Source of the DNA: Candidatus Hydrothermales bacterium
Lineage (GTDB): Bacteria; Hydrothermota; Hydrothermia; Hydrothermales; JAJRUZ01
Reading direction: 5' to 3'
Assembly: GCA_039630575.1 (NCBI GenBank)
Contig: JBCNUW010000001.1
Span: forward strand, 120,473 to 184,472
DNA length: 64,000 nt
Part shown: positions 1 through 64,000 of the stretch, one piece after another
Layout of the letters: each line of letters starts with the position of its first letter
Numbering within the stretch: the stretch's first letter is position 1
Program-made: the position numbers and the translations under genes
The notes under the pieces: generated by a model
The model's input: only the letters and a program-made list of their open reading frames with translations
What the model was told of the DNA's origin: nothing
The model's database searches: none

Positions 1-463
1 CCCTTATTAAAACATTAGCTATACCAATCCTCTGAAGCATTCCCCTTGAATAAGTTCTTATACTTTTCTTTCCATGATCCTTTAACCCGACCTTTTCAAG
101 TAGCTTTTCAATATTGCTTTTCAATTTTTTTTTCTCTATTCCGTAAAGTTCCCCTGTAAATTCGAGAAATTCATAACCAGAAAGATGATCATAAAAATAG
201 GGCTGTTCAGGCAAAAAACCCATCCTTCTACGAACTTCCTCTTTGTCTGGAGTTAATCCAAAAATTTTTACAATTCCCTCATCAAAGTTTAAAAGGTTAG
301 TTAAAATTTTAATAGTTGTAGTTTTACCAGCACCGTTTGGACCTAAAAAACCTACTATTTCACCTTTTTTAACATTAAAGGAAAGTGAATTTAAAATTTT
401 TCTTCTTTTAAAACCTGATGAAAAGTATTTTGACAAGTTTTCAACATATATAACATTTCCCAT
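1..463 (-). CDS. ABC transporter ATP-binding protein (partial; 3' end runs off the window)
   Basis: Not in the ORF track. Manual translation from ATG at 463: MGNVIYVENLSKYF...GEIVGFLGPNGAGKTTTIKIL (Walker A)...RTYSRGMLQRIGIA (ABC signature). Confidence 0.9.
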   Translation of the reverse strand, partial: MGNVIYVENLSKYFSSGFKRRKILNSLSFNVKKGEIVGFLGPNGAGKTTTIKILTNLLNFDEGIVKIFGLTPDKEEVRRRMGFLPEQPYFYDHLSGYEFLEFTGELYGIEKKKLKSNIEKLLEKVGLKDHGKKSIRTYSRGMLQRIGIANVLIR

Positions 464-465
464 TT

Positions 466-984
466 TTAGGGTAAAATTAGATCTAAAGGTTTTTTGGCTC
501 CAAAAGCACAAATAGTATACCGTACAGCAACTTCACCCTCTGATGTGGTTGATCCGTCATCTTTGTAACCTGTATAGTAAATACACCCACTTGGAGGAAT
601 AGCTGGAGGCCCTACAGGCAAATTGTCAATTGCTTTCACATCAGGTTTAAAAGGATTCCTAAAACTTAAATGGGGCAAAAGTAGAGCCTTTTCAGAGAAT
701 GGCGGAATTCTTCTTCCATCTGCAATTGACTTTTCACCTTCCGGATCATCTGATAACTCAGGATTCACGTCTTTTACTTTTGTATCAATACCACCTGGAT
801 AGTGGCCTTTGGTAATTGTAGCGTAGATCTCAACTACAGTATGAAGTGTATGCATGTTTAATTTTAATGATGCCTCCTTAGCATTATTAACTACTCTAAT
901 ATAATTAACAACTCCTATGGCTGAAAGTATACCGATTAGAGTAACAACAATTAAAAGCTCAATCAATGTAAAGGCAAATTTCAT
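466..984 (-). CDS. Type IV pilin / type II secretion pseudopilin-like protein
   Basis: N-terminus MKFA-FTLIELLIVVTLIGILSAI is a prepilin N-methylation motif with Glu5; Ala replaces the usual Gly at -1. Confidence 0.85.
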   Translation of the reverse strand: MKFAFTLIELLIVVTLIGILSAIGVVNYIRVVNNAKEASLKLNMHTLHTVVEIYATITKGHYPGGIDTKVKDVNPELSDDPEGEKSIADGRRIPPFSEKALLLPHLSFRNPFKPDVKAIDNLPVGPPAIPPSGCIYYTGYKDDGSTTSEGEVAVRYTICAFGAKKPLDLILP

Positions 985-990
985 AAATTA

Positions 991-1019
991 ATTTTATGAA
1001 TTAGAAAATGTAAATTCAA
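991..1019 (-). promoter_or_regulatory. sigma70-type promoter, probably leaderless pilin transcript
   Basis: Minus strand TTGAAT(1019-1014)-N17-TAAAAT(996-991)-N6-ATG; no Shine-Dalgarno. Confidence 0.6.
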
Positions 1020-2314
1020 TCATAAATATTTGTAGAAACCATAACAGAATAAAAGGGAACGGGATCATAGTTTTCAAAATAAAAGAAGTTCCCCTTTAAC
1101 GGATTACTATAAGAAAAAGAAATTAAAAAAGAGGAGTAAAATTTACCCTCCAAGATAATTTTTAAAAGGTAGTTTCTATCAAAAGAGTCAAAGCTTTTAA
1201 TCAAATACAAAAAATAATTTTTCTCTTTGTTTTTAAAAATAAAAAATTTTAAGGAAATCGAGTAAATTTCTTTGTAAAAATCTCTATTCCTTAACATTTT
1301 AAATTTTATAAAAAATCTCAAAAAATCAAAAAAATATAATGTATCACAGGTAAAAATTGAGAAAAAGTTTCCTGAGAGTAATTTAGGCATCTTAAATGGG
1401 TAACTTAGATAAAGATGATTTTCAGAATTAAAATATTCAAAAAGTAATAGAAAGCTACTTTTTTTATATTTAAAACTTAGATCAAACTTTAAACCATTTC
1501 TTTTCATATTTTTTTTATCATCAAAATAATCTGTTAAAGAATCAAAACAAAAAGGAAATAAAGGCTTTTCAATAAAGTAAGAAAATTTAAAGTGTTTAAA
1601 TTTTAAACCACTTTCAAAAGTAAATCTTTTATTTTTTGATTCACTACCTATCTCAATATCAGTGAAATTGAAAAAAAGAGAGGTTTCAATCTTTAAATTA
1701 TTAAAGTTTTTTTTATCCTTTGTTAGAAGAAATTTATAATTTGAAAAAGTTATTGAATAGAAAAAATGATTTAAGTTGTTACGGAAATTTATTCCATATT
1801 TTAATTTTCTTCTCTTCGAATTTTCCTGGGAGTAAAAAATAGAAAAAGAGAGGGGGTTAAAAGTAAATTCAAATTTTTCTAACTTTTGAAAATTGTTAAA
1901 GGGATTAGCATCAAAAATTGAATATTCAAAATTTAAAGGAAAAGGGGTTAATCTAAAAAAGAAGTAATAATTATGTTTTGCAAAGTTATAATACAATTTA
2001 TTTTTATGGATAGAAATAAAAATAAGGGATTTTAATTTATTTTCAAAAAGTGGAAAAAAGGAAGATACATTATTTTGTTCGGTATTAAAAGCACTTCTAA
2101 AAAGTAAAAATCTAGTAATGACACTTTGAGAATCAATTTCAACAAATTTTTGATGAAGATTTTTGTAATAGTAATTAGGTGAAAAATCATTAATTGAATC
2201 GGTATAAAAAAAGGGAACAAAAAGGGGATTTAAAATAAAAAGAGGATTACCAGAAAAGAAGTCAGGTTCTTTAAATTCGAGAAAATACAAAAATATTAAA
2301 ACATGAATACCCAT
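1016..2314 (-). CDS. Hypothetical Phe-rich protein, possibly an outer-membrane beta-barrel
   Basis: 432-aa ORF with hydrophobic N-terminus and alternating aromatic/polar strands; no recognised motif. Confidence 0.5.
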   Translation of the reverse strand: MGIHVLIFLYFLEFKEPDFFSGNPLFILNPLFVPFFYTDSINDFSPNYYYKNLHQKFVEIDSQSVITRFLLFRSAFNTEQNNVSSFFPLFENKLKSLIFISIHKNKLYYNFAKHNYYFFFRLTPFPLNFEYSIFDANPFNNFQKLEKFEFTFNPLSFSIFYSQENSKRRKLKYGINFRNNLNHFFYSITFSNYKFLLTKDKKNFNNLKIETSLFFNFTDIEIGSESKNKRFTFESGLKFKHFKFSYFIEKPLFPFCFDSLTDYFDDKKNMKRNGLKFDLSFKYKKSSFLLLFEYFNSENHLYLSYPFKMPKLLSGNFFSIFTCDTLYFFDFLRFFIKFKMLRNRDFYKEIYSISLKFFIFKNKEKNYFLYLIKSFDSFDRNYLLKIILEGKFYSSFLISFSYSNPLKGNFFYFENYDPVPFYSVMVSTNIYD

Positions 2315-2371
2315 CTTTTTATTCCATAAAATTTATTTCAAGTTAACATAAGATATCTTATCTTGACTAAA

Positions 2372-2905
2372 TCAGAAGCCCTTTACCAAAACAACAGCAT
2401 CCTCTCCGTCAATCTCCTTCAACCTTACATCTATTATCTCGTCCCTCGATGTCGGTATCCTCCTACCAACATAATCAGGATGAATTGGCAACTCCCTATG
2501 ACCCCTGTCTACCATCACCAATAACTCAACTTTCTTCGGCCTACCATAATCCAACAAAACATCTATCGCACACCTTATCGTCCTACCTGTATATATCACA
2601 TCATCCACTAATATTATCTTTTCATCATCAACTGAAAAAGGTATATTTGTCTCCTTAACCTCTGGCTGCTCATATAACTTCATTAAATCATCCCTATAAA
2701 AAGTTATATCAACAGTTCCCATCTCAATAACTTTCTTTGTCCTTAACTCAAGATTCTCCTTTAATCGACCAGCAAGATAAACACCCCTTGTATGAATCCC
2801 TATTAACTTAACATCACCCTCTGGATGCCTCTCAAGAATTTCTGAACAAAGCCTCTCTATTATCATTAAAAATTTTTTAGAATCAATCAACTTTTTTTGA
2901 ATCAT
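2372..2905 (-). CDS. pyrR: Bifunctional pyrimidine regulatory protein / uracil phosphoribosyltransferase PyrR
   Basis: GIHTRG, DITFYRDD, LVDDVIYTGRTIR and DRGHRELPIHPDYVG motifs. Confidence 0.95.
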   Translation of the reverse strand: MIQKKLIDSKKFLMIIERLCSEILERHPEGDVKLIGIHTRGVYLAGRLKENLELRTKKVIEMGTVDITFYRDDLMKLYEQPEVKETNIPFSVDDEKIILVDDVIYTGRTIRCAIDVLLDYGRPKKVELLVMVDRGHRELPIHPDYVGRRIPTSRDEIIDVRLKEIDGEDAVVLVKGF

Positions 2906-4613
2906 CCAAAATCCCCTCCTTTAATTCAATACCCAACTCCTCAAGTTGCTCCCGATAAACTCGAGAAGGACAATTCTCAAGAAGCCCAACCCCTTGCGCT
3001 GTCTTTGGAAAAGCTATTACATCCCTTATACTTTTTTCAAATGACAAAATCATTATTATTCTGTCAAAACCAAGAGCTATACCTCCATGAGGAGGCGCAC
3101 CATAAGAAAGAGACCTCAATAAAAAACCAAACCTATCCTCTACTTCCTCCTCAGTATACCCAAGAAACCTAAAAATTTCCCTCTGCAACTCAGGATCACT
3201 TATTCTTATACTACCTGAACCAATCTCAAAACCATTTAAAACAAGATCATACGACCTTGCTCTTGCCTTCATTGGCTCCATATACCAGAAATCATCCTTT
3301 GGCATTGTAAATGGATGATGTGCCGATACAAAACATCCGTGCTCGTCCTTCTCAAATAGAGGAAAATCAGTAATCCATAAAAACTTAAATTCTTTTTTTT
3401 CATCCTCATTCTTTTTTATCTCTTCTATAACCTTTTCTCTTAACTTTTCACATAAACTTTTTATAATTTCATCCTCTCCACCAATTACAAACCTTGTTCC
3501 CTCTCTCTTAAAACTTTCTATACTCAAAAGCTTCTTTAAAGTTCCTCTTATTTCACTTCCCTCTAAAATACCCCACATAAAAACCGATTGTCCCTCTCTT
3601 TTAATCTCTTGAGCTAAATTATCTATAAACTTTCTTGAAAATTTAAATGGAAAAAAGATACTTTTAATATTTTTATAATTTTTAAAAACTTCTACCTGTC
3701 CAAGAATATCTTTATAATCTTCAAATTTATAATCAAACCTTAAATCAGGTTTATCCGTACCGTATAAATTTAAAACATTTTCATAAGTCATTCTATCAAA
3801 GGGTATTTTTAATTCAATTTTAAAAATTTCTTTAAATACTTGATAAAAAATTCTTTCTACACAATTAAATATATCTTCTTCAGTAACAAAAGCCATTTCA
3901 ATATCGAGTTGAGTAAACTCTGGTTGTCTGTCCTTTCTAAAATCTTCGTCTCTAAAGCATCTTGCAAATTGAAAATATCTATCAAATTGAGAGACCATTA
4001 GAATTTGTTTATACATTTGAGGTGATTGAGTCAGTGCATAGAATTTACCTTTATGAATTCTTGAAGGAACAAGAAAATCCCTTGCACCTTCTGGTGTACT
4101 CTTGGAAAGATAAGGAGTTTCAACCTCAATAAAACCCATTTCAATTAATGTTTTTGTAATTATGTATTTAACATTACTCCTTAATTTAAAAACTTCTTTC
4201 TTTTTTTCACTCCTTAAATCTAAAAACCTATAGAAAAGTTTTGTTTCTTCAAAAACTTCTTTTTCCTCATCTGGTAAAAAGGGGAGTGTTTTGGACTTTG
4301 AAAAAACCTCGATCTCCTTTGCTAAAACCTCAATCTCTCCTGTTTTCATTTCTGGATTTTTATCTTTCTCTGGTCTTTCTCTTACCAACCCATTGACTTT
4401 TAAAGTTGAATAAAGAGATAAACTTTTTACCTTATTTTTCAGTTCCTCGTTTTCTATCACAACCTGAACTTCCCCCTCCCTATCCTCAAGGACAAAAAAT
4501 AGAATTTTTCCAATATCTCTCTTTCTTTTAAGCCACCCACAAAGGTTAACCTCTTTGCCTAAATAACCAATATTTAAATCACCACAAAAACAACTTCTCA
4601 ATTCAGTTCTCAT
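2883..4613 (-). CDS. aspS: Aspartate--tRNA ligase
   Basis: N-terminal OB fold, STPEGARDFLVPSR, CFRDED..DRQPEFTQLDIE, HHPFT, GAPPHGGIALGFDR. Confidence 0.97.
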   Translation of the reverse strand: MRTELRSCFCGDLNIGYLGKEVNLCGWLKRKRDIGKILFFVLEDREGEVQVVIENEELKNKVKSLSLYSTLKVNGLVRERPEKDKNPEMKTGEIEVLAKEIEVFSKSKTLPFLPDEEKEVFEETKLFYRFLDLRSEKKKEVFKLRSNVKYIITKTLIEMGFIEVETPYLSKSTPEGARDFLVPSRIHKGKFYALTQSPQMYKQILMVSQFDRYFQFARCFRDEDFRKDRQPEFTQLDIEMAFVTEEDIFNCVERIFYQVFKEIFKIELKIPFDRMTYENVLNLYGTDKPDLRFDYKFEDYKDILGQVEVFKNYKNIKSIFFPFKFSRKFIDNLAQEIKREGQSVFMWGILEGSEIRGTLKKLLSIESFKREGTRFVIGGEDEIIKSLCEKLREKVIEEIKKNEDEKKEFKFLWITDFPLFEKDEHGCFVSAHHPFTMPKDDFWYMEPMKARARSYDLVLNGFEIGSGSIRISDPELQREIFRFLGYTEEEVEDRFGFLLRSLSYGAPPHGGIALGFDRIIMILSFEKSIRDVIAFPKTAQGVGLLENCPSRVYREQLEELGIELKEGILDDSKKVD

Positions 4614-5700
4614 TTCTTCTCCATATCAGGTAAATATCTGATTTAAAAACCTTATAATATTTAAGCTTAAAACCTTCTAAAAAATTATCTAATTTTAAAT
4701 CCTTAAGTGGTGAAATCCCGTCTCCAGCAATTTTACCAGAGCACGAAATATGTATTTCATCGAAAAGTTTCTCCTTTAAAAAAGAGGATAAGACAGTGCT
4801 TCCACCTTCAACTAAAAGAGAAACTACATTCATTTCGTAAAGTTTCTTAACAAAATTACTTAAATTTACTCTATTTTTACCCTTTATTTTAAGAATAAAA
4901 TCTGAGTAATTACCTTCATAATCTTCTGAGACAACTAAAATACCTTTTTCCTCTTTAAAGAATTCGCTTTCAAAATGTTCAAATTTATCCTTACCCCATA
5001 TTATAAATCTAAAGGGCTTTCTAAATGAAAATACGTTTCTTGGTGTTAATTTTGGGTTATCCTTTAAGAAAGTTCCTTTTCCTACAAGAATTGCATCGTA
5101 ATTTCCCCTCAGATAGTGAACAAATTCTCTTTCCTCTTCACTTGATATCCATTTTGAAGTCCCATCCTTTAGGGCAATTTTCCCATCGATTGTCATGGCA
5201 AACTTTAGTGTTATATAGGGTCTTTTTTTTATCTTATATGTAAGATAGAACCTATTTATTTCCTCACACTCTTCTTTAAGCACTCCTAATCTAATTTTTA
5301 TATTATTTTTTTTTAGATATTCAATCCCTTTTCCATTCACTCTCTCATCTGGATCGATACACCCTATAATAACTTCTTTAATTTTTTTTTCAACAATATA
5401 TGTAGCACAAGGTGGTGTTCTTCCGTAGTGAATACAGGGTTCAAGATTTATATACAAAGTGGCACCGTCAATTTCTGGAGGCATATAATCAAGAGCCATC
5501 CTTTCAGCATGTTTAGTTCCAGGACCCATATGGTAACCAATAGATAAAATCCTTTTGTCTTTAACAACAAGAGCCCCCACCATTGGATTAGGTGATACTC
5601 TTCCCTCTCCCAACTTAGCCAATTCTAAAACTTTGCTCATATAATATTCATCTTCGTTTAAAAGAAACTTTTCTTGGTTTTTAAAATCAAAAATATTCAC
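4603..5700 (-). CDS. ribD: Riboflavin biosynthesis deaminase/reductase RibD
   Basis: PNPMVGA, HAE, LEPCxHxGRTPPC and LLVEGG motifs. Confidence 0.95.
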   Translation of the reverse strand: MNIFDFKNQEKFLLNEDEYYMSKVLELAKLGEGRVSPNPMVGALVVKDKRILSIGYHMGPGTKHAERMALDYMPPEIDGATLYINLEPCIHYGRTPPCATYIVEKKIKEVIIGCIDPDERVNGKGIEYLKKNNIKIRLGVLKEECEEINRFYLTYKIKKRPYITLKFAMTIDGKIALKDGTSKWISSEEEREFVHYLRGNYDAILVGKGTFLKDNPKLTPRNVFSFRKPFRFIIWGKDKFEHFESEFFKEEKGILVVSEDYEGNYSDFILKIKGKNRVNLSNFVKKLYEMNVVSLLVEGGSTVLSSFLKEKLFDEIHISCSGKIAGDGISPLKDLKLDNFLEGFKLKYYKVFKSDIYLIWRRNEN

Positions 5701-5712
5701 ATTTTATAAAGC

Positions 5713-7830
5713 TTAAAACCTAATTGTAAGAGGAACCCAAACAGCCATAGGATTTCCAAACTGGTCTTTAGCAGGTTCAAAAATATAGCCCTTTGCCGCC
5801 TCTACTGCTGAGTTATCAAGAAAATCATATCCGCTACTTTTTAAAATCTTAACATCTTTTACCTTGCCATTCTCATCTACCAAAACTCTCAAAAGAACAC
5901 TGCCTCTTGCTCCTAACTTCCTCGCTATATCTGGATATGTTGGTTTAACCTCCTGCTTTACAACAGGTAAAACAGTAGGAATAGCCTGTTGAGGAGGTGG
6001 AGCCTCCTCCGGTTTTTCTTTCTCTTCAATTGGAGCTAAAGGTTCCTCTTCAACTGGTTTTTCAGAAACTGGAGGTTCTTCTTTCTTTACTGCCTCTTCT
6101 GCAATCCTTTTCTGTAAAATTTCTTCAGCTGTTATTTCAGGTTTAGGAACTACTTGAGGTTTTGGTTCCTCAGGTTTAATAGCTACTGTCTCAGTTTTTC
6201 TTATTTTTTCTTCTTCAAAGGTAATTTCTTCTTTAGTTCCTACTTCCTCTTCTTTTTTAACAATTTCAAAACTTACTCTCTCTACTCTTTCTTGAGTAGG
6301 GATCCAAACTATGTCAAGGTTGGAAACAACCAGTTCAAGTGGGAAATTATCTATGTTTTTAACTCTATTAGAGAAAGCAAAAATCTCCTGAGGAACTACT
6401 AAGGGTGTAACTGGTAAATCCTCTAATAAAATTTTTTGAACAAGTCTTAACATTTTTTTAGCATTTTTTCTATTTAAGGTCATCATTGATGAATTTAAAA
6501 GAGAATCAACTTTCTTGTTACTGTAACCCATAAAATTAAAGATTCCATCCGTGCTGAAAAGTGGGCTTATATCAGCCTTTTCATTTAAAGGGTAAGAGAG
6601 AATAAAAATATCAAAATCAAAATTAATCAATTTTGATATGAATGAGAAAGGATCAAGTGGCAAAAGATTAACTTTTATAAGTTCTGTTTTTTCTAGGTCA
6701 TTTTTTATAATTTCTGTAATTTTTTCATATATTTTTTGAGTATTATCGTAAATCAGATTTATTACAAAAGGTTTTCTTTTTGTGTATCCCATCTGATTCA
6801 AAATAGAAACTGTTTCATCCAAGTTAGCTCTTTTTAAATCTATTAGGTTGCTATCATAAGCCCAAATTGAAGGTGGAATTATTGATTTAGCTTTTAACCC
6901 ATAACCTTTAAAAACACTTTTTATAATATCATCAACATTTATTAAACCTGAAATTTTAGACCTTAATTCAATATTATCAAAGGGTTTTCTTTTTGTATTC
7001 CATCCAACAAAAATTACTCTATTTGACTCGTAATTTTTAATTTTGCCATTTTTATAATCTCTTAATCCATCCATAATCACTTCTGGAATAAGTGAAAAAC
7101 CTACATCCACAATATCCATTTTTAGCGCTTCAGCTACATCAAAAGGTGTGGGATATATTTTAAAAACTATTTTATCTAAGTAGCCTGTTTTTTCAAAATA
7201 TTCATCAAACTTTTCAAGAGTGAGAAAATCGCCCCTTTTGTATTCGGTGACTCTGTATGGACCGTTACCAACAGGTTTATAAAAAAATTCAGAATTTCTT
7301 ATATCTTCCACATCCTTAAGTATATGTTCAGGTAAGGGATATATTTCACAGTCAATGAGCTGAGAGGAATATGTATTTGTAAACTCTATTTTTAAAACAT
7401 GATCAGACAATTTTTCTATTTTTCTAATAAATTGAAAGTTTGCTCTCAAAAGTGAAGTTGAACCTGGAGAAGTTATGACCTTATAGGAAAATATAAAATC
7501 TGCTGCAGTAACTGGTTTTCCATCATGCCACTTTGCGTCTTTTCTTAAATAAAAGGTTATAGTTTTTAAATCTTCAGAAAATTCCCATTCACTTGCAATT
7601 CCTGGATAAACCCTGTTTTTTTCAACTCTTATTAGTGGACAAAAGATTAGATCGAATATTGAATTATCCTGTCTTGGTGAAGGGAAAATGGGTATTAAGG
7701 ACTCGAAATCCTGCACAATTCCTATTCCCAAAACTCCTCCTTTTTCCGGATTTTTTGGAATTTCCCTTCCTAATCTAACACAGAAGTTAATATAAAAAAT
7801 GGTAAAAATTAAAAAAATAAACCTTAACAT
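5713..7830 (-). CDS. Family 5 (peptide/nickel) ABC substrate-binding protein fused to a TonB C-terminal domain
   Basis: Lipoprotein-like N-terminus (Cys17); SBP motifs ASEWEFSEDLKTITFYLRKDAKWHDGKPVTAADF and PVGNGPY; Glu/Lys/Pro-rich linker; TonB_C PTYPDIARKLGARGSVLLRVLVDENGKV...SSG...LDNSAVEA...FEPA...VPLTIRF. Confidence 0.85.
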   Translation of the reverse strand: MLRFIFLIFTIFYINFCVRLGREIPKNPEKGGVLGIGIVQDFESLIPIFPSPRQDNSIFDLIFCPLIRVEKNRVYPGIASEWEFSEDLKTITFYLRKDAKWHDGKPVTAADFIFSYKVITSPGSTSLLRANFQFIRKIEKLSDHVLKIEFTNTYSSQLIDCEIYPLPEHILKDVEDIRNSEFFYKPVGNGPYRVTEYKRGDFLTLEKFDEYFEKTGYLDKIVFKIYPTPFDVAEALKMDIVDVGFSLIPEVIMDGLRDYKNGKIKNYESNRVIFVGWNTKRKPFDNIELRSKISGLINVDDIIKSVFKGYGLKAKSIIPPSIWAYDSNLIDLKRANLDETVSILNQMGYTKRKPFVINLIYDNTQKIYEKITEIIKNDLEKTELIKVNLLPLDPFSFISKLINFDFDIFILSYPLNEKADISPLFSTDGIFNFMGYSNKKVDSLLNSSMMTLNRKNAKKMLRLVQKILLEDLPVTPLVVPQEIFAFSNRVKNIDNFPLELVVSNLDIVWIPTQERVERVSFEIVKKEEEVGTKEEITFEEEKIRKTETVAIKPEEPKPQVVPKPEITAEEILQKRIAEEAVKKEEPPVSEKPVEEEPLAPIEEKEKPEEAPPPQQAIPTVLPVVKQEVKPTYPDIARKLGARGSVLLRVLVDENGKVKDVKILKSSGYDFLDNSAVEAAKGYIFEPAKDQFGNPMAVWVPLTIRF

Positions 7831-7847
7831 AATTAACCTCCTTTTTA

Positions 7848-8606
7848 TTATTTTAAAGTAAAAATATTATAATTTGTAAAATTTAAAGGGTCTACAGGAA
7901 AACCTCTATCCCATAATTCAAAATGTAAGTGTGGTCCAGTGCTTCTTCCTGTATTTCCTACTTTACCTAAAATTTCTCCTCTTTTAACCCACTCACCTTT
8001 TCTAACTGTTATTTCTTTTAAATGTCCATAAAAAGTTTTTATGCCATTTTTATGATCAACCCATAAATAAAGTCCAAAATCTTCATCAATACCTTTTTCT
8101 TTAACAATTCCTTCAAGGGGCGATTTCACTGGTGTCCCAAGAGGAGCTACAATATCAACACCTGGATGGATAGGAGAAAAGAAATTACTTATTAGTCCTT
8201 TAACAGGAAGATCAAAATAAAAAGTTAACCCTTTAAATTCCCTTTTACTTAAATCATAACTAAATGTATCTTCTAATTTTAAAACCTCTTTTAAAACTTT
8301 TTCTGGTTTTAAAAGATTTTCAAGCTGACTCGAAAAGGCAACAAATTTTTGAAGTTTTTTCTCGATTTCTATTATTTTTTTCTCTTGATGTTTTGCCTTT
8401 TGTACCTCATACTCAAGTAATTTCATCTTAGTAAAATTACTAAACATCCAAATTGAAAAAATCAATGAAAAAATTAGAAAAGAAAAAATAAAAAATAAAA
8501 AACCTCTTAAAAAATTAAGAATTAAAGGAGATAAATAAATTTGTCTTACTTTAGATGATCCCTCAGGTATAATTTTTAAAAATAACCCTTTTTCCCTTTT
8601 CCTCAA
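7848..8606 (-). CDS. M23 family metallopeptidase with N-terminal membrane anchor and coiled coil
   Basis: HPGVD, YGHL and GRSTGPHLHFE motifs. Confidence 0.9.
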   Translation of the reverse strand: MRKREKGLFLKIIPEGSSKVRQIYLSPLILNFLRGFLFFIFSFLIFSLIFSIWMFSNFTKMKLLEYEVQKAKHQEKKIIEIEKKLQKFVAFSSQLENLLKPEKVLKEVLKLEDTFSYDLSKREFKGLTFYFDLPVKGLISNFFSPIHPGVDIVAPLGTPVKSPLEGIVKEKGIDEDFGLYLWVDHKNGIKTFYGHLKEITVRKGEWVKRGEILGKVGNTGRSTGPHLHFELWDRGFPVDPLNFTNYNIFTLK

Positions 8607-9592
8607 TTTGACGGGGGTTCCTCAATTATTGCGTTTATGAGTTTATATACCTCTTCCAAATCACTTCTTAGAATAAGAGAAGAAGGTGAGTGAGAGTATC
8701 TTACCGGTATTGTTATTGTAATTGTAGGAATACCACCTCTTGCGGTTTGTATAGAAAAAGCATCTGTTACACCATAGCTTCCGGCATCTCTCTGAACCTT
8801 GATACCTCTTTTTTTTGCAAGATTCTCAAGATAACTGATAAGCTTTAAAGGAAATACAGTCCTTGAATCCATCACCCTGATTCCAGCACCACCTCCTAAT
8901 TTAAAAGACCTCTCTGGTTCTGTATAGGTATCTCCAGTTGTCGATACATCCACTGTAAAAACAAAATCTGTTTCAATATATTCAGAAAAAACTCTCGCAC
9001 CTCTCAAACCCAATTCCTCCTGTACATTAAAAACAAAATATAGGTCTCTTTCAAAACTTTCATTTTCTAAGAGTAAATTCACAAGTACACTCACACCTGC
9101 TCTATTATCAAGATTTCTCGCAATTATTTTGTTATCTTGAATAACAAAACTTGAATATATAACTGCGGGTTCCCCTATTGAAACAGCTTTAAGAGCCTCC
9201 TCTTTTGATTCACATCCTATATCAATAATTATTTCTTCAAAACTATTTACATCCTGTTTTTTCCAGTTTTTTCCGTTAAATACCCCAACAACACCGCTTT
9301 TAAATATAACCATATGTCCTGTGTATAGGTGAGGGTAGACAGTTCCTACAGGTGAACACTTTAAAAATCCCCTCTTATCAGCATCAACACAAACTATTCC
9401 TATTTCATCAATATGAGCTGAAAAAGTAATAGTAGGTTTCTTTCCTTTATTGTAAATTACCAAATTTCCAAACCTATCCTCTTTTATGTCAAATTTCTTT
9501 CCTTTGAGAAACTCTTTAATTTTCTCCTTTACTTCTCCTTCAAAACCCGACGGTCCGAAAACTTCACATAATTCCCTTAAAATCCTCTCCAT
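8603..9592 (-). CDS. M42 family aminopeptidase
   Basis: GPSGFE, AHIDEIG, LDNRAG, QEELGLRGA, RYSHS. Confidence 0.9.
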   Translation of the reverse strand: MERILRELCEVFGPSGFEGEVKEKIKEFLKGKKFDIKEDRFGNLVIYNKGKKPTITFSAHIDEIGIVCVDADKRGFLKCSPVGTVYPHLYTGHMVIFKSGVVGVFNGKNWKKQDVNSFEEIIIDIGCESKEEALKAVSIGEPAVIYSSFVIQDNKIIARNLDNRAGVSVLVNLLLENESFERDLYFVFNVQEELGLRGARVFSEYIETDFVFTVDVSTTGDTYTEPERSFKLGGGAGIRVMDSRTVFPLKLISYLENLAKKRGIKVQRDAGSYGVTDAFSIQTARGGIPTITITIPVRYSHSPSSLILRSDLEEVYKLINAIIEEPPSN

Positions 9593-10589
9593 ACATCTCC
9601 TCCATAATTTTTAAAAGTAATTTCTTAGTGTTATAGAGATCTTCTTTAAAAATTAAAGAAGCCTTTGAATGAATGTATCTACAGGGAATAGCCATCACCA
9701 GAGTCTTTACACCTCTATTTGTCAAAGAAACTGGTCCACCGTCTGTCGAGCCAGTAAAGGGGATTTTCCATTGAAATTTTATGTTATTTTTAAAGGCAGC
9801 CCTTTCAACATAATTTATTAAAACTTCATTTACTATTAGAGATTTATCCATTTTGGTTATTACAGGGCCATATCCCAACTTAGGGTAATACTCCTCCTCA
9901 GGGTGATAAGGTTCAAAAGCAAAAGTACCCTCGATAATAAAAGCAAGATCAAAATTTCTTCTTGATGATGAAACTCTTGCTCCTAATAAACCTGTCTCCT
10001 CTTGAACTGTAAAAACAAAATTTGTATCAAAAGGTATCTCTTCATCAAGAATTAAAGAAAGCACCAGAGCTGTTCCTGCTCGGTTGTCAAAAGATTTTCC
10101 TTTATAAACTTCCTTTCCAATCTCCTCGAATTTTGTCATAAAAACACCTTCTTCACCTATGTCAACTCTACTCTTTGCTTCTTCGCTTGAATAGGCTCCT
10201 ATATCTATTACGAGATTTTTGAAACTGTATTCAATCTGCTTTTTTCTATGAGGAGGAAGACTTATAACTATACCTTTAGTACCATTTAAGAAAATAATTT
10301 CATTACCAGGTAAAATCTCCGCATCTAAGCCACCTATTGGTCTAAACTTAAGGTAGCCATCAGAGGTATATCCTGTTACTATAACACCTACTTCATCAAT
10401 ATGAGCCATTACACAAACGTTTAATTTGATTTCCGCTTTTCCTCTTTTAAACACATAGAGGTTCCCAAAAAAATCTTCTTCATAAAAAATTCCTTTTTCT
10501 TCGAGTTTTGATTTAATATAGTCCTTTACCTCATCTTCTCTTCCTGAGGGTCCTTTAAGTTCTGATAATTCTTTTAAATATTCTATCAT
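9564..10589 (-). CDS. M42 family aminopeptidase (tandem paralog)
   Basis: GPSGRE, AHIDEVG, FDNRAG, QEETGLLGA, RYIHS. Confidence 0.9.
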   Translation of the reverse strand: MIEYLKELSELKGPSGREDEVKDYIKSKLEEKGIFYEEDFFGNLYVFKRGKAEIKLNVCVMAHIDEVGVIVTGYTSDGYLKFRPIGGLDAEILPGNEIIFLNGTKGIVISLPPHRKKQIEYSFKNLVIDIGAYSSEEAKSRVDIGEEGVFMTKFEEIGKEVYKGKSFDNRAGTALVLSLILDEEIPFDTNFVFTVQEETGLLGARVSSSRRNFDLAFIIEGTFAFEPYHPEEEYYPKLGYGPVITKMDKSLIVNEVLINYVERAAFKNNIKFQWKIPFTGSTDGGPVSLTNRGVKTLVMAIPCRYIHSKASLIFKEDLYNTKKLLLKIMEEMYGEDFKGIM

Positions 10590-13465
10590 TTTATTCCCAT
10601 GGAGTTTTTGAGAGAGTCTATTTTATTCTTTACAAAATCAGGCAAATTTTTGATTCTTTCAACAAGTTTAAGAACATTTTTAAAGTTAACAGTATCTTTT
10701 TTTAAGTAATAGAGAGTAAGAAGATCCAAAACCAAAAAAGGATCAGCATACCTAAGGCTTAAAGCTTTGTTAAAGTTTTCTTCAGCCTTATCTAACTGTC
10801 CCATTCCAAGATAACTTTCACCCATTACTCTAAAGATTTCTGGGAATTGGGCTTCTTTTAAAGCGTCTTGTGCCTTAATTAAAGCCTTTTCAAACATACC
10901 AGCACGATTATATAGATCTGCTAATGTTAATTTTACAGCTAACCAAGCCCTTTTTTCGTCTGGTTCATCTCCCTTTATATCTCCCTCAAAAAGCTCAGAA
11001 AACTCAAATTCTTTTATTGCCTTTTCTAAATCACCTACAGACTGATAATAAAGTCCAAGAACTATTGCTAAGGATCTATACTGAGCAAGTAGCCTATCGT
11101 GTGTTAAATCCTTAAAAACACTTTCATCCTTTTTTCCATTTTTTATTATTCCCCTATATCTAAATTTTTTATGCAAATATTCCTCAGTTTTTTTAACATC
11201 CATCCCAGTTCCAAAAGGAGAATTTATTTCCTGTTTTATTGGTGTTACTCTGTATACCATTCCTTCAAGTAAAAGGTAGTCTGTATAGTCTTTGTATGCT
11301 TTTCTCTCACAAGTCATCGAAAAAAATAAAGGTGGGGTAGGATTTTTATTTTTACCCTTTTCTAAAACTTCTCTCATAAATTCTTCACCACTTAGAAGAA
11401 ATATTTCAGGTATTTGGACTCCAGTTGGTAAGGTTTTTGTCTTTGTATCCTTGCCAAATTCATAGCCAAAAACTCCAGCAATTATATCTCTTATCATAAT
11501 ATCTCTTATTAAAACTATCCCTCTTTCTGTCCTAAAAGGAACAAGTTTTTTTATCTCATCATCTGAAAAATGAATTGGAACCCCCCATCTTTTGAGTTGT
11601 ATGTTATACCAATCTGTATTCAAAAGAGAAAGATTAGCAACGATCACATTTTTTTTGTATCCAAATATATTCTGTAAAGCCCATAGGGGAAAAGTATCAT
11701 TGTCACCATTTGTAAAAACTATTCCACCATCATCAACACAAGAAAGAAGATTGTAAGAATAATCCTCTGCTATATAATTTGAACTTCTATCGACCTTATG
11801 ATAAAAGGCGCTAATTTGCCATATGGGTATTAAAAGCGAAAAAATTATAAAAATATACCTAAAATAAGGTAGAAATTTTTCTTTTAAATTTTCAAAGGTT
11901 AACCTGATAACTTCAAAGAATCCAAAACCAGCATATAGGCCAAAAATGAAGTAGCCTGGAATAAAAAAATAATCTCTGTCTCTCACTTCTGTAGGAATTG
12001 AGCCCAAAAGCTGTAGAAAATTTTGATTATTTGGATCGAAAATTGAAATAACTTCTCTAATTCTTGGAGAAAACAGAATTTTTGGAAACTGTTTAATAAA
12101 ATCAAGAAAAGTTATGAGGGTAGAAGGATAATTTAAATTAAGTTGAACAATAAGTCCAAAAGTGCCCATTATAAGGGCACCTCCAAATAAAACAAAACTT
12201 TTAATATCAGAGTATAGATGAGCTATTATTCCTAAAATTCCTAAAATTACAATAAGAGGTATAAATTGGAAAGAAAAGTAATACAAAAATCCCCAGATCT
12301 GGTCTATAAAAGCCCAAAATTGATTATAAACAGGAACTGAGATAAATTCTCCCTCTCTTACATTACTTGTTCTTCGTGGGAAAACATTCATAGGTTCGTA
12401 CTGCTTTCTAGACAAAACATCCCAAAAAGCTTGCCAGGTTTTAGGCTCTACTTGATTTATTGGAATATCAAACCTAGATCTTATCAGAAGATAAGCCTCA
12501 GGAGTGACTCCTAAAAGAATCATTAAAAGTGTGAATCCCCTTGCATCTATGTAAAGTTTTACATAGAGGAAAAATATAATAAATGTTAAAAGTGCTGAAA
12601 TAAAAATTAATATTTTCCAGTGATTAAATATGGAAATAAAAGAAATAAGTGCTAAAATAAAGTAAATTAGATCAAAAGAGTTAAAAAGAAACTTTCTGTT
12701 GTGTTTTTCCCATAAACTTAAATAGGTTAAAGTATAACCTAAAAATAAAAAAACTATTAAAGCTCTAAAACTAAAAGGTTCATAAGTCGCTCTTAATGCA
12801 CCTATAAAAAGAAAGAGGAAACCTAAGGAAGAAAAAAATTGTACATTTAAAATTTCTTCTTTCTTAACGAAAATTATAAACAAAATCAAAACAGGTACTA
12901 TAATTAATGACAAAAGATGTATACCTGAACTTAAAGATAGAAAATAAAAGGCAGTAATTATATACCTTAAAGAATCCTTCTTATCCTTTCTTTCCCACCA
13001 TGTATATAGAAAGTAAACTGAAAGGATTATAAAAAATGTTGAAGGCATGTAAGTTTCTGCTTCAATACTACTCCACCAAGTTGTAAAAGCAAAAGGTGCA
13101 CATATTGATCCCATGAAGGCTGAAAATTGAATTAAAATATCAGGAACTTTCTTGGAGACTCTGTTTAAAATCTTATATAAAAGCAAATAACCTAATGCAG
13201 ATGAAAAAGCACCAGAGAGAATAGAGATAAGTGTGATTTTTTGAACTGTATTTAAAAATGGTACAGGAAGTAAAGCAAAAAACCTTCCAACAATAACATA
13301 AAGAGGTGTTCCCGGAGGATGAGGAATACCTAAAATATAGGAAGTTGCTAAAAATTCTCCTACATCCCAGAAAACAATTGTGGGAGCTGTTGTTTTAAGG
13401 TAAATTAAAAAAGTAATTAAAAAAGAAAAGAAGAAAAATACCTTAGTTAATTTCCTACTTTCCAT
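10586..13465 (-). CDS. DUF2723 / TMEM260-like membrane glycosyltransferase with C-terminal TPR repeats
   Basis: APTIVFWDVGEF, GIPHPPGTPLY, EAETY, EVRDRDYFF, FTNGDNDTFPLW, VANLSLLNTDWY; TPR-like tail. Start moved to ATG 13465 (MESRKL) to reduce overlap with ppdK. Confidence 0.85.
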   Translation of the reverse strand: MESRKLTKVFFFFSFLITFLIYLKTTAPTIVFWDVGEFLATSYILGIPHPPGTPLYVIVGRFFALLPVPFLNTVQKITLISILSGAFSSALGYLLLYKILNRVSKKVPDILIQFSAFMGSICAPFAFTTWWSSIEAETYMPSTFFIILSVYFLYTWWERKDKKDSLRYIITAFYFLSLSSGIHLLSLIIVPVLILFIIFVKKEEILNVQFFSSLGFLFLFIGALRATYEPFSFRALIVFLFLGYTLTYLSLWEKHNRKFLFNSFDLIYFILALISFISIFNHWKILIFISALLTFIIFFLYVKLYIDARGFTLLMILLGVTPEAYLLIRSRFDIPINQVEPKTWQAFWDVLSRKQYEPMNVFPRRTSNVREGEFISVPVYNQFWAFIDQIWGFLYYFSFQFIPLIVILGILGIIAHLYSDIKSFVLFGGALIMGTFGLIVQLNLNYPSTLITFLDFIKQFPKILFSPRIREVISIFDPNNQNFLQLLGSIPTEVRDRDYFFIPGYFIFGLYAGFGFFEVIRLTFENLKEKFLPYFRYIFIIFSLLIPIWQISAFYHKVDRSSNYIAEDYSYNLLSCVDDGGIVFTNGDNDTFPLWALQNIFGYKKNVIVANLSLLNTDWYNIQLKRWGVPIHFSDDEIKKLVPFRTERGIVLIRDIMIRDIIAGVFGYEFGKDTKTKTLPTGVQIPEIFLLSGEEFMREVLEKGKNKNPTPPLFFSMTCERKAYKDYTDYLLLEGMVYRVTPIKQEINSPFGTGMDVKKTEEYLHKKFRYRGIIKNGKKDESVFKDLTHDRLLAQYRSLAIVLGLYYQSVGDLEKAIKEFEFSELFEGDIKGDEPDEKRAWLAVKLTLADLYNRAGMFEKALIKAQDALKEAQFPEIFRVMGESYLGMGQLDKAEENFNKALSLRYADPFLVLDLLTLYYLKKDTVNFKNVLKLVERIKNLPDFVKNKIDSLKNSMGIK

Positions 13466-16109
13466 AATGTTCTTCCATTTCACCTTCTTCTTCAATCTGT
13501 GCGTGGGCAGCAGCTATTCTTGCTATAGGTACTCTAAAAGGTGAACAGGAAACATAATCAAGACCTATTTTATGACAGAATTTAATTGACTCGGGGTCAC
13601 CACCGTGTTCTCCACATATTCCAATTTTTAAGTTAGGGTTAGACTTTCTTCCCTTTTTAACAGCAGTTTTCATTAAATCACCGACTCCTTTTTGATCAAT
13701 TGTTTTAAAAGGATCATCTTTTAAAATTCCTTTTTCAATGTAGTAGTGAAGGAATTTACCAATATCGTCTCTTGAAAAACCATAGACTGTTTGAGTGAGA
13801 TCATTTGTTCCAAAAGAGAAGAACTCTGCTACTTTTGCTATCTCACCTGCTGTTACACATGCTCTTGGCAGCTCTATCATCGTTCCAACTTTATAATCAA
13901 TTTTTATACCCTCCTTTTCCATAACTTCCTTTGCTACCCTATCGACTATCTCCTTCTGTAAATCTAGTTCATCCTTTATTCCCACGAGGGGTATCATAAT
14001 CTCTGGAATTGCTTTTATTCCCTCTTTTATAGCCTTTGTAGCAGCCTCAAAAATTGCTCTTGCCTGCATTTCTGTGATCTCTGGATATGTAATTCCGAGT
14101 CTACATCCTCTATGACCAAGCATCGGGTTCATTTCTTTAAGAGTTTCTGTAATCTTTTTAATCTCCTCTACACTTTTTCCTGTTCTTTGGGATAATTTCT
14201 TCATTGATTCCTCATCTTTTGGTAAAAATTCATGAAGGGGTGGATCAAGAGTTCTAATTGTCACAGGATAACCATCCATTTCTTTAAAAATTAAATAAAA
14301 ATCTTCTCTTTGAAGAGGCAAAAGTTTTTGAAGAGCTTTCCTCCTCTCCTCTTCTGTTTCTGCAAGGATCATTTCTTGCATTATATATATTCTTTCCCCC
14401 TCAAAAAACATGTGTTCAGTTCTACATAAACCAATACCTTGAGCTCCAAATTCCCTTGCTTTTCTTGCATCTTGGGGTGTATCGGCGTTGGCTCTAACAC
14501 CTAACTTCCTCACTCTGTCTGCAAAGTTCAGTAGTTCTGTAAACTCTGGGAATATTTCCGGTTGGATCAATTCAGCTTTCCCAACATAGACCTTACCTGT
14601 ATTACCATCAATACTTATAAAATCACCTTCATTTAAAATCTTCCCATTAACTTCTAAAATTTTTTTATGCTCATCTATATGAAGCATTTCACAACCAACA
14701 ACACAAGGTTTTCCCATCCCTCTTGCCACTACAGCAGCATGGGAGGTCATTCCTCCTCTTGCTGTTAAAATACCCTTTGCTTTTACCATACCATGAATAT
14801 CATCAGGAGAGGTTTCAAGTCTTACAAGTATTACAGGCTCACCCATTTCAGCTCTTTTAAGTGCCTCATCTGCTGTAAAATAAATTTTTCCAACTGCTGC
14901 ACCAGGAGATGCCGGAAGACCAACTGCTATAGGTGTATTTCTTTTCTCAAAGTCATTAGAAATCTGTGGATGTAAGAGTTTTTCTATATCCTCAGATGAA
15001 ACCCTTTTGAGTGCGGTTTTCTCATCAATTATTCCCTCCTTTACCATACTTACAGCAATTTTAACAGCTGCCTTTGGAGTCCTCTTTCCAACCCTTGTTT
15101 GTAGAAAGTAAACCTTTCCTCTTTCTACTGTAAATTCCATATCCTGGATATCTTTATAGTGTCTTTCAAGTTTTTCAAAAATATTTACTAGTTGCTCATA
15201 AATTGTTGGATTCTTTAACTTTAATTCCGAAAGAGGTAAAGGAGTCCTAATTCCAGCTACTACATCCTCACCTTGAGCATTGAATAGAAACTCACCGAAA
15301 ACTTCCTTTTCTCCTGTTGAAGGGTTCCTTGAAAAGGCAACCCCTGTTCCTGAATCTTCTCCCATGTTCCCAAAAACCATAGCCTGAACATTACAGGCTG
15401 TTCCCCAACTGTCTGGAATTTTATAAATTCTTCTATACTCAACTGCTCTTTTGTTATTCCAAGATTCAAACACTGCTATTATAGCCTTCCATAACTGTTC
15501 TTTTGGATCTTGAGGAAATTCAATATTTTTCTCATTTCTAACAATATCTTTAAATTTTTCTATAATTTCCTTTAAATCATTCTCATCTAATTCATAATCA
15601 TATTTAATACCCTTCTCTTTCTTTTTATGCTCAAGCACTTCTTCAAACTTCCTTCTCTCAATACCTAACACAATATCTGAAAACATCATTATGAATCTTC
15701 GGTAAGAATCATAGGCAAATCTAAAATTACCTGTTACGTTTCCAAGACCCAAAACAGTTTGGTCATTCAGCCCTAGATTCAAAACCGTATCCATCATTCC
15801 AGGCATAGAAGCTCTGGCTCCTGATCTTACAGATACAAGAAGTGGGTTTTTAGGGTCTCCAAACTTTTTGCCGGTTCTTTCTTCAAGTAACTTAAGAGCT
15901 TTTTCTACTTCTTTTATAAGTCCTTTAGGTAAAGTTTTCTTTTTAAAATAATATACACAAGCTTCAGTTGAAATAGTAAAACCAGGTGGAACATTTATAC
16001 CTATTCTTGCCATCTCATGAAGATTTGCCCCCTTCCCTCCTAATAGATCTTTCATGTTTGCATTACCCTCAGCCTTATTTTCCCCAAAAGAGTAAACATA
16101 TTTTTTCAT
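13455..16109 (-). CDS. ppdK: Pyruvate, phosphate dikinase
   Basis: LLGGKGANL, PLLVSVRSGARASMPGMMDT, GGMTSHAAVVARG, GIGLCRTEHMF, FFSFGTNDLTQ, GICGEHGGDP. Confidence 0.98.
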   Translation of the reverse strand: MKKYVYSFGENKAEGNANMKDLLGGKGANLHEMARIGINVPPGFTISTEACVYYFKKKTLPKGLIKEVEKALKLLEERTGKKFGDPKNPLLVSVRSGARASMPGMMDTVLNLGLNDQTVLGLGNVTGNFRFAYDSYRRFIMMFSDIVLGIERRKFEEVLEHKKKEKGIKYDYELDENDLKEIIEKFKDIVRNEKNIEFPQDPKEQLWKAIIAVFESWNNKRAVEYRRIYKIPDSWGTACNVQAMVFGNMGEDSGTGVAFSRNPSTGEKEVFGEFLFNAQGEDVVAGIRTPLPLSELKLKNPTIYEQLVNIFEKLERHYKDIQDMEFTVERGKVYFLQTRVGKRTPKAAVKIAVSMVKEGIIDEKTALKRVSSEDIEKLLHPQISNDFEKRNTPIAVGLPASPGAAVGKIYFTADEALKRAEMGEPVILVRLETSPDDIHGMVKAKGILTARGGMTSHAAVVARGMGKPCVVGCEMLHIDEHKKILEVNGKILNEGDFISIDGNTGKVYVGKAELIQPEIFPEFTELLNFADRVRKLGVRANADTPQDARKAREFGAQGIGLCRTEHMFFEGERIYIMQEMILAETEEERRKALQKLLPLQREDFYLIFKEMDGYPVTIRTLDPPLHEFLPKDEESMKKLSQRTGKSVEEIKKITETLKEMNPMLGHRGCRLGITYPEITEMQARAIFEAATKAIKEGIKAIPEIMIPLVGIKDELDLQKEIVDRVAKEVMEKEGIKIDYKVGTMIELPRACVTAGEIAKVAEFFSFGTNDLTQTVYGFSRDDIGKFLHYYIEKGILKDDPFKTIDQKGVGDLMKTAVKKGRKSNPNLKIGICGEHGGDPESIKFCHKIGLDYVSCSPFRVPIARIAAAHAQIEEEGEMEEHYGK

Positions 16110-16139
16110 CTTAAATAAATTTTTATATAAAATTTATGA

Positions 16140-16150
16140 GGAATTGAACC
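16140..16150 (-). promoter_or_regulatory. T-loop-like leader motif GGTTCAATTCC upstream of ppdK
   Basis: One of four near-identical intergenic copies; ends 30 nt before the ATG, on the sense strand. Confidence 0.6.
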
Positions 16151-16202
16151 CTATTACTTAAACTTATTACTCAAAAATTAAAGTTAATTTTAAAATGATT
16201 TA

Positions 16203-17075
16203 TTAAATAAATTCAAATCTATTTTTCCCTTTTTTCTTAGCTTTTAAAAGTGCTTTGTCCGCTCTGTTTATAAAGTATTCAAAATTATCTATGTTATCAC
16301 AAAGTGTGATCCCAATTGACACAGTGATCTTTTTTCCTATTTCCTTTTCTGATTTGTTACTTATTCTAAAAAGCAGATCTTCTGCAATTTTTATAACTTC
16401 ATTTTTTGTAATATCAGGTAAAACTATAAGGAACTCCTCACCTCCCCACCTCACAACAAATCCCCTGTCCTCTAATTCTCTTAAAATTTTAGAAATAAAA
16501 ACTATTAACATATCACCTGTTTCGTGTCCGTAGACATCGTTAAACTTTTTAAAATTGTCAATATCCAAAAGGAAAATATAACTTTCCCTTGCCTTTTTAA
16601 GTAAATTTTTTATTACTTGGTAAAAGGCTCTTCTGTTGTGAAGTCCAGACAATTCATCCTTTAAAGCAATTTCTTCAAGTTTTAAAATTTTTTCTCTATC
16701 ATCCTTTGTTAAAAGGGAAAGTCTTTTAGCAATATTCAACAATTCTCTTGTACTTTCATCAACCCCAAAATCTTCAGTGGTCAATATAATATTATAAATT
16801 CCTACACTGATCTCATCACCTATATTTAACTTCTCTTTTTTTATTCTATGACCATTTAAAAAAGTACCGTTTTTACTTCCCATATCTTCTATGAAAAGAT
16901 CATCATCTTCAATAAAAATTTTAAAATGCCTCCTTGAAACAAGATTATCATCAAGGACTAAATCATTTTCAGGGCTTCTTCCTACTAAAATTTCAATCTT
17001 TTTTATAGTAAACACTCGTAGGATCTCATTTCCCTTTTTTACGACTAAATTTAAATTTTTTTTATCCTTTAACAA
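16203..17075 (-). CDS. FHA domain-containing diguanylate cyclase
   Basis: FHA motifs VGRS, VSRRH, GSKNGT; cyclase motifs DELSGLHNRR, DIDNFKKFNDVYGH, RWGGEEF. Confidence 0.9.
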   Translation of the reverse strand: MLKDKKNLNLVVKKGNEILRVFTIKKIEILVGRSPENDLVLDDNLVSRRHFKIFIEDDDLFIEDMGSKNGTFLNGHRIKKEKLNIGDEISVGIYNIILTTEDFGVDESTRELLNIAKRLSLLTKDDREKILKLEEIALKDELSGLHNRRAFYQVIKNLLKKARESYIFLLDIDNFKKFNDVYGHETGDMLIVFISKILRELEDRGFVVRWGGEEFLIVLPDITKNEVIKIAEDLLFRISNKSEKEIGKKITVSIGITLCDNIDNFEYFINRADKALLKAKKKGKNRFEFI

Positions 17076-18519
17076 CTCCTAAAGGTGTCAATTTTGCTAC
17101 TTTTTTCGATATCTGTGCTCTATGCACCACATCTACCACAAGATCAAGATTTTTATATGCATCTGGTATCTCTTCTTCCATAGTATCCCTTGAAGCAGCC
17201 CTTACTCTTACTCCAACTTTTAAAAGTTCACCTTGTATATCTCTGCCTTTGGCAGCTTTTATCGCAGCTGCTCTTGAGAGAACTCTTCCAGCACCATGAC
17301 AAGTAGAACCGAAAGACTTCTCCATAGCTTTTTGTGTACCAACAAGTATGTATGAACCTGTTCCCATACTTCCTGGGATCAAAACAGGTTGCCCAACATC
17401 TTTATAAACCCCTGGAATTTCTGGATGACCAGGAGGAAATGCTCTTGTAGCTCCCTTCCTATGTACCCAAACCCATCTCTCTTTTCCTTCAACTGTATGT
17501 TTTTCCCTTTTTGCAATATTATGGGCAACATCATATATCATATCTATACCAAGTTCAATAGAACTTTTTCCCAAAACTTTCTCAAAACTCTCCCTTACCC
17601 AATGAGTAATCATTTGTCTATTACACCATGCAAAATTTGCTGCTGCATTCATAGCTTTAATATAGTCTTGAGCCTCCCTGGAGGTAATCGGTGCACATGC
17701 AAGCTGATTATCAGGAAGTTCTATTCTATATTTTTTCATTGCACCCATCATGATTCTAATAAAATCGTCGGCAATTTGATGTCCGAATCCTCTTGAACCA
17801 CAATGTATCATGATGCAAATTTGACCTAAAAATAAATTCATCTTTTTTGCTGTCTCCTCATCAAAAATTTTATCAACTACCTGTAACTCAAGGAAATGAT
17901 TACCTGAACCAAGTGTACCCAATTGAGGCATCCCTCTTTCTCTTGCTTTATTAGATACAGGCTCTGTTCCTGCTCCATCTAAAGAACCATAAGACTCTGT
18001 TCTTTTCAGATCCTCTTCTGTTCCAAATCCTTTCTTAACAGCCCATTTTGCTCCCTGAATCATCACATCCTCTAAATCTCTTTCACTTATTCTTATTTTC
18101 CCTTTTGCTCCTACACCTGATGGAATATTGTAAAATAAAGCATCTAACAATTTGTCAATATACTTTATAACTTCCTCTTTTTTTAAGTTTGTCCTTAAAA
18201 CTCTTACACCACAGTTTATATCATAGCCTACACCACCTGGTGAGATTACCCCTTCTTTTTCATCCATTGCAGCAACACCACCAATAGGGAATCCGTACCC
18301 CCAGTGTATATCTGGCATAGCAAGAGAAGCTTTAATAATACCTGGTAAAAAAGCAACGTTTGCTACCTGTTCAGGTGCTTTATCTTGAATAATACTTTCC
18401 ATAAGCTCTTTTGTTGCAAAAATTATACCAGGAACCCTCATACCTTTTTTATAAGTTTTTGGTATTTCAAAAGTTACCTCATCAATTTGATTTAAAGGTC
18501 CATTCCATACTTCAGACAT
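17062..18519 (-). CDS. rtcB: RNA ligase RtcB (long, archaeal/thermophile-like form)
   Basis: MPDIHWGYGFPIGG, GYDINCG, GTLGSGNHFLE, HRKGATRAF, STCHGAGR; strong SD AGGAGGT. Confidence 0.96.
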   Translation of the reverse strand: MSEVWNGPLNQIDEVTFEIPKTYKKGMRVPGIIFATKELMESIIQDKAPEQVANVAFLPGIIKASLAMPDIHWGYGFPIGGVAAMDEKEGVISPGGVGYDINCGVRVLRTNLKKEEVIKYIDKLLDALFYNIPSGVGAKGKIRISERDLEDVMIQGAKWAVKKGFGTEEDLKRTESYGSLDGAGTEPVSNKARERGMPQLGTLGSGNHFLELQVVDKIFDEETAKKMNLFLGQICIMIHCGSRGFGHQIADDFIRIMMGAMKKYRIELPDNQLACAPITSREAQDYIKAMNAAANFAWCNRQMITHWVRESFEKVLGKSSIELGIDMIYDVAHNIAKREKHTVEGKERWVWVHRKGATRAFPPGHPEIPGVYKDVGQPVLIPGSMGTGSYILVGTQKAMEKSFGSTCHGAGRVLSRAAAIKAAKGRDIQGELLKVGVRVRAASRDTMEEEIPDAYKNLDLVVDVVHRAQISKKVAKLTPLGVVKG

Positions 18520-18552
18520 GTTTTACCTCCTTTGTTAAAAACTTATTATAAT

Positions 18553-19386
18553 CTATAATCTTGAAATTTTTAAAAGATAGTCAACAAATTCTTTTTCAAG
18601 TTCTTTATAATATGGAAAAACTTTAATACTAATTTTATTTATTGACTTTACAGGTTTAAGCTCAGTAGATGTACCAGTTAAAAAAACACCGTCTGCTTCA
18701 AATAAATCCCAGATCATAACCTTATTTTCAAAAACTAAGTATCCCTTATTTTTCAAAAACTCAATAAATCTTTTCCTTGTAACACCTGGTAAAATTCCAT
18801 TTAAAGAAGGTGTAAAAAAAACTTTGTCTTTGATATAAAAAATATTTGTAGAGGAACCCTCTTTTACAGATCCATCCTCATCAAAAAATAATGCCTCATC
18901 AAAGCCCTTTTGCTTAGCAAAGTATTTCACCATTACGTTTGGCAGTAAATTTGTAGTTTTCAAGTGAGCCCATTTCCATCTTATTTCAGGAAATAAAATT
19001 ATATTAAAATACTCAGGAATATGAGGAATATCTTGGCAAAAAACAACATAATTTGGTTTGGGTCTCTCTTTTACAAAATGTTCCCTTTCAACAGAACCTC
19101 CTGTAACCTGAATGTAAACAATACATTCCCTTTTTCCATATTGATTTGCAACATTCAAACAAATTTTTTTCCATTCATCCTTTTTTAAAGGATTCTCTAT
19201 TCTTAGTTCACTTAACCCTTTTTCCAATCTATCAATATGATCATCAAAACAGATAAGAATCCTGTCACAAAACCTTATCACTTCATAAACTGATTCACCA
19301 AAATTGAAACCCCTATCCTTTAGTAAATTATAGTAAACCTTAGATTTTACAAACCTACCGTTATAGAAAATTAACTTATTATCCAT
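18553..19386 (-). CDS. Class IV PLP-dependent aminotransferase (D-amino acid aminotransferase-like)
   Basis: DRGFNFGESVYEVIR, HLKTTNLL, EGSSTNIF, ILPGVTR. Confidence 0.85.
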   Translation of the reverse strand: MDNKLIFYNGRFVKSKVYYNLLKDRGFNFGESVYEVIRFCDRILICFDDHIDRLEKGLSELRIENPLKKDEWKKICLNVANQYGKRECIVYIQVTGGSVEREHFVKERPKPNYVVFCQDIPHIPEYFNIILFPEIRWKWAHLKTTNLLPNVMVKYFAKQKGFDEALFFDEDGSVKEGSSTNIFYIKDKVFFTPSLNGILPGVTRKRFIEFLKNKGYLVFENKVMIWDLFEADGVFLTGTSTELKPVKSINKISIKVFPYYKELEKEFVDYLLKISRL

Positions 19387-20165
19387 AAGGGATTTATCGG
19401 TATTGAGCCTTTACCTAACTCAACAGAGTTCTTTATTGCACCATAAATGAACTCTTTAGCTTTTTTTATTGAGTCTAAAACATCGTAACCTAAAGCAAGA
19501 TTTGCCGCAATACTTGCAGAAAAACTACAACCAGCTCCATGAAATTTTTTATTAACCATTACCTTTTCACTTTCCATAAGTACAAAGTCTTTACCATCAT
19601 ATACAACATCTATTGCCTTCTCTCCAAAATGTCCACCCTTTATTACAACGTATGATGGACCAAAATCTTTGATGATCTTAGCAGCTTTTTTTGCATCGTC
19701 GATACTTTCAACTTTAAAACCAGTAAAATTTTCTGCCTCATAACTGTTTGGAGTTACTACTAAAGCTAGTGGAAAAAGAGAATCAAGAAGTAGCTTTTTT
19801 GCTTCCTCTAAAAGCAATCTTTCACCTGAGCCTGCAAACACAACGGGATCTAAAACGTAATTTTTTAGTTTAAAAAAATTTATCCTATCAGCAACAACCT
19901 CTATTATTTCTTTTGAATAAAGCATACCAGTTTTAAAAGCACTTATCTTGAAATCTTCACAAACCATATCGATCTGATCCCTTACAACATTTGGGCTAAC
20001 CATCTGAATTGATTTTACTCCCTTTGTATTCTGGGAAGTAATTGCAGTAATAACTGAAAGACCAAAAGTTCTGTGAACAGCAAAAGTTTTAAGATCAACT
20101 TGAATGCCAGCACCACCTCCACTATCACTTCCAGCGATAGTTAGGACACAGGGAAACTTATTCAA
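19371..20165 (-). CDS. thiD: Hydroxymethylpyrimidine/phosphomethylpyrimidine kinase
   Basis: LTIAGSDSGGGAGIQ, KTGML, TPN, KGGH, HGAGC. Confidence 0.93.
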   Translation of the reverse strand: MNKFPCVLTIAGSDSGGGAGIQVDLKTFAVHRTFGLSVITAITSQNTKGVKSIQMVSPNVVRDQIDMVCEDFKISAFKTGMLYSKEIIEVVADRINFFKLKNYVLDPVVFAGSGERLLLEEAKKLLLDSLFPLALVVTPNSYEAENFTGFKVESIDDAKKAAKIIKDFGPSYVVIKGGHFGEKAIDVVYDGKDFVLMESEKVMVNKKFHGAGCSFSASIAANLALGYDVLDSIKKAKEFIYGAIKNSVELGKGSIPINPLWIIS

Positions 20166-20760
20166 AGTTTATTTCCCTTTCTTCAGTTATTATACCTTTA
20201 TATAGAAAGGAAATTTGTCTCAATAAAACATAATAGTCAAACTCATTTATTGCTGAAATTGCGTCCTTAGGAACAAAAATTTTATAGCCATGTAAAGCTG
20301 CTGACCCGGCTGTATGTAGTACACATATATTAGCCACAGTTCCTGTTATAACAAGATTTTTAATGTTATTTATTCTTAAAAGATGATCAAATGGTGTACC
20401 AAAAAAAGCATCGTATCTAAGTTTTCTTATTACATAATCACCCTTCTGTGGTTTTAATTCCTCAATTATATCGGATCCCCATGAATCCTTAACAGCGTGT
20501 TTTCCCCAAATTGGAAATTCAATATCTTCCTCTTCATGATAATCCTGTGTAAAAAAAATTTTAACATTACTTTTTCTTGCCTTACTTATTAAATTTTTAA
20601 TGATAGGAACAGTTTTTTTAGCATCTGGCACAAATAGTGCACCTTTTTCATTAACAAAATCATTTTGCATATCCACTATAACTAAGGCACTTTCTTTTGA
20701 ACTTAAAGTTACCTTTTTTTCGTAAAGGATCTCCGGTATTAAAACTTCTTTTTTATTCAT
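20158..20760 (-). CDS. Isochorismatase/nicotinamidase-family cysteine hydrolase
   Basis: IVDMQNDF, QDYH, W..HAV, KLRYDAFFGT, ANICV (Asp/Lys/Cys triad). Confidence 0.88.
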   Translation of the reverse strand: MNKKEVLIPEILYEKKVTLSSKESALVIVDMQNDFVNEKGALFVPDAKKTVPIIKNLISKARKSNVKIFFTQDYHEEEDIEFPIWGKHAVKDSWGSDIIEELKPQKGDYVIRKLRYDAFFGTPFDHLLRINNIKNLVITGTVANICVLHTAGSAALHGYKIFVPKDAISAINEFDYYVLLRQISFLYKGIITEEREINFE

Positions 20761-20778
20761 TTTAAAGATAAAATAAAA

Positions 20779-20789
20779 GGATTTGAACC
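20779..20789 (-). promoter_or_regulatory. T-loop-like leader motif GGTTCAAATCC
   Basis: Ends 18 nt before the ATG of the cysteine hydrolase, on the sense strand. Confidence 0.6.
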
Positions 20790-20833
20790 ACTAAAATTAT
20801 TCTCCCTATAAATATTTTCCTAAATTCTAAAAA

Positions 20834-21031
20834 CTATTTCTTCAATAAGCCTTCTATGGGCTTTAAAAATTGCTCAACTGTAATGTAGGGATTTACCCTA
20901 AGAGCTTTTTCTATAATTTTTTTTCTTTCTTCCTCACTTTCAGCTTTTAAATATTTTTCTCTTAATTTTTTAATTTTCCATTTACGATGCCTTTTTCGAT
21001 TAAGTTCGGTTTCTCTTAGTCTTCCTTTCAT
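20834..21031 (-). CDS. Small basic helical protein (resembles DUF6800-type proteins), likely leaderless
   Basis: 65 aa, RETELNRKRHRKWKIKKLR...; preceded by a near-consensus promoter. Confidence 0.65.
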   Translation of the reverse strand: MKGRLRETELNRKRHRKWKIKKLREKYLKAESEEERKKIIEKALRVNPYITVEQFLKPIEGLLKK

Positions 21032-21037
21032 AGTATA

Positions 21038-21066
21038 ATTATAAATAGAAAATTATAAAATTTCAA
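21038..21066 (-). promoter_or_regulatory. sigma70-type promoter of the small protein (leaderless)
   Basis: TTGAAA(21066-21061)-N17-TATAAT(21043-21038)-N6-ATG. Confidence 0.7.
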
Positions 21067-21074
21067 CTTTAAAA

Positions 21075-23114
21075 TTAAATTTTCTTTTTTAGAAAGGGGG
21101 AATATTTAAGGTGTTTATCACATTCTTTTTTAGGTTCTTTTCCTTCTATATAAATTTCATCTCTTTTTTTTGGACAAAATTTCCCTGCAAGTTTACCAGT
21201 TTCTGTGCAAATTGTCCTATAAATAATACCATGTGGTTTCTTAAAGTCAAGAGTGTCAGGTATCATAAAAATTTCATTTGCTTTTTTCATAAAGTTAGCC
21301 CATATCGGAAGAGCTAAAACAGCTCCAGTTGCTTTATCAAAAAGTGTCATAACTGTATCAAGTCCAACCCATACTCCACAAAGGATCTTGGGGGTAAAAC
21401 CAATGAACCAACTGTCCGTATAGTTGTCTGTAGTTCCTGTTTTTCCTGCTGATATACCTCTAAAGCCGTAGTCCCTTGTGTATACGGCAGTTCCATAAGT
21501 AAAAGTAGATTTCATCATATCTACCAAAATGTATACTTCCCTCTCATCAAATACTCTCTCCTCTCTATACTCAGAGCTCTCTAATACAAGATCTTCTCCG
21601 AGCTTTATTTCTTTAATAATATGCATTTTCTTTCTTTTTCCCAGATTTGCTATTGTCAAGTAGGATTCACACATTTCCCAAAGAGAAAGAGAGGTTGAAC
21701 CAAGTGCTATTGAGAGAAAGGGTGGAATGTGATCTTTTATTCCCAATCTATGAGCAAATTCAATGACAGATCCAGGACCAATTCTTTCAAGTATATTGAC
21801 AGTGGCAAGATTTCTCGATAGAGCAAGACCGTCTCTTACTGTTATGAATCCTAAAAATTGATCATCAAAATTTCTTGGTTTCCAAGGTTTACCTGATCCA
21901 TCATCCTCTATCACGTAGGGTAAATCCTCTATGGGATCTCCAGGAAAGATTCCAGAATGGATAGCTGCTAAATAAATGAAAGGTTTAAAAGCTGATCCAA
22001 CTTGTCTTTTAGCTTGTATAGCTCTGTTAAATTGTGACTTTAAAAAGTTTCTTCCTCCAACAAGTGCGAGAACATCACCTGTTTCTACATCAACAGCAAT
22101 TAAAGCAGCTTCAAGTTTTAAAGAATCTGCCTTTTTATATCTTTTTTTATGATAATTTCTTACCCTTTTGTCAAAATCATTTAATAGTGAATCTATTATA
22201 TTTTCAGCTATTTCTTGAAGTCTTACATCCATAGCAAGTTTCACATTGACACCTTCTTTGTATAGAAAATCCTCACCATAAAGAGAATTTATGTGTTTAC
22301 GAACCTCTTCGAAGTAGTATCTTCCGATTTGTTTTGATTTTCTGTCCCCTTTAACTTTTTTATCAGGCAAAGGTTCAGAAATTGAATTCAAATATGTTTC
22401 TTTGTCAATCACACCGTTTTTATAAAGTATTTCTAAAACAAAATCTCTTCTTTTTTTTGAAAGTTCGGGATTTTTTATAGGTGAGTATACATTTGCGTTT
22501 TTAGGTATTGCAGCCAAAAGTGCAGCTTCTGCCCATGTAACATCATTGGGCAATTTACCAAAAAAGTATTTACAGGCAGCTTTAACTCCATATATGCCGT
22601 CGCCAAAGTAAATTTGGTTAAGGTATTTCTCTAATATTTCATTTTTTGTGAAATTTTTTTCTAAAATTAAAGCTAAAACTATTTCTTTAATTTTTCTATC
22701 TATAGTTTTTTCAAAAGTTAAAAACATATTCCTGGCAAGTTGCTGAGTTATAGTTGAGGCACCTTGAACATAACTTTTTTCTTTTATGTTTATAAAAAAA
22801 GCCTTTATTAATCTTATAAAGTCAATTCCAAAATGGCTGTAAAATCTCTTATCTTCAAGAGTTATGAAAGCTTTTTGTATCCTTGGTGAAATTGAATCAA
22901 GTGAGGTGGGCTCCCTTTTCTCAGTAAAAAACTCATAAACTAATTTATTTTCCCTATCATAAACATGTGTTACTCTTGCTGGCTTATAAAAGTAAACAAG
23001 CTCAAGTGGTGGTAAATCACGTGAAAAGTAGAAAAGAATTGATGCGAAAATTAAGAAAATTAAAATTGAGGAAAGTAAAAGAAAACTAATCCATTTCTTT
23101 AAAGATAAAATCAT
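21075..23114 (-). CDS. Class A penicillin-binding protein (PBP1A family)
   Basis: EDKRFYSHFGID, QGASTITQQLARN, RKIKE, SAFKPF (SxxK), SRN, GKTGT. Confidence 0.93.
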   Translation of the reverse strand: MILSLKKWISFLLLSSILIFLIFASILFYFSRDLPPLELVYFYKPARVTHVYDRENKLVYEFFTEKREPTSLDSISPRIQKAFITLEDKRFYSHFGIDFIRLIKAFFINIKEKSYVQGASTITQQLARNMFLTFEKTIDRKIKEIVLALILEKNFTKNEILEKYLNQIYFGDGIYGVKAACKYFFGKLPNDVTWAEAALLAAIPKNANVYSPIKNPELSKKRRDFVLEILYKNGVIDKETYLNSISEPLPDKKVKGDRKSKQIGRYYFEEVRKHINSLYGEDFLYKEGVNVKLAMDVRLQEIAENIIDSLLNDFDKRVRNYHKKRYKKADSLKLEAALIAVDVETGDVLALVGGRNFLKSQFNRAIQAKRQVGSAFKPFIYLAAIHSGIFPGDPIEDLPYVIEDDGSGKPWKPRNFDDQFLGFITVRDGLALSRNLATVNILERIGPGSVIEFAHRLGIKDHIPPFLSIALGSTSLSLWEMCESYLTIANLGKRKKMHIIKEIKLGEDLVLESSEYREERVFDEREVYILVDMMKSTFTYGTAVYTRDYGFRGISAGKTGTTDNYTDSWFIGFTPKILCGVWVGLDTVMTLFDKATGAVLALPIWANFMKKANEIFMIPDTLDFKKPHGIIYRTICTETGKLAGKFCPKKRDEIYIEGKEPKKECDKHLKYSPFLKKKI

Positions 23115-24357
23115 AATAGTATCTCCCCCTTTTTATTGTCCATTTTTTTTCTTTTTTTACAAATTCACAGAGCACCTTTTCTATTTCTTCTATACTTTTT
23201 ATTTCTACATCTTCAATTTTAACTATGAGGTCCCCTTCTTTTAGACCAATTTTGTCTGCATATTTACCCCTTTTTATATCGTTTATGAAAACACCGTTTT
23301 TCCCATTTTTTAAATTTATTCCCATTACACTCAAAAAACTCTCAATTTTTGAACCAAGTTTAATATTTGTAACGTTCTTTTTACCATTTCTCTCATAAAC
23401 AAGAAGAACATTTTCATCTTTTCGCAAAAGATCCACTTTTTTCCTAAAATCTGAGTAGTTTTTAACAAGGTCTTTACCTATTTTTAAAATGATGTCACCT
23501 GGCTCTAAACCAGCTCTGTCTGCAGGACCATCTTGAAGAACTGAAGTAATGACAATACCTTTATCTATGGGTTTCACTTCAAGTCCCAAAAAACCTCTTG
23601 GATAATAAGAATACAGCTTCAAGTAGTTTACAACAATTTTTAAAAGATTTGATGGAATTGCAAAACCTATTCCTTCAAAACCTCCTGATTTTGAAACAAT
23701 AAAGGTATTCATTCCGATAACTTCACCTCTTGCATTAAGGAGTGGGCCACCTGAATTACCAGGATTAATAGAAGCGTCTGTTTGAATCATACCTCTATAA
23801 ATCCTTTCACCTTCTCCCTTAAAAGTTCTGTTTAAAGCACTTATTACTCCAACAGTAACAGTTGGCTCTACATCTTCCCAGAGATACCCAAAAGGGTTTC
23901 CCATAGCTATTGCCCATTCTCCTCTTTCAAGTTTATCAGAATCAGCAAAATTAAGATAAGGTAAATTTTTGCCATTTATCTTTAAAAGAGCAATATCAAG
24001 GGAATAATCCTTACCTACAACCTTAGCTATAAAATTTCTTCCGTCTGGTAAGGAAACTACTATACTGTCAGAATTACTAATAACATGCTCGTTTGTTAAA
24101 ATGTAACCATCCTCTGAGATTATAAATCCTGAGCCTTGCGAGGATATTCGTTCTTTATATTCAGGAAACTCAAAAAATTCAAGGAAATCTCTGAAAAATG
24201 GATCATTAAAAATTGATGGTGCAAGAGAAACATACCTTGTAGTGAAACAGGTTATTGAAACAACAGCATTTTGACATTTTTTTACTGCATTTATTATTGC
24301 ATTTTCTCTATCTAAGGCTATTTCCTTTTGAAGAAGTAGTAAAATCGTAAAAATCAT
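23086..24357 (-). CDS. HtrA/DegP-family serine protease with two PDZ domains
   Basis: [34 protein letters not shown]. Start placed at the ATGA overlap with the upstream gene. Confidence 0.92.
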
Positions 24358-25049
24358 TTTCCTAGTAGGGACTCCCAATCTTCAAGAAATCTCTTTATAC
24401 CAATATCTGTTAAGGGATGTTTTAGCATTTTTTCTATAACATCTGGAGGTACTGTAACAATATCTGCACCAAGGGTAAAAGCCTCGATAACATGAATAGG
24501 ATGTCTCACACTAGCAACTAAAAGTTCTGAATCAAAATTATTAAAAGATAAAATTTGGGATAAAATTCTTACAATTTCCATACCCTCATTTGAAATATCA
24601 TCGAGTCTTCCAATAAATGGAGAAATGAATCTTGCTCCTGCTTTTAATGACAAAAGACCTTGTGATGGAGAAAATATTAAAGTCATATTTACATCTATAC
24701 CCTCTGATGTAAGTTTCTTTGTTGCTTTTAAACCCTCCTCTCCGAAGGGTATTTTTATCACTATATTTTTATTAATCTTTGCTAGTTCTATACCTTCCCT
24801 CACCATTCCCTCTTCATCTAAGGCTATAACCTCAGCAGATACAGGACCTTCGACAATTTCACAAATTTTCTCTAAAATTTCTTTACTTTTTTCAAAAATC
24901 TCTCTTTTATCTTTTGGTTTAAAATCAGGATAGAGCCTTTTAATTTCCTTTGATAAAAGAGTAGGATTAGTTGTAGCTCCTTCAATGATACCTAAAGATT
25001 TAAACCTTTTAAGTTCATCCAAGTTTGAGGTATCAGCAAAAATCTTCAT
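24354..25049 (-). CDS. Transaldolase / fructose-6-phosphate aldolase (short family)
   Basis: [48 protein letters not shown]. Confidence 0.92.
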
Positions 25050-26355
25050 CCTTAAGTCTCTCCTCTTTAAAAGGGATAGAACCTTTTAGTGAAAAAATTC
25101 TAATGAAAAAGACTGTAAAAATTAAAGCATTTATAAATGTGGCAAAGCTATTTAAGGAAAGTAAGAAAATTATTTTATTTTTAAAATCTATTATAAAAAA
25201 AGGTAGTGTTAATATTAAAAGCCAAAGGAGTAGATTCTTAAAAACTATTCCTTCCTTTTTTATTGCAAAAAATACTCTTGAGAAAAATCTTGAAAAAAGA
25301 TAAAAAAGAAGAGATAAAGAAAGAAGCAAAAATTCATCAGTATAAAATTTAAACTTATTCTTTGGAAAAAAAAGATGAAGAAAGGACTTACCGATTGATA
25401 CTATGAAGATTGTAAAAAATACTAAAGAGATAAAAATAAGAATTGAAGAAAGAACGATTGTTCTAAAAAATTTTTTTCTTTTTCCCTCATAATAGGAACT
25501 GGAAATGTGGGGATAAACTGGCACAAAATAGGAATTAAATAGAAGTTTAACAGCCTGAAAGATTGAAATTTCGGCTGTAAAATTACCGATTAAATCATCA
25601 GCAACATTTTTTAATTTTAAAAGCAAAATAGGGTAACTAAAGTAACTTTGAATGAGTGTATTTGAAAAACCCATTGAGAAAATTCCCCCTTTTAAAAAAT
25701 TTAAATTTATCTTAAAGAGAAAACTCCTTTTAAGATAAATTAAATAAAAAAGGAAAAATAAAAAATTAGAAAGTTCAGATAAAATGTAAACTACTATAAA
25801 TAAATTAATCCTATCTATCCCCTTAATAAAGTAAAAAAAACCAAAAAGTAAGAAAAATAATCCTTTTAAAATGTTAACTAAACTAAAGGCATAAAAAAGC
25901 CTTTTTCCTATAAGGAAGCCAATCCCTATTGAGGAAAAAATTGAAAAAAAATGAACTAAGAAAGCACCAAATAAGATGAAAAAATCATTGTTAAAAAATT
26001 TCTTTAATAATAAATCTTTTAGAATTAAGAAAAATAAAATAGAGAGAAGAAATACAAGAGATATATACGTAAAAGATTCATCAACTAAATCCTTGATTTT
26101 TTCACTTTCACCCTTAGCCTTCAATTCGACAATTTTTCTTGAAAGATAGTCTCTAAATCCAGATCCAAGTAAAAAAGAGGTAAAATTATAAAAGGAATAG
26201 AAAACTCCAAGAATCCCAACACCCTCTGAACCAATTACTTTTCCTGAAAATGACAAAAATAGAAAATAAAAGAAGGATTGTGAAAAGTGGCCAAAGGTAG
26301 TCCAAATTGTTCCACCTATTAAACCCTTTGTAAATAATAATTTTTTTAAAATAAT
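25033..26355 (-). CDS. Oligosaccharide flippase (Wzx/MOP superfamily)-like membrane protein
   Basis: Multi-TM protein. The frame stays open upstream of the track's TTG (26256) to 26370; an ATT at 26355 with SD GGAGGA (26367-26362) restores an N-terminal ..[20 protein letters not shown] helix. Confidence 0.7.
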
Positions 26356-26357
26356 TT

Positions 26358-26960
26358 CTAATCCTCCGTACTATATCCCATCGAAATACCAAAAAATATA
26401 TTAAAACCACTTAATGGGTTTGAAATTATAAAATCTGTTAAATCAGGACTATCAAGAAAATAACCTGAAGTGTATATTCCGTCTACTCCCAAATAAAACG
26501 TAAATATACCAGGTCTTTCACGTGTTAAGTTTACATTAAACTCAATACCAGCTTTTATAACTGGATAAATATAGTTACTGTAATTTTTTTTACCTACTTC
26601 ATCTAAGTTTAATTCTTGAAAACTTCCACCAATACCTACTATGGGATAAAAACCAAAAATTTTTGATTTAAGCAAATTTGCTCCACCATCTAGAATCCAG
26701 GTTTGAAAATAAAACTTATTCAAATTGTTCGGTGAAGAAAATCTATTTTGTTGAAAGTTTAATCTTATAAAACCTTTATCCTTTTTATAAAATCCAGCAC
26801 CAAAAGTATATCCTTGAGAAAAATTTTTTAAAGTTTCACAATTTAAAAGTCTTATTTCATCATTTATGCCCTTTAAATCAAGAAATTGAGAATTCGTGTT
26901 TAAATATATAGATATGCAAGAATTTAAAAATATCAAAAATAAAAACAATAGAACTTTCAT
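26358..26960 (-). CDS. Putative outer-membrane lipoprotein with beta-barrel-like strands
   Basis: MKVLLFLFLIFLNSC lipobox; shares YPIVGIG and YPxIxxG with the upstream gene. Start placed at the TAATG overlap. Confidence 0.6.
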   Translation of the reverse strand: MKVLLFLFLIFLNSCISIYLNTNSQFLDLKGINDEIRLLNCETLKNFSQGYTFGAGFYKKDKGFIRLNFQQNRFSSPNNLNKFYFQTWILDGGANLLKSKIFGFYPIVGIGGSFQELNLDEVGKKNYSNYIYPVIKAGIEFNVNLTRERPGIFTFYLGVDGIYTSGYFLDSPDLTDFIISNPLSGFNIFFGISMGYSTED

Positions 26961-27604
26961 TATCTTCCTCCCAATATAATAAGTACTCCTCCAAGTAAAA
27001 TTGCCCAAATACCTTCAGGTGGAAAGAATCCAGAATACCCTAAGGTTATAAATGGTCCCTGTAACCACCTTTCAAAAGAAAATTGGTAACCTGCTGAAAA
27101 AATAAATCCAGGAGAAAAATTACTTATTTTTCCCTTTGTTACTTCCTTTATAAATGGGTAGGATATCTGAAGACCCCCTCTTATGAAAGGATAAAGTAAC
27201 GTAGTAAAACTTGCATCTTTTAAACCAAATGCTTGCGAGTTAAGTATTCCCAAACCTATACCAACTATGGGATAAACATATGGTCTTACCTTTTGAAAGG
27301 GTAAAATTCCAAAATTAAAAGAACCTTGAAAATAGGTAAATTTTGTCTCAACAGCTTTATAAGTATCAGGAGGACTGTAAAGTTCAGCTTTGCCTTTCCA
27401 TGTATATCCTGCTTGAAAGGATGCAGTGATTATGGCATTTTGGTCTCTCGATATAGCATCAAAGGAAAGACCTATCATCGGATCATCAGGATAGGGAGCT
27501 TTTATACTTTTTAATTCATCCTCTAACATTGGCATATCCCCCTTATAGAGGGAAACAGCACATGACAGTAGATTTAAAAAGAAAATTAGCTTTAAATTTT
27601 TCAT
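26960..27604 (-). CDS. Putative outer-membrane lipoprotein with beta-barrel-like strands (paralog of the downstream gene)
   Basis: MKNLKLIFFLNLLSC lipobox; YVYPIVGIGLG; hydrophobic C-terminal tail; SD GGGGGTG. Confidence 0.6.
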   Translation of the reverse strand: MKNLKLIFFLNLLSCAVSLYKGDMPMLEDELKSIKAPYPDDPMIGLSFDAISRDQNAIITASFQAGYTWKGKAELYSPPDTYKAVETKFTYFQGSFNFGILPFQKVRPYVYPIVGIGLGILNSQAFGLKDASFTTLLYPFIRGGLQISYPFIKEVTKGKISNFSPGFIFSAGYQFSFERWLQGPFITLGYSGFFPPEGIWAILLGGVLIILGGR

Positions 27605-27626
27605 TTCTCACCCCCATTAAAAAATT

Positions 27627-27642
27627 AGCAAATTTCATACCA
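27627..27642 (-). promoter_or_regulatory. Candidate sigma-54 (-24/-12) promoter
   Basis: Minus strand TGGTATGAAATTTGCT has exact GG-N10-GC spacing; the predicted start site lies just before the SD of the 27604 gene. Confidence 0.5.
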
Positions 27643-27690
27643 TCTTTATTATAAAAAAATGCACAAATTTTATTCAAAAAATTTAAAAAT

Positions 27691-29112
27691 CTAATCTATT
27701 TTAATAACAACAATCTTTTCATCAACAAAGTCTCTTAATGCATATTTTGGTCCCTCTCTTCCAAGACCCGAACCTTTAACTCCTCCGTAGGGCATATGAT
27801 CTACTCTAAAAGATGGTATGTCATTTATTATCACACCACCAACTTCAATTTTTCTTGAGAGTGTTAATGCTCTTTTAAGATTATTAGTCAAAATTCCACA
27901 TTGTAGACCATACTCAGAATTGTTAACTTTGAAAACCAGTTCATCCTCTGTTACAAACTCATTACAGACAGCAAGTGGAGCAAAAGCCTCTTTGGCACAA
28001 ACATCACAGTCTTCCGGAGCATCAACAATTAAAAGAGGATATAAAAAGGAACCTTCTCTCTTTAATTCTGGTAGAACTTTTGCTCCTCTTTCGATTGCTC
28101 TTCTTACCATTTCTTCTGCTTTTATAGCAGCATCTTCGGAGATCATGGGTCCCATATCAGTATCTTCTTTCAGTTGATCTCCAACTTTTAAATTTTTTAA
28201 AGCCCTTATATAGTCATCGATAAACTTTTCTTTAATTTTTTTTTCAACATAAATTCTTTGAATGGAAATACAGACTTGTCCTGCAATTGAATAAGCTCCT
28301 TTTAATATTCTGTCGAGTATTACTTTGTAATCAAAATCTGAAAATACACATAAAGCTGAGTTTGAACCAAGTTCAAAAGTCTTTTTCTTTAATCCAGCAA
28401 TTTTAGATATTCTCTCTCCAACTTCCTTTGAACCTGTAAAGCTTATATGCCTTATTCTTTGATCTTTGCATAGGTATTCACCTACAGTTCCACCACCTCC
28501 TGTTAGGAATGAGAATCCTTCAGGAGGAAAACCTGCTTCTAAAACAATTTCAGTTATAATTTTTCCAGTCATAGGTGTAAAGCTTGACGGTTTAAAGATC
28601 ACACTACAACCTGCTGCAATGGCTGGAGCAATTTTATGAAGTGCAAGATTAAGTGGAAAATTAAAGGGTGTTATGGCTAGGACAAGTGGGTCAGGTTCCA
28701 TAATTGTAAAAGCCATCCTCCCTTTTCCAAATTCAGAAGCATCCATAGGAATATACTCTCCATAGATCCTTTTTGCTTCTTCAGCGGAAAATGTAACAGT
28801 CTCAATTGCTCTTTTTGTTTCAAATCTTGCTTCATTAATTGTTTTCCCTGATTCAAGCGAAATAACTTTTGAAATTTCTTCAAATTTCTTTTCGATTAAA
28901 TCTTTGACCTTTAAAAGAATTTTATATCTTTCATAAGATGAAAGTTCTTTTACGAGGCTCCTTTTTTCTACAAGATAAGAGAGTGCCCTTTCAATCTGCT
29001 CATTAGTTGTTTCAGGAAATTCGTATAAAATTTCTTTAGTTCCCTTTTTATAAACAGAAAAAAACTTACTTCCCTCTTGCCATTTTCCTTCAAAAAAAAT
29101 TTTCTCTTTCAT
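27691..29112 (-). CDS. NAD(P)-dependent aldehyde dehydrogenase
   Basis: AITPFNFPLNL, FTGS, ELGSN, GQVCIS, EAFAP, PYGGVKGSGLGREG; SD AGGAGGT supports a start at 29112. Confidence 0.93.
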   Translation of the reverse strand: MKEKIFFEGKWQEGSKFFSVYKKGTKEILYEFPETTNEQIERALSYLVEKRSLVKELSSYERYKILLKVKDLIEKKFEEISKVISLESGKTINEARFETKRAIETVTFSAEEAKRIYGEYIPMDASEFGKGRMAFTIMEPDPLVLAITPFNFPLNLALHKIAPAIAAGCSVIFKPSSFTPMTGKIITEIVLEAGFPPEGFSFLTGGGGTVGEYLCKDQRIRHISFTGSKEVGERISKIAGLKKKTFELGSNSALCVFSDFDYKVILDRILKGAYSIAGQVCISIQRIYVEKKIKEKFIDDYIRALKNLKVGDQLKEDTDMGPMISEDAAIKAEEMVRRAIERGAKVLPELKREGSFLYPLLIVDAPEDCDVCAKEAFAPLAVCNEFVTEDELVFKVNNSEYGLQCGILTNNLKRALTLSRKIEVGGVIINDIPSFRVDHMPYGGVKGSGLGREGPKYALRDFVDEKIVVIKID

Positions 29113-29156
29113 ATTTACCTCCTTATGCAAAATAGTTTATAATTTTATGAAAATCT

Positions 29157-30320
29157 ATGGGAAATATAAAAATAGTTTCAGCTGAAAATGATAGAGATTT
29201 AGAACTTTTTATAAAAACTCAAAGTGAAATTTATAAGAGTTTACCACTTGTTGGATATGTAGAACCTTTAAAAGTTTTAGAGATGAATCATTTAAATCCA
29301 AGAGGTCACAATCCTCTTTTCAAGAAAATGTTTGTAAGGTATTTTATTGCTTTAAAGAATGATAAACCTGTAGGAAGGATTAGTGCATATAAGGTTTTTC
29401 ATAAGGTTTTTGGTATTGACGAAAAGATTACAGGTTTTTTTGGACATTTTGAATCAATTCCTGATAAGGAAGTTGCTTCATTGTTGCTTGAAAGTGCGCA
29501 GAGTTTCCTTAAAAGTTTAAATTGTGAAAAAATAATAGGTCCTGCGAGTTTTGCATATGATGGTGTTTACGGTGTTCAAATCAAAGGTTTTGAATATCTT
29601 CCGATGGTTATGACTCCCTGGAATCCTGAGTACTATTCTGATCTCATTGAAGAATGTGGATATAAGAAAATGATAGATTTTTTGGGTTGGTTTATCCCTT
29701 TATACGTAATCCATCCAAGACTATCTAAAATTGTGAGTGTAGAAGATAGACTCTATAGAGAAAATGGTATAAAAATTAGAAAGGCAAATTTAAAAAATTT
29801 TAAAGAGGAACTTAAGAAGGTAAAGGATATATACAATAGTGCTTGGGAAAACAATTTTGGAACAGTTCCTCTTGAAGAGGAGGATATTGAGTACATAGCA
29901 GAGAATCTAAAACCTTTAATTGTGAATGATGGGGCATTAATTTCAGAGATAAAAGGTGAACCTGTAGGAGTTGCCATAGGAATTCCTAATTTTCTTGAAG
30001 CGATAAGGGATTTTAAGGGTAATTTAAATCCTCTAAACACAGTTAAACTTTTATGGCGTTTAAACAAATTGCCTTTCTCATCTGGTATTCCAAGACTTAA
30101 ATCGGCAAGACTTTTAATCCTTGGAGTAAAAAAGGAGTATCAAGAGGGTGTAGGTGTTTTGATGGCAGCAAAAATTTTACTTAAGGGTTATGAGTTTGGT
30201 TATAAATACGGAGAAGGCTCTTTAACTTTAGAGAATAATTATGATATTAACAATTTAATAAGAAGGTTAGGAGGCTTGCCTTATAAGATTTATAGGGTAT
30301 TTTATAAAGAAATTTCTTAG
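29157..30320 (+). CDS. GNAT-fold acetyltransferase (YghO-like)
   Basis: PVGRISA, GFFGHFE, PWNPEYY, IYNSAWENNFG, RLLILGV, LENN, YKIYRVF. Confidence 0.75.
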   Translation: MGNIKIVSAENDRDLELFIKTQSEIYKSLPLVGYVEPLKVLEMNHLNPRGHNPLFKKMFVRYFIALKNDKPVGRISAYKVFHKVFGIDEKITGFFGHFESIPDKEVASLLLESAQSFLKSLNCEKIIGPASFAYDGVYGVQIKGFEYLPMVMTPWNPEYYSDLIEECGYKKMIDFLGWFIPLYVIHPRLSKIVSVEDRLYRENGIKIRKANLKNFKEELKKVKDIYNSAWENNFGTVPLEEEDIEYIAENLKPLIVNDGALISEIKGEPVGVAIGIPNFLEAIRDFKGNLNPLNTVKLLWRLNKLPFSSGIPRLKSARLLILGVKKEYQEGVGVLMAAKILLKGYEFGYKYGEGSLTLENNYDINNLIRRLGGLPYKIYRVFYKEIS

Positions 30321-30341
30321 TTTTATCTTATAATTATAAGA

Positions 30342-30608
30342 ATGGGAGAAAAAAATTTCTCATTTTTTGAATGTAAAAGTTGTGGAACTCCAGTTGGTAC
30401 AAGGAAAAATAAAGAACCAAACTTCTGTCCGCTTTGTAGAGGCAAAATGGTAAAAATAGAAACGGAAATAGACTTAAAAATAAAAATTTCTTGTCCTGAT
30501 TGTAAAAATGAATTTTTAGTTGAGGAAAATTTTGTTCCCTATAAATGTGTATTTTGTAATTTTACTTTTACTGTTTCACCTAACCGTAGATTTGAAGAGA
30601 GACTCTAA
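30342..30608 (+). CDS. Small double zinc-ribbon protein
   Basis: Four CxxC pairs (CKSC, CPLC, CPDC, CVFC) without His; TATAAT 7 nt before the ATG. Confidence 0.7.
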   Translation: MGEKNFSFFECKSCGTPVGTRKNKEPNFCPLCRGKMVKIETEIDLKIKISCPDCKNEFLVEENFVPYKCVFCNFTFTVSPNRRFEERL

Positions 30609-31573
30609 TAAAGTGTACTAAAAATTTGTATTCTTGAATTCATTTGTTCAACAACATAAACTTTATTGTTCCTAACAAAAATACCAGCTGGTAATCTAAA
30701 TTGACCTGGATCCCAACCGATTCCCTCTATACCAAGATAAACGTTCCCATACTTATCAAAAATCTGAATTCTATGAAGGAAAGCATCTGTTACAAAAATA
30801 AAACCTTTATCGTCTACTGCTATTCCCTTCGGTCTAACAAAAAAACCTGGAGCATTACCTGATTTTCCAAAAACACTTATGACTTCTCCCTTAGTGTTTA
30901 AAATCTGAACCCTGAAGTTCCCCCACTCGCATACATAAACATTACCATCTCTATCAATGTTAATACCTCTAGGATAAAGAAATTCTCCTGGTTTGTTTCC
31001 CTTTTTACCTAATGTGTACAGAAACTGACCATCAAGATTAAAAACTTGAATTGCCATAATGCTATCATCGATGACATATAACCTATTTCTATAATCATCA
31101 ACTGTAAGATTTACAGGTTTATAAAGACCCTTTTTTATTATTAAAGACCCTTCAAATTCAGGAAACTTGATACCAAAAACAACACCAGCTCCAGGATCAG
31201 CTACATAGATCATATTTTTTGCCTCAGAAAAAGCAATCCCTGTTGGTCTTATGAATCTAAAATTACGCGAACCAAGATACCATTTAACAACCTTATTTGT
31301 ACAGTCAATAAAAACAATAGTAGAAAAACCAGGATCAGCTACCCAAATTCTTTCCTTAGTGTCAACATAAATTCCAAAGGGATACTTAAAAAGTCTTATT
31401 TTTTTTACTCCAAGAATTCTATTTAACATTCTCTTTACTATGTTAGTTTCTCCAACTACATCTTCTTTTGTGAATAGAAATTTTTCAAATTTTATTTTTG
31501 GGTCTTCAGGTGGTGGTGGCCAAAATATATCGCTTTTTATCTGAATAAAAATAAGAAAAATTAGAAAATTCAT
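30605..31573 (-). CDS. NHL-repeat six-bladed beta-propeller protein
   Basis: WPPPPEDPKI N-terminal motif; repeated PxGIAVD..G..YV.D...RIQIF units. Confidence 0.9.
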   Translation of the reverse strand: MNFLIFLIFIQIKSDIFWPPPPEDPKIKFEKFLFTKEDVVGETNIVKRMLNRILGVKKIRLFKYPFGIYVDTKERIWVADPGFSTIVFIDCTNKVVKWYLGSRNFRFIRPTGIAFSEAKNMIYVADPGAGVVFGIKFPEFEGSLIIKKGLYKPVNLTVDDYRNRLYVIDDSIMAIQVFNLDGQFLYTLGKKGNKPGEFLYPRGINIDRDGNVYVCEWGNFRVQILNTKGEVISVFGKSGNAPGFFVRPKGIAVDDKGFIFVTDAFLHRIQIFDKYGNVYLGIEGIGWDPGQFRLPAGIFVRNNKVYVVEQMNSRIQIFSTLY

Positions 31574-32202
31574 CTCTTTTCCTCCGGTTTATGAGGATTG
31601 TGACATTCAAAACAATTTTCTTCCTTAAAATGAAAATTATTAAAGTGACATTCCTCACAAAGATCCTCTGATTTTAAAAGTCTATTTACACCTCTGTGAA
31701 TTTTATGACAATTTAAACAAGATAAGACAAAATGTTTTGAAAATGAAATAAAAGTAGAAATTTTGAAATGACATTCTTTGCAAAAGGTTAATTCCTGGTC
31801 TCTTAAAAGAAATTTAGAATCTTTCAGATGGGGATCGTGACAAGTGGTACACTTTATTCCCCTTGTTTTGTCAGTTATAAAACTTTTTCCAACAGGATGA
31901 TTGTTTTCATAATACTCTATTCCTAAAAATATTTTTGATGTTTCTGATATTTCGTAAAACTTTCCAATATTGGGGAACAGGTATATAAGAAAGGTCTTGT
32001 TTGTATGACAATTCATACAGTTAAGGGAAATAAAGTCAAAATCTTTAAAAATCTCTCTTAGCTCCTCATGAGGTTGTATTTTAATTAAAAAAGGTCCTTG
32101 GGCATTATGAGAGTTATGACAAACTTCACAGATTCTTTTACCCTCCTCATTCCTGAAGTCATGAACAAATCTTGAAATTATAAAAAAGATAATTAAGGTC
32201 AT
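31570..32202 (-). CDS. Multiheme c-type cytochrome, 7 CXXCH, with an OmcE-like N-terminal half
   Basis: CEVCH, CMNCH, CTTCH, CKECH, CLNCH, CEECH, CFECH; start at the ATGA overlap (MTLIIFFIIS). Confidence 0.9.
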   Translation of the reverse strand: MTLIIFFIISRFVHDFRNEEGKRICEVCHNSHNAQGPFLIKIQPHEELREIFKDFDFISLNCMNCHTNKTFLIYLFPNIGKFYEISETSKIFLGIEYYENNHPVGKSFITDKTRGIKCTTCHDPHLKDSKFLLRDQELTFCKECHFKISTFISFSKHFVLSCLNCHKIHRGVNRLLKSEDLCEECHFNNFHFKEENCFECHNPHKPEEKR

Positions 32203-32996
32203 TTCTTGTGACAAACAGTACATACCGGTTTGTTTGGCCATTTTAAGTGATAACCAAATCGTGTTCCATGGGGATCATGGCAGCTATTACAGAAGAGGTT
32301 ACTTTTCTCAGCAGGATGATTAGCAACTGGATGATGATAACTATAGAGCTCCTTTTCATGACATAATGTGCATAAAATTTGTATTCTATCCTTTAAAAGC
32401 TTATTTTCCATTGAAGAGTGTGGATCATGGCATATTCCACATTCAAACATGGCATAAGGACTGTGAAGATAAAAATCATCTTTTAATTCGTGACAGTTTA
32501 CACATAATTTTTCTTCCTCAGGTTCCTCAAAGATCCTTTTATGACATTCACTACAATTTGGATCATCAAAAGGTGGGTGAAATTTTAGTCCTTTTTCAAA
32601 TTTTTCTTTGTGACATATAAAACAAGAAAGATCTTCTTTTTTTGATACTCTTTTAAATTCTATATCATGACAAGCTCGACAAATTTTCTCATTTTCACTC
32701 CTATGAAACTTATAGGGCTGAAGTGGAGTTTTGAAATTAAAAGAGGGAAAGAAATAAACTGTAATTATCTTAGATTCAGTTTTTTTATTTTTATCATAGT
32801 AAAGTATAAATTCATTTTTACCTAATTTAAGTTCTAAGATAAAGTGTTTAATATTATCAGCTGAGAAGGAATCATATAACATTTCAGGTTTTGAAATCCA
32901 GGCTTTGTCTGCATCTACTATTATCCTAACAAATCTACTTTTAATGAAAGAAATTTCCGGTGGAATTAAAAGCGAAAATAAAATAGAATTAATCAA
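32199..32996 (-). CDS. Multiheme c-type cytochrome, 8 CXXCH, with an N-terminal non-heme domain
   Basis: CRACH, CFICH, CSECH, CVNCH, CGICH, CTLCH, CNSCH, CTVCH; start at the TTGA overlap (TTG 32996). Confidence 0.9.
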   Translation of the reverse strand: MINSILFSLLIPPEISFIKSRFVRIIVDADKAWISKPEMLYDSFSADNIKHFILELKLGKNEFILYYDKNKKTESKIITVYFFPSFNFKTPLQPYKFHRSENEKICRACHDIEFKRVSKKEDLSCFICHKEKFEKGLKFHPPFDDPNCSECHKRIFEEPEEEKLCVNCHELKDDFYLHSPYAMFECGICHDPHSSMENKLLKDRIQILCTLCHEKELYSYHHPVANHPAEKSNLFCNSCHDPHGTRFGYHLKWPNKPVCTVCHKK

Positions 32997-33877
32997 TATT
33001 CTGCTTTTCCGTGACATGCTGGTCCACAAGTTCCCTTTTTTTCAGTTTTTATGAAATCAAAATTTAAGACATAGTTGTAAGGTCCAAATTTTTTACCACC
33101 CTCAACAAGTGCAAAATTTTTTGAAAAGTGAGGGTTATGACAAAAGGAACAAACTATTCCTTTTTCTCTCTTTACATGAACTTTATGTAAGTTTTCCTCG
33201 CCTCTTTTGAAAGAAGATTTCTCAGAAAAAAGATCTTCCAAATTATGACAATTAAAACATAACTCATACTGAAGATGAGTAAAAAATACATAAGGTTTAT
33301 TTGGATACATTGAGTTTAATAACATGGTGAAATTAGATTGATGAGGATTATGACATGTTATGCAATTTTCAATAGGTGGATGTTTATACTTTTTTACTCT
33401 ATACTGTTCTTCCATTTCCTTATGACAATCAAAACATAGTGAATTAGTTTCCCTTAATAAATATGACCTTTTATCATTTCCATGAACATCATGACAACTT
33501 TTGCATTTACCATCAACAAAGGGCGCATGAAAACTTAATGCAGTTTTTGATAGTTCCTTATGACAGCTTGAACATAAATATGGTAGTTTTTCTCTTAGCA
33601 AAAAGTTCAAAGGTGATGAGTGAGGGTTGTGACAATGCGTGCATTTGTTATCGTTTGGGGGGTGTTTAAATTTTGATTTATTTTCATGACAATTTAGGCA
33701 AATACTGTTAATATTTTCAATCTTTTTAAAGGGGTGTTCACCTTCAAGGTTATGGCATAATGAACAATCTTCTTTCACAGGTTGATGTAAAACTCTTTCT
33801 TCTATCAAAATATCATGACAACCTCTTTCTGTGCAATCCCTTTCTTGTGAGATTAAAAAAATTATTAACATAATCAT
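32993..33877 (-). CDS. Multiheme c-type cytochrome, 9 CXXCH plus CX4CH and CX3CH (paired-CXXCH repeats)
   Basis: CTERGCH, CSLCH, CLNCH, CTHCH, CSSCH, CKSCH, CFDCH, CITCH, CFNCH, CSFCH, CGPACH; repeated H.P...CxxCHxPH.S...LL. Confidence 0.92.
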   Translation of the reverse strand: MIMLIIFLISQERDCTERGCHDILIEERVLHQPVKEDCSLCHNLEGEHPFKKIENINSICLNCHENKSKFKHPPNDNKCTHCHNPHSSPLNFLLREKLPYLCSSCHKELSKTALSFHAPFVDGKCKSCHDVHGNDKRSYLLRETNSLCFDCHKEMEEQYRVKKYKHPPIENCITCHNPHQSNFTMLLNSMYPNKPYVFFTHLQYELCFNCHNLEDLFSEKSSFKRGEENLHKVHVKREKGIVCSFCHNPHFSKNFALVEGGKKFGPYNYVLNFDFIKTEKKGTCGPACHGKAEY

Positions 33878-35451
33878 TTTATCTTAAAATCTCTTTTTAA
33901 AAGAAAGTAAAAAACAAAATTGTGCTCCTCTTTTGGGTAAATCAAATAAATATATTCAAAATTTAATTTTAAATTCAAAACGTTATAATTCCTTTCAAAA
34001 CCGACAGTCAAACTGTTTTCGAGCTTATTTCTAAAGTATAACCTCTCCTCTAGAGAAAAAATATTAAATAGTTTTAAAGGAATTTTAAGTGTAAATTTGA
34101 AAAAACTCCTTGTTAATACCAAAAAATCCGTCCTTATATATTCTTGAAAATAAGATAAATTAAGGGGCATTTGCCTAATTTTAAGATCAATTCTTGTGCG
34201 ATATTCAGTCCAAATATTCATCTTACTATTTAAAAAAGAAAAATTCCTATCAAAATTAAAGTTGAGTGTAATAATATATCTTGGTGAATCGTAAATTAAA
34301 GTTAAATTTGTATTAAAACCAAAAATTTTTTGGTTCCTTACAGGCCATTTATCATTGAAAGCTCTATAGTACAAATTATAGAAAAATTTTAAAAATCTAA
34401 AATTCAAGAAAAAATTTTGCTCAAAAAGACCCCTATTTCCAACCAAATAGCCCCACCCTTTTCCTAACGGATCCTGACTGAAAGAAAAGGAAATATAAGG
34501 AGAAAATGTAAAAAATCTAGGGTAATTTAAAAATTTAAGGTCATATATCTGAGCTACTCTCTCATAAAACCTTGTTCCTCTTGGTAAAGAACCTGTTTCA
34601 AAATCTATAAAGGTACTAGAAATTATTCTATCTGAAAAATACTTCTTAAAACTTGAATTTAAACTTTGAGAGGTGAAAATTTTTGATTTTTTAAAAGAGT
34701 AGTAAAAATCAAAAATGTAATCAAAATTTTTTAATTTAATATAATTAAAATTTGAGTTAGTGTAGCCATAGTTCTTTCTGAATAAATATATTATGTTTAA
34801 CTTGATTTTCCTATCTTTAGTGTTATTGTTGTAATTAAAATTTACATTTTCAAATCCTTGACCATAATCTGGAAGTTCTTTTTTGTAATTGAAATAAAAG
34901 GAATGTTTTTTTAAGGAAAAACTTGAATTAAAACCGAGGGATTTTAAAGTCAATAAGACTTCCTTATTATACGAATAGAAAAAATTAAATTTTGGAAAAT
35001 TACTTAAATTAAGGGACTGCGAGATTGTATAAGTTGATTTTTTTTTAGAAAATAATATTTTATTCTCCCTTTTAAGTTCCTCTGTTTTAAAAGAGAATCT
35101 AAAAGGAAAAGAAGTTTTTGAAAAAATACTAACATCAAGAAAAAAGGGGGATTTTAAAAAAATTTTCTCTTTTTCTTTATCTAAATTTTCCTTAAAAACT
35201 TGCCAAATAAAGTATGTTCTAAAGTCGAAAGATATAAATTCTCTTTTATACACAAAACCATTTATAATTAAGTTTAAATAATTCTCATAATCTTTGTAAA
35301 AGGGTTTTGCTAAAGATCTCTCAAATTTACCAAAAGAAAAATATCTCTCTGAAAAGATGCTTAAGTTAAAATTTGTTATCTCAGAATTTAAATTTTTTAA
35401 AAGAAATAAATGGGGGAGAAGAAATATTCTCCCCCATTTTATCCTAAACAC
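33874..35451 (-). CDS. Putative outer-membrane beta-barrel (porin of a porin-cytochrome complex)
   Basis: 525 aa, signal-like N-terminus, aromatic alternating strands, C-terminal FVFYFLLKRDF; lies between cytochrome genes. Confidence 0.65.
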   Translation of the reverse strand: MFRIKWGRIFLLPHLFLLKNLNSEITNFNLSIFSERYFSFGKFERSLAKPFYKDYENYLNLIINGFVYKREFISFDFRTYFIWQVFKENLDKEKEKIFLKSPFFLDVSIFSKTSFPFRFSFKTEELKRENKILFSKKKSTYTISQSLNLSNFPKFNFFYSYNKEVLLTLKSLGFNSSFSLKKHSFYFNYKKELPDYGQGFENVNFNYNNNTKDRKIKLNIIYLFRKNYGYTNSNFNYIKLKNFDYIFDFYYSFKKSKIFTSQSLNSSFKKYFSDRIISSTFIDFETGSLPRGTRFYERVAQIYDLKFLNYPRFFTFSPYISFSFSQDPLGKGWGYLVGNRGLFEQNFFLNFRFLKFFYNLYYRAFNDKWPVRNQKIFGFNTNLTLIYDSPRYIITLNFNFDRNFSFLNSKMNIWTEYRTRIDLKIRQMPLNLSYFQEYIRTDFLVLTRSFFKFTLKIPLKLFNIFSLEERLYFRNKLENSLTVGFERNYNVLNLKLNFEYIYLIYPKEEHNFVFYFLLKRDFKIK

Positions 35452-35478
35452 AATAAAATTTAGAATTTAATTTACTAT

Positions 35479-36111
35479 TTACTTTATATGACAATCAAGG
35501 CAAATTTGACTGTTTGTGGTGTCACCCCTTAAGAAACTATAGGGGGGTTGAGCAACATCTACATTATGGGGATCATGGCAAGTAGAGCAAGTCATCACTG
35601 AATCAGCACCAGGTTGTATACCTGAAAAATTATAGAGTGGATAACCCCATGTTGAAGGAGGGTTAAATTTAGTAGGCGGCAATCTTCCCGGTGCCACATC
35701 CATATCGACTGGATGAGAGTAAATAAGAGTATCATTTGTTCCACTTGTAACATCAGGAGGATCTTGAACAGCTGCACCAACATTCCTTGGACCAAATGAG
35801 TAAAGTGTCCCAAGATCAGCTCTTGTTTGAGTTCCATCATGACAGGAAAGACAAGCATAACTTATCCAAGAGGCTCTTGTCATTGGGTCTGTATAGGTTC
35901 CGTTATATAGAGCTGAAATAGTGGGTACATAAACCCTATTCCAAAGATAATAAAAATTTTGACTGGGATTAGCATTGTGCGGTGTATGGCAGTATATGCA
36001 AACTTGTCCTGCATTGGGTCTGTTAAAATCATGCCTACTTCCTACAATTGTTGCATGAAGCCAAATATAAAAGGTTGAAAGAACTAGAACTACTATAATC
36101 ATTTTCTTCAT
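35479..36111 (-). CDS. Secreted tetraheme cytochrome c, OmcE (nanowire)-like
   Basis: Sec signal; motif order GSRHD, QVCIYCHTPHNA, LWNR, SYACLSCHDG, HPV, PLY, CSTCHDPH, FLR, SQICLDCHIK; eight His in the mature chain; SD AGGAGGT. Confidence 0.85.
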   Translation of the reverse strand: MKKMIIVVLVLSTFYIWLHATIVGSRHDFNRPNAGQVCIYCHTPHNANPSQNFYYLWNRVYVPTISALYNGTYTDPMTRASWISYACLSCHDGTQTRADLGTLYSFGPRNVGAAVQDPPDVTSGTNDTLIYSHPVDMDVAPGRLPPTKFNPPSTWGYPLYNFSGIQPGADSVMTCSTCHDPHNVDVAQPPYSFLRGDTTNSQICLDCHIK

Positions 36112-36135
36112 AAACTTTACCTCCTAACATATAAA

Positions 36136-36148
36136 GGGACTTGAACCC
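36136..36148 (-). promoter_or_regulatory. T-loop-like leader motif GGGTTCAAGTCCC upstream of the cytochrome operon
   Basis: 3-bp GC stem plus 7-nt TTCAAGT loop, 10 nt upstream of the SD. Confidence 0.6.
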
Positions 36149-36204
36149 ATTTAAACTTAATACCTTATTTTTAATTTTACCTTGATTCATAATTCAAATT
36201 CAAT

Positions 36205-36861
36205 TTAAAGAATTATCTTTATAATTGTAACAAAGAGAGAATAAAAAAACCAAAGAAAAAAAGATATGAAAATTCCCTTTTTTCTCTCAATATCACCGAT
36301 GTGATGAAGGGCAAGACCATAAAGAAAAGTCGCCCATAATGTAAAAAATCCAGCCTGTTCGAGGAAAATTCTAAAAAAATTTTTCTCTGATAGGAACAAT
36401 AAAAAGATAGAAAAATTAAGTTTCACATTAGGATTCCCGGTCAAAAGAGCTATAGGAAAAGCAACAATTGATCCTAAAAGATTTATTGCATATATATGAA
36501 TAGCCGAACTGAAAAAAGCAATAAAATCACCTTTTCCTTTAAAAAGTGTAGAGATTAAAAAAAATATAAATCCCAAAGTAAGAGTTTGGATAAAAAAACC
36601 AAATATACTCGAAAAGATTGTCAAAATATAGAATAAAGGTGAACCCATAAATTCCATGGCACGTTCAATAGCCTCTTCTGGTAGATTCCTTTCACTTAAT
36701 ATACTCTCTTTGTTTGGTAAAATTACAAATTGGATATAAAGGAGAGTAATAATTAGAAAAGTAATTAATATTGTAGCAGAGGGTAAAAGAAGAGGTTTTT
36801 TATCCTTTATAGTTTTCAAGGCTTCATTCGGATTATAAAAGATTTTTAAGATTAGATTCAT
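36205..36861 (-). CDS. Yip1-family membrane protein
   Basis: IFYNPNEALKTIKDK start, about five TM segments, FKGKGDF motif. Confidence 0.7.
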   Translation of the reverse strand: MNLILKIFYNPNEALKTIKDKKPLLLPSATILITFLIITLLYIQFVILPNKESILSERNLPEEAIERAMEFMGSPLFYILTIFSSIFGFFIQTLTLGFIFFLISTLFKGKGDFIAFFSSAIHIYAINLLGSIVAFPIALLTGNPNVKLNFSIFLLFLSEKNFFRIFLEQAGFFTLWATFLYGLALHHIGDIERKKGIFISFFLWFFYSLFVTIIKIIL

Positions 36862-36910
36862 TTATTCCTCCTTTTTATTTATAAAAATTTTAAAATAAAA
36901 GATATAAAAA

Positions 36911-38053
36911 TTAAAGAAAAAGCAAAAGTAAAGAAGCCAAAAATGATAAAAGAGAGCATACTAAAAAAGGTACTTTCGTTCCAAAAATTTCCCATAAAAT
37001 TCCAAACAAAAAAGATGCGAATAAAAGACCAAAACCTTGTACAAAGTAAAAAAGTCCAAATCCAGTTCCCTTTTTATCTTCTGGTAAAAAACTTGATACC
37101 AATGCTCTTTCAACTCCTTCAGTTAAGCCAAAATAGAGTCCATAAAGTATAAAAAAAAATATAAAGGAAGAAAAGGAAATAGAATAGGCAAATCCTAAAT
37201 AGGATAAAGAGTAAATTAACCAACCTAAAAGGAGTACTCTCTTTTTTCCAAATTTATCAGCAAAATATCCTGCTGGCAAAGAGCTTAGAGCTTTAATTAA
37301 ATTCAGAACGGACCAAAAAAGTGGAATAGTAATCAAAAGAGCACCCTCATTTTTTGCCTTAAGCAGTATAAAAGTATCAGAAGCATTTGCTATTGTGAAA
37401 ATGAAAAAAATAAAAAGAAATAAATAAAACTTAAAAGGCAATTTAAAATAAAAGGAAAGTTTTTTATCTTTAGTTTTTTTAAAGTTAATTTCTCTTTCTT
37501 TTACAAATATCAGTACAAAAAGAACTGAAAAAAGTCCAGGAATAATTGAAAAATAGAAAATCTCCCTTATTGAAAAGTGCGTCAAAAGTAAAATTGTAAA
37601 CAGTGGTCCTATAAAGGCGCCCAGATGATCCATAGCTCTTTGAAATGAAAAAGCTTTTCCCGATTCACTTTCAGAGACAGAAAGAGAAATGAGGGCATCT
37701 CTTGGAGCACCTCTTATTCCTTTCCCAAGTCTGTCTAAAAATCTTAAAAAAACTACCTGATATAAATTAACAGAAAAACCAACCAGTGGTCTTGTAATAG
37801 CTGCTAAAAGGTATCCTAAAACTATAATTTTTTTTCTTTCTTTAATTCTGTCTGAGATGTTACCTGAGATAAGTTTAAATAAACTTGATGTAAGTTCTGA
37901 AATTCCTTCAACTACACCTAGCCCCATTGGTCCTTTTTTTAAATTCTCAACAATAAACAAGGGAAGAAGGGGGTGAATAAGTTCAGATGCGATATCATTA
38001 AAAAGAGAAGTAAGACCAAGAAAAAAAACATTTTTACTTAGCCACTTTTTCAT
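36911..38053 (-). CDS. MFS transporter
   Basis: SLFNDIASELIHPLLP, DRLGKGIRGAPRDALI, GYFADKFGKK. Confidence 0.9.
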   Translation of the reverse strand: MKKWLSKNVFFLGLTSLFNDIASELIHPLLPLFIVENLKKGPMGLGVVEGISELTSSLFKLISGNISDRIKERKKIIVLGYLLAAITRPLVGFSVNLYQVVFLRFLDRLGKGIRGAPRDALISLSVSESESGKAFSFQRAMDHLGAFIGPLFTILLLTHFSIREIFYFSIIPGLFSVLFVLIFVKEREINFKKTKDKKLSFYFKLPFKFYLFLFIFFIFTIANASDTFILLKAKNEGALLITIPLFWSVLNLIKALSSLPAGYFADKFGKKRVLLLGWLIYSLSYLGFAYSISFSSFIFFFILYGLYFGLTEGVERALVSSFLPEDKKGTGFGLFYFVQGFGLLFASFLFGILWEIFGTKVPFLVCSLLSFLASLLLLFL

Positions 38054-39212
38054 TTTTAAGAACTTTAGTAACTATTATAAAAGATATAAAACCGGGAATA
38101 ATGATTATTCCCCACATTAAAACTGGAATTTTAATAAAAAAATCAAGAATAATTCCACCATAAAAAGGAGCACTTGCCCAACCAAGACCTTCAGCGAGAC
38201 CTAAAAAACCTAGATAAAGATTTTCTTTTCCTTTTTTAGCATAAATTGTTCCAAAGGTTGTTACAATTGGTAAACTTAACATTTCACCGGCAGTAAATAT
38301 AAAAACACATAATGCAAAAAAATAAAAATTTGAAGCAAAAGAAAATAAAAAGTAGCCCAAAATATAGAGTAAAATTCCAAAAATTAAAGAATTTTTGAAA
38401 CCTATACTTTCGGATAATTTTGTAAAAAAAATTTGAAGAATAACAACAGAAGCCCCATTTATTGTAAACAAATAACCTATAAGTGTATTTGAGAGCCCTT
38501 TTTCCTTTGCATAAACTGATAGGGTTGAAATCATCTGCCCTGCTAATGAAAAAAGGAGAAAAATAGAAATAATATAGTAGAAGAAGATTTTATCATCCAA
38601 AATACTTTTTATCTCTAATAAAAAATTTTTATTAGATAAAACTTCCCCTTTGGGACATTTCACCCCAAACTGAATTAAAGGTAAAACAATAAAGGTAAGT
38701 AAAGAAGATACAGTAAAAAGTAAAGTATATGAAAAAGAAGCCAAATATCCTCCTATTGCAGGACCAATTGCAAAACCAAGATTAGTCCCTACTCTTATTA
38801 TTCCATAAGATGAGGGTCTTTCCTTTTCAGGTAAATAAATTCCTACATATGAGTCTGATCCAAGAGCAAAAAGAGAAAAACCTAAAGAATTAAGAACAAA
38901 TCCAAACAGAAATAAAACAGGAGTAACGTTAAATATAATGAAAATAGTAAAAAATAGAAAAGCAAAAAATCTTGACAGAAGACCAAGAACCATAAGATTT
39001 TTACAGCCCAACCTGTCTCCTATGTATCCTGAAGGAACTCTTGAAAAAGCACCTAAAAGAGAACTTAGCCCAACCATAAAACCTATTACTTTCATAGGAA
39101 TTTCCCTTTCACTATAAAGGTATATATTCAAAAAAGGAATAGATACTGAAAATGAAGCAGCAGTGAATGCTCTAGCAATGGAGATAAAAATCACCTCTCT
39201 TTTATTTGACAT
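38034..39212 (-). CDS. MFS transporter
   Basis: GYIGDRLGCK motif A, NLGFAIGPAIGG, 12-TM pattern. Confidence 0.88.
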   Translation of the reverse strand: MSNKREVIFISIARAFTAASFSVSIPFLNIYLYSEREIPMKVIGFMVGLSSLLGAFSRVPSGYIGDRLGCKNLMVLGLLSRFFAFLFFTIFIIFNVTPVLFLFGFVLNSLGFSLFALGSDSYVGIYLPEKERPSSYGIIRVGTNLGFAIGPAIGGYLASFSYTLLFTVSSLLTFIVLPLIQFGVKCPKGEVLSNKNFLLEIKSILDDKIFFYYIISIFLLFSLAGQMISTLSVYAKEKGLSNTLIGYLFTINGASVVILQIFFTKLSESIGFKNSLIFGILLYILGYFLFSFASNFYFFALCVFIFTAGEMLSLPIVTTFGTIYAKKGKENLYLGFLGLAEGLGWASAPFYGGIILDFFIKIPVLMWGIIIIPGFISFIIVTKVLKNEKVAK

Positions 39213-39253
39213 TTTAAATTTTAGGGGTTATATTAAAATAAGGGAGGTAAAAT

Positions 39254-40303
39254 ATGTTAGCCATCCTAATTATAAGTTTACACTATCTTGCAAGTATTGG
39301 TTATAAGGGATTAGGAGTTGATTTTTCAATAGTTAATGAGGAAATATGGGTGAGTTTTCCAATAGAGAACAAAGTTTTAAACTATTCTACATTTCAAGAG
39401 TTTTCTATAAATGAACCAACAGTAATTCTTTACAAAAAGCCATTTACTTATGTAGTAAGTAATTTGGAAGATAAACTTTATACTTTTGAAAACAATTCTC
39501 TTTACTACAGTATAAACATACCAGAAGGTGACTATGTATCAGGCTGTCTACATGAGAATCAAATTTATCTTTTAAGTAGAACTCCAGCAAATATAGTAAA
39601 AATAAATGAAAATTTTGTTTTCACAGTTATGCAAGTTCCTTCCTATAAACCAATTGATTTTAAACCCTTTAAGAATGAGTTTTATATTCTTGATAGAAAG
39701 GCTTCAGCACCAAGTTTAAGAATTTTAAAAATAAATGAAGAGGGTACCATAGTTGGCACACTACTCGACTTACCGGGAGTCTTAGGGGGAGGTTTTGAAA
39801 TTGCGGAAATAAATGGAAATAAAATTTTACTTTTAACAAATGCATTGATGGGTAGAATTTATATTTACTTTTTAGATCCATTAATAAAAATAGATTCATT
39901 TGGAAGCTATGGTGATTCAATTTTTGAATTTAAGACACCAACAAAAATCAAGTATATAAATCAAAAAATTTATATTTTAAACCAAAGAAATTCAAGAATT
40001 GATATATATACTTTTGACAATTTTTATACACCAGAAATAATAGTTTTAAAAGAAAATCCATTTGATAACATAAAGGTATCTAAGGAAGAAATTTTTTTTG
40101 ATTTAAAGTTACCTGAGGGAAATTATGATCTTAACATATTCTCTATTGATGGAAGAAAAATTTTAGAATTAGACAATTTTATTACAGAAAAGGGTTATTT
40201 AAGCTTTAGGATTCCTTTTTCTTTTAAAAGAGGAGTTTATTTTATTATGCTTAAAGAAAAACAAAACAAATTTTTGATAAGAAAGGTTTTTAAAATAAAA
40301 TGA
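39254..40303 (+). CDS. Secreted beta-propeller (NHL-like) protein with a T9SS/FlgD-like C-terminal domain
   Basis: SFGSYG...EFKTPT...NSRIDIY NHL-like unit; CTD YDLNIFSIDGRKI...GVYFIMLK...RKVFKIK; SD GGGAGGT. Confidence 0.7.
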   Translation: MLAILIISLHYLASIGYKGLGVDFSIVNEEIWVSFPIENKVLNYSTFQEFSINEPTVILYKKPFTYVVSNLEDKLYTFENNSLYYSINIPEGDYVSGCLHENQIYLLSRTPANIVKINENFVFTVMQVPSYKPIDFKPFKNEFYILDRKASAPSLRILKINEEGTIVGTLLDLPGVLGGGFEIAEINGNKILLLTNALMGRIYIYFLDPLIKIDSFGSYGDSIFEFKTPTKIKYINQKIYILNQRNSRIDIYTFDNFYTPEIIVLKENPFDNIKVSKEEIFFDLKLPEGNYDLNIFSIDGRKILELDNFITEKGYLSFRIPFSFKRGVYFIMLKEKQNKFLIRKVFKIK

Positions 40304-42234
40304 AAAAAATTGCAATTTTGAGTTCTTTTATCTTTTTAGAGATTTTTGCACTTTCTTATCCTCATAATGACAACTCACCAATAAAAGATTGGGATGTAAA
40401 GTGTAAGTCTTGCCATAGTCCCCATAATGCTTTAGGACCTTATCTTGGTTTAGTCAATGGAAATTACAATATGTGTTATACATTATGTCACAATCCAAAT
40501 GGTGATGCAAAAAACTTTGTAATTGAAGAAAGCAAAAAGGCAATACCCGGAACAACTGGAATTCATCACGCTTTTAATGTTCCTGGAGACAACCAAGGCT
40601 ATGGAGCATCCACATCCTCAGCAGTTTATAAGAACTATTATCCGGGAACTGGCATCGATGCAAATAAGCTTATCTGTTCAACCTGTCATGAACAGCACAA
40701 TCACAATACTGGAAAACCTTTTCTTGTTGCTTCTAATCCTGAGATGATGTGCAGAGACTGTCATTCTCAAAGGGTTCAAAGTTCACGCCCCTTTACAACT
40801 CATCCAGTAGGTATTCCTATACCCTCATCTAATCCGAATTATGTAATACCACAAAACTTACCACTTGTTTATGAAAACCAAGTGGGTTGTATGACCTGTC
40901 ACGATGTTCATTTCGTCTATTCAGATACAAGTGTCTATGGAACTGCGACCTATGGCTCTAAAACATCTTTAACTGACAATACCAAAAACTGGCCAACTAA
41001 TATGTTTGTAGGGTGGGAAATAAAAATTTATCCAGCTGGAAATGATTCAGCAAACTGGTTTCAAATAAGAACAATTATATCGAATACTTTAAATACAGTC
41101 ACATGGTCAAATCCCCTCTATGGATCAGGGATAGTTCCTGGTAACAGGTATGTCATAAGGAAAAAAGGTTCTGGAAACGGTTATCTTCTTAACCAGGTGA
41201 TGCATAAATCTCCAACAAGTAATCTTTGTGGTCACTGCCATAGAAATTTTTCAATTACCGCCTCTCATTTTACAAACACAAACGCAAAGTGGCCAGGCGG
41301 TGAATATGGAACTGATTACGCTTACGTTGATGCTCTTGGAAATTTAGTACCTCCTGCAAGAAGAAGTAGTGCCAGCATAAAAGCAGCCTTACCGACTTCC
41401 TTAAGAAACTCTTGTTTCAACTGTCATTTTCCTCATGGCTGGAGAGATCCTGCAACTGGTTTCTATTATCCAAAACTTTTGGTTGATAGAGAAGAATTTT
41501 TATGTTTTACCTGTCATGATGCAACAGGACCTTCTTCTAAAAATGTCAAGTTAAAATTTGACAGAGCAACAAGATGGGTAACTGCTCCGGTAGGACCTAA
41601 TAACAATTTAAATCTAAACGATAGACACGATATACAAGATTTAGCTCAATCACGTTCAGGTGCTAAAATAGAATGCACTGATTGTCATGATCCTCATAGA
41701 GATAGTGGGTCAATGCCTCTAAAAAGGGATCCAGATCCAACAGATAGTAGAATACCAGGAACAGGTCAAATTTTACCTGGTGGAGACTTTCTTACTGAGT
41801 GGTGTCTTGATTGTCACGATGGTAGTTTTCCTCCAACCATAACCCCACCTACAAGGTCCCTTGTAAATATTAGAAATACATATATCAATAGTGATGTGCA
41901 TGGGCTTATTGTTGGCAATCCAAGATTGAAAGCAGGATACGGTTGGGCGAGTAATCAAATAGTACCATGTGTAGCTTGTCACGCAAGGAAACATATGTCT
42001 TTTAAAAATGATTTATTCCAACTTAAAGACACAGTCTTTTCAAGAGATGGAACAAGATCTATACCAGATGATGACGGACATAACGGTGATAGATATGATG
42101 TTTTAAATAACAACACTCTTGATACAGAAATAAATGGTTATGATTTTTGCAATACATGCCATACAAGAAGCATGGGAAGCAACAGGGAAAATTGTTTTGC
42201 ATCAGGCTGTCACCATCATGGAGATGATTTTTGA
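40300..42234 (+). CDS. Large secreted multiheme cytochrome c, 11 CXXCH plus CX3CH and CX4CH
   Basis: Signal peptide; CKSCH, CYTLCH, CSTCH, CRDCH, CMTCH, CGHCH, CFNCH, CFTCH, CTDCH, CLDCH, CVACH, CNTCH, CFASGCH. Confidence 0.92.
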   Translation: MKKIAILSSFIFLEIFALSYPHNDNSPIKDWDVKCKSCHSPHNALGPYLGLVNGNYNMCYTLCHNPNGDAKNFVIEESKKAIPGTTGIHHAFNVPGDNQGYGASTSSAVYKNYYPGTGIDANKLICSTCHEQHNHNTGKPFLVASNPEMMCRDCHSQRVQSSRPFTTHPVGIPIPSSNPNYVIPQNLPLVYENQVGCMTCHDVHFVYSDTSVYGTATYGSKTSLTDNTKNWPTNMFVGWEIKIYPAGNDSANWFQIRTIISNTLNTVTWSNPLYGSGIVPGNRYVIRKKGSGNGYLLNQVMHKSPTSNLCGHCHRNFSITASHFTNTNAKWPGGEYGTDYAYVDALGNLVPPARRSSASIKAALPTSLRNSCFNCHFPHGWRDPATGFYYPKLLVDREEFLCFTCHDATGPSSKNVKLKFDRATRWVTAPVGPNNNLNLNDRHDIQDLAQSRSGAKIECTDCHDPHRDSGSMPLKRDPDPTDSRIPGTGQILPGGDFLTEWCLDCHDGSFPPTITPPTRSLVNIRNTYINSDVHGLIVGNPRLKAGYGWASNQIVPCVACHARKHMSFKNDLFQLKDTVFSRDGTRSIPDDDGHNGDRYDVLNNNTLDTEINGYDFCNTCHTRSMGSNRENCFASGCHHHGDDF

Positions 42235-42821
42235 ACGAAAGAGTTTATAAATTTCTACTAAAACTTAGGGAAAAATCGATAGATATAGGTATAATGGCAT
42301 TACCTGAGGATTCTGCAAAGTTTTTATATTTTGTTACGAAAATCTACAATAAAGAAAATATAAAAATTGTTGAATTAGGTTCAGGTATTTTATATTCAGC
42401 ATTATGGATGCTCTGTGGAATTCTAAATTCAGGTAAAAATGGAAAAATTTACGCTGTAGAAAGAGAGGAAAAATATTCTAAAATGGGCTTTAACATAATT
42501 AACGAACTTTCTAAAATTTTAAATTTAAATGTTTTTGATATGTTAGAAATAGTTAATGAAGATGTGGTTAACTTAAGGGGTGACGAATTTGGTAACGATA
42601 TCGATATAATTTTCTTTGACATAGACAAAAAACTATATCTTAGAGCTCTAAAAAAATTTGAACCCTTTATAAAAAAGGGAGGATTAATAATAGCCCATAA
42701 TATACTTTCTCACAAAGAAGAGCTCTTAGATTTTATTGAGGAAATAAAAAATGAGGCAAAATATTTTACCTTAATACTTCAAACAGATCCTCAAGGTTTA
42801 TCAATATCGATTAAATTTTAA
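42231..42821 (+). CDS. SAM-dependent O-methyltransferase
   Basis: IVELGSGILYSALW, DIIFFDIDK, GGLIIAHN. Confidence 0.85.
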   Translation: MNERVYKFLLKLREKSIDIGIMALPEDSAKFLYFVTKIYNKENIKIVELGSGILYSALWMLCGILNSGKNGKIYAVEREEKYSKMGFNIINELSKILNLNVFDMLEIVNEDVVNLRGDEFGNDIDIIFFDIDKKLYLRALKKFEPFIKKGGLIIAHNILSHKEELLDFIEEIKNEAKYFTLILQTDPQGLSISIKF

Positions 42822-43822
42822 TCAAAAATTTTAGAAATTTCATCCTGACAAGAGTAAATTTTCTCCTTTTTACCCTCTTTTTTAACTAACCATTTTCCAG
42901 AATTTTTCTTTTTAAACTCACCTATTATACTATATTTAATTTTCTTTAAACTTAAAATTTCAACAACCTTTTGAACACCATCTCTTCTTACTGCTACAAG
43001 GATAGCTCCTGACGAAATTGTTTTTAAAGGGTCAATCCCAAAATACTTAAATATGTTTTCAGTTTCTTTCACAACTTTTATCTTATCTTCATAAACTATA
43101 ACGCCAAGATTTAAAAGTTCACAGAACTCGTAAATTCCATTCAAAATTCCGCCCTCGGTGGGATCATGAAGAGCAAGAACATTCTTATTCTCTAAAAGTA
43201 TTAAAGCTTCATTCATAATTCCTATTCCAGGTTTTCTGTGATAGTTTTTAAATTTGAATAATAGCTTTTCATCAACAAACTTCTTAAGCTCTTTTTCTTT
43301 TTCCTTAGCTATTATTGAAATCCCCTCAATAGGAACTTCCTTAACACATAGAAGATAATCTCCATCCTTTACAGGTTTCGGGAAAATTCCCAATTTTTTA
43401 TCTCTTAAACCTATCATTGTTCCGGATATTAAAAATTTTGTTAACCCTGGTGTTATTTCTGTGTGTCCTCCGATTACAGAAATTTTGTATTTTCTACACG
43501 ATGAGGAAACTTCTCTAAAAATATTTTTTATTTCTTTAATATCCTTTCCTTTAGGAATAAGTAATGTGAAAAGGTAAAATAGTGGTTTCGCTCCCATACA
43601 AAGAACATCATTCATATTAACCATTACAGAATAGTATCCTATCTCCCTTTCGGTAAAAGTGATTGGATCCTGAGTTATAACAGCAAAGTAACTTCCTACA
43701 TCGACAACAGAAGCATCTGCACCTGGACCTGGTTTTACTTTAACTTTGTTAGAACTGATAGGAATAATTTTAATAAGTTCTTTAAGTAAATCGATCGGTA
43801 ATTTACCTTCTTTTAATTCCAT
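42818..43822 (-). CDS. AIR synthase-related (PurM/HypE-like) protein
   Basis: GKLP, GPGADASV, DPIT, NMNDV, IGGHTE, LHDPTEGG, DPLKTISSG. Confidence 0.85.
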   Translation of the reverse strand: MELKEGKLPIDLLKELIKIIPISSNKVKVKPGPGADASVVDVGSYFAVITQDPITFTEREIGYYSVMVNMNDVLCMGAKPLFYLFTLLIPKGKDIKEIKNIFREVSSSCRKYKISVIGGHTEITPGLTKFLISGTMIGLRDKKLGIFPKPVKDGDYLLCVKEVPIEGISIIAKEKEKELKKFVDEKLLFKFKNYHRKPGIGIMNEALILLENKNVLALHDPTEGGILNGIYEFCELLNLGVIVYEDKIKVVKETENIFKYFGIDPLKTISSGAILVAVRRDGVQKVVEILSLKKIKYSIIGEFKKKNSGKWLVKKEGKKEKIYSCQDEISKIFD

Positions 43823-43828
43823 TAAAAA

Positions 43829-45109
43829 TTATAACTTTTTTAGAACAGAAGAAAACATAAAATCTGAGTCAAAATCAAAGCCCCTGCAGAAAAAATATTT
43901 CCCATTTTTAAAAGAATCTGAAAGTTTTGGTTCTATTAATTCAAAATTAAATTTTTTAAGCGCCTTTTCTATTTGATTTTCATTCTCCTCTTTTGTTATA
44001 GTGCACGTAATATAAAACAAGTAACCGCCTTTTTTGAGACACCTATAGGCATTTTCAATTAGTTTTTCTTGTAATTTTACAAGATCTTTTATCTTTTCTT
44101 GACTCATTCTTATTAAAATCTCTGGTTTTTTTCTTATCGTTCCAAGTCCAGAACAAGGTGCATCAATTATTATAAGATCAAAAAAAATTTTAGGAAAAAA
44201 CAAAGTTGCATCTGTATTCAAAACATAACCATTTATCTTATATTTTTTAAAATTTTCTTTTAACAAGTTAGCTCTAGCCTTTCTCAGTTCAGTTGCTAAA
44301 ATTTTTAAGTTATTTTTTAAAATAAAACTGAGATATAAACTTTTTCCACCTGGAGCTGCGGTCATATCCCAAACAGAAATTCCAGTATTAAAATCTTTAT
44401 AATGCATTACACTCTGAGAGGCAAAATCCTGAACATAATAAAGTTTTTCATCTAATCCCACTTCCCAAGGATGATAAAAACTTTTGTAAGCATAAGGAGG
44501 AAAGCTAAGTTTTGCCAAATAAAAACCTTTTTTAAAATATTCCTCCTCAATCTTACTTCTTAAAGCCTCTTCATCCTTTTCAAAATATACTCGAAAATAA
44601 AAAGGCGGATCTGAGTGAAACCACTTGCAAAAATCCAAAGCAAAACTATCTCCAAAATCCCTTTTTAATTTCTTATAAATCCATTTCGGTATAGAATAAT
44701 TAATCCAGTTTTCTTCAAATTGGGAAAAGCCCTTTCTTAAAACATTACGTAAAATTCCATTTACAAGCTTTGAAGCAGGGAAATTAAATCTTTTTGTAAT
44801 TTCTGTCCAAGAATCACAAACAGCATAGGGTTTTCTTTTTAATATCAAAAGTTCAGTAAGCGAGGCTCTTAAAATTGTTCTGACAGAAGGCTCAAGTTTT
44901 GAAAAATTTTTTTTGTAAAATAATTTTATTATATGATCAATAAAAATAAGATTTTTTACAGTTTCAAAACAGATTTTTTGTAGGAATTTTCTTTTTTTTA
45001 TATCAAGATTTCTCGAATGATAAACCAAAAGCGGAGATAAAAATTTATCCTCCTCTAATACTTTTTCTAAAATTTTATATGCTAAGACTCTTTCTTCAGT
45101 TATACTCAA
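43829..45109 (-). CDS. rsmB: 16S rRNA m5C967 methyltransferase RsmB/Sun
   Basis: NusB-like N-terminus, VQDFASQ, DMTAAPGGKS, DAPCSGLG, YITCT..EENE. Confidence 0.85.
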   Translation of the reverse strand: MSITEERVLAYKILEKVLEEDKFLSPLLVYHSRNLDIKKRKFLQKICFETVKNLIFIDHIIKLFYKKNFSKLEPSVRTILRASLTELLILKRKPYAVCDSWTEITKRFNFPASKLVNGILRNVLRKGFSQFEENWINYSIPKWIYKKLKRDFGDSFALDFCKWFHSDPPFYFRVYFEKDEEALRSKIEEEYFKKGFYLAKLSFPPYAYKSFYHPWEVGLDEKLYYVQDFASQSVMHYKDFNTGISVWDMTAAPGGKSLYLSFILKNNLKILATELRKARANLLKENFKKYKINGYVLNTDATLFFPKIFFDLIIIDAPCSGLGTIRKKPEILIRMSQEKIKDLVKLQEKLIENAYRCLKKGGYLFYITCTITKEENENQIEKALKKFNFELIEPKLSDSFKNGKYFFCRGFDFDSDFMFSSVLKKL

Positions 45110-45731
45110 AAACTTCCTTAAATTTATTTATGAATAAAGGGATTATATCCTCTAAATTAATTTCTCTATTGAGTTCTTTAGATAAATCAGTCATCTCTAC
45201 ATCAAGTCCACAAGGTCTTATTAGCTTGAAGAACGAAAGATCCATGTTAATATTAAAGGCTAGACCATGAAAGGTAACACCTTTCTTTACAGCAACTCCA
45301 ATTGAAGCAATTTTCTTTCCTCTAACAAAAACACCAATGTTTTTATTTAATCGTACTGCTTCAATTCCATACTCTTTTAAAACATTTTTAACAACCTCCT
45401 CCAAATTATGGACAAATTTTTTTATACTTTTAAACACTTCGTTAAGCTTTATAATTGGATAAGCTACAAGTTGACCAGGACCGTGAAAGGTTATATCACC
45501 CCCTCTTTCTATATGGTAAAGCATAATTCCCTTCATCTTAAGGAAATTTTCATCAACAAGAAGATTTTTCCTACTTCCTCTTGCTCCAATAGTATAAACA
45601 GGGAAGTGTTCACAAATTAAAAGTGTATCTCCAACAATGTCTTTGCTTCTTTTATCAACTAACTCTTTTTGAAAATCCCAAATCTCCTTGTAGTTCTTTA
45701 TTCCTAAGTTAAAAATTTCAATTTTTTTCAT
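45096..45731 (-). CDS. lipB: Lipoyl(octanoyl) transferase
   Basis: EHFPVYTIG, RGGDITFHGPGQLVAYPI, KIASIG, HGLAFN, IRPCG. Confidence 0.95.
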   Translation of the reverse strand: MKKIEIFNLGIKNYKEIWDFQKELVDKRSKDIVGDTLLICEHFPVYTIGARGSRKNLLVDENFLKMKGIMLYHIERGGDITFHGPGQLVAYPIIKLNEVFKSIKKFVHNLEEVVKNVLKEYGIEAVRLNKNIGVFVRGKKIASIGVAVKKGVTFHGLAFNINMDLSFFKLIRPCGLDVEMTDLSKELNREINLEDIIPLFINKFKEVFEYN

Positions 45732-45740
45732 AAAAAAGAT

Positions 45741-45803
45741 ATTTTAATTGAAATTTACTTTCCCTTCAAAATTAAATTATAATATTATTTGAGGTTGAAA
45801 TCC
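45741..45803. promoter_or_regulatory. Divergent promoter region with a T-loop-like variant motif
   Basis: Minus strand: TTGAAG(45769-45764)-N17-TAAAAT(45746-45741) for lipB. Plus strand: TATAAT(45778-45783), then GGTTGAAATCC(45793-45803). Confidence 0.5.
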
Positions 45804-45823
45804 CAATTTAAAATACTAAAATA

Positions 45824-48088
45824 ATGATCAACTTTTTTTTATCTTTATTTATTTTTACAGAAAATCTATCCATTTTACAGATATTTGTTACTTCAGAAAA
45901 TATAATACCAAACCTTTATAGGGAGGGACTTCAGGAAATAAAAAGGTATGACAGGAAAAAGGGAATTTTAGAGGGTGTTTGCGAGAAGAAAATTTTTGAA
46001 TATCTTGAAAAAAATAAAATTTATTACATCACAAAGATTCCTGATCTTGAAGATGATTTTAAAAATAAGATGCAGAATAAGATAAATTTTGGCCCCTATT
46101 ATACCTTTCAAGAGGCTGTTAATGAATTAAACAAAATACACAGTAACTTTCCCAACCTCACATCACCACCAATCAGTTACGGTGTCTCATGGGAGGGAAG
46201 AAATATTTATGCAATGAAAATTTCAGACAATCCCAACGAGAATGAAAATGAACCTGCAATTTTACTGACTGGTGTTCATCATGCAAGGGAACCTATAAGT
46301 TGTTCTATAGTGCTTGAATTCGCAAAATATTTACTTACCAAGTATGGAACTGATCCAGATGTTACATGGCTTGTGAATAACAGAGAGATATGGATTGTTC
46401 CTGTTATCAATCCAGACGGATATGTCTATAATGAAACCTATCCATCAGGGATGTGGAGGAAAAATAGAAGAAATAATGGAGGTTCCTTTGGCGTTGATTT
46501 AAACAGAAATTATGGATACATGTGGGGTTACGATGACGTTGGTTCATCTCCTGATCCATCTTCGGAGATCTATAGAGGCCCTTCTCCCTTTTCAGAGCCA
46601 GAGATAGGAGCAATTAGAACATTGTCCAATCAAGTTAAACCTGTAATTACTTTAAATTACCATTCCTATTCAAATCTTTTAATTTATCCGTGGGGATATG
46701 ACGACCTATATACACCTGATAACAATCTTTTCAAAGCTATGTGTGTTGAAATGACTTCAAAAAGTGGCTATGCTTACGGAACAGCTTGGGAACTTTTGTA
46801 TAACGCAAACGGAACCTCAGATGATTGGATGTATGGTGAACAAAACGAAAAACCAAAAATTTTAGCTTTTACTCCTGAGGTTGGAGAAAACTTTTGGCAG
46901 CCTGATACGAACATAATAATGGAACAAATAGGTGAAAATCTTCCCATGAACATGTTTGTTCTTAAAGCAGCAGGTCATTATGTGATAATTGATTCTCTAC
47001 ATTTTGTAGATCAGAATGGATCAGCTCATATTGATCCAGGAGATACTTTAAATCTTACTATATGGTTAAAAAATTTAGGAGTTAATGGAAATTTAACAAA
47101 TGTCAAGTTAATTTTAAAATCGACAGGTTCATGTGCTTACGTTATAGATACTCTTCTGAATTTTCCGGATATTCCTGCTTTTCCTGGTAATTCTGTTCAA
47201 AATCTTTCACCTTTTAAAATTGTTACTTACAATTCTTTCCCAGACAGTTCAGCAATTCCTTTTCTCCTTAAAATTCAGGGTAATCCTCTTTTTTTAAAAA
47301 CCGAAAGTTTTTATATAGAAAACGAGCGACCCCCTTATGTACTCTTTGAAGATGGTTTTGAAACAGGACTTTCAAATTGGGTTCAAGGAGGAACAAGCAC
47401 ACCTTGGCAAAGAACAACCTCTACCCGCTACTCTGGTATCTTCTCGCTCACCGATAGCCCCTCATCAAATTATTCTAATAACCAAAATACCTGGATAAGA
47501 ACTTTGAATCCTATTAATCTCAATTTAAATTTAGATACATTCAAACTATTATTTTGGGTTAAATATGAGATCGAATCTGGTTGGGATTTTGTACATGTTG
47601 AGATTTCTAATGACGGATCAACCTGGCATAAACTAATTTCATTCACAGGTTTGCAGACAAACTGGAAAAGGATAGAACTTGATCTAACTCCTTACAAGGG
47701 TAATCAGGTTTACATAAGATTTAGACTGGAAACAGATGTATACTTAACGGAGGATGGAATATATATTGATGATGTGAAAGTTATTGCTTATAGGAAACCA
47801 TATTTTGCAGTGTGTGAAGCCACCAAAATCGTTGAAAAAGGAAGTGATGTTTTAAGGGAAAGTGTATATCCTGAAATAAAGAACCTAAACAGTTTTCTCC
47901 TCAAGTCAAAGATTGACGAAGAGTACGAGATAGAGTTTTATGATGCTTCAGGAAAGAAACTTAGAAAAGAGAGAGTTTTCTTGAGGGAAGGAGAAAAATT
48001 TTATTTTAAACCAAAATTAAAAGGTCTTTACTTTTATATTATTGAAACAAAACATTTTCGAAAAACTGGTAAATTTGTGGTTAATTAG
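45824..48088 (+). CDS. Secreted M14 zinc carboxypeptidase (carboxypeptidase T-like) with accessory domains and a T9SS/FlgD-like CTD
   Basis: HHARE, WRKNRR, GVDLNRNY, HSYS, TPEVG; jelly-roll-like FEDGFE...YIDDV domain; CTD FYDASGKKL...GLYFY. Confidence 0.92.
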   Translation: MINFFLSLFIFTENLSILQIFVTSENIIPNLYREGLQEIKRYDRKKGILEGVCEKKIFEYLEKNKIYYITKIPDLEDDFKNKMQNKINFGPYYTFQEAVNELNKIHSNFPNLTSPPISYGVSWEGRNIYAMKISDNPNENENEPAILLTGVHHAREPISCSIVLEFAKYLLTKYGTDPDVTWLVNNREIWIVPVINPDGYVYNETYPSGMWRKNRRNNGGSFGVDLNRNYGYMWGYDDVGSSPDPSSEIYRGPSPFSEPEIGAIRTLSNQVKPVITLNYHSYSNLLIYPWGYDDLYTPDNNLFKAMCVEMTSKSGYAYGTAWELLYNANGTSDDWMYGEQNEKPKILAFTPEVGENFWQPDTNIIMEQIGENLPMNMFVLKAAGHYVIIDSLHFVDQNGSAHIDPGDTLNLTIWLKNLGVNGNLTNVKLILKSTGSCAYVIDTLLNFPDIPAFPGNSVQNLSPFKIVTYNSFPDSSAIPFLLKIQGNPLFLKTESFYIENERPPYVLFEDGFETGLSNWVQGGTSTPWQRTTSTRYSGIFSLTDSPSSNYSNNQNTWIRTLNPINLNLNLDTFKLLFWVKYEIESGWDFVHVEISNDGSTWHKLISFTGLQTNWKRIELDLTPYKGNQVYIRFRLETDVYLTEDGIYIDDVKVIAYRKPYFAVCEATKIVEKGSDVLRESVYPEIKNLNSFLLKSKIDEEYEIEFYDASGKKLRKERVFLREGEKFYFKPKLKGLYFYIIETKHFRKTGKFVVN

Positions 48089-48471
48089 TCATATGGAATT
48101 TTTATGTAATAGATAATTTCCTCAAATTTTTTAATTTCTAAATTGTATAGGAATTCAACTTTTATACCTCTGAATTTTAAATCTTTTAAATCGATAAAAT
48201 AAACAATTATAACTTTTTTATTATCTTCTGTAAGAAAGGAAGAATGATAACTTACCTTTATGTCCTTTTTATCTATTGATAGCAATTTGAGAATTTTAAT
48301 AAAAATATAGGAATTTTTTTCAATTTTTTTAGTTAAATCTTCTATCACTACTGGATTTTCATACTTAACAAGGTTTGTTCTTATATATCCTTCCTTTAAA
48401 ATGAACTTATCAAAATCGTAATGTTTAAGAAAAGAAAGTAAAAGTATTAAAAACTTAGAGAATTTTTTCAT
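48085..48471 (-). CDS. Hypothetical protein
   Basis: 128-aa ORF filling the gap; hydrophobic N-terminus; TATAAT 7 nt upstream. Confidence 0.55.
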   Translation of the reverse strand: MKKFSKFLILLLSFLKHYDFDKFILKEGYIRTNLVKYENPVVIEDLTKKIEKNSYIFIKILKLLSIDKKDIKVSYHSSFLTEDNKKVIIVYFIDLKDLKFRGIKVEFLYNLEIKKFEEIIYYIKIPYD

Positions 48472-48492
48472 TAGATAAATTATAATAGAAAG

Positions 48493-49641
48493 ATGAAAAT
48501 AAACAGAATTTATGATGTAATAGTAGTGGGAGCAGGACCAGCTGGAGGTTTTTCTTCTTTTAAACTTGCAGAAAAAGGGCTAAAAATACTTTTAATTGAG
48601 AAAAAGAAAATAATAGGTGAACCAGTTCAGTGTGGTGAGGGATTGTCAGAATATGCTTTAGAGGAAAACAAAATAAAAAAAGAAGAAATATACATAAACA
48701 GAAAAATAAAAGGATCTAAAACTTTTACTCCATCAGGATTTTATTTTATATTTCCAATTGAGGGCTATCTTATTAAAAGAAACAAATTTGACCAGTACCT
48801 TGCTGAAATCTCAAGTGAAAAAGGTACAGAAATAAAAAAAGATGAAATTGTTTTGTGTATCAATAAAATAAATAATTATTTTAAGGTAATTTCTAATAAG
48901 GACGAATATTATAGTAGATACGTTATTCTTGCAACTGGAACTCATAAGAAAATTCAGGGAATTAATTATCCTAAATTTAAGGAAATTACTGCTATTGAAT
49001 TTAGATTCAAAAAAAACAAAATAGATGATGAATACTTTCATTTTCATTTTGGTAATGACTTTAAACCTTTTTATGGATGGGTATTTTTTCATAATGAAGA
49101 GACAGGAATTGGATCAGGCTTTTATGGAAGAAAAAATACTATAAAAGCTATAGAAAAACTAACAAGATGCTATGAATTTAAAAAATTAGAAAAGATAAAA
49201 GTGGTAGCCGGAAGAATTCCTTTTTCAAAACCAGTTTTCCCAGATGATCCTGAGGGACTTTTAAGGGTTGGGGATTCAATCGGTGCAGTCCATCCTTTTA
49301 CAGCTGGGGGAATACATGGGGCTCTTACAACAGGCAGAATTGCTGCTGAAACTATTATCAAATTCTTTGAATCAAGAAATTTAAATAACATCTATTATAA
49401 AAAGTTAAAAAAAATCCCAATTTTTAAAAATTCTCTTTGGAATAAGCAGAGTAGGCTTTTTTCAAAAAATTCAAAAGAATGGGATGAGATAGGAAGACTG
49501 ATGAATAAAAGAATTTATAAAGAAATACCCTGGATAAGAGCATTTTTTTATTTGTTTTTTAATCCATTTTCTACATTTAATATTTTATTTTTTTTAAATT
49601 TGCAAAAAGCGTTTAAATTTTCAGAAAATTATTCTTATTAA
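48493..49641 (+). CDS. Geranylgeranyl reductase-family FAD-dependent oxidoreductase
   Basis: DVIVVGAGPAG, PVQCGEG, YGWVF, VGDSIG.VHPFTAGGI. Confidence 0.85.
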   Translation: MKINRIYDVIVVGAGPAGGFSSFKLAEKGLKILLIEKKKIIGEPVQCGEGLSEYALEENKIKKEEIYINRKIKGSKTFTPSGFYFIFPIEGYLIKRNKFDQYLAEISSEKGTEIKKDEIVLCINKINNYFKVISNKDEYYSRYVILATGTHKKIQGINYPKFKEITAIEFRFKKNKIDDEYFHFHFGNDFKPFYGWVFFHNEETGIGSGFYGRKNTIKAIEKLTRCYEFKKLEKIKVVAGRIPFSKPVFPDDPEGLLRVGDSIGAVHPFTAGGIHGALTTGRIAAETIIKFFESRNLNNIYYKKLKKIPIFKNSLWNKQSRLFSKNSKEWDEIGRLMNKRIYKEIPWIRAFFYLFFNPFSTFNILFFLNLQKAFKFSENYSY

Positions 49642-49655
49642 AAAGGAGATCTATT

Positions 49656-50732
49656 ATGATTTTTTATTTTTTAATTTTCTATATTTATAAAATTCCAGCT
49701 TTTCCCGACTCTTTATTTGAGTTTGGGAAGAAAACAATTTTAGAGTTTATTGAAAAGGATTACATAAGGGAATACAAAGACAGTATCGAAATTTTTTTTG
49801 AGAATTTTGTTATTGACGATGAAAATTTTTGGGTTGAGGGAACTGTTTATATAAAAAAAGATAAAATTAAAAATCTCAAAACATTAACAGGTTTCTCAAA
49901 AAAAGATATAAATGAGGCAATAATAAAATTCAGCGAAAATGCAATAACCTATTTGAAATCAATATTTTTTGAGTCACCTGAGGTAATTGAAATAAAAAAT
50001 AACATAGTTAAGATAAAAAATGGTTTTCTAAAGGGGATAAGAGAAACTGAAACTTTTATGTACGGTGACCTAACAAATCCATCTGGATTTCTGAAGATTA
50101 AGGAAGTTTATGAAAATGAGGCAATCTGTAAACTTTTGATTAAAGATAGAAAACCGGAAAAAGGTGAAAAATTAATAAGAATAAGAGGTATACCATACAT
50201 ATACACTCTTTATCTTTCTTCTGGATTTTCTTTAATTGAAACTAAAAAGGGTCTTTATGGAGCAGAGAAAAATATAAAGGATGGATCAATTTTACTTTAT
50301 GGTCTTGGATTTAGGTTAAAAATTCAAGAACCCTTTTCTGTTTTTTATTTTAATCCAGGGATATTTTTCTACACCTCAAATTATTTAGAATCGCAAAAAC
50401 TATCTATTACAGGAAATTATATTCTAAACAATCTTTTTAAACTTGGTTTTTCATTTGATTTTCTTTTAATTTGGCAGACAGAGAGAAACGGCAAAGAAGT
50501 TAGAGCTTTAGATTACCTTATATCACCCTCCTTAACATATGAAAAAGAATATAAGAATATTAATATATCATTCAAAACTGGATATTCTCTTGGAAGGGTG
50601 TTAAGAAATTTCTCATATGAAGTAAAAGGCGGGGATACTTTAGTCTCTGATGTGGATCTTACTTATAAGGAAATTAATCCAAAAGGTATAAACCTTGAAT
50701 TTTTGATAGGTTTTAACTTAAAGAGACCTTAA
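49656..50732 (+). CDS. Hypothetical protein, possibly with a C-terminal outer-membrane beta-barrel
   Basis: SD AGGAG; C-terminal alternating strands ending GINLEFLIGFNL. Confidence 0.5.
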   Translation: MIFYFLIFYIYKIPAFPDSLFEFGKKTILEFIEKDYIREYKDSIEIFFENFVIDDENFWVEGTVYIKKDKIKNLKTLTGFSKKDINEAIIKFSENAITYLKSIFFESPEVIEIKNNIVKIKNGFLKGIRETETFMYGDLTNPSGFLKIKEVYENEAICKLLIKDRKPEKGEKLIRIRGIPYIYTLYLSSGFSLIETKKGLYGAEKNIKDGSILLYGLGFRLKIQEPFSVFYFNPGIFFYTSNYLESQKLSITGNYILNNLFKLGFSFDFLLIWQTERNGKEVRALDYLISPSLTYEKEYKNINISFKTGYSLGRVLRNFSYEVKGGDTLVSDVDLTYKEINPKGINLEFLIGFNLKRP

Positions 50733-50750
50733 ACAATTAAGGAGGATAAA

Positions 50751-51980
50751 ATGTTAAAGGAAGGGTTAAATAAAATATATTGGGCAGAGAGAAATATGCC
50801 AGTTTTACTCAACATCAGAGAAAGGTTTAAAAAAGAAAAACTTTTAAATGGATTAAAAATTTCAGCTTGTCTCCATGTTACACCTGAAACTGCTTCTTTA
50901 GTTATTACATTAAAAGAAGGAGGAGCAACTGTTTTTCTCTGTGCCTCAAATCCTCTATCTACAAAAGATGATGTAGCTTTAGCCTTAAGGGAAGAATACG
51001 GAATTCAGGTTTTTGCAAAATATGGGGCTACTACGGAAGAATATTACGAACATATTGAAAAAGCATTAACTGTTATCCCTGACATAACCTTAGATGATGG
51101 GGCAGATTTAACTTCCTATCTTCATCAAAACTTTGATAAGTTTGGCAAAAACATTAAAGGTGGAACAGAAGAAACAACAACTGGTGTAGTCAGATTAAAG
51201 AGCATGGAGAAAAATAATATTCTAAGATATCCTATAATTGCTGTAAACGATTCTAAAACAAAATATCTTTTTGACAATAGATACGGAACAGGTCAAAGTA
51301 CATTAGATGGTATATTAAGAGCAACAAATATTTTAATTGCAGGAAAGAATTTTGTAGTATGTGGTTACGGATGGTGTGGTAAAGGTGTAGCAACAAAAGC
51401 AAAAGGTTTGGGAGCAAAAGTTATTGTTACGGAAGTTGATCCTATCAAAGCACTTGAGGCAAAAATGGATGGTTTCGATGTTATGAAAATAGAAGAAGCT
51501 GCACTAATTGGAGACGTTTTTGTGACAGTGACAGGTAATAAAAATGTAATTGACATAAATCATATTAAAAAAATGAAAAACGGAGCAATTTTAGCAAATT
51601 CTGGTCATTTTAATGTTGAAATAAACATCTCAGAATTGAGAAAAATTTCAAAAAAAATTGAAAAGGTAAGAGAAAATGTTGAAAGATTTATCCTTGATGA
51701 TGGTAAAGAAATATTTCTGATTGCAGAGGGTCGTCTTGCAAACCTTGTTGCAGCTGAAGGTCATCCGCCTGATGTTATGGATATGAGTTTCTCAAATCAA
51801 GCTCTTGCGTGTGAATTTATAATTAAAAATTTTCGGAAATTGGAAAAAAGAATTTATACACTGCCAGAAGAGATAGATAGAGAAATCGCAAGAATAAAGC
51901 TTAAAACAATGGGAGTTGAAATTGATGAATTAACAGAAGAACAAAAGAAATACCTTGAATCCTGGGAAGAGGGAACTTAA
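50751..51980 (+). CDS. ahcY: Adenosylhomocysteinase
   Basis: ACLHVT, ASNPLST, DDGADL, EETTTGV, KYLFDNRYGTGQS, GYGWCGKG, GHPPDVMDMSF. Confidence 0.96.
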   Translation: MLKEGLNKIYWAERNMPVLLNIRERFKKEKLLNGLKISACLHVTPETASLVITLKEGGATVFLCASNPLSTKDDVALALREEYGIQVFAKYGATTEEYYEHIEKALTVIPDITLDDGADLTSYLHQNFDKFGKNIKGGTEETTTGVVRLKSMEKNNILRYPIIAVNDSKTKYLFDNRYGTGQSTLDGILRATNILIAGKNFVVCGYGWCGKGVATKAKGLGAKVIVTEVDPIKALEAKMDGFDVMKIEEAALIGDVFVTVTGNKNVIDINHIKKMKNGAILANSGHFNVEINISELRKISKKIEKVRENVERFILDDGKEIFLIAEGRLANLVAAEGHPPDVMDMSFSNQALACEFIIKNFRKLEKRIYTLPEEIDREIARIKLKTMGVEIDELTEEQKKYLESWEEGT

Positions 51981-52053
51981 ATAAAAAAAGATAGGAAAAA
52001 AATTAGGGGGTAAAAGATAAGAACTAAAAGTTTAAAATTAAGAGAACTATAAA

Positions 52054-52066
52054 GGGTTCAAATCCC
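52054..52066 (+). promoter_or_regulatory. T-loop-like leader motif GGGTTCAAATCCC upstream of nrdJ
   Basis: AGGG/CCCT stem around a TTCAAAT loop, about 20 nt before the ATG. Confidence 0.6.
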
Positions 52067-52085
52067 TATAAAATCTTTAAATGGA

Positions 52086-54392
52086 ATGGAAAATAAAGTA
52101 AAATTACATATAGAGCCTTTTGTTACAGAAAATGCAAGAAAAGTACTTGAAAAGAGGTATCTTTTAAGAAATGAAAAGGGAGAGGTAATAGAAACTCCCA
52201 AAGAAATGTTCGAGAGAGTTGCAAAAGCTGTAGCTGAGGTAGATAAAGATTACCCCTACTTTAGGGATAGGGTTAACGAAACAGAAGAAAAATTTTATCT
52301 TATGATGTCACAGGGCTTTTTTTTACCAAATTCTCCTACACTTATGAATGCTGGTACAAAAATGGGGCAGCTTTCAGCTTGTTTTGTGCTTCCTGTTGAG
52401 GATTCTATGGACGGAATTTTTGAAACTTTAAAACACGCAGCACTGATTCACAAAACTGGCGGAGGAACAGGATTCTCCTTTTCAAGGTTAAGACCAAAAG
52501 GAGATGTTGTTAGAACTACAGGACAAATTGCCTCCGGACCTGTTTCATTTATGAAAGTTTTCGATTCAGCAACAGAAGCTGTAAAACAAGGAGGAAGAAG
52601 AAGAGGAGCAAATATGGGAATTCTTCGTGTTGATCACCCTGACATAGAAGAGTTTATAACATGTAAGGACGATGTTACAAAAATAACTAATTTCAATATC
52701 TCTGTAGCTATAACTGATGAATTTATGGAATCTCTAATGAGAGGAAAAAATGAATTTAATTTAATAAATCCAAGAAATGGCGAGGTAGTAAGAAAAGTAA
52801 ATCCAAGAGATTTGTGGAAGAAAATAATTTTTCAAGCTTGGAAAAATGGAGAGCCGGGAGTTATTTTCATAGATAGGATCAACAAAACTCATACACTTAG
52901 GGAAATGGGGGAAATAGAAGCTACAAACCCTTGCGGAGAAAAACCACTTTTACCTTATGAATCTTGTAATCTTGGTTCAATAAACCTAGCTAAATTTTAT
53001 TTAGGTACACCATGGTATCTTGAGAATAAAAGACCTGCAAAGTATGAAGAGGTAAGAGGAAGAATTGATTGGCAGAAATTAAAAGAAATTGTTGATCTTT
53101 CTGTTCATTTTCTTGACAATGTGATTGATGCTAATACTTATCCACTAGAAGAAATAGAAAGAGTTACAAAACTTACAAGAAAAATTGGTTTAGGAGTAAT
53201 GGGATTTGCCGATCTTCTCTATTTACTTGGTATACCCTACTCATCTGAAGAAGCGTTAAAGGCTGGAGAAGAAATCATGAAGTTTATACAGGAGAATGCC
53301 CATCGAAAATCTGTTGAAATAGGTGAAATAAAAGGTCCTTTTCCTGCAATAGACAAAAGCATTTTTAAGGGAATCAAAAGAAGAAATTCAGTAGTTACAA
53401 CGATTGCTCCTACAGGGTCAATTTCAATGATTGCAGACACTTCAGCAGGAATTGAACCCAATTTTGCTCTCGTTTATGTAAAAAATGTAATGGGTGGGGA
53501 GAGATTGCTTTATGTAAATAAGTATTTTCAGCAGGCAGCAGAAGAAACAGGTTTTTATTCTGAGGAGCTGATGGAAACTTTATCAAAATTTCCAACTATC
53601 AAAAAATTTGAGGAGATTCCTCCTTATATAAGAGAAATATTTGAAGTTACTTTTGATATTTCACCTCAGCAGCATGTTAAAATTCAGGCATCTTTTCAAA
53701 AATACGTTGAAGATGCTGTATCAAAAACAATTAACCTTCCAGAGGAAGCAAAACCAGAAGATGTAGAGAAGGTATATTTTTTGGCTTATGAATTAGGTTG
53801 TAAAGGAATAACAGTTTACAGATGGGGATCACGTCCAGGTCAGGTTTATGATACTGTGAAAAAGGAAGAGGATAGAAAACCTAAGAAGATAAAACCAAGA
53901 CCAAGACCTAAAGTTGTATCTGGTAAAACCTACAAGATAAAATCCGAATTAGGAACAGTATATATAACGATAAATGAAGATGAGTTTGGTCCCCATGAAG
54001 TCTTTATTCAACTTGGAAAGAGTGGTAGCTCAGCAAATGCTTTAACTGAAGCTATAGGTAGATTAATTTCTCTTGCTTTTAGATCAGGCATCGATCCAAT
54101 TGAGATAGTAGACCAATTAAAAGGTATAAGATCAATTCCCACATGGGATGAAGGAGAAGTTATATTATCTTGTCCTGATGGAATAGGTAAAATACTTGAA
54201 AAACATATAAAGGGAGAACAGCTTGGGATTTTTCCTGAGGATAAAAAGCAAAAAAGGATAATTTACGAATTTGATGTAAAGAATATTAACTTTATTACCT
54301 CAGGGGAGATCTGTCCAGAATGTGGTAGTGCAATGATACTTGCTGAAAATTGTTTAACATGTCCACACTGTGGTTTTTCTAAGTGCGACTAG
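52086..54392 (+). CDS. nrdJ: Class II (adenosylcobalamin-dependent) ribonucleotide reductase with TSCPD domain and Zn ribbon
   Basis: PNSPTLMNAG, SACFV, KQGGRRRGANM, TNPCGE, CNLGSIN, TIAPTG, LSCPD, CPECG...CPHCGFSKC. Confidence 0.95.
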   Translation: MENKVKLHIEPFVTENARKVLEKRYLLRNEKGEVIETPKEMFERVAKAVAEVDKDYPYFRDRVNETEEKFYLMMSQGFFLPNSPTLMNAGTKMGQLSACFVLPVEDSMDGIFETLKHAALIHKTGGGTGFSFSRLRPKGDVVRTTGQIASGPVSFMKVFDSATEAVKQGGRRRGANMGILRVDHPDIEEFITCKDDVTKITNFNISVAITDEFMESLMRGKNEFNLINPRNGEVVRKVNPRDLWKKIIFQAWKNGEPGVIFIDRINKTHTLREMGEIEATNPCGEKPLLPYESCNLGSINLAKFYLGTPWYLENKRPAKYEEVRGRIDWQKLKEIVDLSVHFLDNVIDANTYPLEEIERVTKLTRKIGLGVMGFADLLYLLGIPYSSEEALKAGEEIMKFIQENAHRKSVEIGEIKGPFPAIDKSIFKGIKRRNSVVTTIAPTGSISMIADTSAGIEPNFALVYVKNVMGGERLLYVNKYFQQAAEETGFYSEELMETLSKFPTIKKFEEIPPYIREIFEVTFDISPQQHVKIQASFQKYVEDAVSKTINLPEEAKPEDVEKVYFLAYELGCKGITVYRWGSRPGQVYDTVKKEEDRKPKKIKPRPRPKVVSGKTYKIKSELGTVYITINEDEFGPHEVFIQLGKSGSSANALTEAIGRLISLAFRSGIDPIEIVDQLKGIRSIPTWDEGEVILSCPDGIGKILEKHIKGEQLGIFPEDKKQKRIIYEFDVKNINFITSGEICPECGSAMILAENCLTCPHCGFSKCD

Positions 54393-54402
54393 TTTGGGGT
54401 CT

Positions 54403-55602
54403 ATGAATAAGGAATTTCCTTTTTTAATGGCTTCCGAAAAGTTGATAAAAGAGGGTAAAACTACCGATATATATTTTGTTAGAACGAAAAAGATACTTGA
54501 AAAGCGTGAAATTAAAAAAAGGGTATGGGCTGAGTTTACAGTTTCATCTTCTCCTTATCCTTATTTTGCCTTTGCTGGAATAAGGGAAGTATTAGAATTA
54601 CTTGAAGGCAAGAAAGTAAATTTATGGGCTCTTAGAGAGGGTGAAATTGTACCATCGTGGGATATAAACGGTGTTTTTATTCCTGTAATGGCCATAGAAG
54701 GAGAATATATTGAGTTCTGTGAATACGAGACTCCGATATTAGGGTTTATCTGTCATGCTTCTGGTATTTTAACAAAGTCGATGAGAATAAGAATTGCAGC
54801 AAAAGATAAAATTGTTCTTTCTTTCGGAATAAGAAGAATGCATCCAGCTTTATCACCTTTTATAGATTTTTATGCTTATATGGGTGGGTGTGACGGAGTT
54901 TCTTCTTTAGCAGGTGCTGAAGTAATAGGAGAGAGTCCGAGAGGAACTATGCCTCATTCTCTAATTATTTTAATGGGTGAAGAAGAAGCTTGGAAGGCTT
55001 TCGACGAAGATATGCCACAAGAGGTTCCGAGAATTGCACTTATAGATACTTATGGTGATGAGAAAGTTCAAGCTATTAAAGCTTGTGAGAGTATTCAAAA
55101 TTTAACTGGAGTTAGACTTGATACTCCTTCGTCTCGGAGGGGTGATATTATAAAAATAATAAGGGAAATAAAATGGGAGTTAAAAATAAGGGGTAGAGAA
55201 GGTATTAAAATTTTCATCTCTGGCGGGCTTGATGAGTATGAGATAAAAAAGTTAGTAGAGGCAGGTGCTGATGGCTTTGGTGTAGGTACATCTTTATCTA
55301 ATGCTAAGGTTATAGATTATGCAATGGATATTACAGAAGTTGAAGGAAAACCATGTGCAAAGAAAGGGAAATTTGGTGGAAGGAAAAAACCTTTTATCTG
55401 TGAAAAAGATAGAATAGTAATTGTAGAAGAATTTAATAAAGATTCATCATTGTGTCCTAAGTGTAAGAAAGGAATGAGATCTGCTTTTATAAAATATATG
55501 GAGGATGGAAATATATTACATGAATTTGAAAATATTAGCAAGGTAAGAAAAAGGGTTATTGAAAATTTAAAAAATTTTACTTTGGAAGATTTTAGTATTT
55601 AA
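54403..55602 (+). CDS. pncB: Nicotinate phosphoribosyltransferase
   Basis: TTDIYF, SFGIRRMHP, GTMPH, LIDTY, VRLDTPSSRRG, SGGLD, GFGVGT; start placed at MNKEF (54403). Confidence 0.88.
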   Translation: MNKEFPFLMASEKLIKEGKTTDIYFVRTKKILEKREIKKRVWAEFTVSSSPYPYFAFAGIREVLELLEGKKVNLWALREGEIVPSWDINGVFIPVMAIEGEYIEFCEYETPILGFICHASGILTKSMRIRIAAKDKIVLSFGIRRMHPALSPFIDFYAYMGGCDGVSSLAGAEVIGESPRGTMPHSLIILMGEEEAWKAFDEDMPQEVPRIALIDTYGDEKVQAIKACESIQNLTGVRLDTPSSRRGDIIKIIREIKWELKIRGREGIKIFISGGLDEYEIKKLVEAGADGFGVGTSLSNAKVIDYAMDITEVEGKPCAKKGKFGGRKKPFICEKDRIVIVEEFNKDSSLCPKCKKGMRSAFIKYMEDGNILHEFENISKVRKRVIENLKNFTLEDFSI

Positions 55603-55722
55603 GGTTTATCCTTTAAATTAAGAAATAAAAGAGTTAAAATTTGAAGAAAAGGCTTAAAAAATCATAAGTATTGTACATGTTAAAAATTATCAAAAAGGAA
55701 TTATTCCCCGACTTTTTTAGTC

Positions 55723-58700
55723 CTAAATTTTTAAAACTTTAAATCTATTTTTTATTCCGTTAACCTCAACATCTATAAAATAAACTCCTCTTTTAAGATT
55801 ATTTATTTTTAATTTATGGGTACCTAAGTCTAAACTTTTATTTATGCTCTTTATCTTTTTTCCGGAAGCATCATAAATATTTATGTAGATCTCTGATTTT
55901 CTATCTAAAATGAATTCAATTTCTATATTTTTAAAAGAAATACTATTTATCTTAATTAGCTCAGTTACCCTTCCTTTTTCTCCTTGGATATTTGATAGAA
56001 TCTCTTTTCTAGGTACCCAGATTGGCTCAAAATATACTTTTCCTTTTAAAGGATCATCATAAAAATCATAAATTAAAAGTGATATTGAATCTACATTCTG
56101 TGTCCCCCACCAGTTTCTCTGTGCCTCTATATCAAACCTTGTGTCATTATAAAGATTATAATTTAAATTATAACATATATAATTATGCCCATTCTTTAAT
56201 TTCGGCTTTGAATTTTCACTTATATATATTCCTATTTTGTTATTCATTATATAAGATTTATCAATGTTTATTTCAGAAGTTCCCTTATACAAAACACCAA
56301 TTTCATTCTCTTTTACACTTGTTTCTTTTATATGTCCTTTACCTTTTAAAAGATAAAAACCTATGTTATTTAAAGAAATATTTGAATTCTCAATTTCTAA
56401 TTCCTTACCATAAAAGTATATTCCGTAATTTGAATTTCTAATTTGTAAATTCTTTAATTTTAAATTTTCATTTTTTAAAAATTCTATACCCTTATAAGAA
56501 AAATTAATTCTCAAGTTTTTGTAATTATGGGAAGATTTTTCAAATGTTCTATCTTCTTCATCCATTTCATATTTTTTAAGTTCGTTCTCTTCCCTCATTT
56601 TAAATACTATTCCATAGTAATCACATTTTTCTTTTATATACCCATCAGATGTGAATAAAGAGTTTTTTGCAGAAAGTTTTCCATAAACTATAAGCTCAGA
56701 TAAAGTATCATTCTTTCCAGTTTTTAAAGCATCAAACCTCTTTATAAATCTTATTTTTGTTCCTTCTTTAATTTTAAGATGAACATTTTTAGGAATAATT
56801 AGATCTCCACCAATACTTACAATGCCATCCCATGTTGTTTTAATTTTTATTTTTCCCCATATATAAAATTTTTTGAAATCAACATCACCTTTAATTCTTG
56901 ATTTTATAAATGTTGAATCTTTGCTATTCCAGAAGTTTCCCTGTGCATATATTTTATACTGAGTTAAATTTATAATATCATAATTTCCGTTTCCATAGAT
57001 CCTATTTGCTCCATCATCAAGAGTATCAGGATTATAAACATTTCCTAATGTTAAAAGTGGGTTATTTTTAACTAAAACACCGGTGCTTTCATTTTCAAAT
57101 ATATGATTCCAACTTAAAATGGCAAACCCGCTATCAATTTCAGCTTTTATTCCTATTTTATTTAAATTTATTTTATTTGCAAATATAAAGGAGTTCCCTC
57201 TAAAAATTTCTATTCCTTCTTGGTTTTCACTTATCTCATTTTGAACAATGTAAACGCTTTCAGCTTTTAAGGATAAACCCTTTATAGCATCTTTTATAAT
57301 AGAATATTCAATCTTACCTTTACTTTTTGGAAGATACCTTATTCCAAACCATCTTCCTGTATCTTGTATTTCAAATTTTATTCTTTTTTCCTTTTTGCCA
57401 TTGGCATAAAATTCTCCGTAAATTATTATTTCTATATGGTTTGGATCAATTCCAAGGTTAAAAATATCTTTATTTGAAATTATAAATCTTGTTCCCTCTT
57501 TAACATCAACTCTTACACTTTCTGGAATTACAATATCTCCTATTAAAAGAATTTCACCTTGTAAAGTGGTATCACGAGGTATAACTCCAAATTCTCCTTC
57601 TTTTATATAAATAAACCCTGTATCAGGAAACCTTTTTAAATTATTTTTTAAATCCCATGCTTTTAAATAAAATTTTATATTTTGAGAAAACTTGGGAATT
57701 GTAAAGAAGAAAGTATCCAAATGAGTGCTATCATGAGTTGCTTTATATAAAAACTTGGGAACATAAATAGAATCATTTTCTACTTTTAATCCATCATAAA
57801 TCCTTGTTTTAAATATGTATCTATCTGGAAGTTTTATAATGTTTGTATCAGAAAATCTTGGTGGAAGATAATCAAATATGATAGTATAGGGATTTCCAAT
57901 AAATTCCCTTTTCGGTTCTCTTAACAAAGTTCCGATGAAATATGTGTAAATATTTTCGTTAATTGCTAAGCTATCTATAAAAGATGTATCTTTTACACTT
58001 TTTATTAAAAAAGATGCACCACCACCTTCTCTGTAAACATTATATTTTAAAACTGGAGAAAGAGAATCTGATAGATATTTAATTTTTGGTCTTATAAGTA
58101 TATTACCGTATATAAATTTTTTCCATTCACCAAACTTTTTATAATATGAATAAACCGGGTTTTCCCCGTCTGCATAAAATATAATTTCTGACGGAAATAT
58201 AGTTATACTTAATGTATCTTGTATCTCTTTATTTATTGAAAATTCAAACCAACCAGAGGTATCCCCAGGCACTTCAAATGTATAGTTTTCATTTTGAATT
58301 TTTACATAAAGATAGGAAGGAAGAGTTAAAGGATTTTTCAAATAAACTTTAATTTTTGAAAGGAGACCTTTGCCCCTTAAAGAAGGCATTTCAAATTTCA
58401 GTGTATCATAGAAGCTTTCAAAAATAGGAATTCCTTTATCTTTAATAAATTCTTCTGCTACATTTTGCCAATATATTCTTGGTAAAGAATTATAAATTTC
58501 ATAAGAAGATATATTTGCTTGAAGTCCTTTAAGGACAAATATTTTATTTTCACCATAAACAGGCTCCCTTCTTTTATTCCCTTTTATATCTCTATAAACC
58601 CCATAAAATTCAATTTCATTATTTCCATTAAATTTTCCTAATTCATAAATAAGTAATGTATCATTTATTTTCTTACTATTTATTTTACTCCATGAGATTT

Positions 58701-61700
58701 CACCTTTTATCCTATAAAAGAGTGTATCAAGTATTTTGTTATCATCTTTTATTTTTGCCTTTATAAAAATTGAGTCATCCTCATAGATTCTCTTTGGGTA
58801 AATAAAAGATACTTCCGGTGGAAATGTGTCAATCAATCCAACATTTATCCATTTACCAGAATAAAAAACAAGTACAGAGTCTGCATTAAGTTTATATCTT
58901 AAAAACGCGTTTCCTTTTGAAATATTCGGAAATTCAAAAGAAAACCTTAAAAGGTTTATTCCTTTTTTCAAAAATAGTGTGTCCTTTAAGACCCTTATCG
59001 TATCATCTTTTAAAATATCAAAACATATATAAGTTGTTTCAGGTGGAATATCAAAAACATGTGCCTGCATGCTCACTCTTAAAGTATCGTAAGGATAGAT
59101 TGTATCAGGTGATGTAGTTAAATTTCTTATTCTAACATCTATCCCTTTTAATTTTATTTCAAATTTTCTCTGTCTTATAATCGTATCCGAAGAAAAATTA
59201 TAATTAATTTCGTAAAAATCAGTTAAACCCTTTTTAGGAAGCATTTTATAAAAGAAAGTATCTTTTTCTATATAAGAGGTGATTGAATCATTATCCCAGA
59301 ATTTAATCTTTACATTTCCGCCTATTTTTGTTGAAACATTTAATTTCATTATTTCACCGAAGAAATATTCAGGCTTTTCAGGGTAAACTGCGATTACACT
59401 ATCACCTTCATATAAGGGATATTCTCTTAGAAGTATTCCGTTCATTGATGGCCATAAATAAATCCCATAAAATATGTTAACGGGCAAGGAATCTAATGCG
59501 AATTTGAACTTAACTATTTCTTCAGGTGGAGGAAACTTTTTAATAGTTGTATCATCTCCTTTTATTATCTTTAAAGAATCAACTTTTATTGTATCATTTT
59601 GAGGTATCAAAATTTTAAACTGGTAATATTTTATAGGTGGATAAAGTTTTTCTTCCCATCCAGTTTCTGCTTTCCCATAAATATTACATTTTCTGAATTT
59701 TAAGATCTTTTGTGAAGGAGGATAGAGCACACCACTTATTGTATCTTTTTGATTCGCTGAAAATAGTGGTGAAACATAAATTCCTTGTGAATCAGGATTT
59801 AAAATTTTTAATCCAGTAGAATCAATCGTTATATTTTTAATAAATCCTGTGACAAATAAAAGTGTATCCTTTTCATAAAAGGGTAGAGAAATCTTTGAAA
59901 GTATCTTCGGGTTAAGCTCGTTTAAATTTTTAATCTTTAAATAAAATCTTGCAGTATCGTTCTTTGAATAAAACTTTTTATCAGTATAAGGAAGCACAGA
60001 AATACGATAACTTCTATATTTTACTATTTTCCATAATGTTTCACCATTTAAATTGAATTCCATTGTATAAGTCCCCTCAGGAATATATAATGGGTTTCTT
60101 AAATAGAAAGTGTCAGAATAATGAGTGTTTACCGGAAGATAAAATTCCGTGAAATTGAAATCTTCAAACCATTTTGCTTCCAAAAAACCTTTTCCTTTAC
60201 TTGTCCCTTTATTTTTAATTATAAAAGGAACTGAAATTAAAGAGTCAATAGCATTTGTATAAAATGTATCCTGTGTAATAAGATAAAACTGGGGCTTAAA
60301 CTTTTTCCTCCATACCTTTGAAATTAAAACATTATCACTTAAATTTAAAATATCAAGTTTTACATTATACTCGCCTTTTTCCCATTGAGGATAGATAGAA
60401 AAAATAATTGTGTCATTTTTAGAGAAATATTTTTTAATTGTATCTTTCCCTGCTGGATGCGTAAGTATTGCTTTTAGAAATTGTGAAGTTGCATAAGGAA
60501 GATAAATAGGAAAAATAAATTTCATAAGTCCTTCTTCATTCGCCCCTTTTAAAATAATTGTATCAATTTCTACATAGTTTACAAGACCTACATAAAGTGT
60601 GCTCTTTGAGGAATCAAGGAGCATTTCTGAGCTTTTTTCCTTTAAAATTCCGGAAAGCGTATAAACCGCAGAATAAGGTACATTGCAAGTAAGAATAAAT
60701 TCCTTTTCAGAGTTTGCTTCAACTTCATCTTCTTTTGAATAAGACTTTATTATCTCCCCATCTTTTTTTATGTAAAAATATGTTTTATATAAAGTATTTT
60801 TACTTGAAGGATTTATAATTCTATATCCAATTGTAAAGGAAGTATCTTCATAGATTAAGCTTGTATCAATTTTTAAAATACCTCCACCTTTAAAATAAAG
60901 TCTTTTAAGATTATATAACTTATTCTGTGTATATGTTGAAAGCATAAGATAGACTGTATCGTCTTTTGCAAATTTAGGGATTAAATGGTAGCTCTTGTTA
61001 ATCTTTTCACCAATTTTTATATAAAATGTATCTATTATTGTATCTTTCTGGAATATAAGTTTTGAAAATATTTTTCCTTCGGATGCAAAAGGGTTTAAAG
61101 TTAGCCTAAAAAATATTGGGTCATAATAGAATATATCCTGTGAAAATGCTTCAGGAATTATATCTATATTCTGGGGTAATATTTTTAATGAATCTTTTAA
61201 ATAGATTATGTTATTTTCATTTTGGATTAAATAGTTTTTATTTCCTTTAAAATATGCAAAGAGTTTTATAATCTCTTTATCATTAAATATTTTAAATTCA
61301 TAATTTTCAATTTCATTTGTATCAATCAAAGTCTCTTTCTTTAAAAGTGTATCGTTATCACAGATAAATCCTATTTCACCCAAGGAAGGTACTTGGGATA
61401 GATTCCATATCTTTAAATTTATTAGTGATGAGTCACCCATAAAAGGATGTCCTTGAAAAGCTGGTGAAATTTTGATTCCTAGTTCTTGTGGTACAACATC
61501 AAAGAAATAATAAGAATTTATATTTAATGGGAAATCATCTTTACCAAGTAAAGAAAGCTTTGCTATATATTTACCGGGCGGGAAATAGTAGGAAGACGGA
61601 ATAGAGAATGTTGTATCCCATGAACTATTTGGTTTAAAATTATATTTAAATATTTCTTTTATATAAATTTCATCAATTTTAATAGAAGTATACTCTGCAT

Positions 61701-64000
61701 TGAATTTATAAATCTCGGGTGAAATATCTAAAATTTCGTTCCTCTTTAAATAGAAATGAAATAAAACTCCGTTATAACCATATGGAAATTTAAAAATATA
61801 TTGAAGAAGAGAGTCAAGTGGATACCACTTATAAAGCTGTGCATATCCTTTTCTCTTCCATCCTTCAGAAAACCCCATAAAGTATGAATTTATTTCCCCT
61901 TGATTTTCTTTGTAGTTAAATTCATAATCTATAAATTTTATTTCATTTTCCTCAGAACTTACATTTCCGTGTAATATTATTCTACCGGATAAACCACCTG
62001 CAAAGAAAAGCTTATCAACCCTAACATAAAGGTATGAAGTATCTACGAGGGTTAAGGAGTAAAGAACGGGAATCTCAAGTCCCTCTATATTAAACTCTAT
62101 TGCCTCACCTATAAAATACTCTTTAACTTCTATCTTATTTCCATTTTTTGTGTATCTCTCAAATCTTCCGTCAGAGGTTCGTGTCCATATTGAATTAAAC
62201 GGGTCAATAAATATAAGTTCGTAATTATTTTCACCAAACTCAAGAACTTTATTCCCAGTTTGAGTTAATTTAATTATTTTATTTTTACCTTTATCACTTA
62301 CCCATATGTAATTTTCTTTATCGATTTTTATATCAACTGGCTCAATAAGAGCTGTATCAATTATAACATTTAAAATATTGAAATCTTTGTCAAGCTTAAT
62401 AACTCTTGATTTACCCGATTCTATAAGGTATAAAGCACCACCCTTTGAAGTTATTCCCTTTGGGCTACTAAAATTTTGACAGACACTTTCGATATTCCCG
62501 AGTTTCCCTGTTCTATTAGGGTTTGAATTTGTAGGTTCATATTTTATTTTAAAAATCTTGTTTCCGTCAGTTGTGATGTAAATATAATTATCCATAAATG
62601 TTAGCCCGTAAATTGAAGAAACACCTGGAATTGATAAAGTGTCCAAAAAACGTGATGTCCATCTAAATTTTTTGCCAAGAGCTATTCTTAAAGTATCTTT
62701 TAAAATAAAAGCATAAATAAGGCTATCTTTTCCAAGGAGATAGGTGCGTGAATTTTTAAAGTTAATAATAAATTTATTTTTATTTTTATCTTTTTTGCCC
62801 CTTGGATACCAGAGATAATAATAATCTTCTGGAAAGAAAGAAGTTGTATCATCCAAAACAAATTTGTCATTATCATTTCTAACACCTTGAAGTTCAATCC
62901 TGTAATAATAAACTGTATCCTTTGCATCAAAATGAATTGAATCAATATAAGATATATAGTTACCAACTTTTAAAAGGAATTTTCTTTCATAAGTTGGATA
63001 TATTGAAGAATTATTAAAATATTTTATATTTATAATTTTTTCTTGCTGAGGAAGATAAACCTTTCTATTCATTTTTAAATTTAAGTTATCGCAAGGACCA
63101 TCCTTGTAAAAAACTTCACCAAAAATACTATCTTTCCTTCCTGTCAATTGTTGCTCATACTTTAATTTAAAAGGAATTAAAGAATTCTTAGGGAAATGTA
63201 GACCTTTAAATGAAAAAGTTTTAATTTCAAGTGGGTCAATATGCTCTGTTGTCTCTCCATAATGAGTATTACCATGGGTAAAAGAGTATTCAATATCTTC
63301 TGGAAAACTACCATAATTTAAAATAGGAATATGTATTGAATCATGCGGATTTTTAATCTCTATGATAAAAGGAACACCAAATGGCATTATTACAGGAAAA
63401 ATTACTTCCCATGTATAAGTATCGTATCTGCTTTTAAACGGAAATTTACCTTCTCCATAATATTTACCCGTGTTAGCATTAAGGGGTACATAAAAGGAAT
63501 CAGGGATGATAATTTTTTTTCTTGGTTCAATTACAAAGCTCCATTCCCTTCTTTCTGCAAAAGGTGGTTTAAAATATCCCCAGCTTTTAAACTTTAAATC
63601 TGTTTCACCATAAATCTTATAGTGAAATTTATGGAATTTTCCAGGAATTAAAACTCTACATGGACCATAAGGACCAGGTTTATCATAAGGACCAGACTCA
63701 CATCCTATAATCCTTGTATACCCAAGTGGCATAAAATGAGTATATATTTCAGTAAAACATTTTTTAAAAATTGATTTAAATTTGCCAATCCAATAACCAC
63801 CATAACAGTATCCCATATAAATTGGTGGAATTACAAGATCATACTCCACTACTTTAAAAATAACTGTGTCTCTATGACCAACACTATCAACCCAACCTTT
63901 TGCTAAGATAAATTTCCTTTGAAGTAAACCATATTCACCTCCACGAAGCTCTATCCATACGAAGAGTGAGTCATTCCTTATTTTTTTCTGTGTAGGGTTT
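55723..64000 (-). CDS. Giant secreted multidomain protein (>2750 aa; 5' end outside the window) with an NHL propeller, Ig-like repeats, two beta-helix modules and a T9SS/FlgD-like CTD
   Basis: The frame has no stop from 63849 to the window edge (checked by hand). NHL-like PKGI...PVDI.ID....WVSD; duplicated GD..IP..V....EGT module; CTD IYDASGKKIKSI...LKRGVYFI...FKVLKI. Confidence 0.85.
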   Translation of the reverse strand, partial: NPTQKKIRNDSLFVWIELRGGEYGLLQRKFILAKGWVDSVGHRDTVIFKVVEYDLVIPPIYMGYCYGGYWIGKFKSIFKKCFTEIYTHFMPLGYTRIIGCESGPYDKPGPYGPCRVLIPGKFHKFHYKIYGETDLKFKSWGYFKPPFAERREWSFVIEPRKKIIIPDSFYVPLNANTGKYYGEGKFPFKSRYDTYTWEVIFPVIMPFGVPFIIEIKNPHDSIHIPILNYGSFPEDIEYSFTHGNTHYGETTEHIDPLEIKTFSFKGLHFPKNSLIPFKLKYEQQLTGRKDSIFGEVFYKDGPCDNLNLKMNRKVYLPQQEKIINIKYFNNSSIYPTYERKFLLKVGNYISYIDSIHFDAKDTVYYYRIELQGVRNDNDKFVLDDTTSFFPEDYYYLWYPRGKKDKNKNKFIINFKNSRTYLLGKDSLIYAFILKDTLRIALGKKFRWTSRFLDTLSIPGVSSIYGLTFMDNYIYITTDGNKIFKIKYEPTNSNPNRTGKLGNIESVCQNFSSPKGITSKGGALYLIESGKSRVIKLDKDFNILNVIIDTALIEPVDIKIDKENYIWVSDKGKNKIIKLTQTGNKVLEFGENNYELIFIDPFNSIWTRTSDGRFERYTKNGNKIEVKEYFIGEAIEFNIEGLEIPVLYSLTLVDTSYLYVRVDKLFFAGGLSGRIILHGNVSSEENEIKFIDYEFNYKENQGEINSYFMGFSEGWKRKGYAQLYKWYPLDSLLQYIFKFPYGYNGVLFHFYLKRNEILDISPEIYKFNAEYTSIKIDEIYIKEIFKYNFKPNSSWDTTFSIPSSYYFPPGKYIAKLSLLGKDDFPLNINSYYFFDVVPQELGIKISPAFQGHPFMGDSSLINLKIWNLSQVPSLGEIGFICDNDTLLKKETLIDTNEIENYEFKIFNDKEIIKLFAYFKGNKNYLIQNENNIIYLKDSLKILPQNIDIIPEAFSQDIFYYDPIFFRLTLNPFASEGKIFSKLIFQKDTIIDTFYIKIGEKINKSYHLIPKFAKDDTVYLMLSTYTQNKLYNLKRLYFKGGGILKIDTSLIYEDTSFTIGYRIINPSSKNTLYKTYFYIKKDGEIIKSYSKEDEVEANSEKEFILTCNVPYSAVYTLSGILKEKSSEMLLDSSKSTLYVGLVNYVEIDTIILKGANEEGLMKFIFPIYLPYATSQFLKAILTHPAGKDTIKKYFSKNDTIIFSIYPQWEKGEYNVKLDILNLSDNVLISKVWRKKFKPQFYLITQDTFYTNAIDSLISVPFIIKNKGTSKGKGFLEAKWFEDFNFTEFYLPVNTHYSDTFYLRNPLYIPEGTYTMEFNLNGETLWKIVKYRSYRISVLPYTDKKFYSKNDTARFYLKIKNLNELNPKILSKISLPFYEKDTLLFVTGFIKNITIDSTGLKILNPDSQGIYVSPLFSANQKDTISGVLYPPSQKILKFRKCNIYGKAETGWEEKLYPPIKYYQFKILIPQNDTIKVDSLKIIKGDDTTIKKFPPPEEIVKFKFALDSLPVNIFYGIYLWPSMNGILLREYPLYEGDSVIAVYPEKPEYFFGEIMKLNVSTKIGGNVKIKFWDNDSITSYIEKDTFFYKMLPKKGLTDFYEINYNFSSDTIIRQRKFEIKLKGIDVRIRNLTTSPDTIYPYDTLRVSMQAHVFDIPPETTYICFDILKDDTIRVLKDTLFLKKGINLLRFSFEFPNISKGNAFLRYKLNADSVLVFYSGKWINVGLIDTFPPEVSFIYPKRIYEDDSIFIKAKIKDDNKILDTLFYRIKGEISWSKINSKKINDTLLIYELGKFNGNNEIEFYGVYRDIKGNKRREPVYGENKIFVLKGLQANISSYEIYNSLPRIYWQNVAEEFIKDKGIPIFESFYDTLKFEMPSLRGKGLLSKIKVYLKNPLTLPSYLYVKIQNENYTFEVPGDTSGWFEFSINKEIQDTLSITIFPSEIIFYADGENPVYSYYKKFGEWKKFIYGNILIRPKIKYLSDSLSPVLKYNVYREGGGASFLIKSVKDTSFIDSLAINENIYTYFIGTLLREPKREFIGNPYTIIFDYLPPRFSDTNIIKLPDRYIFKTRIYDGLKVENDSIYVPKFLYKATHDSTHLDTFFFTIPKFSQNIKFYLKAWDLKNNLKRFPDTGFIYIKEGEFGVIPRDTTLQGEILLIGDIVIPESVRVDVKEGTRFIISNKDIFNLGIDPNHIEIIIYGEFYANGKKEKRIKFEIQDTGRWFGIRYLPKSKGKIEYSIIKDAIKGLSLKAESVYIVQNEISENQEGIEIFRGNSFIFANKINLNKIGIKAEIDSGFAILSWNHIFENESTGVLVKNNPLLTLGNVYNPDTLDDGANRIYGNGNYDIINLTQYKIYAQGNFWNSKDSTFIKSRIKGDVDFKKFYIWGKIKIKTTWDGIVSIGGDLIIPKNVHLKIKEGTKIRFIKRFDALKTGKNDTLSELIVYGKLSAKNSLFTSDGYIKEKCDYYGIVFKMREENELKKYEMDEEDRTFEKSSHNYKNLRINFSYKGIEFLKNENLKLKNLQIRNSNYGIYFYGKELEIENSNISLNNIGFYLLKGKGHIKETSVKENEIGVLYKGTSEINIDKSYIMNNKIGIYISENSKPKLKNGHNYICYNLNYNLYNDTRFDIEAQRNWWGTQNVDSISLLIYDFYDDPLKGKVYFEPIWVPRKEILSNIQGEKGRVTELIKINSISFKNIEIEFILDRKSEIYINIYDASGKKIKSINKSLDLGTHKLKINNLKRGVYFIDVEVNGIKNRFKVLKI

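Follow-up and report, generated by a model that had tools for sequence, protein, structure and literature searches.

The window analysed here, a stretch of 64,000 nt from Candidatus Hydrothermales bacterium (GCA_039630575.1 JBCNUW010000001.1:120473-184472), contains a short sequence resembling the T-loop of tRNA that recurs in the leaders of several genes and operons. A preliminary description, made from the sequence alone, had reported five such sites, and a sequence scan of the window has found all of them at the right coordinates and on the right strands: four exact 11-mers at 16140-16150(-), 20779-20789(-), 36137-36147(-) and 52055-52065(+), and one variant 11-mer at 45793-45803(+). A sixth leader site, at 25073-25083(-), had been missed. 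Counted with the flanking positions N0 and N12, the sites and the genes behind them are the following (SD, Shine-Dalgarno sequence).

13455..16109, minus strand: ppdK (pyruvate, phosphate dikinase; TIGR01828, E = 0), behind a T-loop leader
16139..16151, minus strand: T-loop mimic GGTTCAATTCC; N0:N12 G.U; without SD; distance to the ppdK start 30 nt
18553..20760, minus strand: isochorismatase-family hydrolase, ThiD and class IV aminotransferase, behind a T-loop leader
20778..20790, minus strand: T-loop mimic GGTTCAAATCC; no pairing at N0:N12 (U.U); without SD; distance to the isochorismatase-family gene 18 nt
24354-25049, minus strand: transaldolase/FSA gene, behind the sixth site
25072..25084, minus strand: sixth site GGTTCTATCCC; N0:N12 A-U; 23 nt before the transaldolase/FSA gene; SD GAGGAG present
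35479-36111, minus strand: multihaem cytochrome gene, behind a T-loop leader
36136..36148, minus strand: T-loop mimic GGTTCAAGTCC; N0:N12 G-C; 25 nt before the cytochrome gene; AGGAGG between motif and ATG
45778..45783, plus strand: exact TATAAT box, candidate promoter (consensus match only); ends 9 nt before the motif at 45793
45792..45804, plus strand: variant mimic GGTTGAAATCC, with G at position 5; no pairing at N0:N12 (A.C); without SD; distance to the M14 gene 20 nt
45824-48088, plus strand: M14 carboxypeptidase gene, behind the variant mimic
52054..52066, plus strand: T-loop mimic GGTTCAAATCC; N0:N12 G-C; without SD in the source genome; distance to the nrdJ start (52086) 20 nt
52086..55602, plus strand: nrdJ (B12-dependent ribonucleotide reductase) and an overlapping QRPTase/PncB-like gene, behind a T-loop leader

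The pattern GGTTCRANTCC occurs five times in the window against 0.09 expected, a count reached by none of 100 shuffles; the fifth exact match (53448-53458, minus strand), absent from the preliminary description, lies antisense within the nrdJ ORF and is probably due to chance. Between the motif's 3′ end and the start codon we have measured 30 nt for ppdK, 18 nt for the isochorismatase-family gene, 25 nt for the cytochrome and 20 nt each for the M14 carboxypeptidase and nrdJ, in close agreement with the 18-30 nt given before, and four of these five leaders indeed lack an obvious SD, the exception being the cytochrome leader with its AGGAGG. The gene names have likewise been upheld for PpdK and NrdJ, the isochorismatase-ThiD-class IV aminotransferase group, the multihaem cytochrome, the M14 peptidase and the QRPTase/PncB-like gene. 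No rest of a tRNA accompanies the sites, as had been stated, since ARAGORN finds 0 tRNA genes in the window, and the Rfam search that had been proposed as a check has returned no known family at the gathering threshold in the window.

The motif has been followed through six genomes of the family (G000-G005), one of a sister family (G006) and one of another family (G012). Within G000-G005 it is kept in 11/12 orthologous leaders. For the six window genes, it has been retained in 6/6 family genomes before the isochorismatase-family, transaldolase/FSA and nrdJ genes, in 5/5 before ppdK (G000, G001, G002, G004 and G005; not found in G003), in 3/4 of the genomes having the cytochrome gene (G001 carries GGTGCGAATCC) and in 3/5 before the M14 carboxypeptidase gene, where the orthologous leaders read GGTTAGAGTCC in G002 and GGTTCAATTCC in G003 and in G001 as in G004 contain another small hairpin instead; the flanks have diverged to the point of being unalignable. 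Across the phylum, GGTTCAAWTCC reaches 67-149 matches only in the six family genomes, the other 195 of 201 sampled genomes having at most 31, and the excess of the motif is confined to this one family.

A genome-wide scan for orientation and distance to the start, as the preliminary description had suggested, has revealed a sharply placed signal: outside tRNAs, GGTTNNANNCC stands in sense orientation 13-35 nt before the start of 103/1548 genes, only 8 genes carry it antisense there, and the other upstream bins hold 1-4 genes each. Among SD-less leaders (n = 76) the start lies at a median of 20 nt from the motif (IQR 19-23), and at 17-25 nt in 66 of them. Over the whole genome 295 copies have been counted against 84 expected by base composition, and around the 93 exact copies that do not belong to the 47 predicted tRNA/tmRNA genes the flanking sequence is uninformative. 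These numbers bear on the reading of the motif as a selfish or neutral repeat, i.e., tRNA-derived debris, a miniature mobile element or a composition artefact, which the match to part of the same genome's tRNA genes would favour; it has next to no probability given the copy excess, the 103:8 strand bias before starts and the mere 11-13 nt shared between copies, and it is already contradicted by orthologous places kept across two genera. A REP/MITE-type repeat, a longer palindromic unit that usually lies after genes and is spread by a transposase, has also been considered and rejected, as the element is 11-13 nt long, stands in sense before starts and keeps its orthologous sites.

The roughly 100 genes concerned span translation, transcription, chaperones, central metabolism and secreted proteins. 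They include EF-Tu, S1, S12, S15, S20, L31, IF-3, RRF, RpoD and Rho, as well as DnaK, GAPDH, MDH, ICDH, SucC and PpdK, and many are housekeeping genes that are normally highly expressed, beside many secreted peptidases and proteins without family match. The link between a nicotinamidase-like gene and pncB that had been drawn from the window is, with so diverse a set, coincidental.

The variation allowed in the motif reproduces the rules of the T-loop and of TruB. In a one-mismatch variant scan, with position 8 left free, variants have been tolerated only at positions 5, 6 and 9, while none of the 132 copies altered at positions 1-4, 7, 10 or 11 lies before a start, bar one at position 10; positions 2, 3, 7 and 10 are invariant in the leader copies, variants there preceding a start in 0/103 cases except one at position 10. 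The tolerated changes define GGUUcNANNCC, which equals GUUCNANNC with G at -3, and a pyrimidine occupies +5 in 95/103 sites. This matches the TruB/TRUB1 code: TRUB1 prefers GUUCNANNC in a stem-loop, with a G in the -3 position and +5 taken by a pyrimidine (PMC5340967), a stem of at least 2 bp being sufficient (PMC5340967; PMC13492117), and the motif conforms to this TruB/Pus4/TRUB1 rule, including the hairpin with a 7-nt loop. In tRNA numbering (positions 52-62), the leader copies share their 11 bases with the tRNAs of this genome, together with the seven-base loop, the G53-C61 and G52-C62 pairs and the invariant U54, U55 and A58 of the T-arm, in which U54 and A58 make a reverse-Hoogsteen pair; none of 9 copies altered at U55 precedes a start, C56 is found in 92/103 sites, position 59 is free and position 60 is a pyrimidine in the same 95/103. 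Position 57, a purine in tRNA, is a purine in 81/103 and a pyrimidine in 22/103 sites.

The short stems that had been reported have been confirmed as G1-C11 and G2-C10, to which the pair N0:N12 is added. N0:N12 is of Watson-Crick type in 67/103 sites, compared with 36.9 ± 4.5 after shuffling and a maximum of 55 in 5000 shuffles. In a family-wide set of 55 sites it is paired in 43/52 distinct rows (GC 19, AU 16, GU 6, CG 1, UA 1) with a covariation score reached by 0/500 shuffles, and in orthologues A-U, G-C, U-A and C-G are swapped by double changes, so that the analysis of orthologous leaders proposed in the preliminary description has yielded a covarying closing pair. In G000 no other pair exceeds chance, the outer pairs being at chance level; family-wide, a fourth pair forms in 34/52 rows and outer pairs form less often. 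The element thus has a stem of 3 bp where the tRNA T-arm has five, it lacks the D-loop and the acceptor and anticodon arms of a cloverleaf or L-shape, and around the motif we have found neither positional information in the flanks nor a D-loop-like conserved partner in the leaders. The hairpin is weak and unstable alone, with a mean nearest-neighbour dG of -1.3 kcal/mol at 37 °C and +1.6 kcal/mol at 65 °C.

Upstream of the motif there tends to be a σ70-type -10 box whose end is 7-16 nt away, and the motif therefore probably lies at the 5′ end of a leader of 30-45 nt. At this distance 43/103 sites have a -10-like hexamer, compared with 10-20 for each of four control windows. An exact TATAAT precedes 33/108 sites (expected, 13.3), and TTGAAA is concentrated one more spacer upstream. 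In the window, TAGAAT ends 13 nt upstream of the motif in the transaldolase/FSA leader, and the TATAAT at 45778..45783, a candidate that would set the element at about +3 of the transcript, agrees with the genome-wide pattern; before nrdJ, a promoter-like TTGAAT-N17-TAATAT ends 9 nt before the motif in G001, G003, G004 and G005. From such consensus boxes, in DNA of 80% A+T and at only ∼40% of the sites, we infer that the motif is transcribed. The motif itself has no fixed spacing to a partner hexamer or to a transcription start as a σ70 box would have, and an ATG-anchored alignment of the T-loop leaders shows no -10 pattern. Only 9/103 T-loop genes have a -10-like hexamer in the leaderless position, with its end 4-9 nt ahead of the ATG, versus 164/457 other genes with free upstream space (control windows, 27-39). 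This excess, together with the near absence of an SD from the genes that have such a box, indicates leaderless mRNAs as the default of this genome, and most of its other genes look leaderless.

The preliminary description had also considered a strand-oriented DNA site of an energy/redox regulon, and more generally a transcription factor or alternative sigma factor could read the motif on double-stranded or open-complex DNA. Strict orientation, a fixed place near gene starts and an excess in a single family, as expected from a lineage-specific regulator, would suit such a site. It is nevertheless very improbable: the motif is not palindromic, no second box lies at a fixed distance on either side, no -10 separates motif and ATG, the compensatory covariation of N0:N12 is unneeded by a DNA reader, and variable and fixed positions obey tRNA T-loop rules. 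In SD-bearing leaders, moreover, the distance from the motif to the beginning of the SD can be as short as 9-13 nt, which requires transcription to start at or before the motif, and the functional diversity of the ∼100 genes does not fit the proposed regulon. The undescribed mRNA-leader T-loop mimic, the other proposal of the preliminary description, is supported by the strict strand and position (103 sense versus 8 antisense), the T-loop/TruB-type variation, the covarying closing pair and the σ70-type promoters just upstream.

The element is commonest where a same-strand neighbour ends 20-149 nt upstream (33/128 and 19/76, versus 23/347 where the upstream neighbour is divergent or absent), as it would be if an RNase recognised it and cut nearby, freeing monocistronic or leaderless mRNAs from longer transcripts. 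Leaderless mRNAs seem widely used in this genome, and tRNA-like processing signals are known elsewhere. Such processing has a small probability in our estimate, because cutting would be pointless at the about 40% of sites with their own promoter-like box immediately upstream, because no acceptor-like helix is offered to RNase P or RNase Z, and because the 17-25 nt spread to the ATG is too wide for a ruler creating 5′-AUG ends.

Alternatively, the mimic might be a 5′-end stabiliser only, which, bound or modified, or both, by TruB, TrmFO or TrmI, would shield leadered mRNAs from 5′-end-dependent RNases, initiation being left to the unstructured A/U-rich spacer itself. An inferred position within about 2-9 nt of where the transcript begins, sequence rules equal to the TruB/TRUB1 code, the presence of TruB, TrmFO and TrmI genes and the co-occurrence with SD at variable distance in 27/103 leaders speak for this reading. 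The tight 17-25 nt spacing, unneeded by a pure cap-like 5′ element, speaks against it, as do the instability of the hairpin alone and 20 sites that fall inside the 3′ end of the upstream same-strand gene, this gene ending <20 nt from the start; we regard it as rather unlikely, if the strongest of the competitors. Less probable again is a titratable site, in which tRNAs and leaders share a T-arm-binding protein or the tRNA-elbow sites of the ribosome; the translation apparatus and central metabolism would in this way have their expression coupled to the free or immature tRNA pool. A gene set rich in translation, transcription and growth functions and an exact mimicry at the residues used by T-arm readers accord with it; the set also holds secreted peptidases and proteins without family match, no switch or alternative fold is in evidence, and the proposal is purely inferential.

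The preferred reading, a T-arm mimic that supports initiation, has candidate readers in the genome, which encodes TruB, TrmFO, TrmI and an m5U methyltransferase. TruB is single-copy in 41/41 genomes and TrmI present in 38/41, bS21 and L1 are alike in 20/21, and 16S rRNA shows no family-specific insertion relative to G006; among TruB, TrmI, bS21, L1 and 16S, no family-specific reader has been found. Short stem-loops are bound poorly by E. coli TruB, with a Kd above 1 µM (PMC13492117). The mRNA hairpins of eukaryotic TRUB1/Pus4 have the identical code, GUUCNANNC including the -3 G and the +5 pyrimidine (PMC5340967; PMC13492117); those sites are scattered over mRNAs, whereas the present element has ∼100 copies at one leader position in one bacterial family and is a candidate for pseudouridylation. 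According to PMC9142559, cis tRNAs or tRNA-like aptamers upstream of an SD raise in vitro translation 2- to 6.3-fold, and its authors proposed direct ribosome contact, possibly at the E site. Like the yjdF riboswitch and those engineered leaders, which raise translation, the element resembles a tRNA and sits in a bacterial leader, upstream of where the ribosome binds. They are, however, whole L-shaped folds whose folded D-loop/T-loop elbow is required for activation, and they act with an SD, in single genes and in response to ligands (PMC9142559), whereas the element is a bare T-arm hairpin without such an elbow, mostly SD-less and genome-wide; its function may still be alike.

With the SD itself the element shares a short sense-strand form and a preferred distance before start codons, but it lies at -20 to -31 and the SD at -7 to -13. 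The 16S tail ...GGATCACCTCCTTT has been found in G001, G004 and G005, and the anti-SD is retained; by reasoning on the sequence, only GG and the variable A/U-U/C-CC part of the motif could pair with it, which needs the variable positions 8 and 9, and the invariant UUC-A core could not. In the Cluster K mycobacteriophages, start-associated sequences are reportedly conserved as well and recur immediately before the start codons of many genes in one genome group; these are said to include the SD region and to be phage-specific, and would differ in this from a tRNA T-loop copy in a bacterial chromosome.

Based on crude ORF-based gene calls and kin genomes, the G006 orthologues of T-loop genes have an SD in 37/45 and a T-loop in 0/45 cases, against an SD in 57/150 other G006 genes (odds ratio 7.5, p = 1.5e-7) and in 9/45 of the same T-loop genes in G000; in G012, 6/7 orthologues have an SD. 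Within the source genome the SD frequency is equal for T-loop and other genes, about 24-26%, and many T-loop leaders of G005 have an SD as well, so the T-loop is not a strict alternative to the SD.

We consider it an even call that a transcribed T-arm mimic supports the expression, probably the translation initiation, of leadered SD-less mRNAs. The element would be a minimal copy of the tRNA T-arm in RNA, in which N0:N12, G1-C11 and G2-C10 close the loop UUCNANN, located within the first ∼10 nt of a short leader and followed by an A/U-rich spacer of 17-25 nt, usually without SD, and the start codon. The hairpin may be read as a tRNA elbow or T-arm by the initiating ribosome, as proposed for cis-tRNA leaders, by TruB, TrmFO and TrmI, enzymes that would give it its fold and its modifications, or by both, and this reading would lead to SD-independent initiation and expression. 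The family would then combine leaderless operon-leading genes as its default with a separate class of ∼100 leadered genes, for which sister lineages use SD leaders. As these lineages have an ordinary ribosome-binding site at the same genes, the T-loop mimic may be an undescribed gene-start signal.

In the genome to which the window belongs (G000; 1.886 Mb in 95 contigs, 30.3% G+C), the T-arm consensus GGTTCRANTCC has been found in 136 copies, of which 43 lie within the 47 predicted tRNA or tmRNA genes and 93 elsewhere, and for 78 of these 93 an ORF of at least 50 aa starts on the same strand 13-35 nt downstream. The bases tolerated within the 11-base motif have been deduced from one-mismatch variants, with position 8 left free, by asking which copies precede a start. 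None of the variants at positions 1-4, 7 and 11 does so and only 1 of 36 at position 10, whereas many copies varied at positions 5, 6 and 9 do. Since tolerance is confined to positions 5, 6 and 9 besides the free position 8, GGTTNNANNCC has been taken as the working motif, which occurs outside tRNAs 295 times in the whole genome versus 84 copies expected from base composition. Among 1548 ORFs that reach 100 aa and have sufficient sequence upstream, a heuristic set that amounts to crude gene calls, 103 carry a sense copy outside tRNAs 13-35 nt before the start, against 8 with an antisense copy in the same bin and 1-4 with sense copies in other upstream bins. A neutral repeat is scarcely credible beside this strand bias. 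The spacing is narrow: from motif to start it has a median of 20 nt (IQR 19-23; 17-25 nt in 66 cases) in the 76 leaders lacking a Shine-Dalgarno (SD) site and of 25 nt (IQR 23-30.5) in the 27 SD-bearing ones, and A (49%) and U (37%) dominate the spacer over G (8%) and C (6%). The highest frequencies of the element are seen where 20-59 nt (33/128) or 60-149 nt (19/76) separate the end of the upstream same-strand gene from the start, and it is rarer in genes with a divergent or no upstream neighbour (23/347). For 20 genes, e.g., dnaK (G000 C13:17827-19771), the upstream same-strand ORF ends less than 20 nt from the start, so that the motif is embedded in its last codons; it is thus retained even where the C-terminus of the upstream protein becomes constrained.

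Within the window, the five leader sites of the preliminary description (ppdK, the isochorismatase-family gene, the cytochrome operon, the M14 carboxypeptidase and nrdJ) have all been recovered with the coordinates and strands reported for them, and family matches of the window genes have shown its gene names to be broadly right. GGTTCRANTCC has 5 matches versus 0.09 expected, a number reached in 0 of 100 shuffles, and four of them are sites from that set. The relaxed pattern GGTTNNANNCC yields nine matches, six upstream of starts and three in coding sequence (21391, 35612, 53448). Three sites deserve separate mention:

45793-45803: leader site of the carboxypeptidase gene with the variant GGTTGAAATCC, already listed as a variant in the preliminary description
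25073-25083, minus strand: sixth leader site, missing from the earlier list, 23 nt upstream of a transaldolase/FSA gene
53448-53458, minus strand: fifth GGTTCRANTCC match, antisense within the nrdJ ORF and probably due to chance

ARAGORN has predicted no tRNA gene in the window, and no Rfam family matches anywhere in it at the gathering threshold; the element is neither a tRNA or tRNA-like structure nor an Rfam family, an SD site or a promoter box. The window also contains a single ORF of 2708 aa at 55723-63849 (minus strand).

The motif excess has been found to follow the family. GGTTCAAWTCC occurs 67-149 times in each of six family genomes from two genera, 20-29 times in five order-mates and at most 31 times in each of 195 other genomes from 39 further families sampled across the phylum. 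In 281 kb of the second genus (G005), 25 sites of the same architecture have been counted, compared with only 3 weak ones in 400 kb of a sister-family genome (G006). The genomes compared are kin and not independent. Among 12 orthologue pairs between G000 and G005, 11 have kept the motif with diverged flanks, and four show double compensatory changes of the bases N0 and N12 that close it. Conservation has been followed for the six leaders of the window.

Orthologous leaders with the motif, among genomes holding the gene
ppdK: 5 of 5
isochorismatase-family gene: 6 of 6
TAL/FSA: 6 of 6
nrdJ: 6 of 6
cytochrome: 3 of 4; G001 (L236) has GGTGCGAATCC, in which an invariant T is changed
M14 peptidase: 3 of 5; G001 (L241) and G004 (L242) carry a GGGTCCGAACCCC hairpin instead

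The deviating cytochrome and peptidase leaders are natural 'mutants' of the element. Outside the family, the motif is absent from the three closest ppdK leaders (L001-L003) of the 80 loci kept. In the sister family, which itself lacks the leader class, one SD-bearing gene (G006:C1 ~271243, minus strand; L117) is preceded by GGTTCGAATCC capping a far longer hairpin (ccggagggtaaaa...tttacctccgg) that resembles an acceptor/T-arm minihelix. A separate peculiarity concerns NrdJ of G005 (L248, G005:C72:34253-38062), whose frame comprises 1127 aa compared with ~770 aa in the other genomes; the matches to residues 15-284 and 281-300 of the window NrdJ are split by ~1.09 kb, which points to ~360 aa inserted in frame, possibly as an intein.

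In tRNA numbering, the motif reads G52 G53 U54 U55 C56 N57 A58 N59 Y60 C61 C62. At 92 of the 103 sites the base in position 5 is C; position 6 has A in 74, T in 17, G in 7 and C in 5, position 8 is free, and position 9 is T in 76, C in 19, G in 7 and A in one. The leader element thus has the sequence of a tRNA T-loop together with a perfect TruB-family consensus, as it equals the code GUUCNANNC, with G at -3 and a pyrimidine at +5; both of the latter have been reported for TRUB1 sites (PMC5340967). N0 and N12 are complementary in 67 of the 103 sites versus 36.9 +/- 4.5 after shuffling (maximum of 5000 shuffles, 55), and further stem pairs in G000 stay at chance level. The family-wide set comprises 55 sites taken from the window, from G005 and from the leaders of orthologues in G001-G005; three tRNA T-loops and one GC-rich structured site had been removed from it, and three doubtful matches were kept. 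Here, 43 of the 52 distinct rows form the pair, which occurs in five types, and its covariation score is reached by 0 of 500 shuffles. A position-weight analysis of 77 sites has revealed no box at a fixed distance in the flanks, which carry no positional information. The hairpin is weak (mean nearest-neighbour dG in kcal/mol: -1.3 at 37 C, +1.6 at 65 C), and its folding should need tertiary T-loop contacts, modification or a partner, above all if the host is thermophilic. The 16S rRNA has a G+C content of 62-64% versus 30-33% for the genomes, which presumably fits a thermophile. That the element acts purely as a stabiliser of the mRNA 5' end would go along with a position early in the leader, less so with so weak a hairpin and with the narrow spacing to the start codon, and we regard it as rather doubtful.

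An exchange with SD leaders has been observed by linking G000 genes through tblastn to their top matches in 1.54 Mb of G006, which gave 439 pairs; six pairs whose 'T-loop' belonged to an upstream tRNA were dropped. Of 45 sister-family orthologues of T-loop genes, 37 have an SD and none has a T-loop, compared with an SD in 57 of 150 other G006 genes with upstream room (odds ratio 7.5, p = 1.5e-7), and the T-loop genes of G000 in these pairs have an SD in 9 of 45. In 400 kb of another family (G012), 6 of 7 orthologues are SD-led. Taken together with the phyletic pattern, the exchange indicates that the SD leader is ancestral and the T-loop leader derived. Within G000, an SD is as common in T-loop genes as in the rest (about a quarter of each), and in G005 both signals often occur together; the element has therefore taken over formerly SD-led leaders and yet is no strict either/or alternative to the SD. 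The anti-SD tail of 16S rRNA is intact in G001, G004 and G005, but offers no pairing to the invariant motif core; for G000, no 16S rRNA has been found in the assembly.

The promoter context has been called from consensus matches only, in very A+T-rich DNA. Within 60 nt upstream of 108 sites, an exact TATAAT is present at 33 (13.3 expected) and TTGAAA at 25 (13.5 expected), the former clustering 9-16 nt before the motif and the latter one 17-18 nt spacer further upstream. A -10-like hexamer ends 7-16 nt before the motif at 43 of 103 sites versus 10-20 in four control windows, and in the window an exact TATAAT ends 9 nt upstream of the 45793 site. The nrdJ leaders of G001, G003, G004 and G005 have a TTGAAT-N17-TAATAT pair that stops 9 nt short of the motif and overlaps the end of the upstream gene, which is conserved in these four genomes. 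G000 (window 51950-52054) and G002 hold ~60 extra bases between the upstream gene end and the nrdJ T-loop. A -10-like hexamer at the position expected for leaderless mRNAs, ending 4-9 nt ahead of the ATG, is present in only 9 of 103 T-loop genes, and their ATG-anchored alignment shows no -10 pattern; the corresponding count for other genes with free upstream space is 164 of 457 (controls 27-39), with a TTG box at a 17-18 nt spacer and SD sites almost absent. Because of these hexamers near the ATG and the near lack of SD sites, leaderless mRNAs seem to be used widely in G000, G005 and G006, where the fractions of leaderless-type genes are similar, and appear to be the default in G000. The T-loop genes would form a separate class with a leader of ~30-45 nt, in which the T-loop is the putative first structured element. 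The motif has also been considered as a -35-like box of a leaderless promoter and rejected, as no -10 lies between motif and ATG and SD-bearing leaders exist. A processing signal within longer transcripts would suit the frequency of the element behind close same-strand neighbours, not so well the hexamers placed just before the motif, and is unlikely. A DNA site would agree with the strict orientation and with the limitation to one family; set against the covarying closing pair and the lack of a second box at a fixed distance, it is less likely still.

An exact or one-mismatch copy leads 108 genes, of which 92 have been scanned with NCBIfam, and the names derive from the first 81 results. Among the matches listed are translation (EF-Tu, S1, S12, S15, S20, L31, IF-3, RRF), transcription and replication (RpoD, Rho, DnaN), chaperones and proteases (DnaK, HtrA), central metabolism (GAPDH, malate and isocitrate dehydrogenases, SucC, PorC, PpdK, fumarase), other enzymes and carriers (NrdJ, MetK, SufS, PstS, ferritins), and envelope and secretion functions (pilus proteins, a pyrophosphatase, NuoM, LpxD, several S8 peptidases with T9SS tails), besides ~17 proteins without family match. 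Such a broad and largely housekeeping set speaks against the energy/redox regulon that had been envisaged earlier. A titratable regulatory site, by which tRNAs and these leaders would share a T-arm binder, would agree with the many translation and growth functions and with the close likeness to the T-arm; the set also includes secreted peptidases and proteins without family match, and we consider this improbable.

With strand, spacing, covariation, conservation and SD exchange observed, we infer transcription, binding and an effect of the element. The reading to which we give about even credence is that a T-arm mimic, transcribed and placed at the 5' end of a short leader, would promote the expression of its mRNAs, most likely at initiation. 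Regarding the component that reads it, G000 encodes TruB, TrmFO, TrmI and an m5U methyltransferase, and no family-specific candidate has emerged among the components compared: a T-arm enzyme restricted to the family is lacking (TruB, as TruB_N, is single-copy in 41 of 41 genomes and TrmI is present in 38 of 41), bS21 and L1 have each turned up in 20 of 21 genomes, in frames of similar length, and 16S rRNA of G001, G004 and G005 has neither an insertion nor a different anti-SD relative to G006. The reader may therefore be a universal component, i.e., the tRNA-elbow sites of the ribosome or the T-arm enzymes. The same 16S rRNAs, including that of G006, hold GGTTCAATTCG, one base off the motif, at alignment columns ~984-994; its presence in family and sister alike does not explain the family-specific motif excess. 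A more specific and only tentative proposal is that the mimic is a ribosome-recruitment signal replacing the SD interaction in one bacterial family, as a third route of start selection. A tRNA-elbow look-alike ~20 nt upstream of the AUG would dock, perhaps after modification by TruB, TrmFO or TrmI, on a tRNA-elbow site of the initiating ribosome, e.g., the L1 stalk/E-site region of a 70S ribosome already able to deal with leaderless mRNAs, and the start codon would thereby come to lie in the P site. According to one study, tRNAs or the tRNA-like yjdF aptamer upstream of an SD have raised translation 2- to 6.3-fold in a purified system, and a ribosome contact, possibly at the E site, has been suggested for these cis-tRNA leaders (PMC9142559). 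A start-associated T-loop in bacteria has not been found described in the literature searched.

How start codons are chosen in bacteria without SD pairing is an open question, for which this family provides a natural experiment: ~7% of its genes, among them tuf, rpsA, rpoD, dnaK and several genes for ribosomal proteins, are preceded by an 11-base T-loop copy at one distance from the start, where sister lineages have an SD. For gene callers built on the SD model, the element is a warning in such lineages. If it recruits ribosomes, it would represent a new class of initiation signal and a third bacterial way of start selection, beside SD pairing and leaderless 5'-AUG binding, and would extend to nature the laboratory finding on tRNA-like leaders that raise translation. 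If TruB, TrmFO or TrmI accepts it as a substrate, its copies would be the first bacterial case of programmed mRNA modification that is position-specific and genome-scale. In both cases, the family offers a compact, testable module of 13 nt.

Follow-up and report, generated by a model that had tools for sequence, protein, structure and literature searches.

A 64,000-nucleotide stretch of DNA from a Candidatus Hydrothermales bacterium (the window) encodes an operon of multihaem cytochromes that very probably represents, in its WOR-3 form, the conserved omcE/uet module for extracellular electron transfer. The ORF listing of the window showed six co-oriented minus-strand genes at 30605-36111, in the order tetrahaem cytochrome, 525-aa haem-less protein, 11-haem, 8-haem and 7-haem cytochromes, and NHL propeller. 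A second unit of two genes lies on the opposite strand, 3 kb away. The features are as follows.

36205..36861, minus strand: Yip1-domain membrane protein
35479..36111, minus strand: OmcE-like tetrahaem cytochrome, 210 aa, candidate filament subunit
35408..35439, minus strand: G+C-rich 13-bp hairpin followed by a U-run
33874..35451, minus strand: 525-aa haem-less, Cys-free protein (GTG start), candidate large outer-membrane beta-barrel
32993..33877, minus strand: 11-haem cytochrome, 294 aa, MtrA/DmsE-like haem wire
32199..33029, minus strand: 8-haem cytochrome, 276 aa as listed, start ambiguous (33029, 33017 or 32996), MtrA/DmsE-like in its C-terminal 170 aa
31570..32202, minus strand: 7-haem cytochrome, 210 aa from ATG 32202 (listed as 31570-32241, 223 aa), OmcE-like tetrahaem domain with a 3-haem C-terminal extension
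30605..31573, minus strand: NHL-repeat six-bladed beta-propeller, 322 aa
39254..40303, plus strand: second propeller, 349 aa, NHL-like and six-bladed (residues 3-260), with a weak T9SS C-terminal sorting domain
40300..42234, plus strand: 644-aa cytochrome with 11 CXXCH (plus one CX3CH and one CX4CH), 4-nt overlap with the second propeller gene

By motif count, the six operon genes contain 4, 0, 11 (nine CXXCH, one CX3CH and one CX4CH), 8, 7 and 0 haem motifs in operon order. The total of 30 (28 CXXCH, one CX3CH and one CX4CH) reproduces exactly the number given in an earlier note on this DNA. That note also described the last five genes as joined by 4-nt overlaps, which holds for three ATGA junctions: the barrel/11-haem junction (33874-33877), the 7-haem/NHL junction (31570-31573), and the 8-haem/7-haem junction, provided that translation of the 7-haem gene begins at ATG 32202, the position equivalent to the start of its orthologues. 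At the 11-haem/8-haem junction, a 4-nt overlap requires TTG 32996 as the start of the 8-haem gene. An overlap of 25-37 nt is more likely there because the 8-haem orthologues start further upstream, at positions equivalent to 33029 or 33017.

The clustering of these genes is not due to chance, since 5 of the 13 ORFs with at least two CXXCH motifs in the whole 1.89-Mb genome fall inside the window and the complete operon recurs, with its gene order kept, in related genomes. Two genomes of the same genus and one locus of the same family contain all six genes in an identical order. A colinear locus in the class relative G087 contains OmcE, a 536-aa ORF, a 339-aa ORF, a 14-haem cytochrome, three cytochromes and an NHL protein. 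The Yip1-domain protein (PF04893, E 1.3e-12), encoded directly upstream of the tetrahaem gene, adjoins the operon in L024, L025 and L026 with 63-66% identity. It is a family-conserved neighbour, and its membership of the system is uncertain.

The tetrahaem cytochrome has a signal peptide, four CXXCH motifs and four distal histidines (H27, H45, H133 and H182). In a phmmer search of the PDB it was similar over its full length to both solved OmcE filament subunits, 7TFS (E 2.4e-14, query 28-210, chain 41-232) and 9YUQ (E 1.9e-13, query 2-210, chain 2-218), which bears out the OmcE-type assignment made in the earlier note. Each of the four distal histidines is present in every one of the 125 aligned family members and the residues of the CXXCH motifs are kept in 124-125, so that all eight Cys and eight His are retained in 124-125 of the 125. 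The criterion given for OmcE in the available text of Petersen et al. 2026 (PMC13712944) is likewise four CXXCH motifs with four additional conserved histidines as haem ligands. Using the low-confidence AF2 model of the tetrahaem (pLDDT 58.1) as the query, the sole Foldseek match at E ≤ 1e-3 was 7TFS, with 31% identity and a TM of 0.37. The protein keeps an N-terminal His-Asp. Reviews of OmcE filaments describe one haem as ligated across the subunit interface, and we infer that the N-terminal His, one residue before the 7TFS alignment begins, corresponds to the histidine that bridges subunits. By analogy with OmcE, the tetrahaem is probably a major subunit that polymerises head to tail, in which His27 of one subunit would ligate a haem of the next.

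The tetrahaem gene is preceded by an AGGAGG ribosome-binding site 8 nt upstream. Just past its stop codon, within the first codons of the barrel ORF (which begins 27 nt downstream of the tetrahaem gene), terminator-like site prediction and folding identified the hairpin. Its fold had an energy of -27.8 kcal/mol (z -3.87), and none of 200 shuffles was equally stable. Hairpins of different sequence occupied the equivalent place in all six WOR-3 loci that were folded. The hairpin is a candidate leaky terminator or attenuator, which would allow the subunit to be produced in excess over the helper proteins.

The 525-aa protein matched no Pfam or NCBIfam family in a profile search that included PF11854 (MtrB_PioB). 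Its AF2 model, built from a 6-row alignment, had a pLDDT of 44.9 and ~23 long strands in hairpin order, and its top Foldseek matches were all outer-membrane barrels, with TM ≤ 0.27. The ESM Atlas model (pTM 0.52) reached TM 0.77-0.82 to clusters of outer-membrane proteins of 570-610 aa and TM 0.61 to MtrB/PioB, the latter a fold-level likeness only. Alignment to the family of cluster barrels from other phyla by hhalign gave a single match (probability 87.7%, E 3.4e-6, 229 N-terminal columns), and in an hmmsearch for the same link the window's own row scored below zero. Sequence relatives numbered only 2-3 among 5.8 and 1.84 billion proteins, and no similarity was detectable to the positional counterparts in G087 and G073. 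The two models point with modest confidence to the barrel topology guessed in the earlier note, and a protein of this predicted fold may act as a secretion pore, anchor or cytochrome sheath.

The 11-haem and 8-haem proteins both matched PDB 6R2Q chain A (E 1.1e-18 and E 3e-13, respectively), which we take to be MtrA of the Shewanella baltica MtrCAB complex, although its database label reads otherwise. The 11-haem protein also matched the TIGR03508 DmsE family (E 1.4e-25) with 90.2 bits, below the cut-off of 192.2, and is by sequence a relative of the MtrA/DmsE family rather than a member; the 8-haem protein was likewise below the cut-off of the DmsE model. Both have homologues in the omcE-type locus L038, where the 11-haem protein matched the 10-haem protein (34% identity, E 4.5e-42) and the 8-haem protein matched its 8-haem counterpart (E 1.9e-18). 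Like the Shewanella MtrA-MtrB and Geobacter Pcc porin-cytochrome systems, the WOR-3 operon has an MtrA/DmsE-like haem wire beside a large barrel candidate. However, its barrel has no PF11854 match, its cytochromes are under the DmsE cut-off (90 vs 192 bits), and the operon has no MtrC/OmcA-type decahaem lipoprotein.

It should be noted that an OmcE-like sequence alone does not prove a filament, because UetA-type tetrahaems have been proposed as extracellular cytochromes, with polymers raised only as a possibility. In its available text, the uet paper mainly models UetA and UetJ as cytochromes that sit outside the cell at a barrel conduit, and treats conductive polymers as no more than a possibility (bioRxiv 10.1101/2022.05.06.490989). 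The WOR-3 locus might instead encode a porin-cytochrome conduit that forms no filament, the arrangement originally put forward for Uet, in which an MtrA-like wire is inserted into the barrel and the tetrahaem, 7-haem and undecahaem proteins are monomeric surface cytochromes on the conduit. We consider this possible but doubtful: the MtrA-like 11- and 8-haem proteins and the resemblance of the barrel's Atlas model to MtrB/PioB would suit it, whereas the end-to-end alignment of the tetrahaem with both solved filament subunits and its invariant N-terminal His, the presumed inter-subunit ligand, argue for a filament, and the strong ribosome-binding site and terminator-like hairpin suit a high-copy structural subunit.

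The NHL propeller encoded last in the operon was correctly recognised in the earlier note (PF01436, E 1.6e-22; PF17170, E 5.6e-15). Its N-terminus is hydrophobic, it carries a conserved WPPPPE motif, and it shows 73-78% identity to its family relatives, 36% to the G087 protein, and 26-39% to the cluster propellers of four loci from other phyla, including 32% (E 1.6e-47) to that of L038. The second propeller was supported by ESM Atlas, with TM 0.60-0.69 to NHL propeller clusters and feature matches of 0.91-0.93 to Por_Secre_tail/NHL clusters; its Pfam Por_Secre_tail match (E 0.0086) is below the cut-off. Its position equals that of the 339- and 341-aa ORFs of L027 and L028, with weak BLAST support (E 0.006). 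An N-terminal lipobox Cys was absent from both propellers on inspection of their N-termini. The 644-aa cytochrome shows 35% and 30% identity to the 685- and 679-aa cytochromes located inside the OmcE operons of G087 and G073, respectively, and was found in 4 of the 5 other genomes of the family. These two proteins correspond to the second propeller of the omcE/uet clusters and to their undecahaem (UetJ-type) member. The earlier note had called the module complete, which goes too far. These two conserved parts lie beyond the operon at 39254-42234, and the components for the inner membrane and for maturation are encoded upstream of the window or on other contigs.

The 7-haem protein also contains an OmcE-like domain. 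The OmcE profile aligned with its orthologues by hhalign (probability 98.75%, E 1.5e-16), with OmcE residues 26-209 matching residues 13-146, and five orthologues share 15 invariant His for seven haems, i.e., 2n+1. These sequence features make it a candidate filament cap or adaptor. According to the available text of Petersen et al. 2026 (PMC13712944), a filament cap or anchor is not encoded in the omcE operons of Desulfuromonadia, and the way in which OmcE filaments are begun, ended and anchored is an open question. It is a speculative idea, rather improbable as it stands, that the WOR-3 operon encodes this missing cap or anchor, with the 7-haem protein as the candidate, the undecahaem maybe as a second OmcE-domain end piece, and the attenuator giving a pilus-like assembly line. 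The N-terminal His of the 7-haem protein could then ligate the haem left unsatisfied at one end of the filament, and the protein would still satisfy all of its own haems, leaving the wire capped or docked to the barrel. In such an assembly line the major subunit would be overproduced, minor subunits would form the ends and the barrel would act like an usher. For 48 counterparts of the undecahaem from other phyla, an N-terminal segment of 160-260 residues aligns with the OmcE-like protein over most or all of its length.

In the definition of Petersen et al. 2026 (PMC13712944, available text), the omcE cluster comprises OmcE together with a large barrel, a pair of multihaem cytochromes and a pair of propeller lipoproteins. 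The WOR-3 locus resembles the cluster of Desulfuromonadia (G. sulfurreducens, 7TFS; Desulfuromonas soudanensis OmcE bundles, 9YUQ) in its tetrahaem with four CXXCH and four further conserved His, a large haem-less barrel candidate of modest support (pLDDT 44.9, pTM 0.52, hhalign 87.7%) adjoining the subunit gene, two multihaem cytochromes homologous to those of L038, and NHL propellers. It differs in that the tetrahaem has only ~30% identity to OmcE (31% in the Foldseek alignment), the barrel has 525 aa rather than the 766 aa of L038, neither propeller has a lipobox, and the second, with its T9SS-like tail, forms with the undecahaem a separate divergent unit. The WOR-3 operon also has an extra 7-haem OmcE-domain protein, glycosylation genes are not adjacent to the locus, and the host is outside the five phyla listed in the available text of PMC13712944. 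The uet cluster, uetABCDEFGHIJ, is described in 'Ca. Tenderia electrophaga' and cathode-oxidising Tenderiales (Eddie et al. 2022, bioRxiv 10.1101/2022.05.06.490989) and also in iron-oxidising Gallionella (PMC10734462). Matched by motif count and domain rather than against Tenderia sequences, the likenesses are the UetA tetrahaem, the UetC outer-membrane barrel, the UetH/I NHL proteins and the UetJ undecahaem beside a propeller. In contrast, counterparts of the UetB peptidyl-prolyl isomerase, the UetD/E/G trihaem c7 proteins and the UetF cupredoxin, as named in the available sources, were absent from the 15 ORFs at 27691-42821 in a domain scan, and 11-, 8- and 7-haem proteins stand in the WOR-3 locus instead. 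Two NHL beta-propeller proteins are also encoded with multihaem cytochromes at DFE_0448-0451 and DFE_0461-0465 of Desulfovibrio ferrophilus IS5, where a role in stabilising a cytochrome complex of the outer membrane has been proposed for them (Deng et al. 2018, PMC5815863). This likeness is by description rather than sequence, and the available description does not include a barrel or OmcE-like subunit.

The closest named records to the host were WOR-3 MAGs, in agreement with the earlier guess. The host had also been judged a peptide degrader, and peptidase-like and T9SS-cargo ORFs are present in the sequence. OmcE-like genes are not a phylum-wide trait, since a search of 272 genomes from the host phylum found them in just 6. 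Among 77 loci from many phyla, an OmcE-like gene was present in 58, an NHL match in 67, a nearby haem-less ORF of 500-830 aa in 49 and a cytochrome with at least ten haems in 52; all four parts occurred together in 37. Elsewhere in the host genome, contig C4 encodes three cytochrome b561 proteins and a NapC/NirT-type 18-haem protein, and such cytochrome b/NapC-type proteins are candidate quinol oxidases. Three points had been named beforehand on which the proposal could fall, and it withstood all of them: the 525-aa protein is predicted, with modest confidence, to fold as a barrel, candidates for the maturation genes CcmC, CcmE and CcmF are present in the genome, and a literature search found no description of the locus in the host lineage.

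From the homology, gene order, conserved ligands and maturation genes observed here, we infer where the proteins would lie and which way electrons would flow. Quinol-derived electrons would exit the inner membrane via multihaem proteins of the cytochrome b561/NapC type, whose genes lie elsewhere in the genome, and move on to the two MtrA-like wires with 11 and 8 haems, which would reach into or through the 525-aa outer-membrane barrel. From these wires they would arrive at OmcE-domain cytochromes on the surface. The two NHL propellers may be scaffolds or assembly factors, one periplasmic or membrane-tethered and the other probably exported by the T9SS. The 7-haem protein and the undecahaem would be OmcE-domain minor components (adaptor, cap or tip).

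The module might instead import electrons, a direction that has been proposed for Uet in electroautotrophs; the donor could be a partner cell, a cathode-like surface, sulphides or Fe(II) minerals. The uet cluster does come from cathode-oxidising Tenderiales and iron-oxidising Gallionella, and multihaem wires are reversible in principle (PMC10734462), but we find uptake unlikely, as disposal may better fit a genome of this small size with peptidase-like and T9SS-cargo ORFs. A periplasmic or soluble-substrate redox system for metal, sulphur or nitrogen-oxide detoxification, with no extracellular electron transfer, is very improbable: Paired_CXXCH/c3/c7-type multihaem cytochromes also serve soluble reductases, but a motif and domain scan found no catalytic domain or CXXCK motif, the barrel and propellers are tightly linked to the cytochromes across many phyla, and the homology is specifically to OmcE and MtrA.

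The novelty claimed in the earlier note was overstated, as the module has already been published under two names, the omcE cluster (PMC13712944) and the uet cluster (bioRxiv 10.1101/2022.05.06.490989), and such loci occur in many phyla of the genome collection. The presence of this cluster type in WOR-3 is by itself unsurprising. It is a known type of system, the OmcE cluster, that is new in print for the WOR-3 phylum, as our literature search found no report linking WOR-3 to OmcE.

The tetrahaem (210 aa) and barrel (525 aa) offer a very compact and presumably heat-adapted OmcE variant for structural and materials work, and the 7-haem OmcE-domain protein and the conserved hairpin provide testable handles on the start, end and anchoring of OmcE filaments. 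WOR-3 is an uncultured, small-genome hot-spring lineage that is usually read as fermentative. If the locus works as proposed, cytochrome-wire electron transfer extends to WOR-3, whose members could discharge electrons onto minerals or to partner cells, or take electrons up.

Six minus-strand ORFs occupy the positions that the earlier note had assigned to a cytochrome operon, and a second unit lies on the opposite strand:

35479-36111, minus, tetrahaem cytochrome (OmcE-like subunit)
33874-35451, minus, 525-aa barrel candidate
next in order, minus, 11-haem and 8-haem cytochromes
31570-32202, minus, 7-haem cytochrome
30605-31573, minus, NHL six-bladed propeller
36205-39212, minus, Yip1-domain membrane protein and two MFS transporters
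39254-40303, plus, 349-aa propeller
40300-42234, plus, 644-aa cytochrome with 11 CXXCH (undecahaem), overlapping the propeller gene by 4 nt

The operon's cytochromes carry 4, 11, 8 and 7 haem motifs, and the total of 30 (28 CXXCH, one CX3CH and one CX4CH) agrees with the first count. The proposal that the last five genes are joined by 4-nt overlaps holds for three junctions, each reading ATGA; the overlap between the 11-haem and 8-haem genes is 4 nt only if the latter starts at TTG 32996, and the orthologue starts lie upstream of that codon. For the 7-haem gene the likeliest start is ATG 32202, as judged from the orthologue starts that it matches, giving a protein of 210 aa. The genome (1.89 Mb in 95 contigs, 94.7% complete, 30% G+C) contains only 13 ORFs with at least two CXXCH motifs, five of which fall in the window, so the haem cluster is not a product of chance. 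Promoter-like sites occur at chance level (57 found, 58.5 expected). Of the sequencing runs searched, two DNA runs of a single study (label: hot springs metagenome) contained the stretch, and no RNA run did.

The six-gene operon, together with an upstream Yip1 gene, was also found in two genomes of the same genus, with identities of 82-83% for the subunit, 47% for the barrel candidate, 65%, 62-63% and 58-59% for the 11-, 8- and 7-haem cytochromes, and 78% for the NHL protein. One further locus of the same family keeps the operon, the corresponding identities being 69, 41, 58, 57, 48 and 73%; loci L007 and L026 gave identical figures and were counted once. Within the family the Yip1 gene is the conserved upstream neighbour of the OmcE-like gene. 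The nearest named database records are titled candidate division WOR-3. An OmcE-like gene was found in six of 272 genomes of the phylum, including the window's own, and in four of 110 genera. The 644-aa cytochrome occurs in four of the five other genomes of the family, and the genome lacking it also has no OmcE-like gene.

The earlier note had regarded the module in 30605-36148 as complete; however, the genes for the second propeller and the undecahaem lie beyond it, at 39254-42234. In G087, a relative of the same class, the colinear order is OmcE-like gene, 536-aa haem-less ORF, 339-aa ORF, 685-aa 14-haem cytochrome (35% identical to the window's 644-aa protein), three cytochromes and an NHL gene. 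The first four genes are the same in G073, another relative of the class, whose contig ends there. Since the second-unit genes lie inside the OmcE operon of these genomes, the window carries the same module, split by the Yip1 gene and the two MFS genes. Upstream of the OmcE-like gene of G073 (L028:6099-10292) are a 5-haem protein, a 354-aa membrane-protein-like ORF, a 178-aa ORF with a twin-arginine-like N-terminus, a 5-haem 400-aa protein and a 4-haem protein, a set that may represent a bc-type or alternative-complex-like quinol oxidoreductase.

Outside the phylum, the OmcE-like family gave 2721 matches at E ≤ 0.001, and a species-level genome collection held at least 598 confirmed stretches of the family. 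Among the matches listed, the phyla were Acidobacteriota, Planctomycetota, Bacteroidota, Ignavibacteriota, Calditrichota, Verrucomicrobiota, Nitrospinota, Nitrospirota, Campylobacterota, Pseudomonadota, Thermodesulfobacteriota and others. We examined 77 loci kept from these at least 598, with flanks that were often incomplete, and the components were distributed as follows:

OmcE-like gene with 4-5 haems, 58 of 77 loci
NHL match, 67 of 77 loci
two or more NHL matches, 46 of 77 loci
haem-less ORF of 500-830 aa nearby, 49 of 77 loci
cytochrome of 500-950 aa with at least 10 haems, 52 of 77 loci
all four kinds (OmcE-like, NHL, haem-less ORF, cytochrome with at least 10 haems), 37 of 77 loci

In the loci from other phyla (L033-L109) a recurrent order was OmcE-like gene, NHL gene, 5-/9-haem cytochrome, a barrel of about 650 aa ending in R-x-F, NHL gene and undecahaem. 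One of them, L038, has a layout of the Desulfuromonadia type, and its comparison with the window gave matches for a 10-haem protein (E = 4.5e-42), an 8-haem protein (E = 1.9e-18) and the NHL protein (E = 1.6e-47).

The assignment of the 210-aa tetrahaem protein to the OmcE type was borne out by full-length matches to 7TFS of G. sulfurreducens (E = 2.4e-14) and 9YUQ of Desulfuromonas soudanensis (E = 1.9e-13). The protein has nine His residues, of which one is in the signal peptide and four are in CXXCH motifs, the others being H27, H45, H133 and H182; the eight non-signal His and all eight Cys are conserved in 124-125 of the 125 aligned family members. Its AF2 model (110 rows) was poor and mostly coil, with a pLDDT of 58.1, and the sole Foldseek match at E ≤ 1e-3 was 7TFS (TM 0.37, 31% identity). 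Directly 3' of the stop codon of the OmcE-like gene, at 35408-35439, the sequence can form a G+C-rich hairpin of 13 bp, with a U-run after it; in the window as in L024, L025, L026, L027 and L028 this structure reaches into the first codons of the barrel ORF. Each of these six WOR-3 loci, when folded, showed a strong hairpin at the equivalent place, with differing stem sequences and z-scores of -3.7 to -5.0 (none of 200 shuffles as stable), and in five of the six the printed sequence, read by eye, continues into a U-rich run. An AGGAGG site precedes the OmcE-like gene. Together, the hairpin and this site would fit high output of a major structural subunit relative to its helper proteins.

Among the larger cytochromes of the operon, the 11-haem (E = 1.1e-18) and 8-haem (E = 3e-13) proteins matched PDB entry 6R2Q chain A, which we take to be MtrA of the Shewanella baltica MtrCAB complex, the database label reading otherwise. 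Both also match the DmsE-family model, well under its cut-off. An hhalign comparison of the OmcE profile with the 7-haem protein (98.75% probability, E = 1.5e-16) aligned OmcE residues 26-209 with residues 13-146, and the 7-haem protein therefore consists of an OmcE-like tetrahaem domain and a three-haem tail. Five orthologues of this protein share 15 invariant His (2 × 7 + 1), and the OmcE-like subunit has 2 × 4. A filament anchor has been argued to need one His beyond twice its number of haems, and the same study states that the omcE operons it covered encode no candidate for a tip or an anchor (PMC13712944). By its residue pattern, the 7-haem protein is a candidate filament cap or anchor. 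Forty-eight cytochromes from other phyla, each with 10-11 CXXCH, can be aligned over 160-260 N-terminal residues (within the first ~400) with the whole or most of the OmcE-like protein. The window's 644-aa protein has an N-terminal motif order in common with OmcE; a whole OmcE domain is not claimed for it because hhalign covers only a 34-column paired-CXXCH stretch.

The last operon gene does encode an NHL six-bladed propeller, as had been proposed. For the 349-aa protein of the second unit, the Atlas model shows an NHL-type propeller in residues 3-260 (TM 0.60-0.69), and the tail is similar to a T9SS sorting domain (Atlas feature scores 0.91-0.93; Pfam E = 0.0086, under the cut-off), to which the genome has 37 matches. 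In an NHL tree that mixes both propeller paralogues, the four rows of the family formed a starred clade on a long stem, grouped weakly (87, unstarred) with G087 and a Nitrospirota MAG, and stood apart from a Bacteroidota/Ignavibacteriota/Calditrichota clade. Elsewhere in the window are a 754-aa protein (45824-48088, plus) that is peptidase-like in its central part and resembles a T9SS tail at its C-terminus, and a 2708-aa ORF (55723-63849, minus) whose C-terminus matches Por_Secre_tail (G000:C1:176222-176401, on the window's contig); both look like large T9SS cargo near the cluster.

The 525-aa protein has no Cys and matched no family in Pfam or NCBIfam. In two very large protein collections, a word-based search found two relatives and a full HMMER profile search three, one of them a 66-aa fragment. 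With so few relatives a deeper alignment was impossible, and the AF2 model (six rows) therefore stayed at low confidence (pLDDT 44.9); it consists almost entirely of long strands in hairpin order, with ~23 strands of at least six residues. Every Foldseek match of this model was an outer-membrane barrel (TM ≤ 0.27), with the FimD usher, OccK porins and TonB-dependent receptors ranking first. The ESM Atlas model of the protein itself (pTM 0.52) resembled clusters of 570-610 aa, some named outer-membrane proteins, at TM 0.77-0.82, and MtrB/PioB at TM 0.61. The structure prediction run on the beta-barrel guess for 33874-35451 thus gave a barrel-like result, and the protein is predicted with moderate confidence to be a large outer-membrane barrel. 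Among 64 candidate barrels of the multi-phylum loci, 35 have a C-terminal motif of the R-x-F type; the window's barrel ends in KRDF followed by KIK. A profile of these 35 aligned with the WOR-3 barrel family over 229 N-terminal columns (hhalign, 87.7%, E = 3.4e-6), which is suggestive, not firm, evidence of a relationship. With hmmsearch, the multi-phylum profile scored the window's protein below zero and three relatives at 5-12 bits with high bias. By hhalign, the counterparts in G087 and G073 showed no similarity to the window's barrel family (probability 0.1%) and a probability of 1.5% against the multi-phylum family.

Cytochrome c maturation genes, which the earlier note had reported as absent from the window, were looked for genome-wide: the CcmF gene is on the window's contig, 9 kb before the window, those for CcmC and CcmE are on other contigs, and the search found no ResB gene. 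Of the three cytochrome b561-type proteins encoded on contig C4, one carries a fused 16-haem domain; they belong to the following cluster:

L003:5499-14509, minus, whole cluster, beside NuoB/C/D-like genes
within it, minus, 727-aa protein with 16 CXXCH and a C-terminal cytochrome b561 domain
within it, minus, 638-aa NapC/NirT-type protein with 18 CXXCH
within it, minus, two further b561 proteins and two 9-haem proteins
within it, minus, VIT1-family protein and 4-haem c554-like protein

These proteins could act as quinol:cytochrome oxidoreductases at the quinol end of the pathway. A second, smaller porin-cytochrome-like set on contig C3 (L004:835-4546, minus) comprises a 347-aa 8-haem protein with a lipobox-like N-terminus, an ArsR-type regulator, a 284-aa 12-haem protein, a 2-haem ORF and a 364-aa haem-less ORF without a Pfam family.

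This kind of module is already described under several names. In the omcE cluster, OmcE and a large barrel are accompanied by two multihaem cytochromes and two propeller lipoproteins; homologues in this setting are reported from five phyla, and WOR-3 is not one of them (Petersen et al. 2026, PMC13712944). The uet cluster encodes the tetrahaem UetA, the PPIase UetB, the barrel UetC, trihaem cytochromes, a cupredoxin, the NHL proteins UetH/I and the undecahaem UetJ (Eddie et al. 2022, bioRxiv 10.1101/2022.05.06.490989), and Gallionella carries it too (PMC10734462). NHL-linked cytochrome clusters have been reported in Desulfovibrio ferrophilus (PMC5815863), and Acidobacteriota and Verrucomicrobiota from peat are described as having clusters that include OmcE-like multihaem cytochromes (bioRxiv 10.64898/2026.05.27.727921). 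All of these share a core with the window's system, to which the omcE type is nearest in cytochrome content; the window's system also differs from the described clusters. Among the papers searched in full text, none links WOR-3 to an OmcE/uet-type system. The window's system is a real, well-conserved OmcE/Uet-type module, and filament formation by its tetrahaem subunit is plausible.

What the first reader, a model, noticed from the sequence alone, without database searches (positions are those of the whole stretch)
35479..36111. Lead gene reproduces the OmcE motif skeleton and has an extracellular-type composition
Seen: after a Sec signal, the order is HD, Q.CxxCHTPHNA, LWNR, SxxCxSCHDG, HPV, PL[YF], CxxCHxxH, FLR, SxxCLxCHxK-stop. 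From my recollection of G. sulfurreducens OmcE this is the same order, including the terminal CHxK. The mature chain has exactly eight His for four hemes, as expected for all-bis-His ligation. It has only two Lys in a very Lys-rich proteome and one of the strongest SDs in the window (AGGAGGT), which fits an abundant polymer subunit. It also carries three D-S/T-hydrophobic motifs (DTL, DSV, DTT), possible O-glycosylation sites.
Basis: partly seen in the sequence, partly recalled or inferred. Interest (0 to 1): 0.85.

Follow-up and report, generated by a model that had tools for sequence, protein, structure and literature searches.

The report
OmcE-type nanowire cytochrome gene, WOR-3
This gene of an uncultured hot-spring bacterium encodes a small secreted four-haem protein clearly related to OmcE, the building block of Geobacter's conductive protein "nanowires", and it sits in the matching helper-gene cluster, so it is a credible but unproven wire subunit of a known kind.

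Summary
Window 35479-36111 (-) encodes a 210-aa protein with a Sec-type leader, four CxxCH sites and exactly eight His in the mature chain. It matches the solved OmcE filament subunits over nearly its whole length (7TFS E 2.4e-14, 9YUQ E 1.9e-13; family profile E 5e-56). OmcE is also the only significant fold match. The eight haem-ligand His and the four CxxC pairs are invariant or nearly so in 71 relatives. The low Lys content (4th lowest of 1228 ORFs) and the full AGGAGGT ribosome-binding site are real, but low Lys is a family trait.

The gene heads an operon with a predicted large outer-membrane beta-barrel, three multihaem cytochromes and an NHL beta-propeller. A second propeller and an 11-haem cytochrome lie nearby. 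This is the published accessory set of omcE clusters. A strong terminator-like hairpin follows the gene in all six WOR-3 loci examined, as expected for a major subunit.

Polymerisation, export and glycosylation are not shown. It is a new member of a known kind, in a phylum (WOR-3, 6 of 272 genomes) absent from the published list. This scan had already reported the same system in another WOR-3 genome.

The parts
35479..36111 (-). omcE-like gene: 210-aa precursor, about 190-aa mature tetrahaem c-type cytochrome (4 CxxCH, 8 His)
36119..36125 (-). Shine-Dalgarno AGGAGGT, 7 nt before the ATG
   Evidence: 3 of 47 window ORFs have the full 7-mer
36136..36148 (-). T-arm-like hairpin GGGTTCAAGTCCC in the leader, 25 nt before the ATG; similar motif at the same place in three orthologous loci
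35398..35439 (-). terminator/attenuator-like hairpin (13-bp stem, 6 G-C pairs, 6-nt loop, T-rich tail) 40 nt after the omcE-like stop; it overlaps the first codons of the next ORF as called
33874..35451 (-). 525-aa protein with no Pfam/NCBIfam family; predicted large outer-membrane beta-barrel (true start uncertain)
32993..33877 (-). 294-aa multihaem cytochrome, 9 CxxCH
32199..33029 (-). 276-aa multihaem cytochrome, 8 CxxCH
31570..32241 (-). 223-aa multihaem cytochrome, 7 CxxCH
30605..31573 (-). 322-aa NHL-repeat six-bladed beta-propeller; last gene of the operon; no Cys in its N-terminal 70 residues, so no lipobox
39254..40303 (+). 349-aa probable second NHL-type beta-propeller with a T9SS-type C-terminal tail (weak evidence); overlaps the next gene by 4 nt
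40300..42234 (+). 644-aa cytochrome with 11 CxxCH, Lys/Glu-poor, with an OmcE-like internal module; its homologue lies inside the omcE operon in two other WOR-3 genomes

Best explanation
The gene encodes the subunit of an OmcE-type tetrahaem cytochrome filament ('nanowire') of a thermophilic WOR-3 bacterium.

Shown:
- It is a full-length member of the OmcE family.
- It has four haem-attachment sites and the eight conserved His needed for bis-His ligation of four haems.
- It carries a leader peptide.
- It heads an operon with a predicted large outer-membrane barrel, three multihaem cytochromes and an NHL propeller.
- It has a strong ribosome-binding site and is followed by a terminator-like hairpin.
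- The genome has CcmC/CcmF-type haem-attachment genes and membrane cytochromes of the c-plus-b fusion type.

Inferred:
- The precursor crosses the inner membrane by Sec and receives four haems from the Ccm system.
- It is passed through or docked on the neighbouring barrel with help from the propellers.
- It stacks head to tail outside the cell, with one His of each subunit completing the haem ligation of the next subunit, as in the solved OmcE filaments. The N-terminal H27 is my candidate for that His.
- Electrons would flow from quinol-oxidising membrane cytochromes through the periplasmic 7-, 8- and 9-haem cytochromes and the barrel into the filament, and on to a mineral or a partner cell. 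The direction of flow is not determined.
- The hairpin after the gene would give an excess of subunit mRNA over mRNA for the accessory genes.
For: Sequence and fold:
- phmmer against PDB: 7tfs_A (OmcE filament) E 2.4e-14 over residues 28-210; 9yuq_N E 1.9e-13 over residues 2-210. I take 9yuq to be the D. soudanensis OmcE bundle, from its 16 chains, its 218-aa length and the paper; no call named the PDB code.
- A profile of 71 relatives that includes the query hits both chains at E 5.3e-56 and 1.1e-55 over the full length.
- Invariant or near-invariant in those 71: H27, C38, C41, H42, H45, C87, C90, H91, H133, C175, C178, H179, H182, C204, C207, H208.
- AF2 model (pLDDT 67.6): the only Foldseek PDB hit with E <= 0.001 is 7tfs (E 1.1e-4, TM 0.46/0.48). 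VIA-align gives Z 8.5, rmsd 4.3 A, 161 residues aligned.

Gene cluster:
- PMC13712944 (sections 6-9 and passages read) defines nanowire-type omcE clusters by two multihaem cytochromes, two beta-propeller lipoproteins, OmcE and a large beta-barrel. It also states that the subunit interface leaves a haem that needs a His from the next subunit.
- Here: NHL propeller (Pfam E 1.6e-22); cytochromes with 9, 8 and 7 CxxCH.
- The 525-aa protein is modelled as an all-beta meander of about 26 strands. 34 PDB hits have E <= 0.001, and those listed are outer-membrane barrels such as LptD, Occ porins and TonB-dependent transporters. The Atlas structure search gives TM 0.77-0.82 to outer-membrane proteins of about 600 aa and 0.61 to MtrB/PioB.
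- An NHL322 homologue lies in 68 of 78 loci from other phyla that hold an OmcE-like gene.
- The six-gene operon is conserved in three related genomes. In two more distant WOR-3 genomes the homologue of the 11-haem cytochrome, preceded by an unassigned 339/341-aa ORF, sits inside the same operon.

Expression signals and electron supply:
- Full SD 7-mer in 3 of 47 ORFs, this gene among them.
- Hairpin plus T-run directly after the stop codon in 6 of 6 WOR-3 loci, with different sequences. Across phyla, 36 of 79 OmcE-like genes have such a hairpin, against 31 of 200 other cluster genes.
- Two PF01578 matches, CcmF-like and CcmC-like. Membrane cytochrome c/b561 fusions and a NapC/NirT-like 18-haem protein lie on contig C4.
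Against: - No result here shows a polymer, an extracellular location or expression.
- No RNA data set was available for this organism.
- The monomer model is only of moderate confidence (pLDDT 67.6; the N-terminal arm and residues 101-127 are below 50).
- The 525-aa barrel shows no sequence homology to the barrels next to omcE in five Desulfuromonadales/Geobacteraceae-type loci (hhalign probability 0.1-0.5%). It shows only a partial match (135 columns, probability 86-91%) to the large ORFs next to OmcE-like genes in 35 other loci.
- Neither propeller has a lipoprotein Cys, unlike the published 'beta-propeller lipoproteins'.
- The authors of PMC13712944 stress that OmcE-like tetrahaem genes are very widespread, and that only two have been seen as filaments.
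- Eight His for four haems would also fit a monomer with all ligands in cis.
Confidence: 0.62

Rival explanations
1. It is an OmcE-family tetrahaem cytochrome that does not polymerise. It would act as a monomeric periplasmic or cell-surface electron carrier that docks on the neighbouring barrel/multihaem-cytochrome conduit, as the outer partner of a porin-cytochrome complex.
For: - The family is huge and mostly uncharacterised: 2721 proteins at E <= 0.001 and 2805 cluster representatives. Only two members have been solved as filaments (PMC13712944).
- The gene lies directly beside a barrel and three periplasmic-type, Lys-rich multihaem cytochromes, the layout of porin-cytochrome conduits.
- NHL propeller plus multihaem cytochrome clusters were described as outer-membrane cytochrome complexes, without filaments, in Desulfovibrio ferrophilus (PMC5815863, passages read).
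Against: - All features that PMC13712944 used to pick likely nanowire formers are present (barrel and propeller next to the gene).
- The invariant N-terminal HD motif, on an arm modelled with low confidence in the monomer, fits a ligand given in trans.
- The strong SD plus a conserved terminator after the gene fit a protein made in large excess over its partners, which a 1:1 conduit component would not need.
Confidence: 0.3
2. The system, filament or not, works in the inward direction. It would take up electrons from reduced minerals, a cathode-like surface or a partner cell, and would not discharge respiratory electrons.
For: - Related NHL-propeller/multihaem clusters were linked to electron uptake in D. 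ferrophilus IS5 (PMC5815863, passages read).
- OmcE-like plus NHL clusters occur in lineages labelled as sulfur or iron oxidisers (Sulfurimonas, Thiobacillaceae, Sedimenticola).
- A survey of 181 WOR-3 genomes describes hydrogenotrophic and fermentative metabolism and does not contain the words multiheme, extracellular electron or iron (PMC12542636, term search only).
Against: Nothing in the sequence fixes a direction. The solved OmcE filaments come from metal- and electrode-reducing bacteria (PMC13712944 abstract). CbcL-like quinol-linked cytochromes work in outward transfer in Geobacter (my own knowledge).
Confidence: 0.3
3. It is a chance ORF or an annotation artefact with haem-like motifs.
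For: None found.
Against: Orthologues at 82-83% and 70% identity lie in conserved operons in related genomes. There are full-length matches to solved structures. GC3 is native.
Confidence: 0.01

Closest known systems
OmcE of Geobacter sulfurreducens
   Same: - Similar size (232-aa against 210-aa precursor).
- Same order of four CxxCH sites and four extra His, and a C-terminal CHxK end.
- Alignment over residues 28-210 at E 2.4e-14.
- Best and only significant fold match.
- Encoded with multihaem cytochromes, NHL propeller(s) and a large barrel (PMC13712944 section 8).
   Different: - Only about 28-29% identity.
- Shorter loops (about 190 mature residues).
- Different gene order: here omcE comes first and the propeller last.
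- The barrel is 525 aa, against 752-811 aa in Desulfuromonadales-type loci, with no detectable sequence homology.
- No block of glycosyltransferase genes follows the cluster in the window.
- The host is a 30% GC hot-spring WOR-3 bacterium.
OmcE homologue of Desulfuromonas soudanensis WTL (bundled filaments; I take PDB 9YUQ to be this entry)
   Same: Alignment over residues 2-210, including the leader and the N-terminal HD motif, at E 1.9e-13. It has a minimal cluster without glycosylation genes (PMC13712944 section 8).
   Different: The loops that mediate bundling are not conserved among homologues in general (PMC13712944 section 7). Whether bundles form here cannot be judged.
NHL-propeller/multihaem outer-membrane cytochrome clusters of Desulfovibrio ferrophilus IS5 (PMC5815863)
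   Same: NHL beta-propellers are encoded beside large multihaem cytochromes, as with orf349 plus the 11-haem protein and the NHL322 operon here.
   Different: That work did not describe an OmcE-type tetrahaem subunit or filaments. I did not compare the sequences directly.
OmcS (PDB 6EF8) and the archaeal filaments PcECN/AvECN
   Same: These are 'insulated' cytochrome filaments with the same haem stacking and, for OmcS, a His given to the neighbouring subunit (PMC9473688, PMC12954529 passages). There is a weak family-profile hit to OmcS (E 3e-7, no stretch significant on its own).
   Different: Six haems in OmcS; no fold or full-length sequence similarity.

Membership tests
OmcE-family tetrahaem cytochrome | Full-length sequence similarity to solved OmcE subunits | tested here: met
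   7tfs_A E 2.4e-14 (residues 28-210) and 9yuq_N E 1.9e-13 (residues 2-210). A family profile that includes the query gives E 5.3e-56 and 1.1e-55.
OmcE-family tetrahaem cytochrome | Four CxxCH motifs plus four further conserved His (eight His for four bis-His haems) | tested here: met
   CxxCH at 38, 87, 175 and 204, with eight His in the mature chain. All eight are invariant or at least 90% conserved in 71 relatives. 68 of the 71 have four CxxCH, and 31 of the 71 have exactly eight mature His.
OmcE-family tetrahaem cytochrome | OmcE fold (mostly coil wrapped round a linear haem chain) | tested here: met
   The AF2 model was built without haems (pLDDT 67.6, pTM 0.62). Foldseek finds 7tfs as the only hit with E <= 0.001 (TM 0.46/0.48). 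VIA-align gives Z 8.5, rmsd 4.3 A, 161 residues aligned. Model confidence is moderate, so haem geometry was not assessed.
OmcE-family tetrahaem cytochrome | Secretory leader peptide | tested here: inconclusive
   The N-terminus MKK plus a hydrophobic stretch plus LHA|T aligns with the leaders of relatives. No signal-peptide predictor was available.
Nanowire-type omcE gene cluster (criteria of PMC13712944) | Large outer-membrane beta-barrel encoded next to the gene | tested here: met
   The 525-aa ORF lies directly downstream. AF2 gives an all-beta meander of about 26 strands (pLDDT 62.6). 34 Foldseek hits have E <= 0.001, and those listed are outer-membrane barrels, with low TM of 0.25-0.35. 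The Atlas gives TM 0.77-0.82 to outer-membrane proteins of about 600 aa. Homology to the Desulfuromonadia barrel was not detected.
Nanowire-type omcE gene cluster (criteria of PMC13712944) | Beta-propeller lipoprotein(s) in the cluster (two in the minimal clusters) | tested here: inconclusive
   One clear NHL propeller (Pfam E 1.6e-22). A second probable one is orf349 (Atlas TM about 0.65 to NHL propellers, features score 0.93). Neither has a Cys near the N-terminus, so neither is a lipoprotein. orf349 has a weak T9SS-tail match instead (Pfam E 0.0086, below the cut-off).
Nanowire-type omcE gene cluster (criteria of PMC13712944) | At least two multihaem cytochromes in the cluster | tested here: met
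   Three in the operon (9, 8 and 7 CxxCH), plus an 11-CxxCH protein 4 kb away.
Cytochrome nanowire (functional class) | Head-to-tail polymer with a haem ligated by a His of the adjacent subunit | not testable with these tools
   The single multimer job gave no verdict (see Tried and rejected). Model coordinates cannot be inspected here.
Cytochrome nanowire (functional class) | Extracellular location and conductivity | not testable with these tools
   This needs cell fractionation, EM and electrical measurements.
Glycosylated OmcE (Geobacter type) | Surface glycosylation and a glycosyltransferase gene block after the cluster | tested here: inconclusive
   Three D-S/T-hydrophobic sites against 0.79 expected (P about 0.045); the two sites properly tabulated are confined to the closest relatives. 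No glycosyltransferase gene lies among the ORFs flanking the cluster that were scanned. Whether this motif is used in WOR-3 is unknown.

The most novel reading that the evidence does not exclude
A lineage of thermophilic hot-spring WOR-3 bacteria, in a phylum described so far as fermentative, hydrogen-metabolising or microaerophilic, builds a compact, heat-stable OmcE-type conductive filament. It is fed by Geobacter-like membrane and periplasmic cytochromes. The machinery is adapted to an FCB-type cell envelope: the accessory propeller carries a T9SS-type tail in place of a lipid anchor, and the subunit may be O-glycosylated at D-S/T-hydrophobic sites. The 11-haem cytochrome with an OmcE-like module serves as the filament's base or cap.
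Probability: 0.3. Interest if true: 0.55.

Novelty: new member of a known kind. Interest (0 to 1): 0.35.

Why it matters
Cytochrome nanowires have been solved from very few organisms, and only two OmcE filaments are known. The latest survey lists cluster-associated OmcE homologues in five phyla, and WOR-3 is not among them (PMC13712944 section 7). If this one forms wires, it would add a thermophilic, very AT-rich lineage. It would also add one of the smaller subunits (about 190 residues), which could be a robust scaffold for bioelectronics. It would suggest that some WOR-3 bacteria respire or exchange electrons with minerals or partners, a trait missing from current genome surveys of the phylum. 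The terminator directly after the subunit gene, enriched across phyla, is a simple genomic mark that could help separate likely filament subunits from the many other small tetrahaem cytochromes.

Tried and rejected
- Multimer modelling: two copies of residues 21-210, with alignment A1 and four haems, gave 'no answer' (ipSAE 0.00 in both runs; controls not run). This is no evidence for or against binding.
- Expression: no RNA holder was listed. Two DNA runs of one hot-springs study hold the stretch.
- Sequence homologues of the barrel: the search for homologous proteins gave only 2 hits (41-43% identity). tblastn gave 0 of 78 loci. hhalign to the five Desulfuromonadales-type barrels gave probability 0.1-0.5%. 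hhalign to the two distant WOR-3 barrels gave 0.1%.
- orf349 against the propeller-position ORFs of G087/G073: no significant phmmer match.
- Sigma-70 promoter scan: 33 sites found against 33.1 expected, so it is uninformative.
- Gene tree of 85 OmcE-like proteins (quick method): the window's clade sits on a long stem (1.49) and is not sister to the other WOR-3 pair. Deep branches are open, so no donor can be named.
- Foreign origin as the explanation for the high gene GC: rejected, because GC3 is native.
- ResB (PF05140): no match in the 94.7%-complete genome. Ccm-type genes were found instead.
- Papers: the original OmcE structure paper could not be read. The supplements of PMC13712944 could not be read, so its full list of homologues, which could include WOR-3, was not seen. 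The first search for related loci attempt with 71 sequences was not accepted for lack of a conserved stretch.

Full report
The ORF at 35479-36111 (minus strand) encodes 210 residues. They are HD at 27-28, GQVCIYCHTPHNA, LWNR, SYACLSCHDG, HPV at 133-135, PLY, CSTCHDPH, FLR and SQICLDCHIK followed by the stop codon. There are four CxxCH sites (38, 87, 175, 204) and nine His. One His (H19) lies in the hydrophobic leader, MKKMIIVVLVLSTFYIWLHA|T. I judged that cleavage site by eye and from the family alignment, because no signal-peptide predictor was available. The mature chain of about 190 residues therefore has eight His for four haems.

**Composition.** The protein has 4 Lys in 210 residues and 2 in the mature chain. 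The median for 1228 genome ORFs of at least 200 aa is 10.4% Lys, and only three of those ORFs are poorer in Lys. It has no Glu and is rich in Thr, Pro, Asp and Ser. Two qualifications apply:
- Low Lys is a property of the whole family (median 2.4%, range 0.9-5.9% in 71 relatives). It is not special to this lineage.
- The gene's raised GC (39.5% against 30.6% for the window) comes from its amino-acid composition. GC3 is 0.242, like its neighbours at 0.17-0.25, so the gene does not look recently acquired.

**Ribosome-binding site and glycosylation motifs.** The AGGAGGT lies 7 nt before the ATG. It is one of only 3 full 7-mers among 47 ORFs in the window. There are three D-S/T-hydrophobic sites, against 0.79 expected (P about 0.045). 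Sites 170 and 197 carry the motif in only 4 of 71 aligned relatives, all among the closest ones. My tabulation for site 127 was one column off, so its family count was not obtained.

**Is it OmcE-like?** Yes, by four lines of evidence.
- A single-sequence phmmer search of all PDB chains gives two significant hits. These are 7tfs_A, the G. sulfurreducens OmcE filament (E 2.4e-14, residues 28-210 against 41-232), and 9yuq_N (E 1.9e-13, residues 2-210 against 2-218). The identity of 7TFS is confirmed in PMC12954529 (passages read). I take 9yuq_N, a 218-aa chain present in 16 copies, to be the D. soudanensis OmcE bundle described in PMC13712944.
- I aligned 71 near-full-length relatives, picked from the lists. 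Long multi-domain hits were left out. In this alignment H27, C38, C41, H42, H45, W57, C87, C90, H91, G93, H133, P134, H179 and H182 are invariant. C175, C178, C204, C207 and H208 are at least 90% conserved.
- A profile of this alignment matches both OmcE chains over the full length, at E 5.3e-56 and 1.1e-55. The match includes the N-terminal 'KHDLS' stretch.
- An AlphaFold2 model built without haems is of moderate confidence (pLDDT 67.6, pTM 0.62). Its only Foldseek PDB hit with E <= 0.001 is 7tfs (E 1.1e-4, TM 0.46/0.48). VIA-align gives Z 8.5, rmsd 4.3 A over 161 residues.

**Size and spread of the family.**
- 2721 proteins match at E <= 0.001 in the 115-368 aa band.
- 2805 cluster representatives match, 523 of them at E <= 1e-10.
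- In species-representative genomes, 406 matched stretches encode relatives.
- The 85 proteins I placed in a tree carry 18 different phylum labels.

**Gene context.** The gene leads a tightly packed minus-strand operon:
- the omcE-like gene;
- a 525-aa protein with no family (33874-35451);
- cytochromes with 9, 8 and 7 CxxCH (294, 276 and 223 aa);
- a 322-aa NHL six-bladed propeller.

[quoted passage not shown] AF2 gives an all-beta meander of about 26 strands (pLDDT 62.6). Of its Foldseek hits, 34 have E <= 0.001, and those listed are LptD, Occ porins, TonB-dependent transporters and similar barrels, at low TM of 0.25-0.35. The ESM Atlas model of the same protein aligns at TM 0.77-0.82 with outer-membrane proteins of about 600 aa, and at 0.61 with MtrB/PioB.

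Four kilobases away on the other strand lie two more genes. The first is a 349-aa protein that looks like a second NHL-type propeller with a T9SS-type tail (Atlas; Pfam Por_Secre_tail E 0.0086, below the cut-off). It overlaps a 644-aa cytochrome with 11 CxxCH by 4 nt.

This is the parts list that PMC13712944 (sections 7 and 8 read) gives for omcE nanowire clusters: two multihaem cytochromes, two beta-propeller lipoproteins, OmcE and a large beta-barrel. That paper used the presence of the barrel and the propeller to pick out likely wire-formers among the many OmcE-like genes.

**Conservation of the context.** In 78 loci from other organisms that hold an OmcE-like gene, tblastn at E <= 1e-5 found these window proteins:

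| Window protein | Loci with a homologue (of 78) |
|---|---|
| NHL propeller | 68 |
| 9-haem cytochrome | 44 |
| 8-haem cytochrome | 37 |
| 7-haem cytochrome | 28 |
| 11-haem cytochrome | 19 |
| barrel, orf349, Yip1 gene, methyltransferase | 0 each |

A large non-cytochrome ORF sits beside the OmcE-like gene in many of these loci. One sequence cluster of such ORFs covers 35 of the 103 candidates I collected. The window's barrel family matches that cluster only partly: hhalign probability 86.5% with three sequences and 91.3% with six, E about 1e-6, over 135 columns. It does not match the five Desulfuromonadales/Geobacteraceae-type barrels at all.

Within the phylum, 6 of 272 genomes (4 of 110 genera, own genome included) have a match at E <= 1e-5. 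Three relatives in the same family keep the same six-gene order, at 82-83% and 70% subunit identity. In two genomes of other families the order is omcE-like, a 536/532-aa ORF, a 339/341-aa ORF, a 14-haem homologue of the window's 644-aa protein, and then further cytochromes. In one of these two genomes an NHL propeller completes the set. This supports counting the window's orf349 and 11-haem pair as part of the same system.

**Signs of a major subunit.** Forty nucleotides after the stop codon lies a hairpin with a 13-bp stem, six G-C pairs, a 6-nt loop and a T-rich tail (35439-35408). This is conspicuous in a 30% GC genome. A comparable hairpin with a T-run, of different sequence, follows the omcE-like stop in all six WOR-3 loci I examined.

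Across phyla, a hairpin of -10 kcal/mol or stronger with a T-run lies within 110 nt after 36 of 79 OmcE-like genes. The figure for the other recognisable cluster genes is 31 of 200. At -14 kcal/mol the counts are 30 of 79 against 14 of 200. The control genes are mostly internal to operons, so this shows only that transcription often ends or is attenuated right after the subunit gene. Together with the strong SD, it fits a product made in excess over its accessory proteins, as with pilin-type major subunits. That analogy is from my own knowledge.

The hairpin overlaps the first 15 codons of the barrel ORF as called, so the true start of that gene is uncertain.

**Electron supply.**
- The 1.89-Mb genome (94.7% complete) has 13 ORFs with at least two CxxCH, in three clusters.
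- It has two PF01578 matches, consistent with CcmF and CcmC, and no ResB match.
- On contig C4 there is a 16-haem cytochrome fused to a cytochrome b561 domain, two further b561 proteins paired with 9-haem cytochromes, and an 18-haem NapC/NirT-like protein. Their resemblance to Geobacter's CbcL-type quinol oxidases rests on my own knowledge.
- A complete path from quinol to the cell surface is therefore plausible. Its direction is open.

**What remains unshown.** Polymerisation, export, conductivity, expression and glycosylation are all untested. The solved OmcE interface leaves one haem that needs a His from the next subunit (PMC13712944 discussion; PMC9473688 passages). Eight His and four haems fit that arrangement, but they would also fit a monomer. 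I could not learn from the papers available which His is donated. H27 on the N-terminal arm is my inference.

**Organism and novelty.** The nearest database protein (83% identity) is labelled 'candidate division WOR-3 bacterium'. The DNA occurs in two runs of one hot-springs metagenome study. Earlier notes of this scan also call the genome WOR-3/Hydrothermales.

PMC13712944 lists cluster-associated OmcE homologues in Thermodesulfobacteriota, Pseudomonadota, Aquificota, Campylobacterota and Nitrospirota. WOR-3 is not named, but I could not read the supplement. A survey of 181 WOR-3 genomes contains none of the words multiheme, extracellular electron or iron (PMC12542636, term search). Library searches for WOR-3 combined with multihaem/extracellular electron transfer, iron reduction or nanowire terms turned up no report of such a system. 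Two papers hold both 'WOR-3' and 'nanowire', and I saw them only in the listing.

The same kind of cluster was already reported by this scan in another WOR-3 genome and in many other lineages. My verdict is a real, well-supported new member of a known family and system, of moderate interest.

Noticed in passing
window 36136-36148 (-): A T-arm-like hairpin, GGGTTCAAGTCCC, lies 25 nt before the omcE-like ATG. Similar motifs sit at the same place in three orthologous loci (L085, L089, L086). Most of the four other copies in the window also lie shortly before start codons (e.g. 52055, 20789, 16150). The pattern occurs 129 times in the genome, counting both strands.
   Followed up: partly
window 40300-42234 (+): The 11-CxxCH, 644-aa cytochrome is also poor in Lys (4.5%) and Glu (2.2%), like the subunit. 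Its residues 440-521 match the N-terminal half of the 9yuq OmcE chain (E 7e-7; BLASTP pieces). It could be a surface cytochrome, or a base or cap for the filament.
   Followed up: partly
window 36205-36861 (-): A Yip1-domain membrane protein is encoded just upstream of the omcE-like gene, here and in all three orthologous loci (L085, L086, L089). It is found in none of the 78 loci from other phyla. Its role is unknown.
   Followed up: partly
G000 contig C4, 43498-52508 (locus L092): A second cytochrome cluster: a 16-haem c-type cytochrome fused to a cytochrome b561 membrane domain, an 18-haem NapC/NirT-like protein, two b561 proteins each paired with a 9-haem cytochrome, a VIT-family protein and a 4-haem c554-like protein. 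These are probably inner-membrane quinol-linked electron gates.
   Followed up: partly
locus L023 (record labelled Thermoplasmata archaeon): This locus holds a bacterial-type OmcE-like gene with an NHL propeller and a large ORF of the barrel cluster. Its subunit groups at 100% support with one from a Nitrospinota record. This suggests mis-binning or gene transfer.
   Followed up: no
window 55723-63849 (-): A very long ORF (2708 aa, or 2758 aa if it runs off the window end) was seen in the ORF list and not examined.
   Followed up: no
loci L040, L019, L046, L055, L012 and others: Many genomes carry two or three OmcE-like paralogues in one locus. Several 590-850-aa cytochromes with 10-11 haems, encoded after an NHL propeller, also hit the OmcE-like query.
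   Followed up: no
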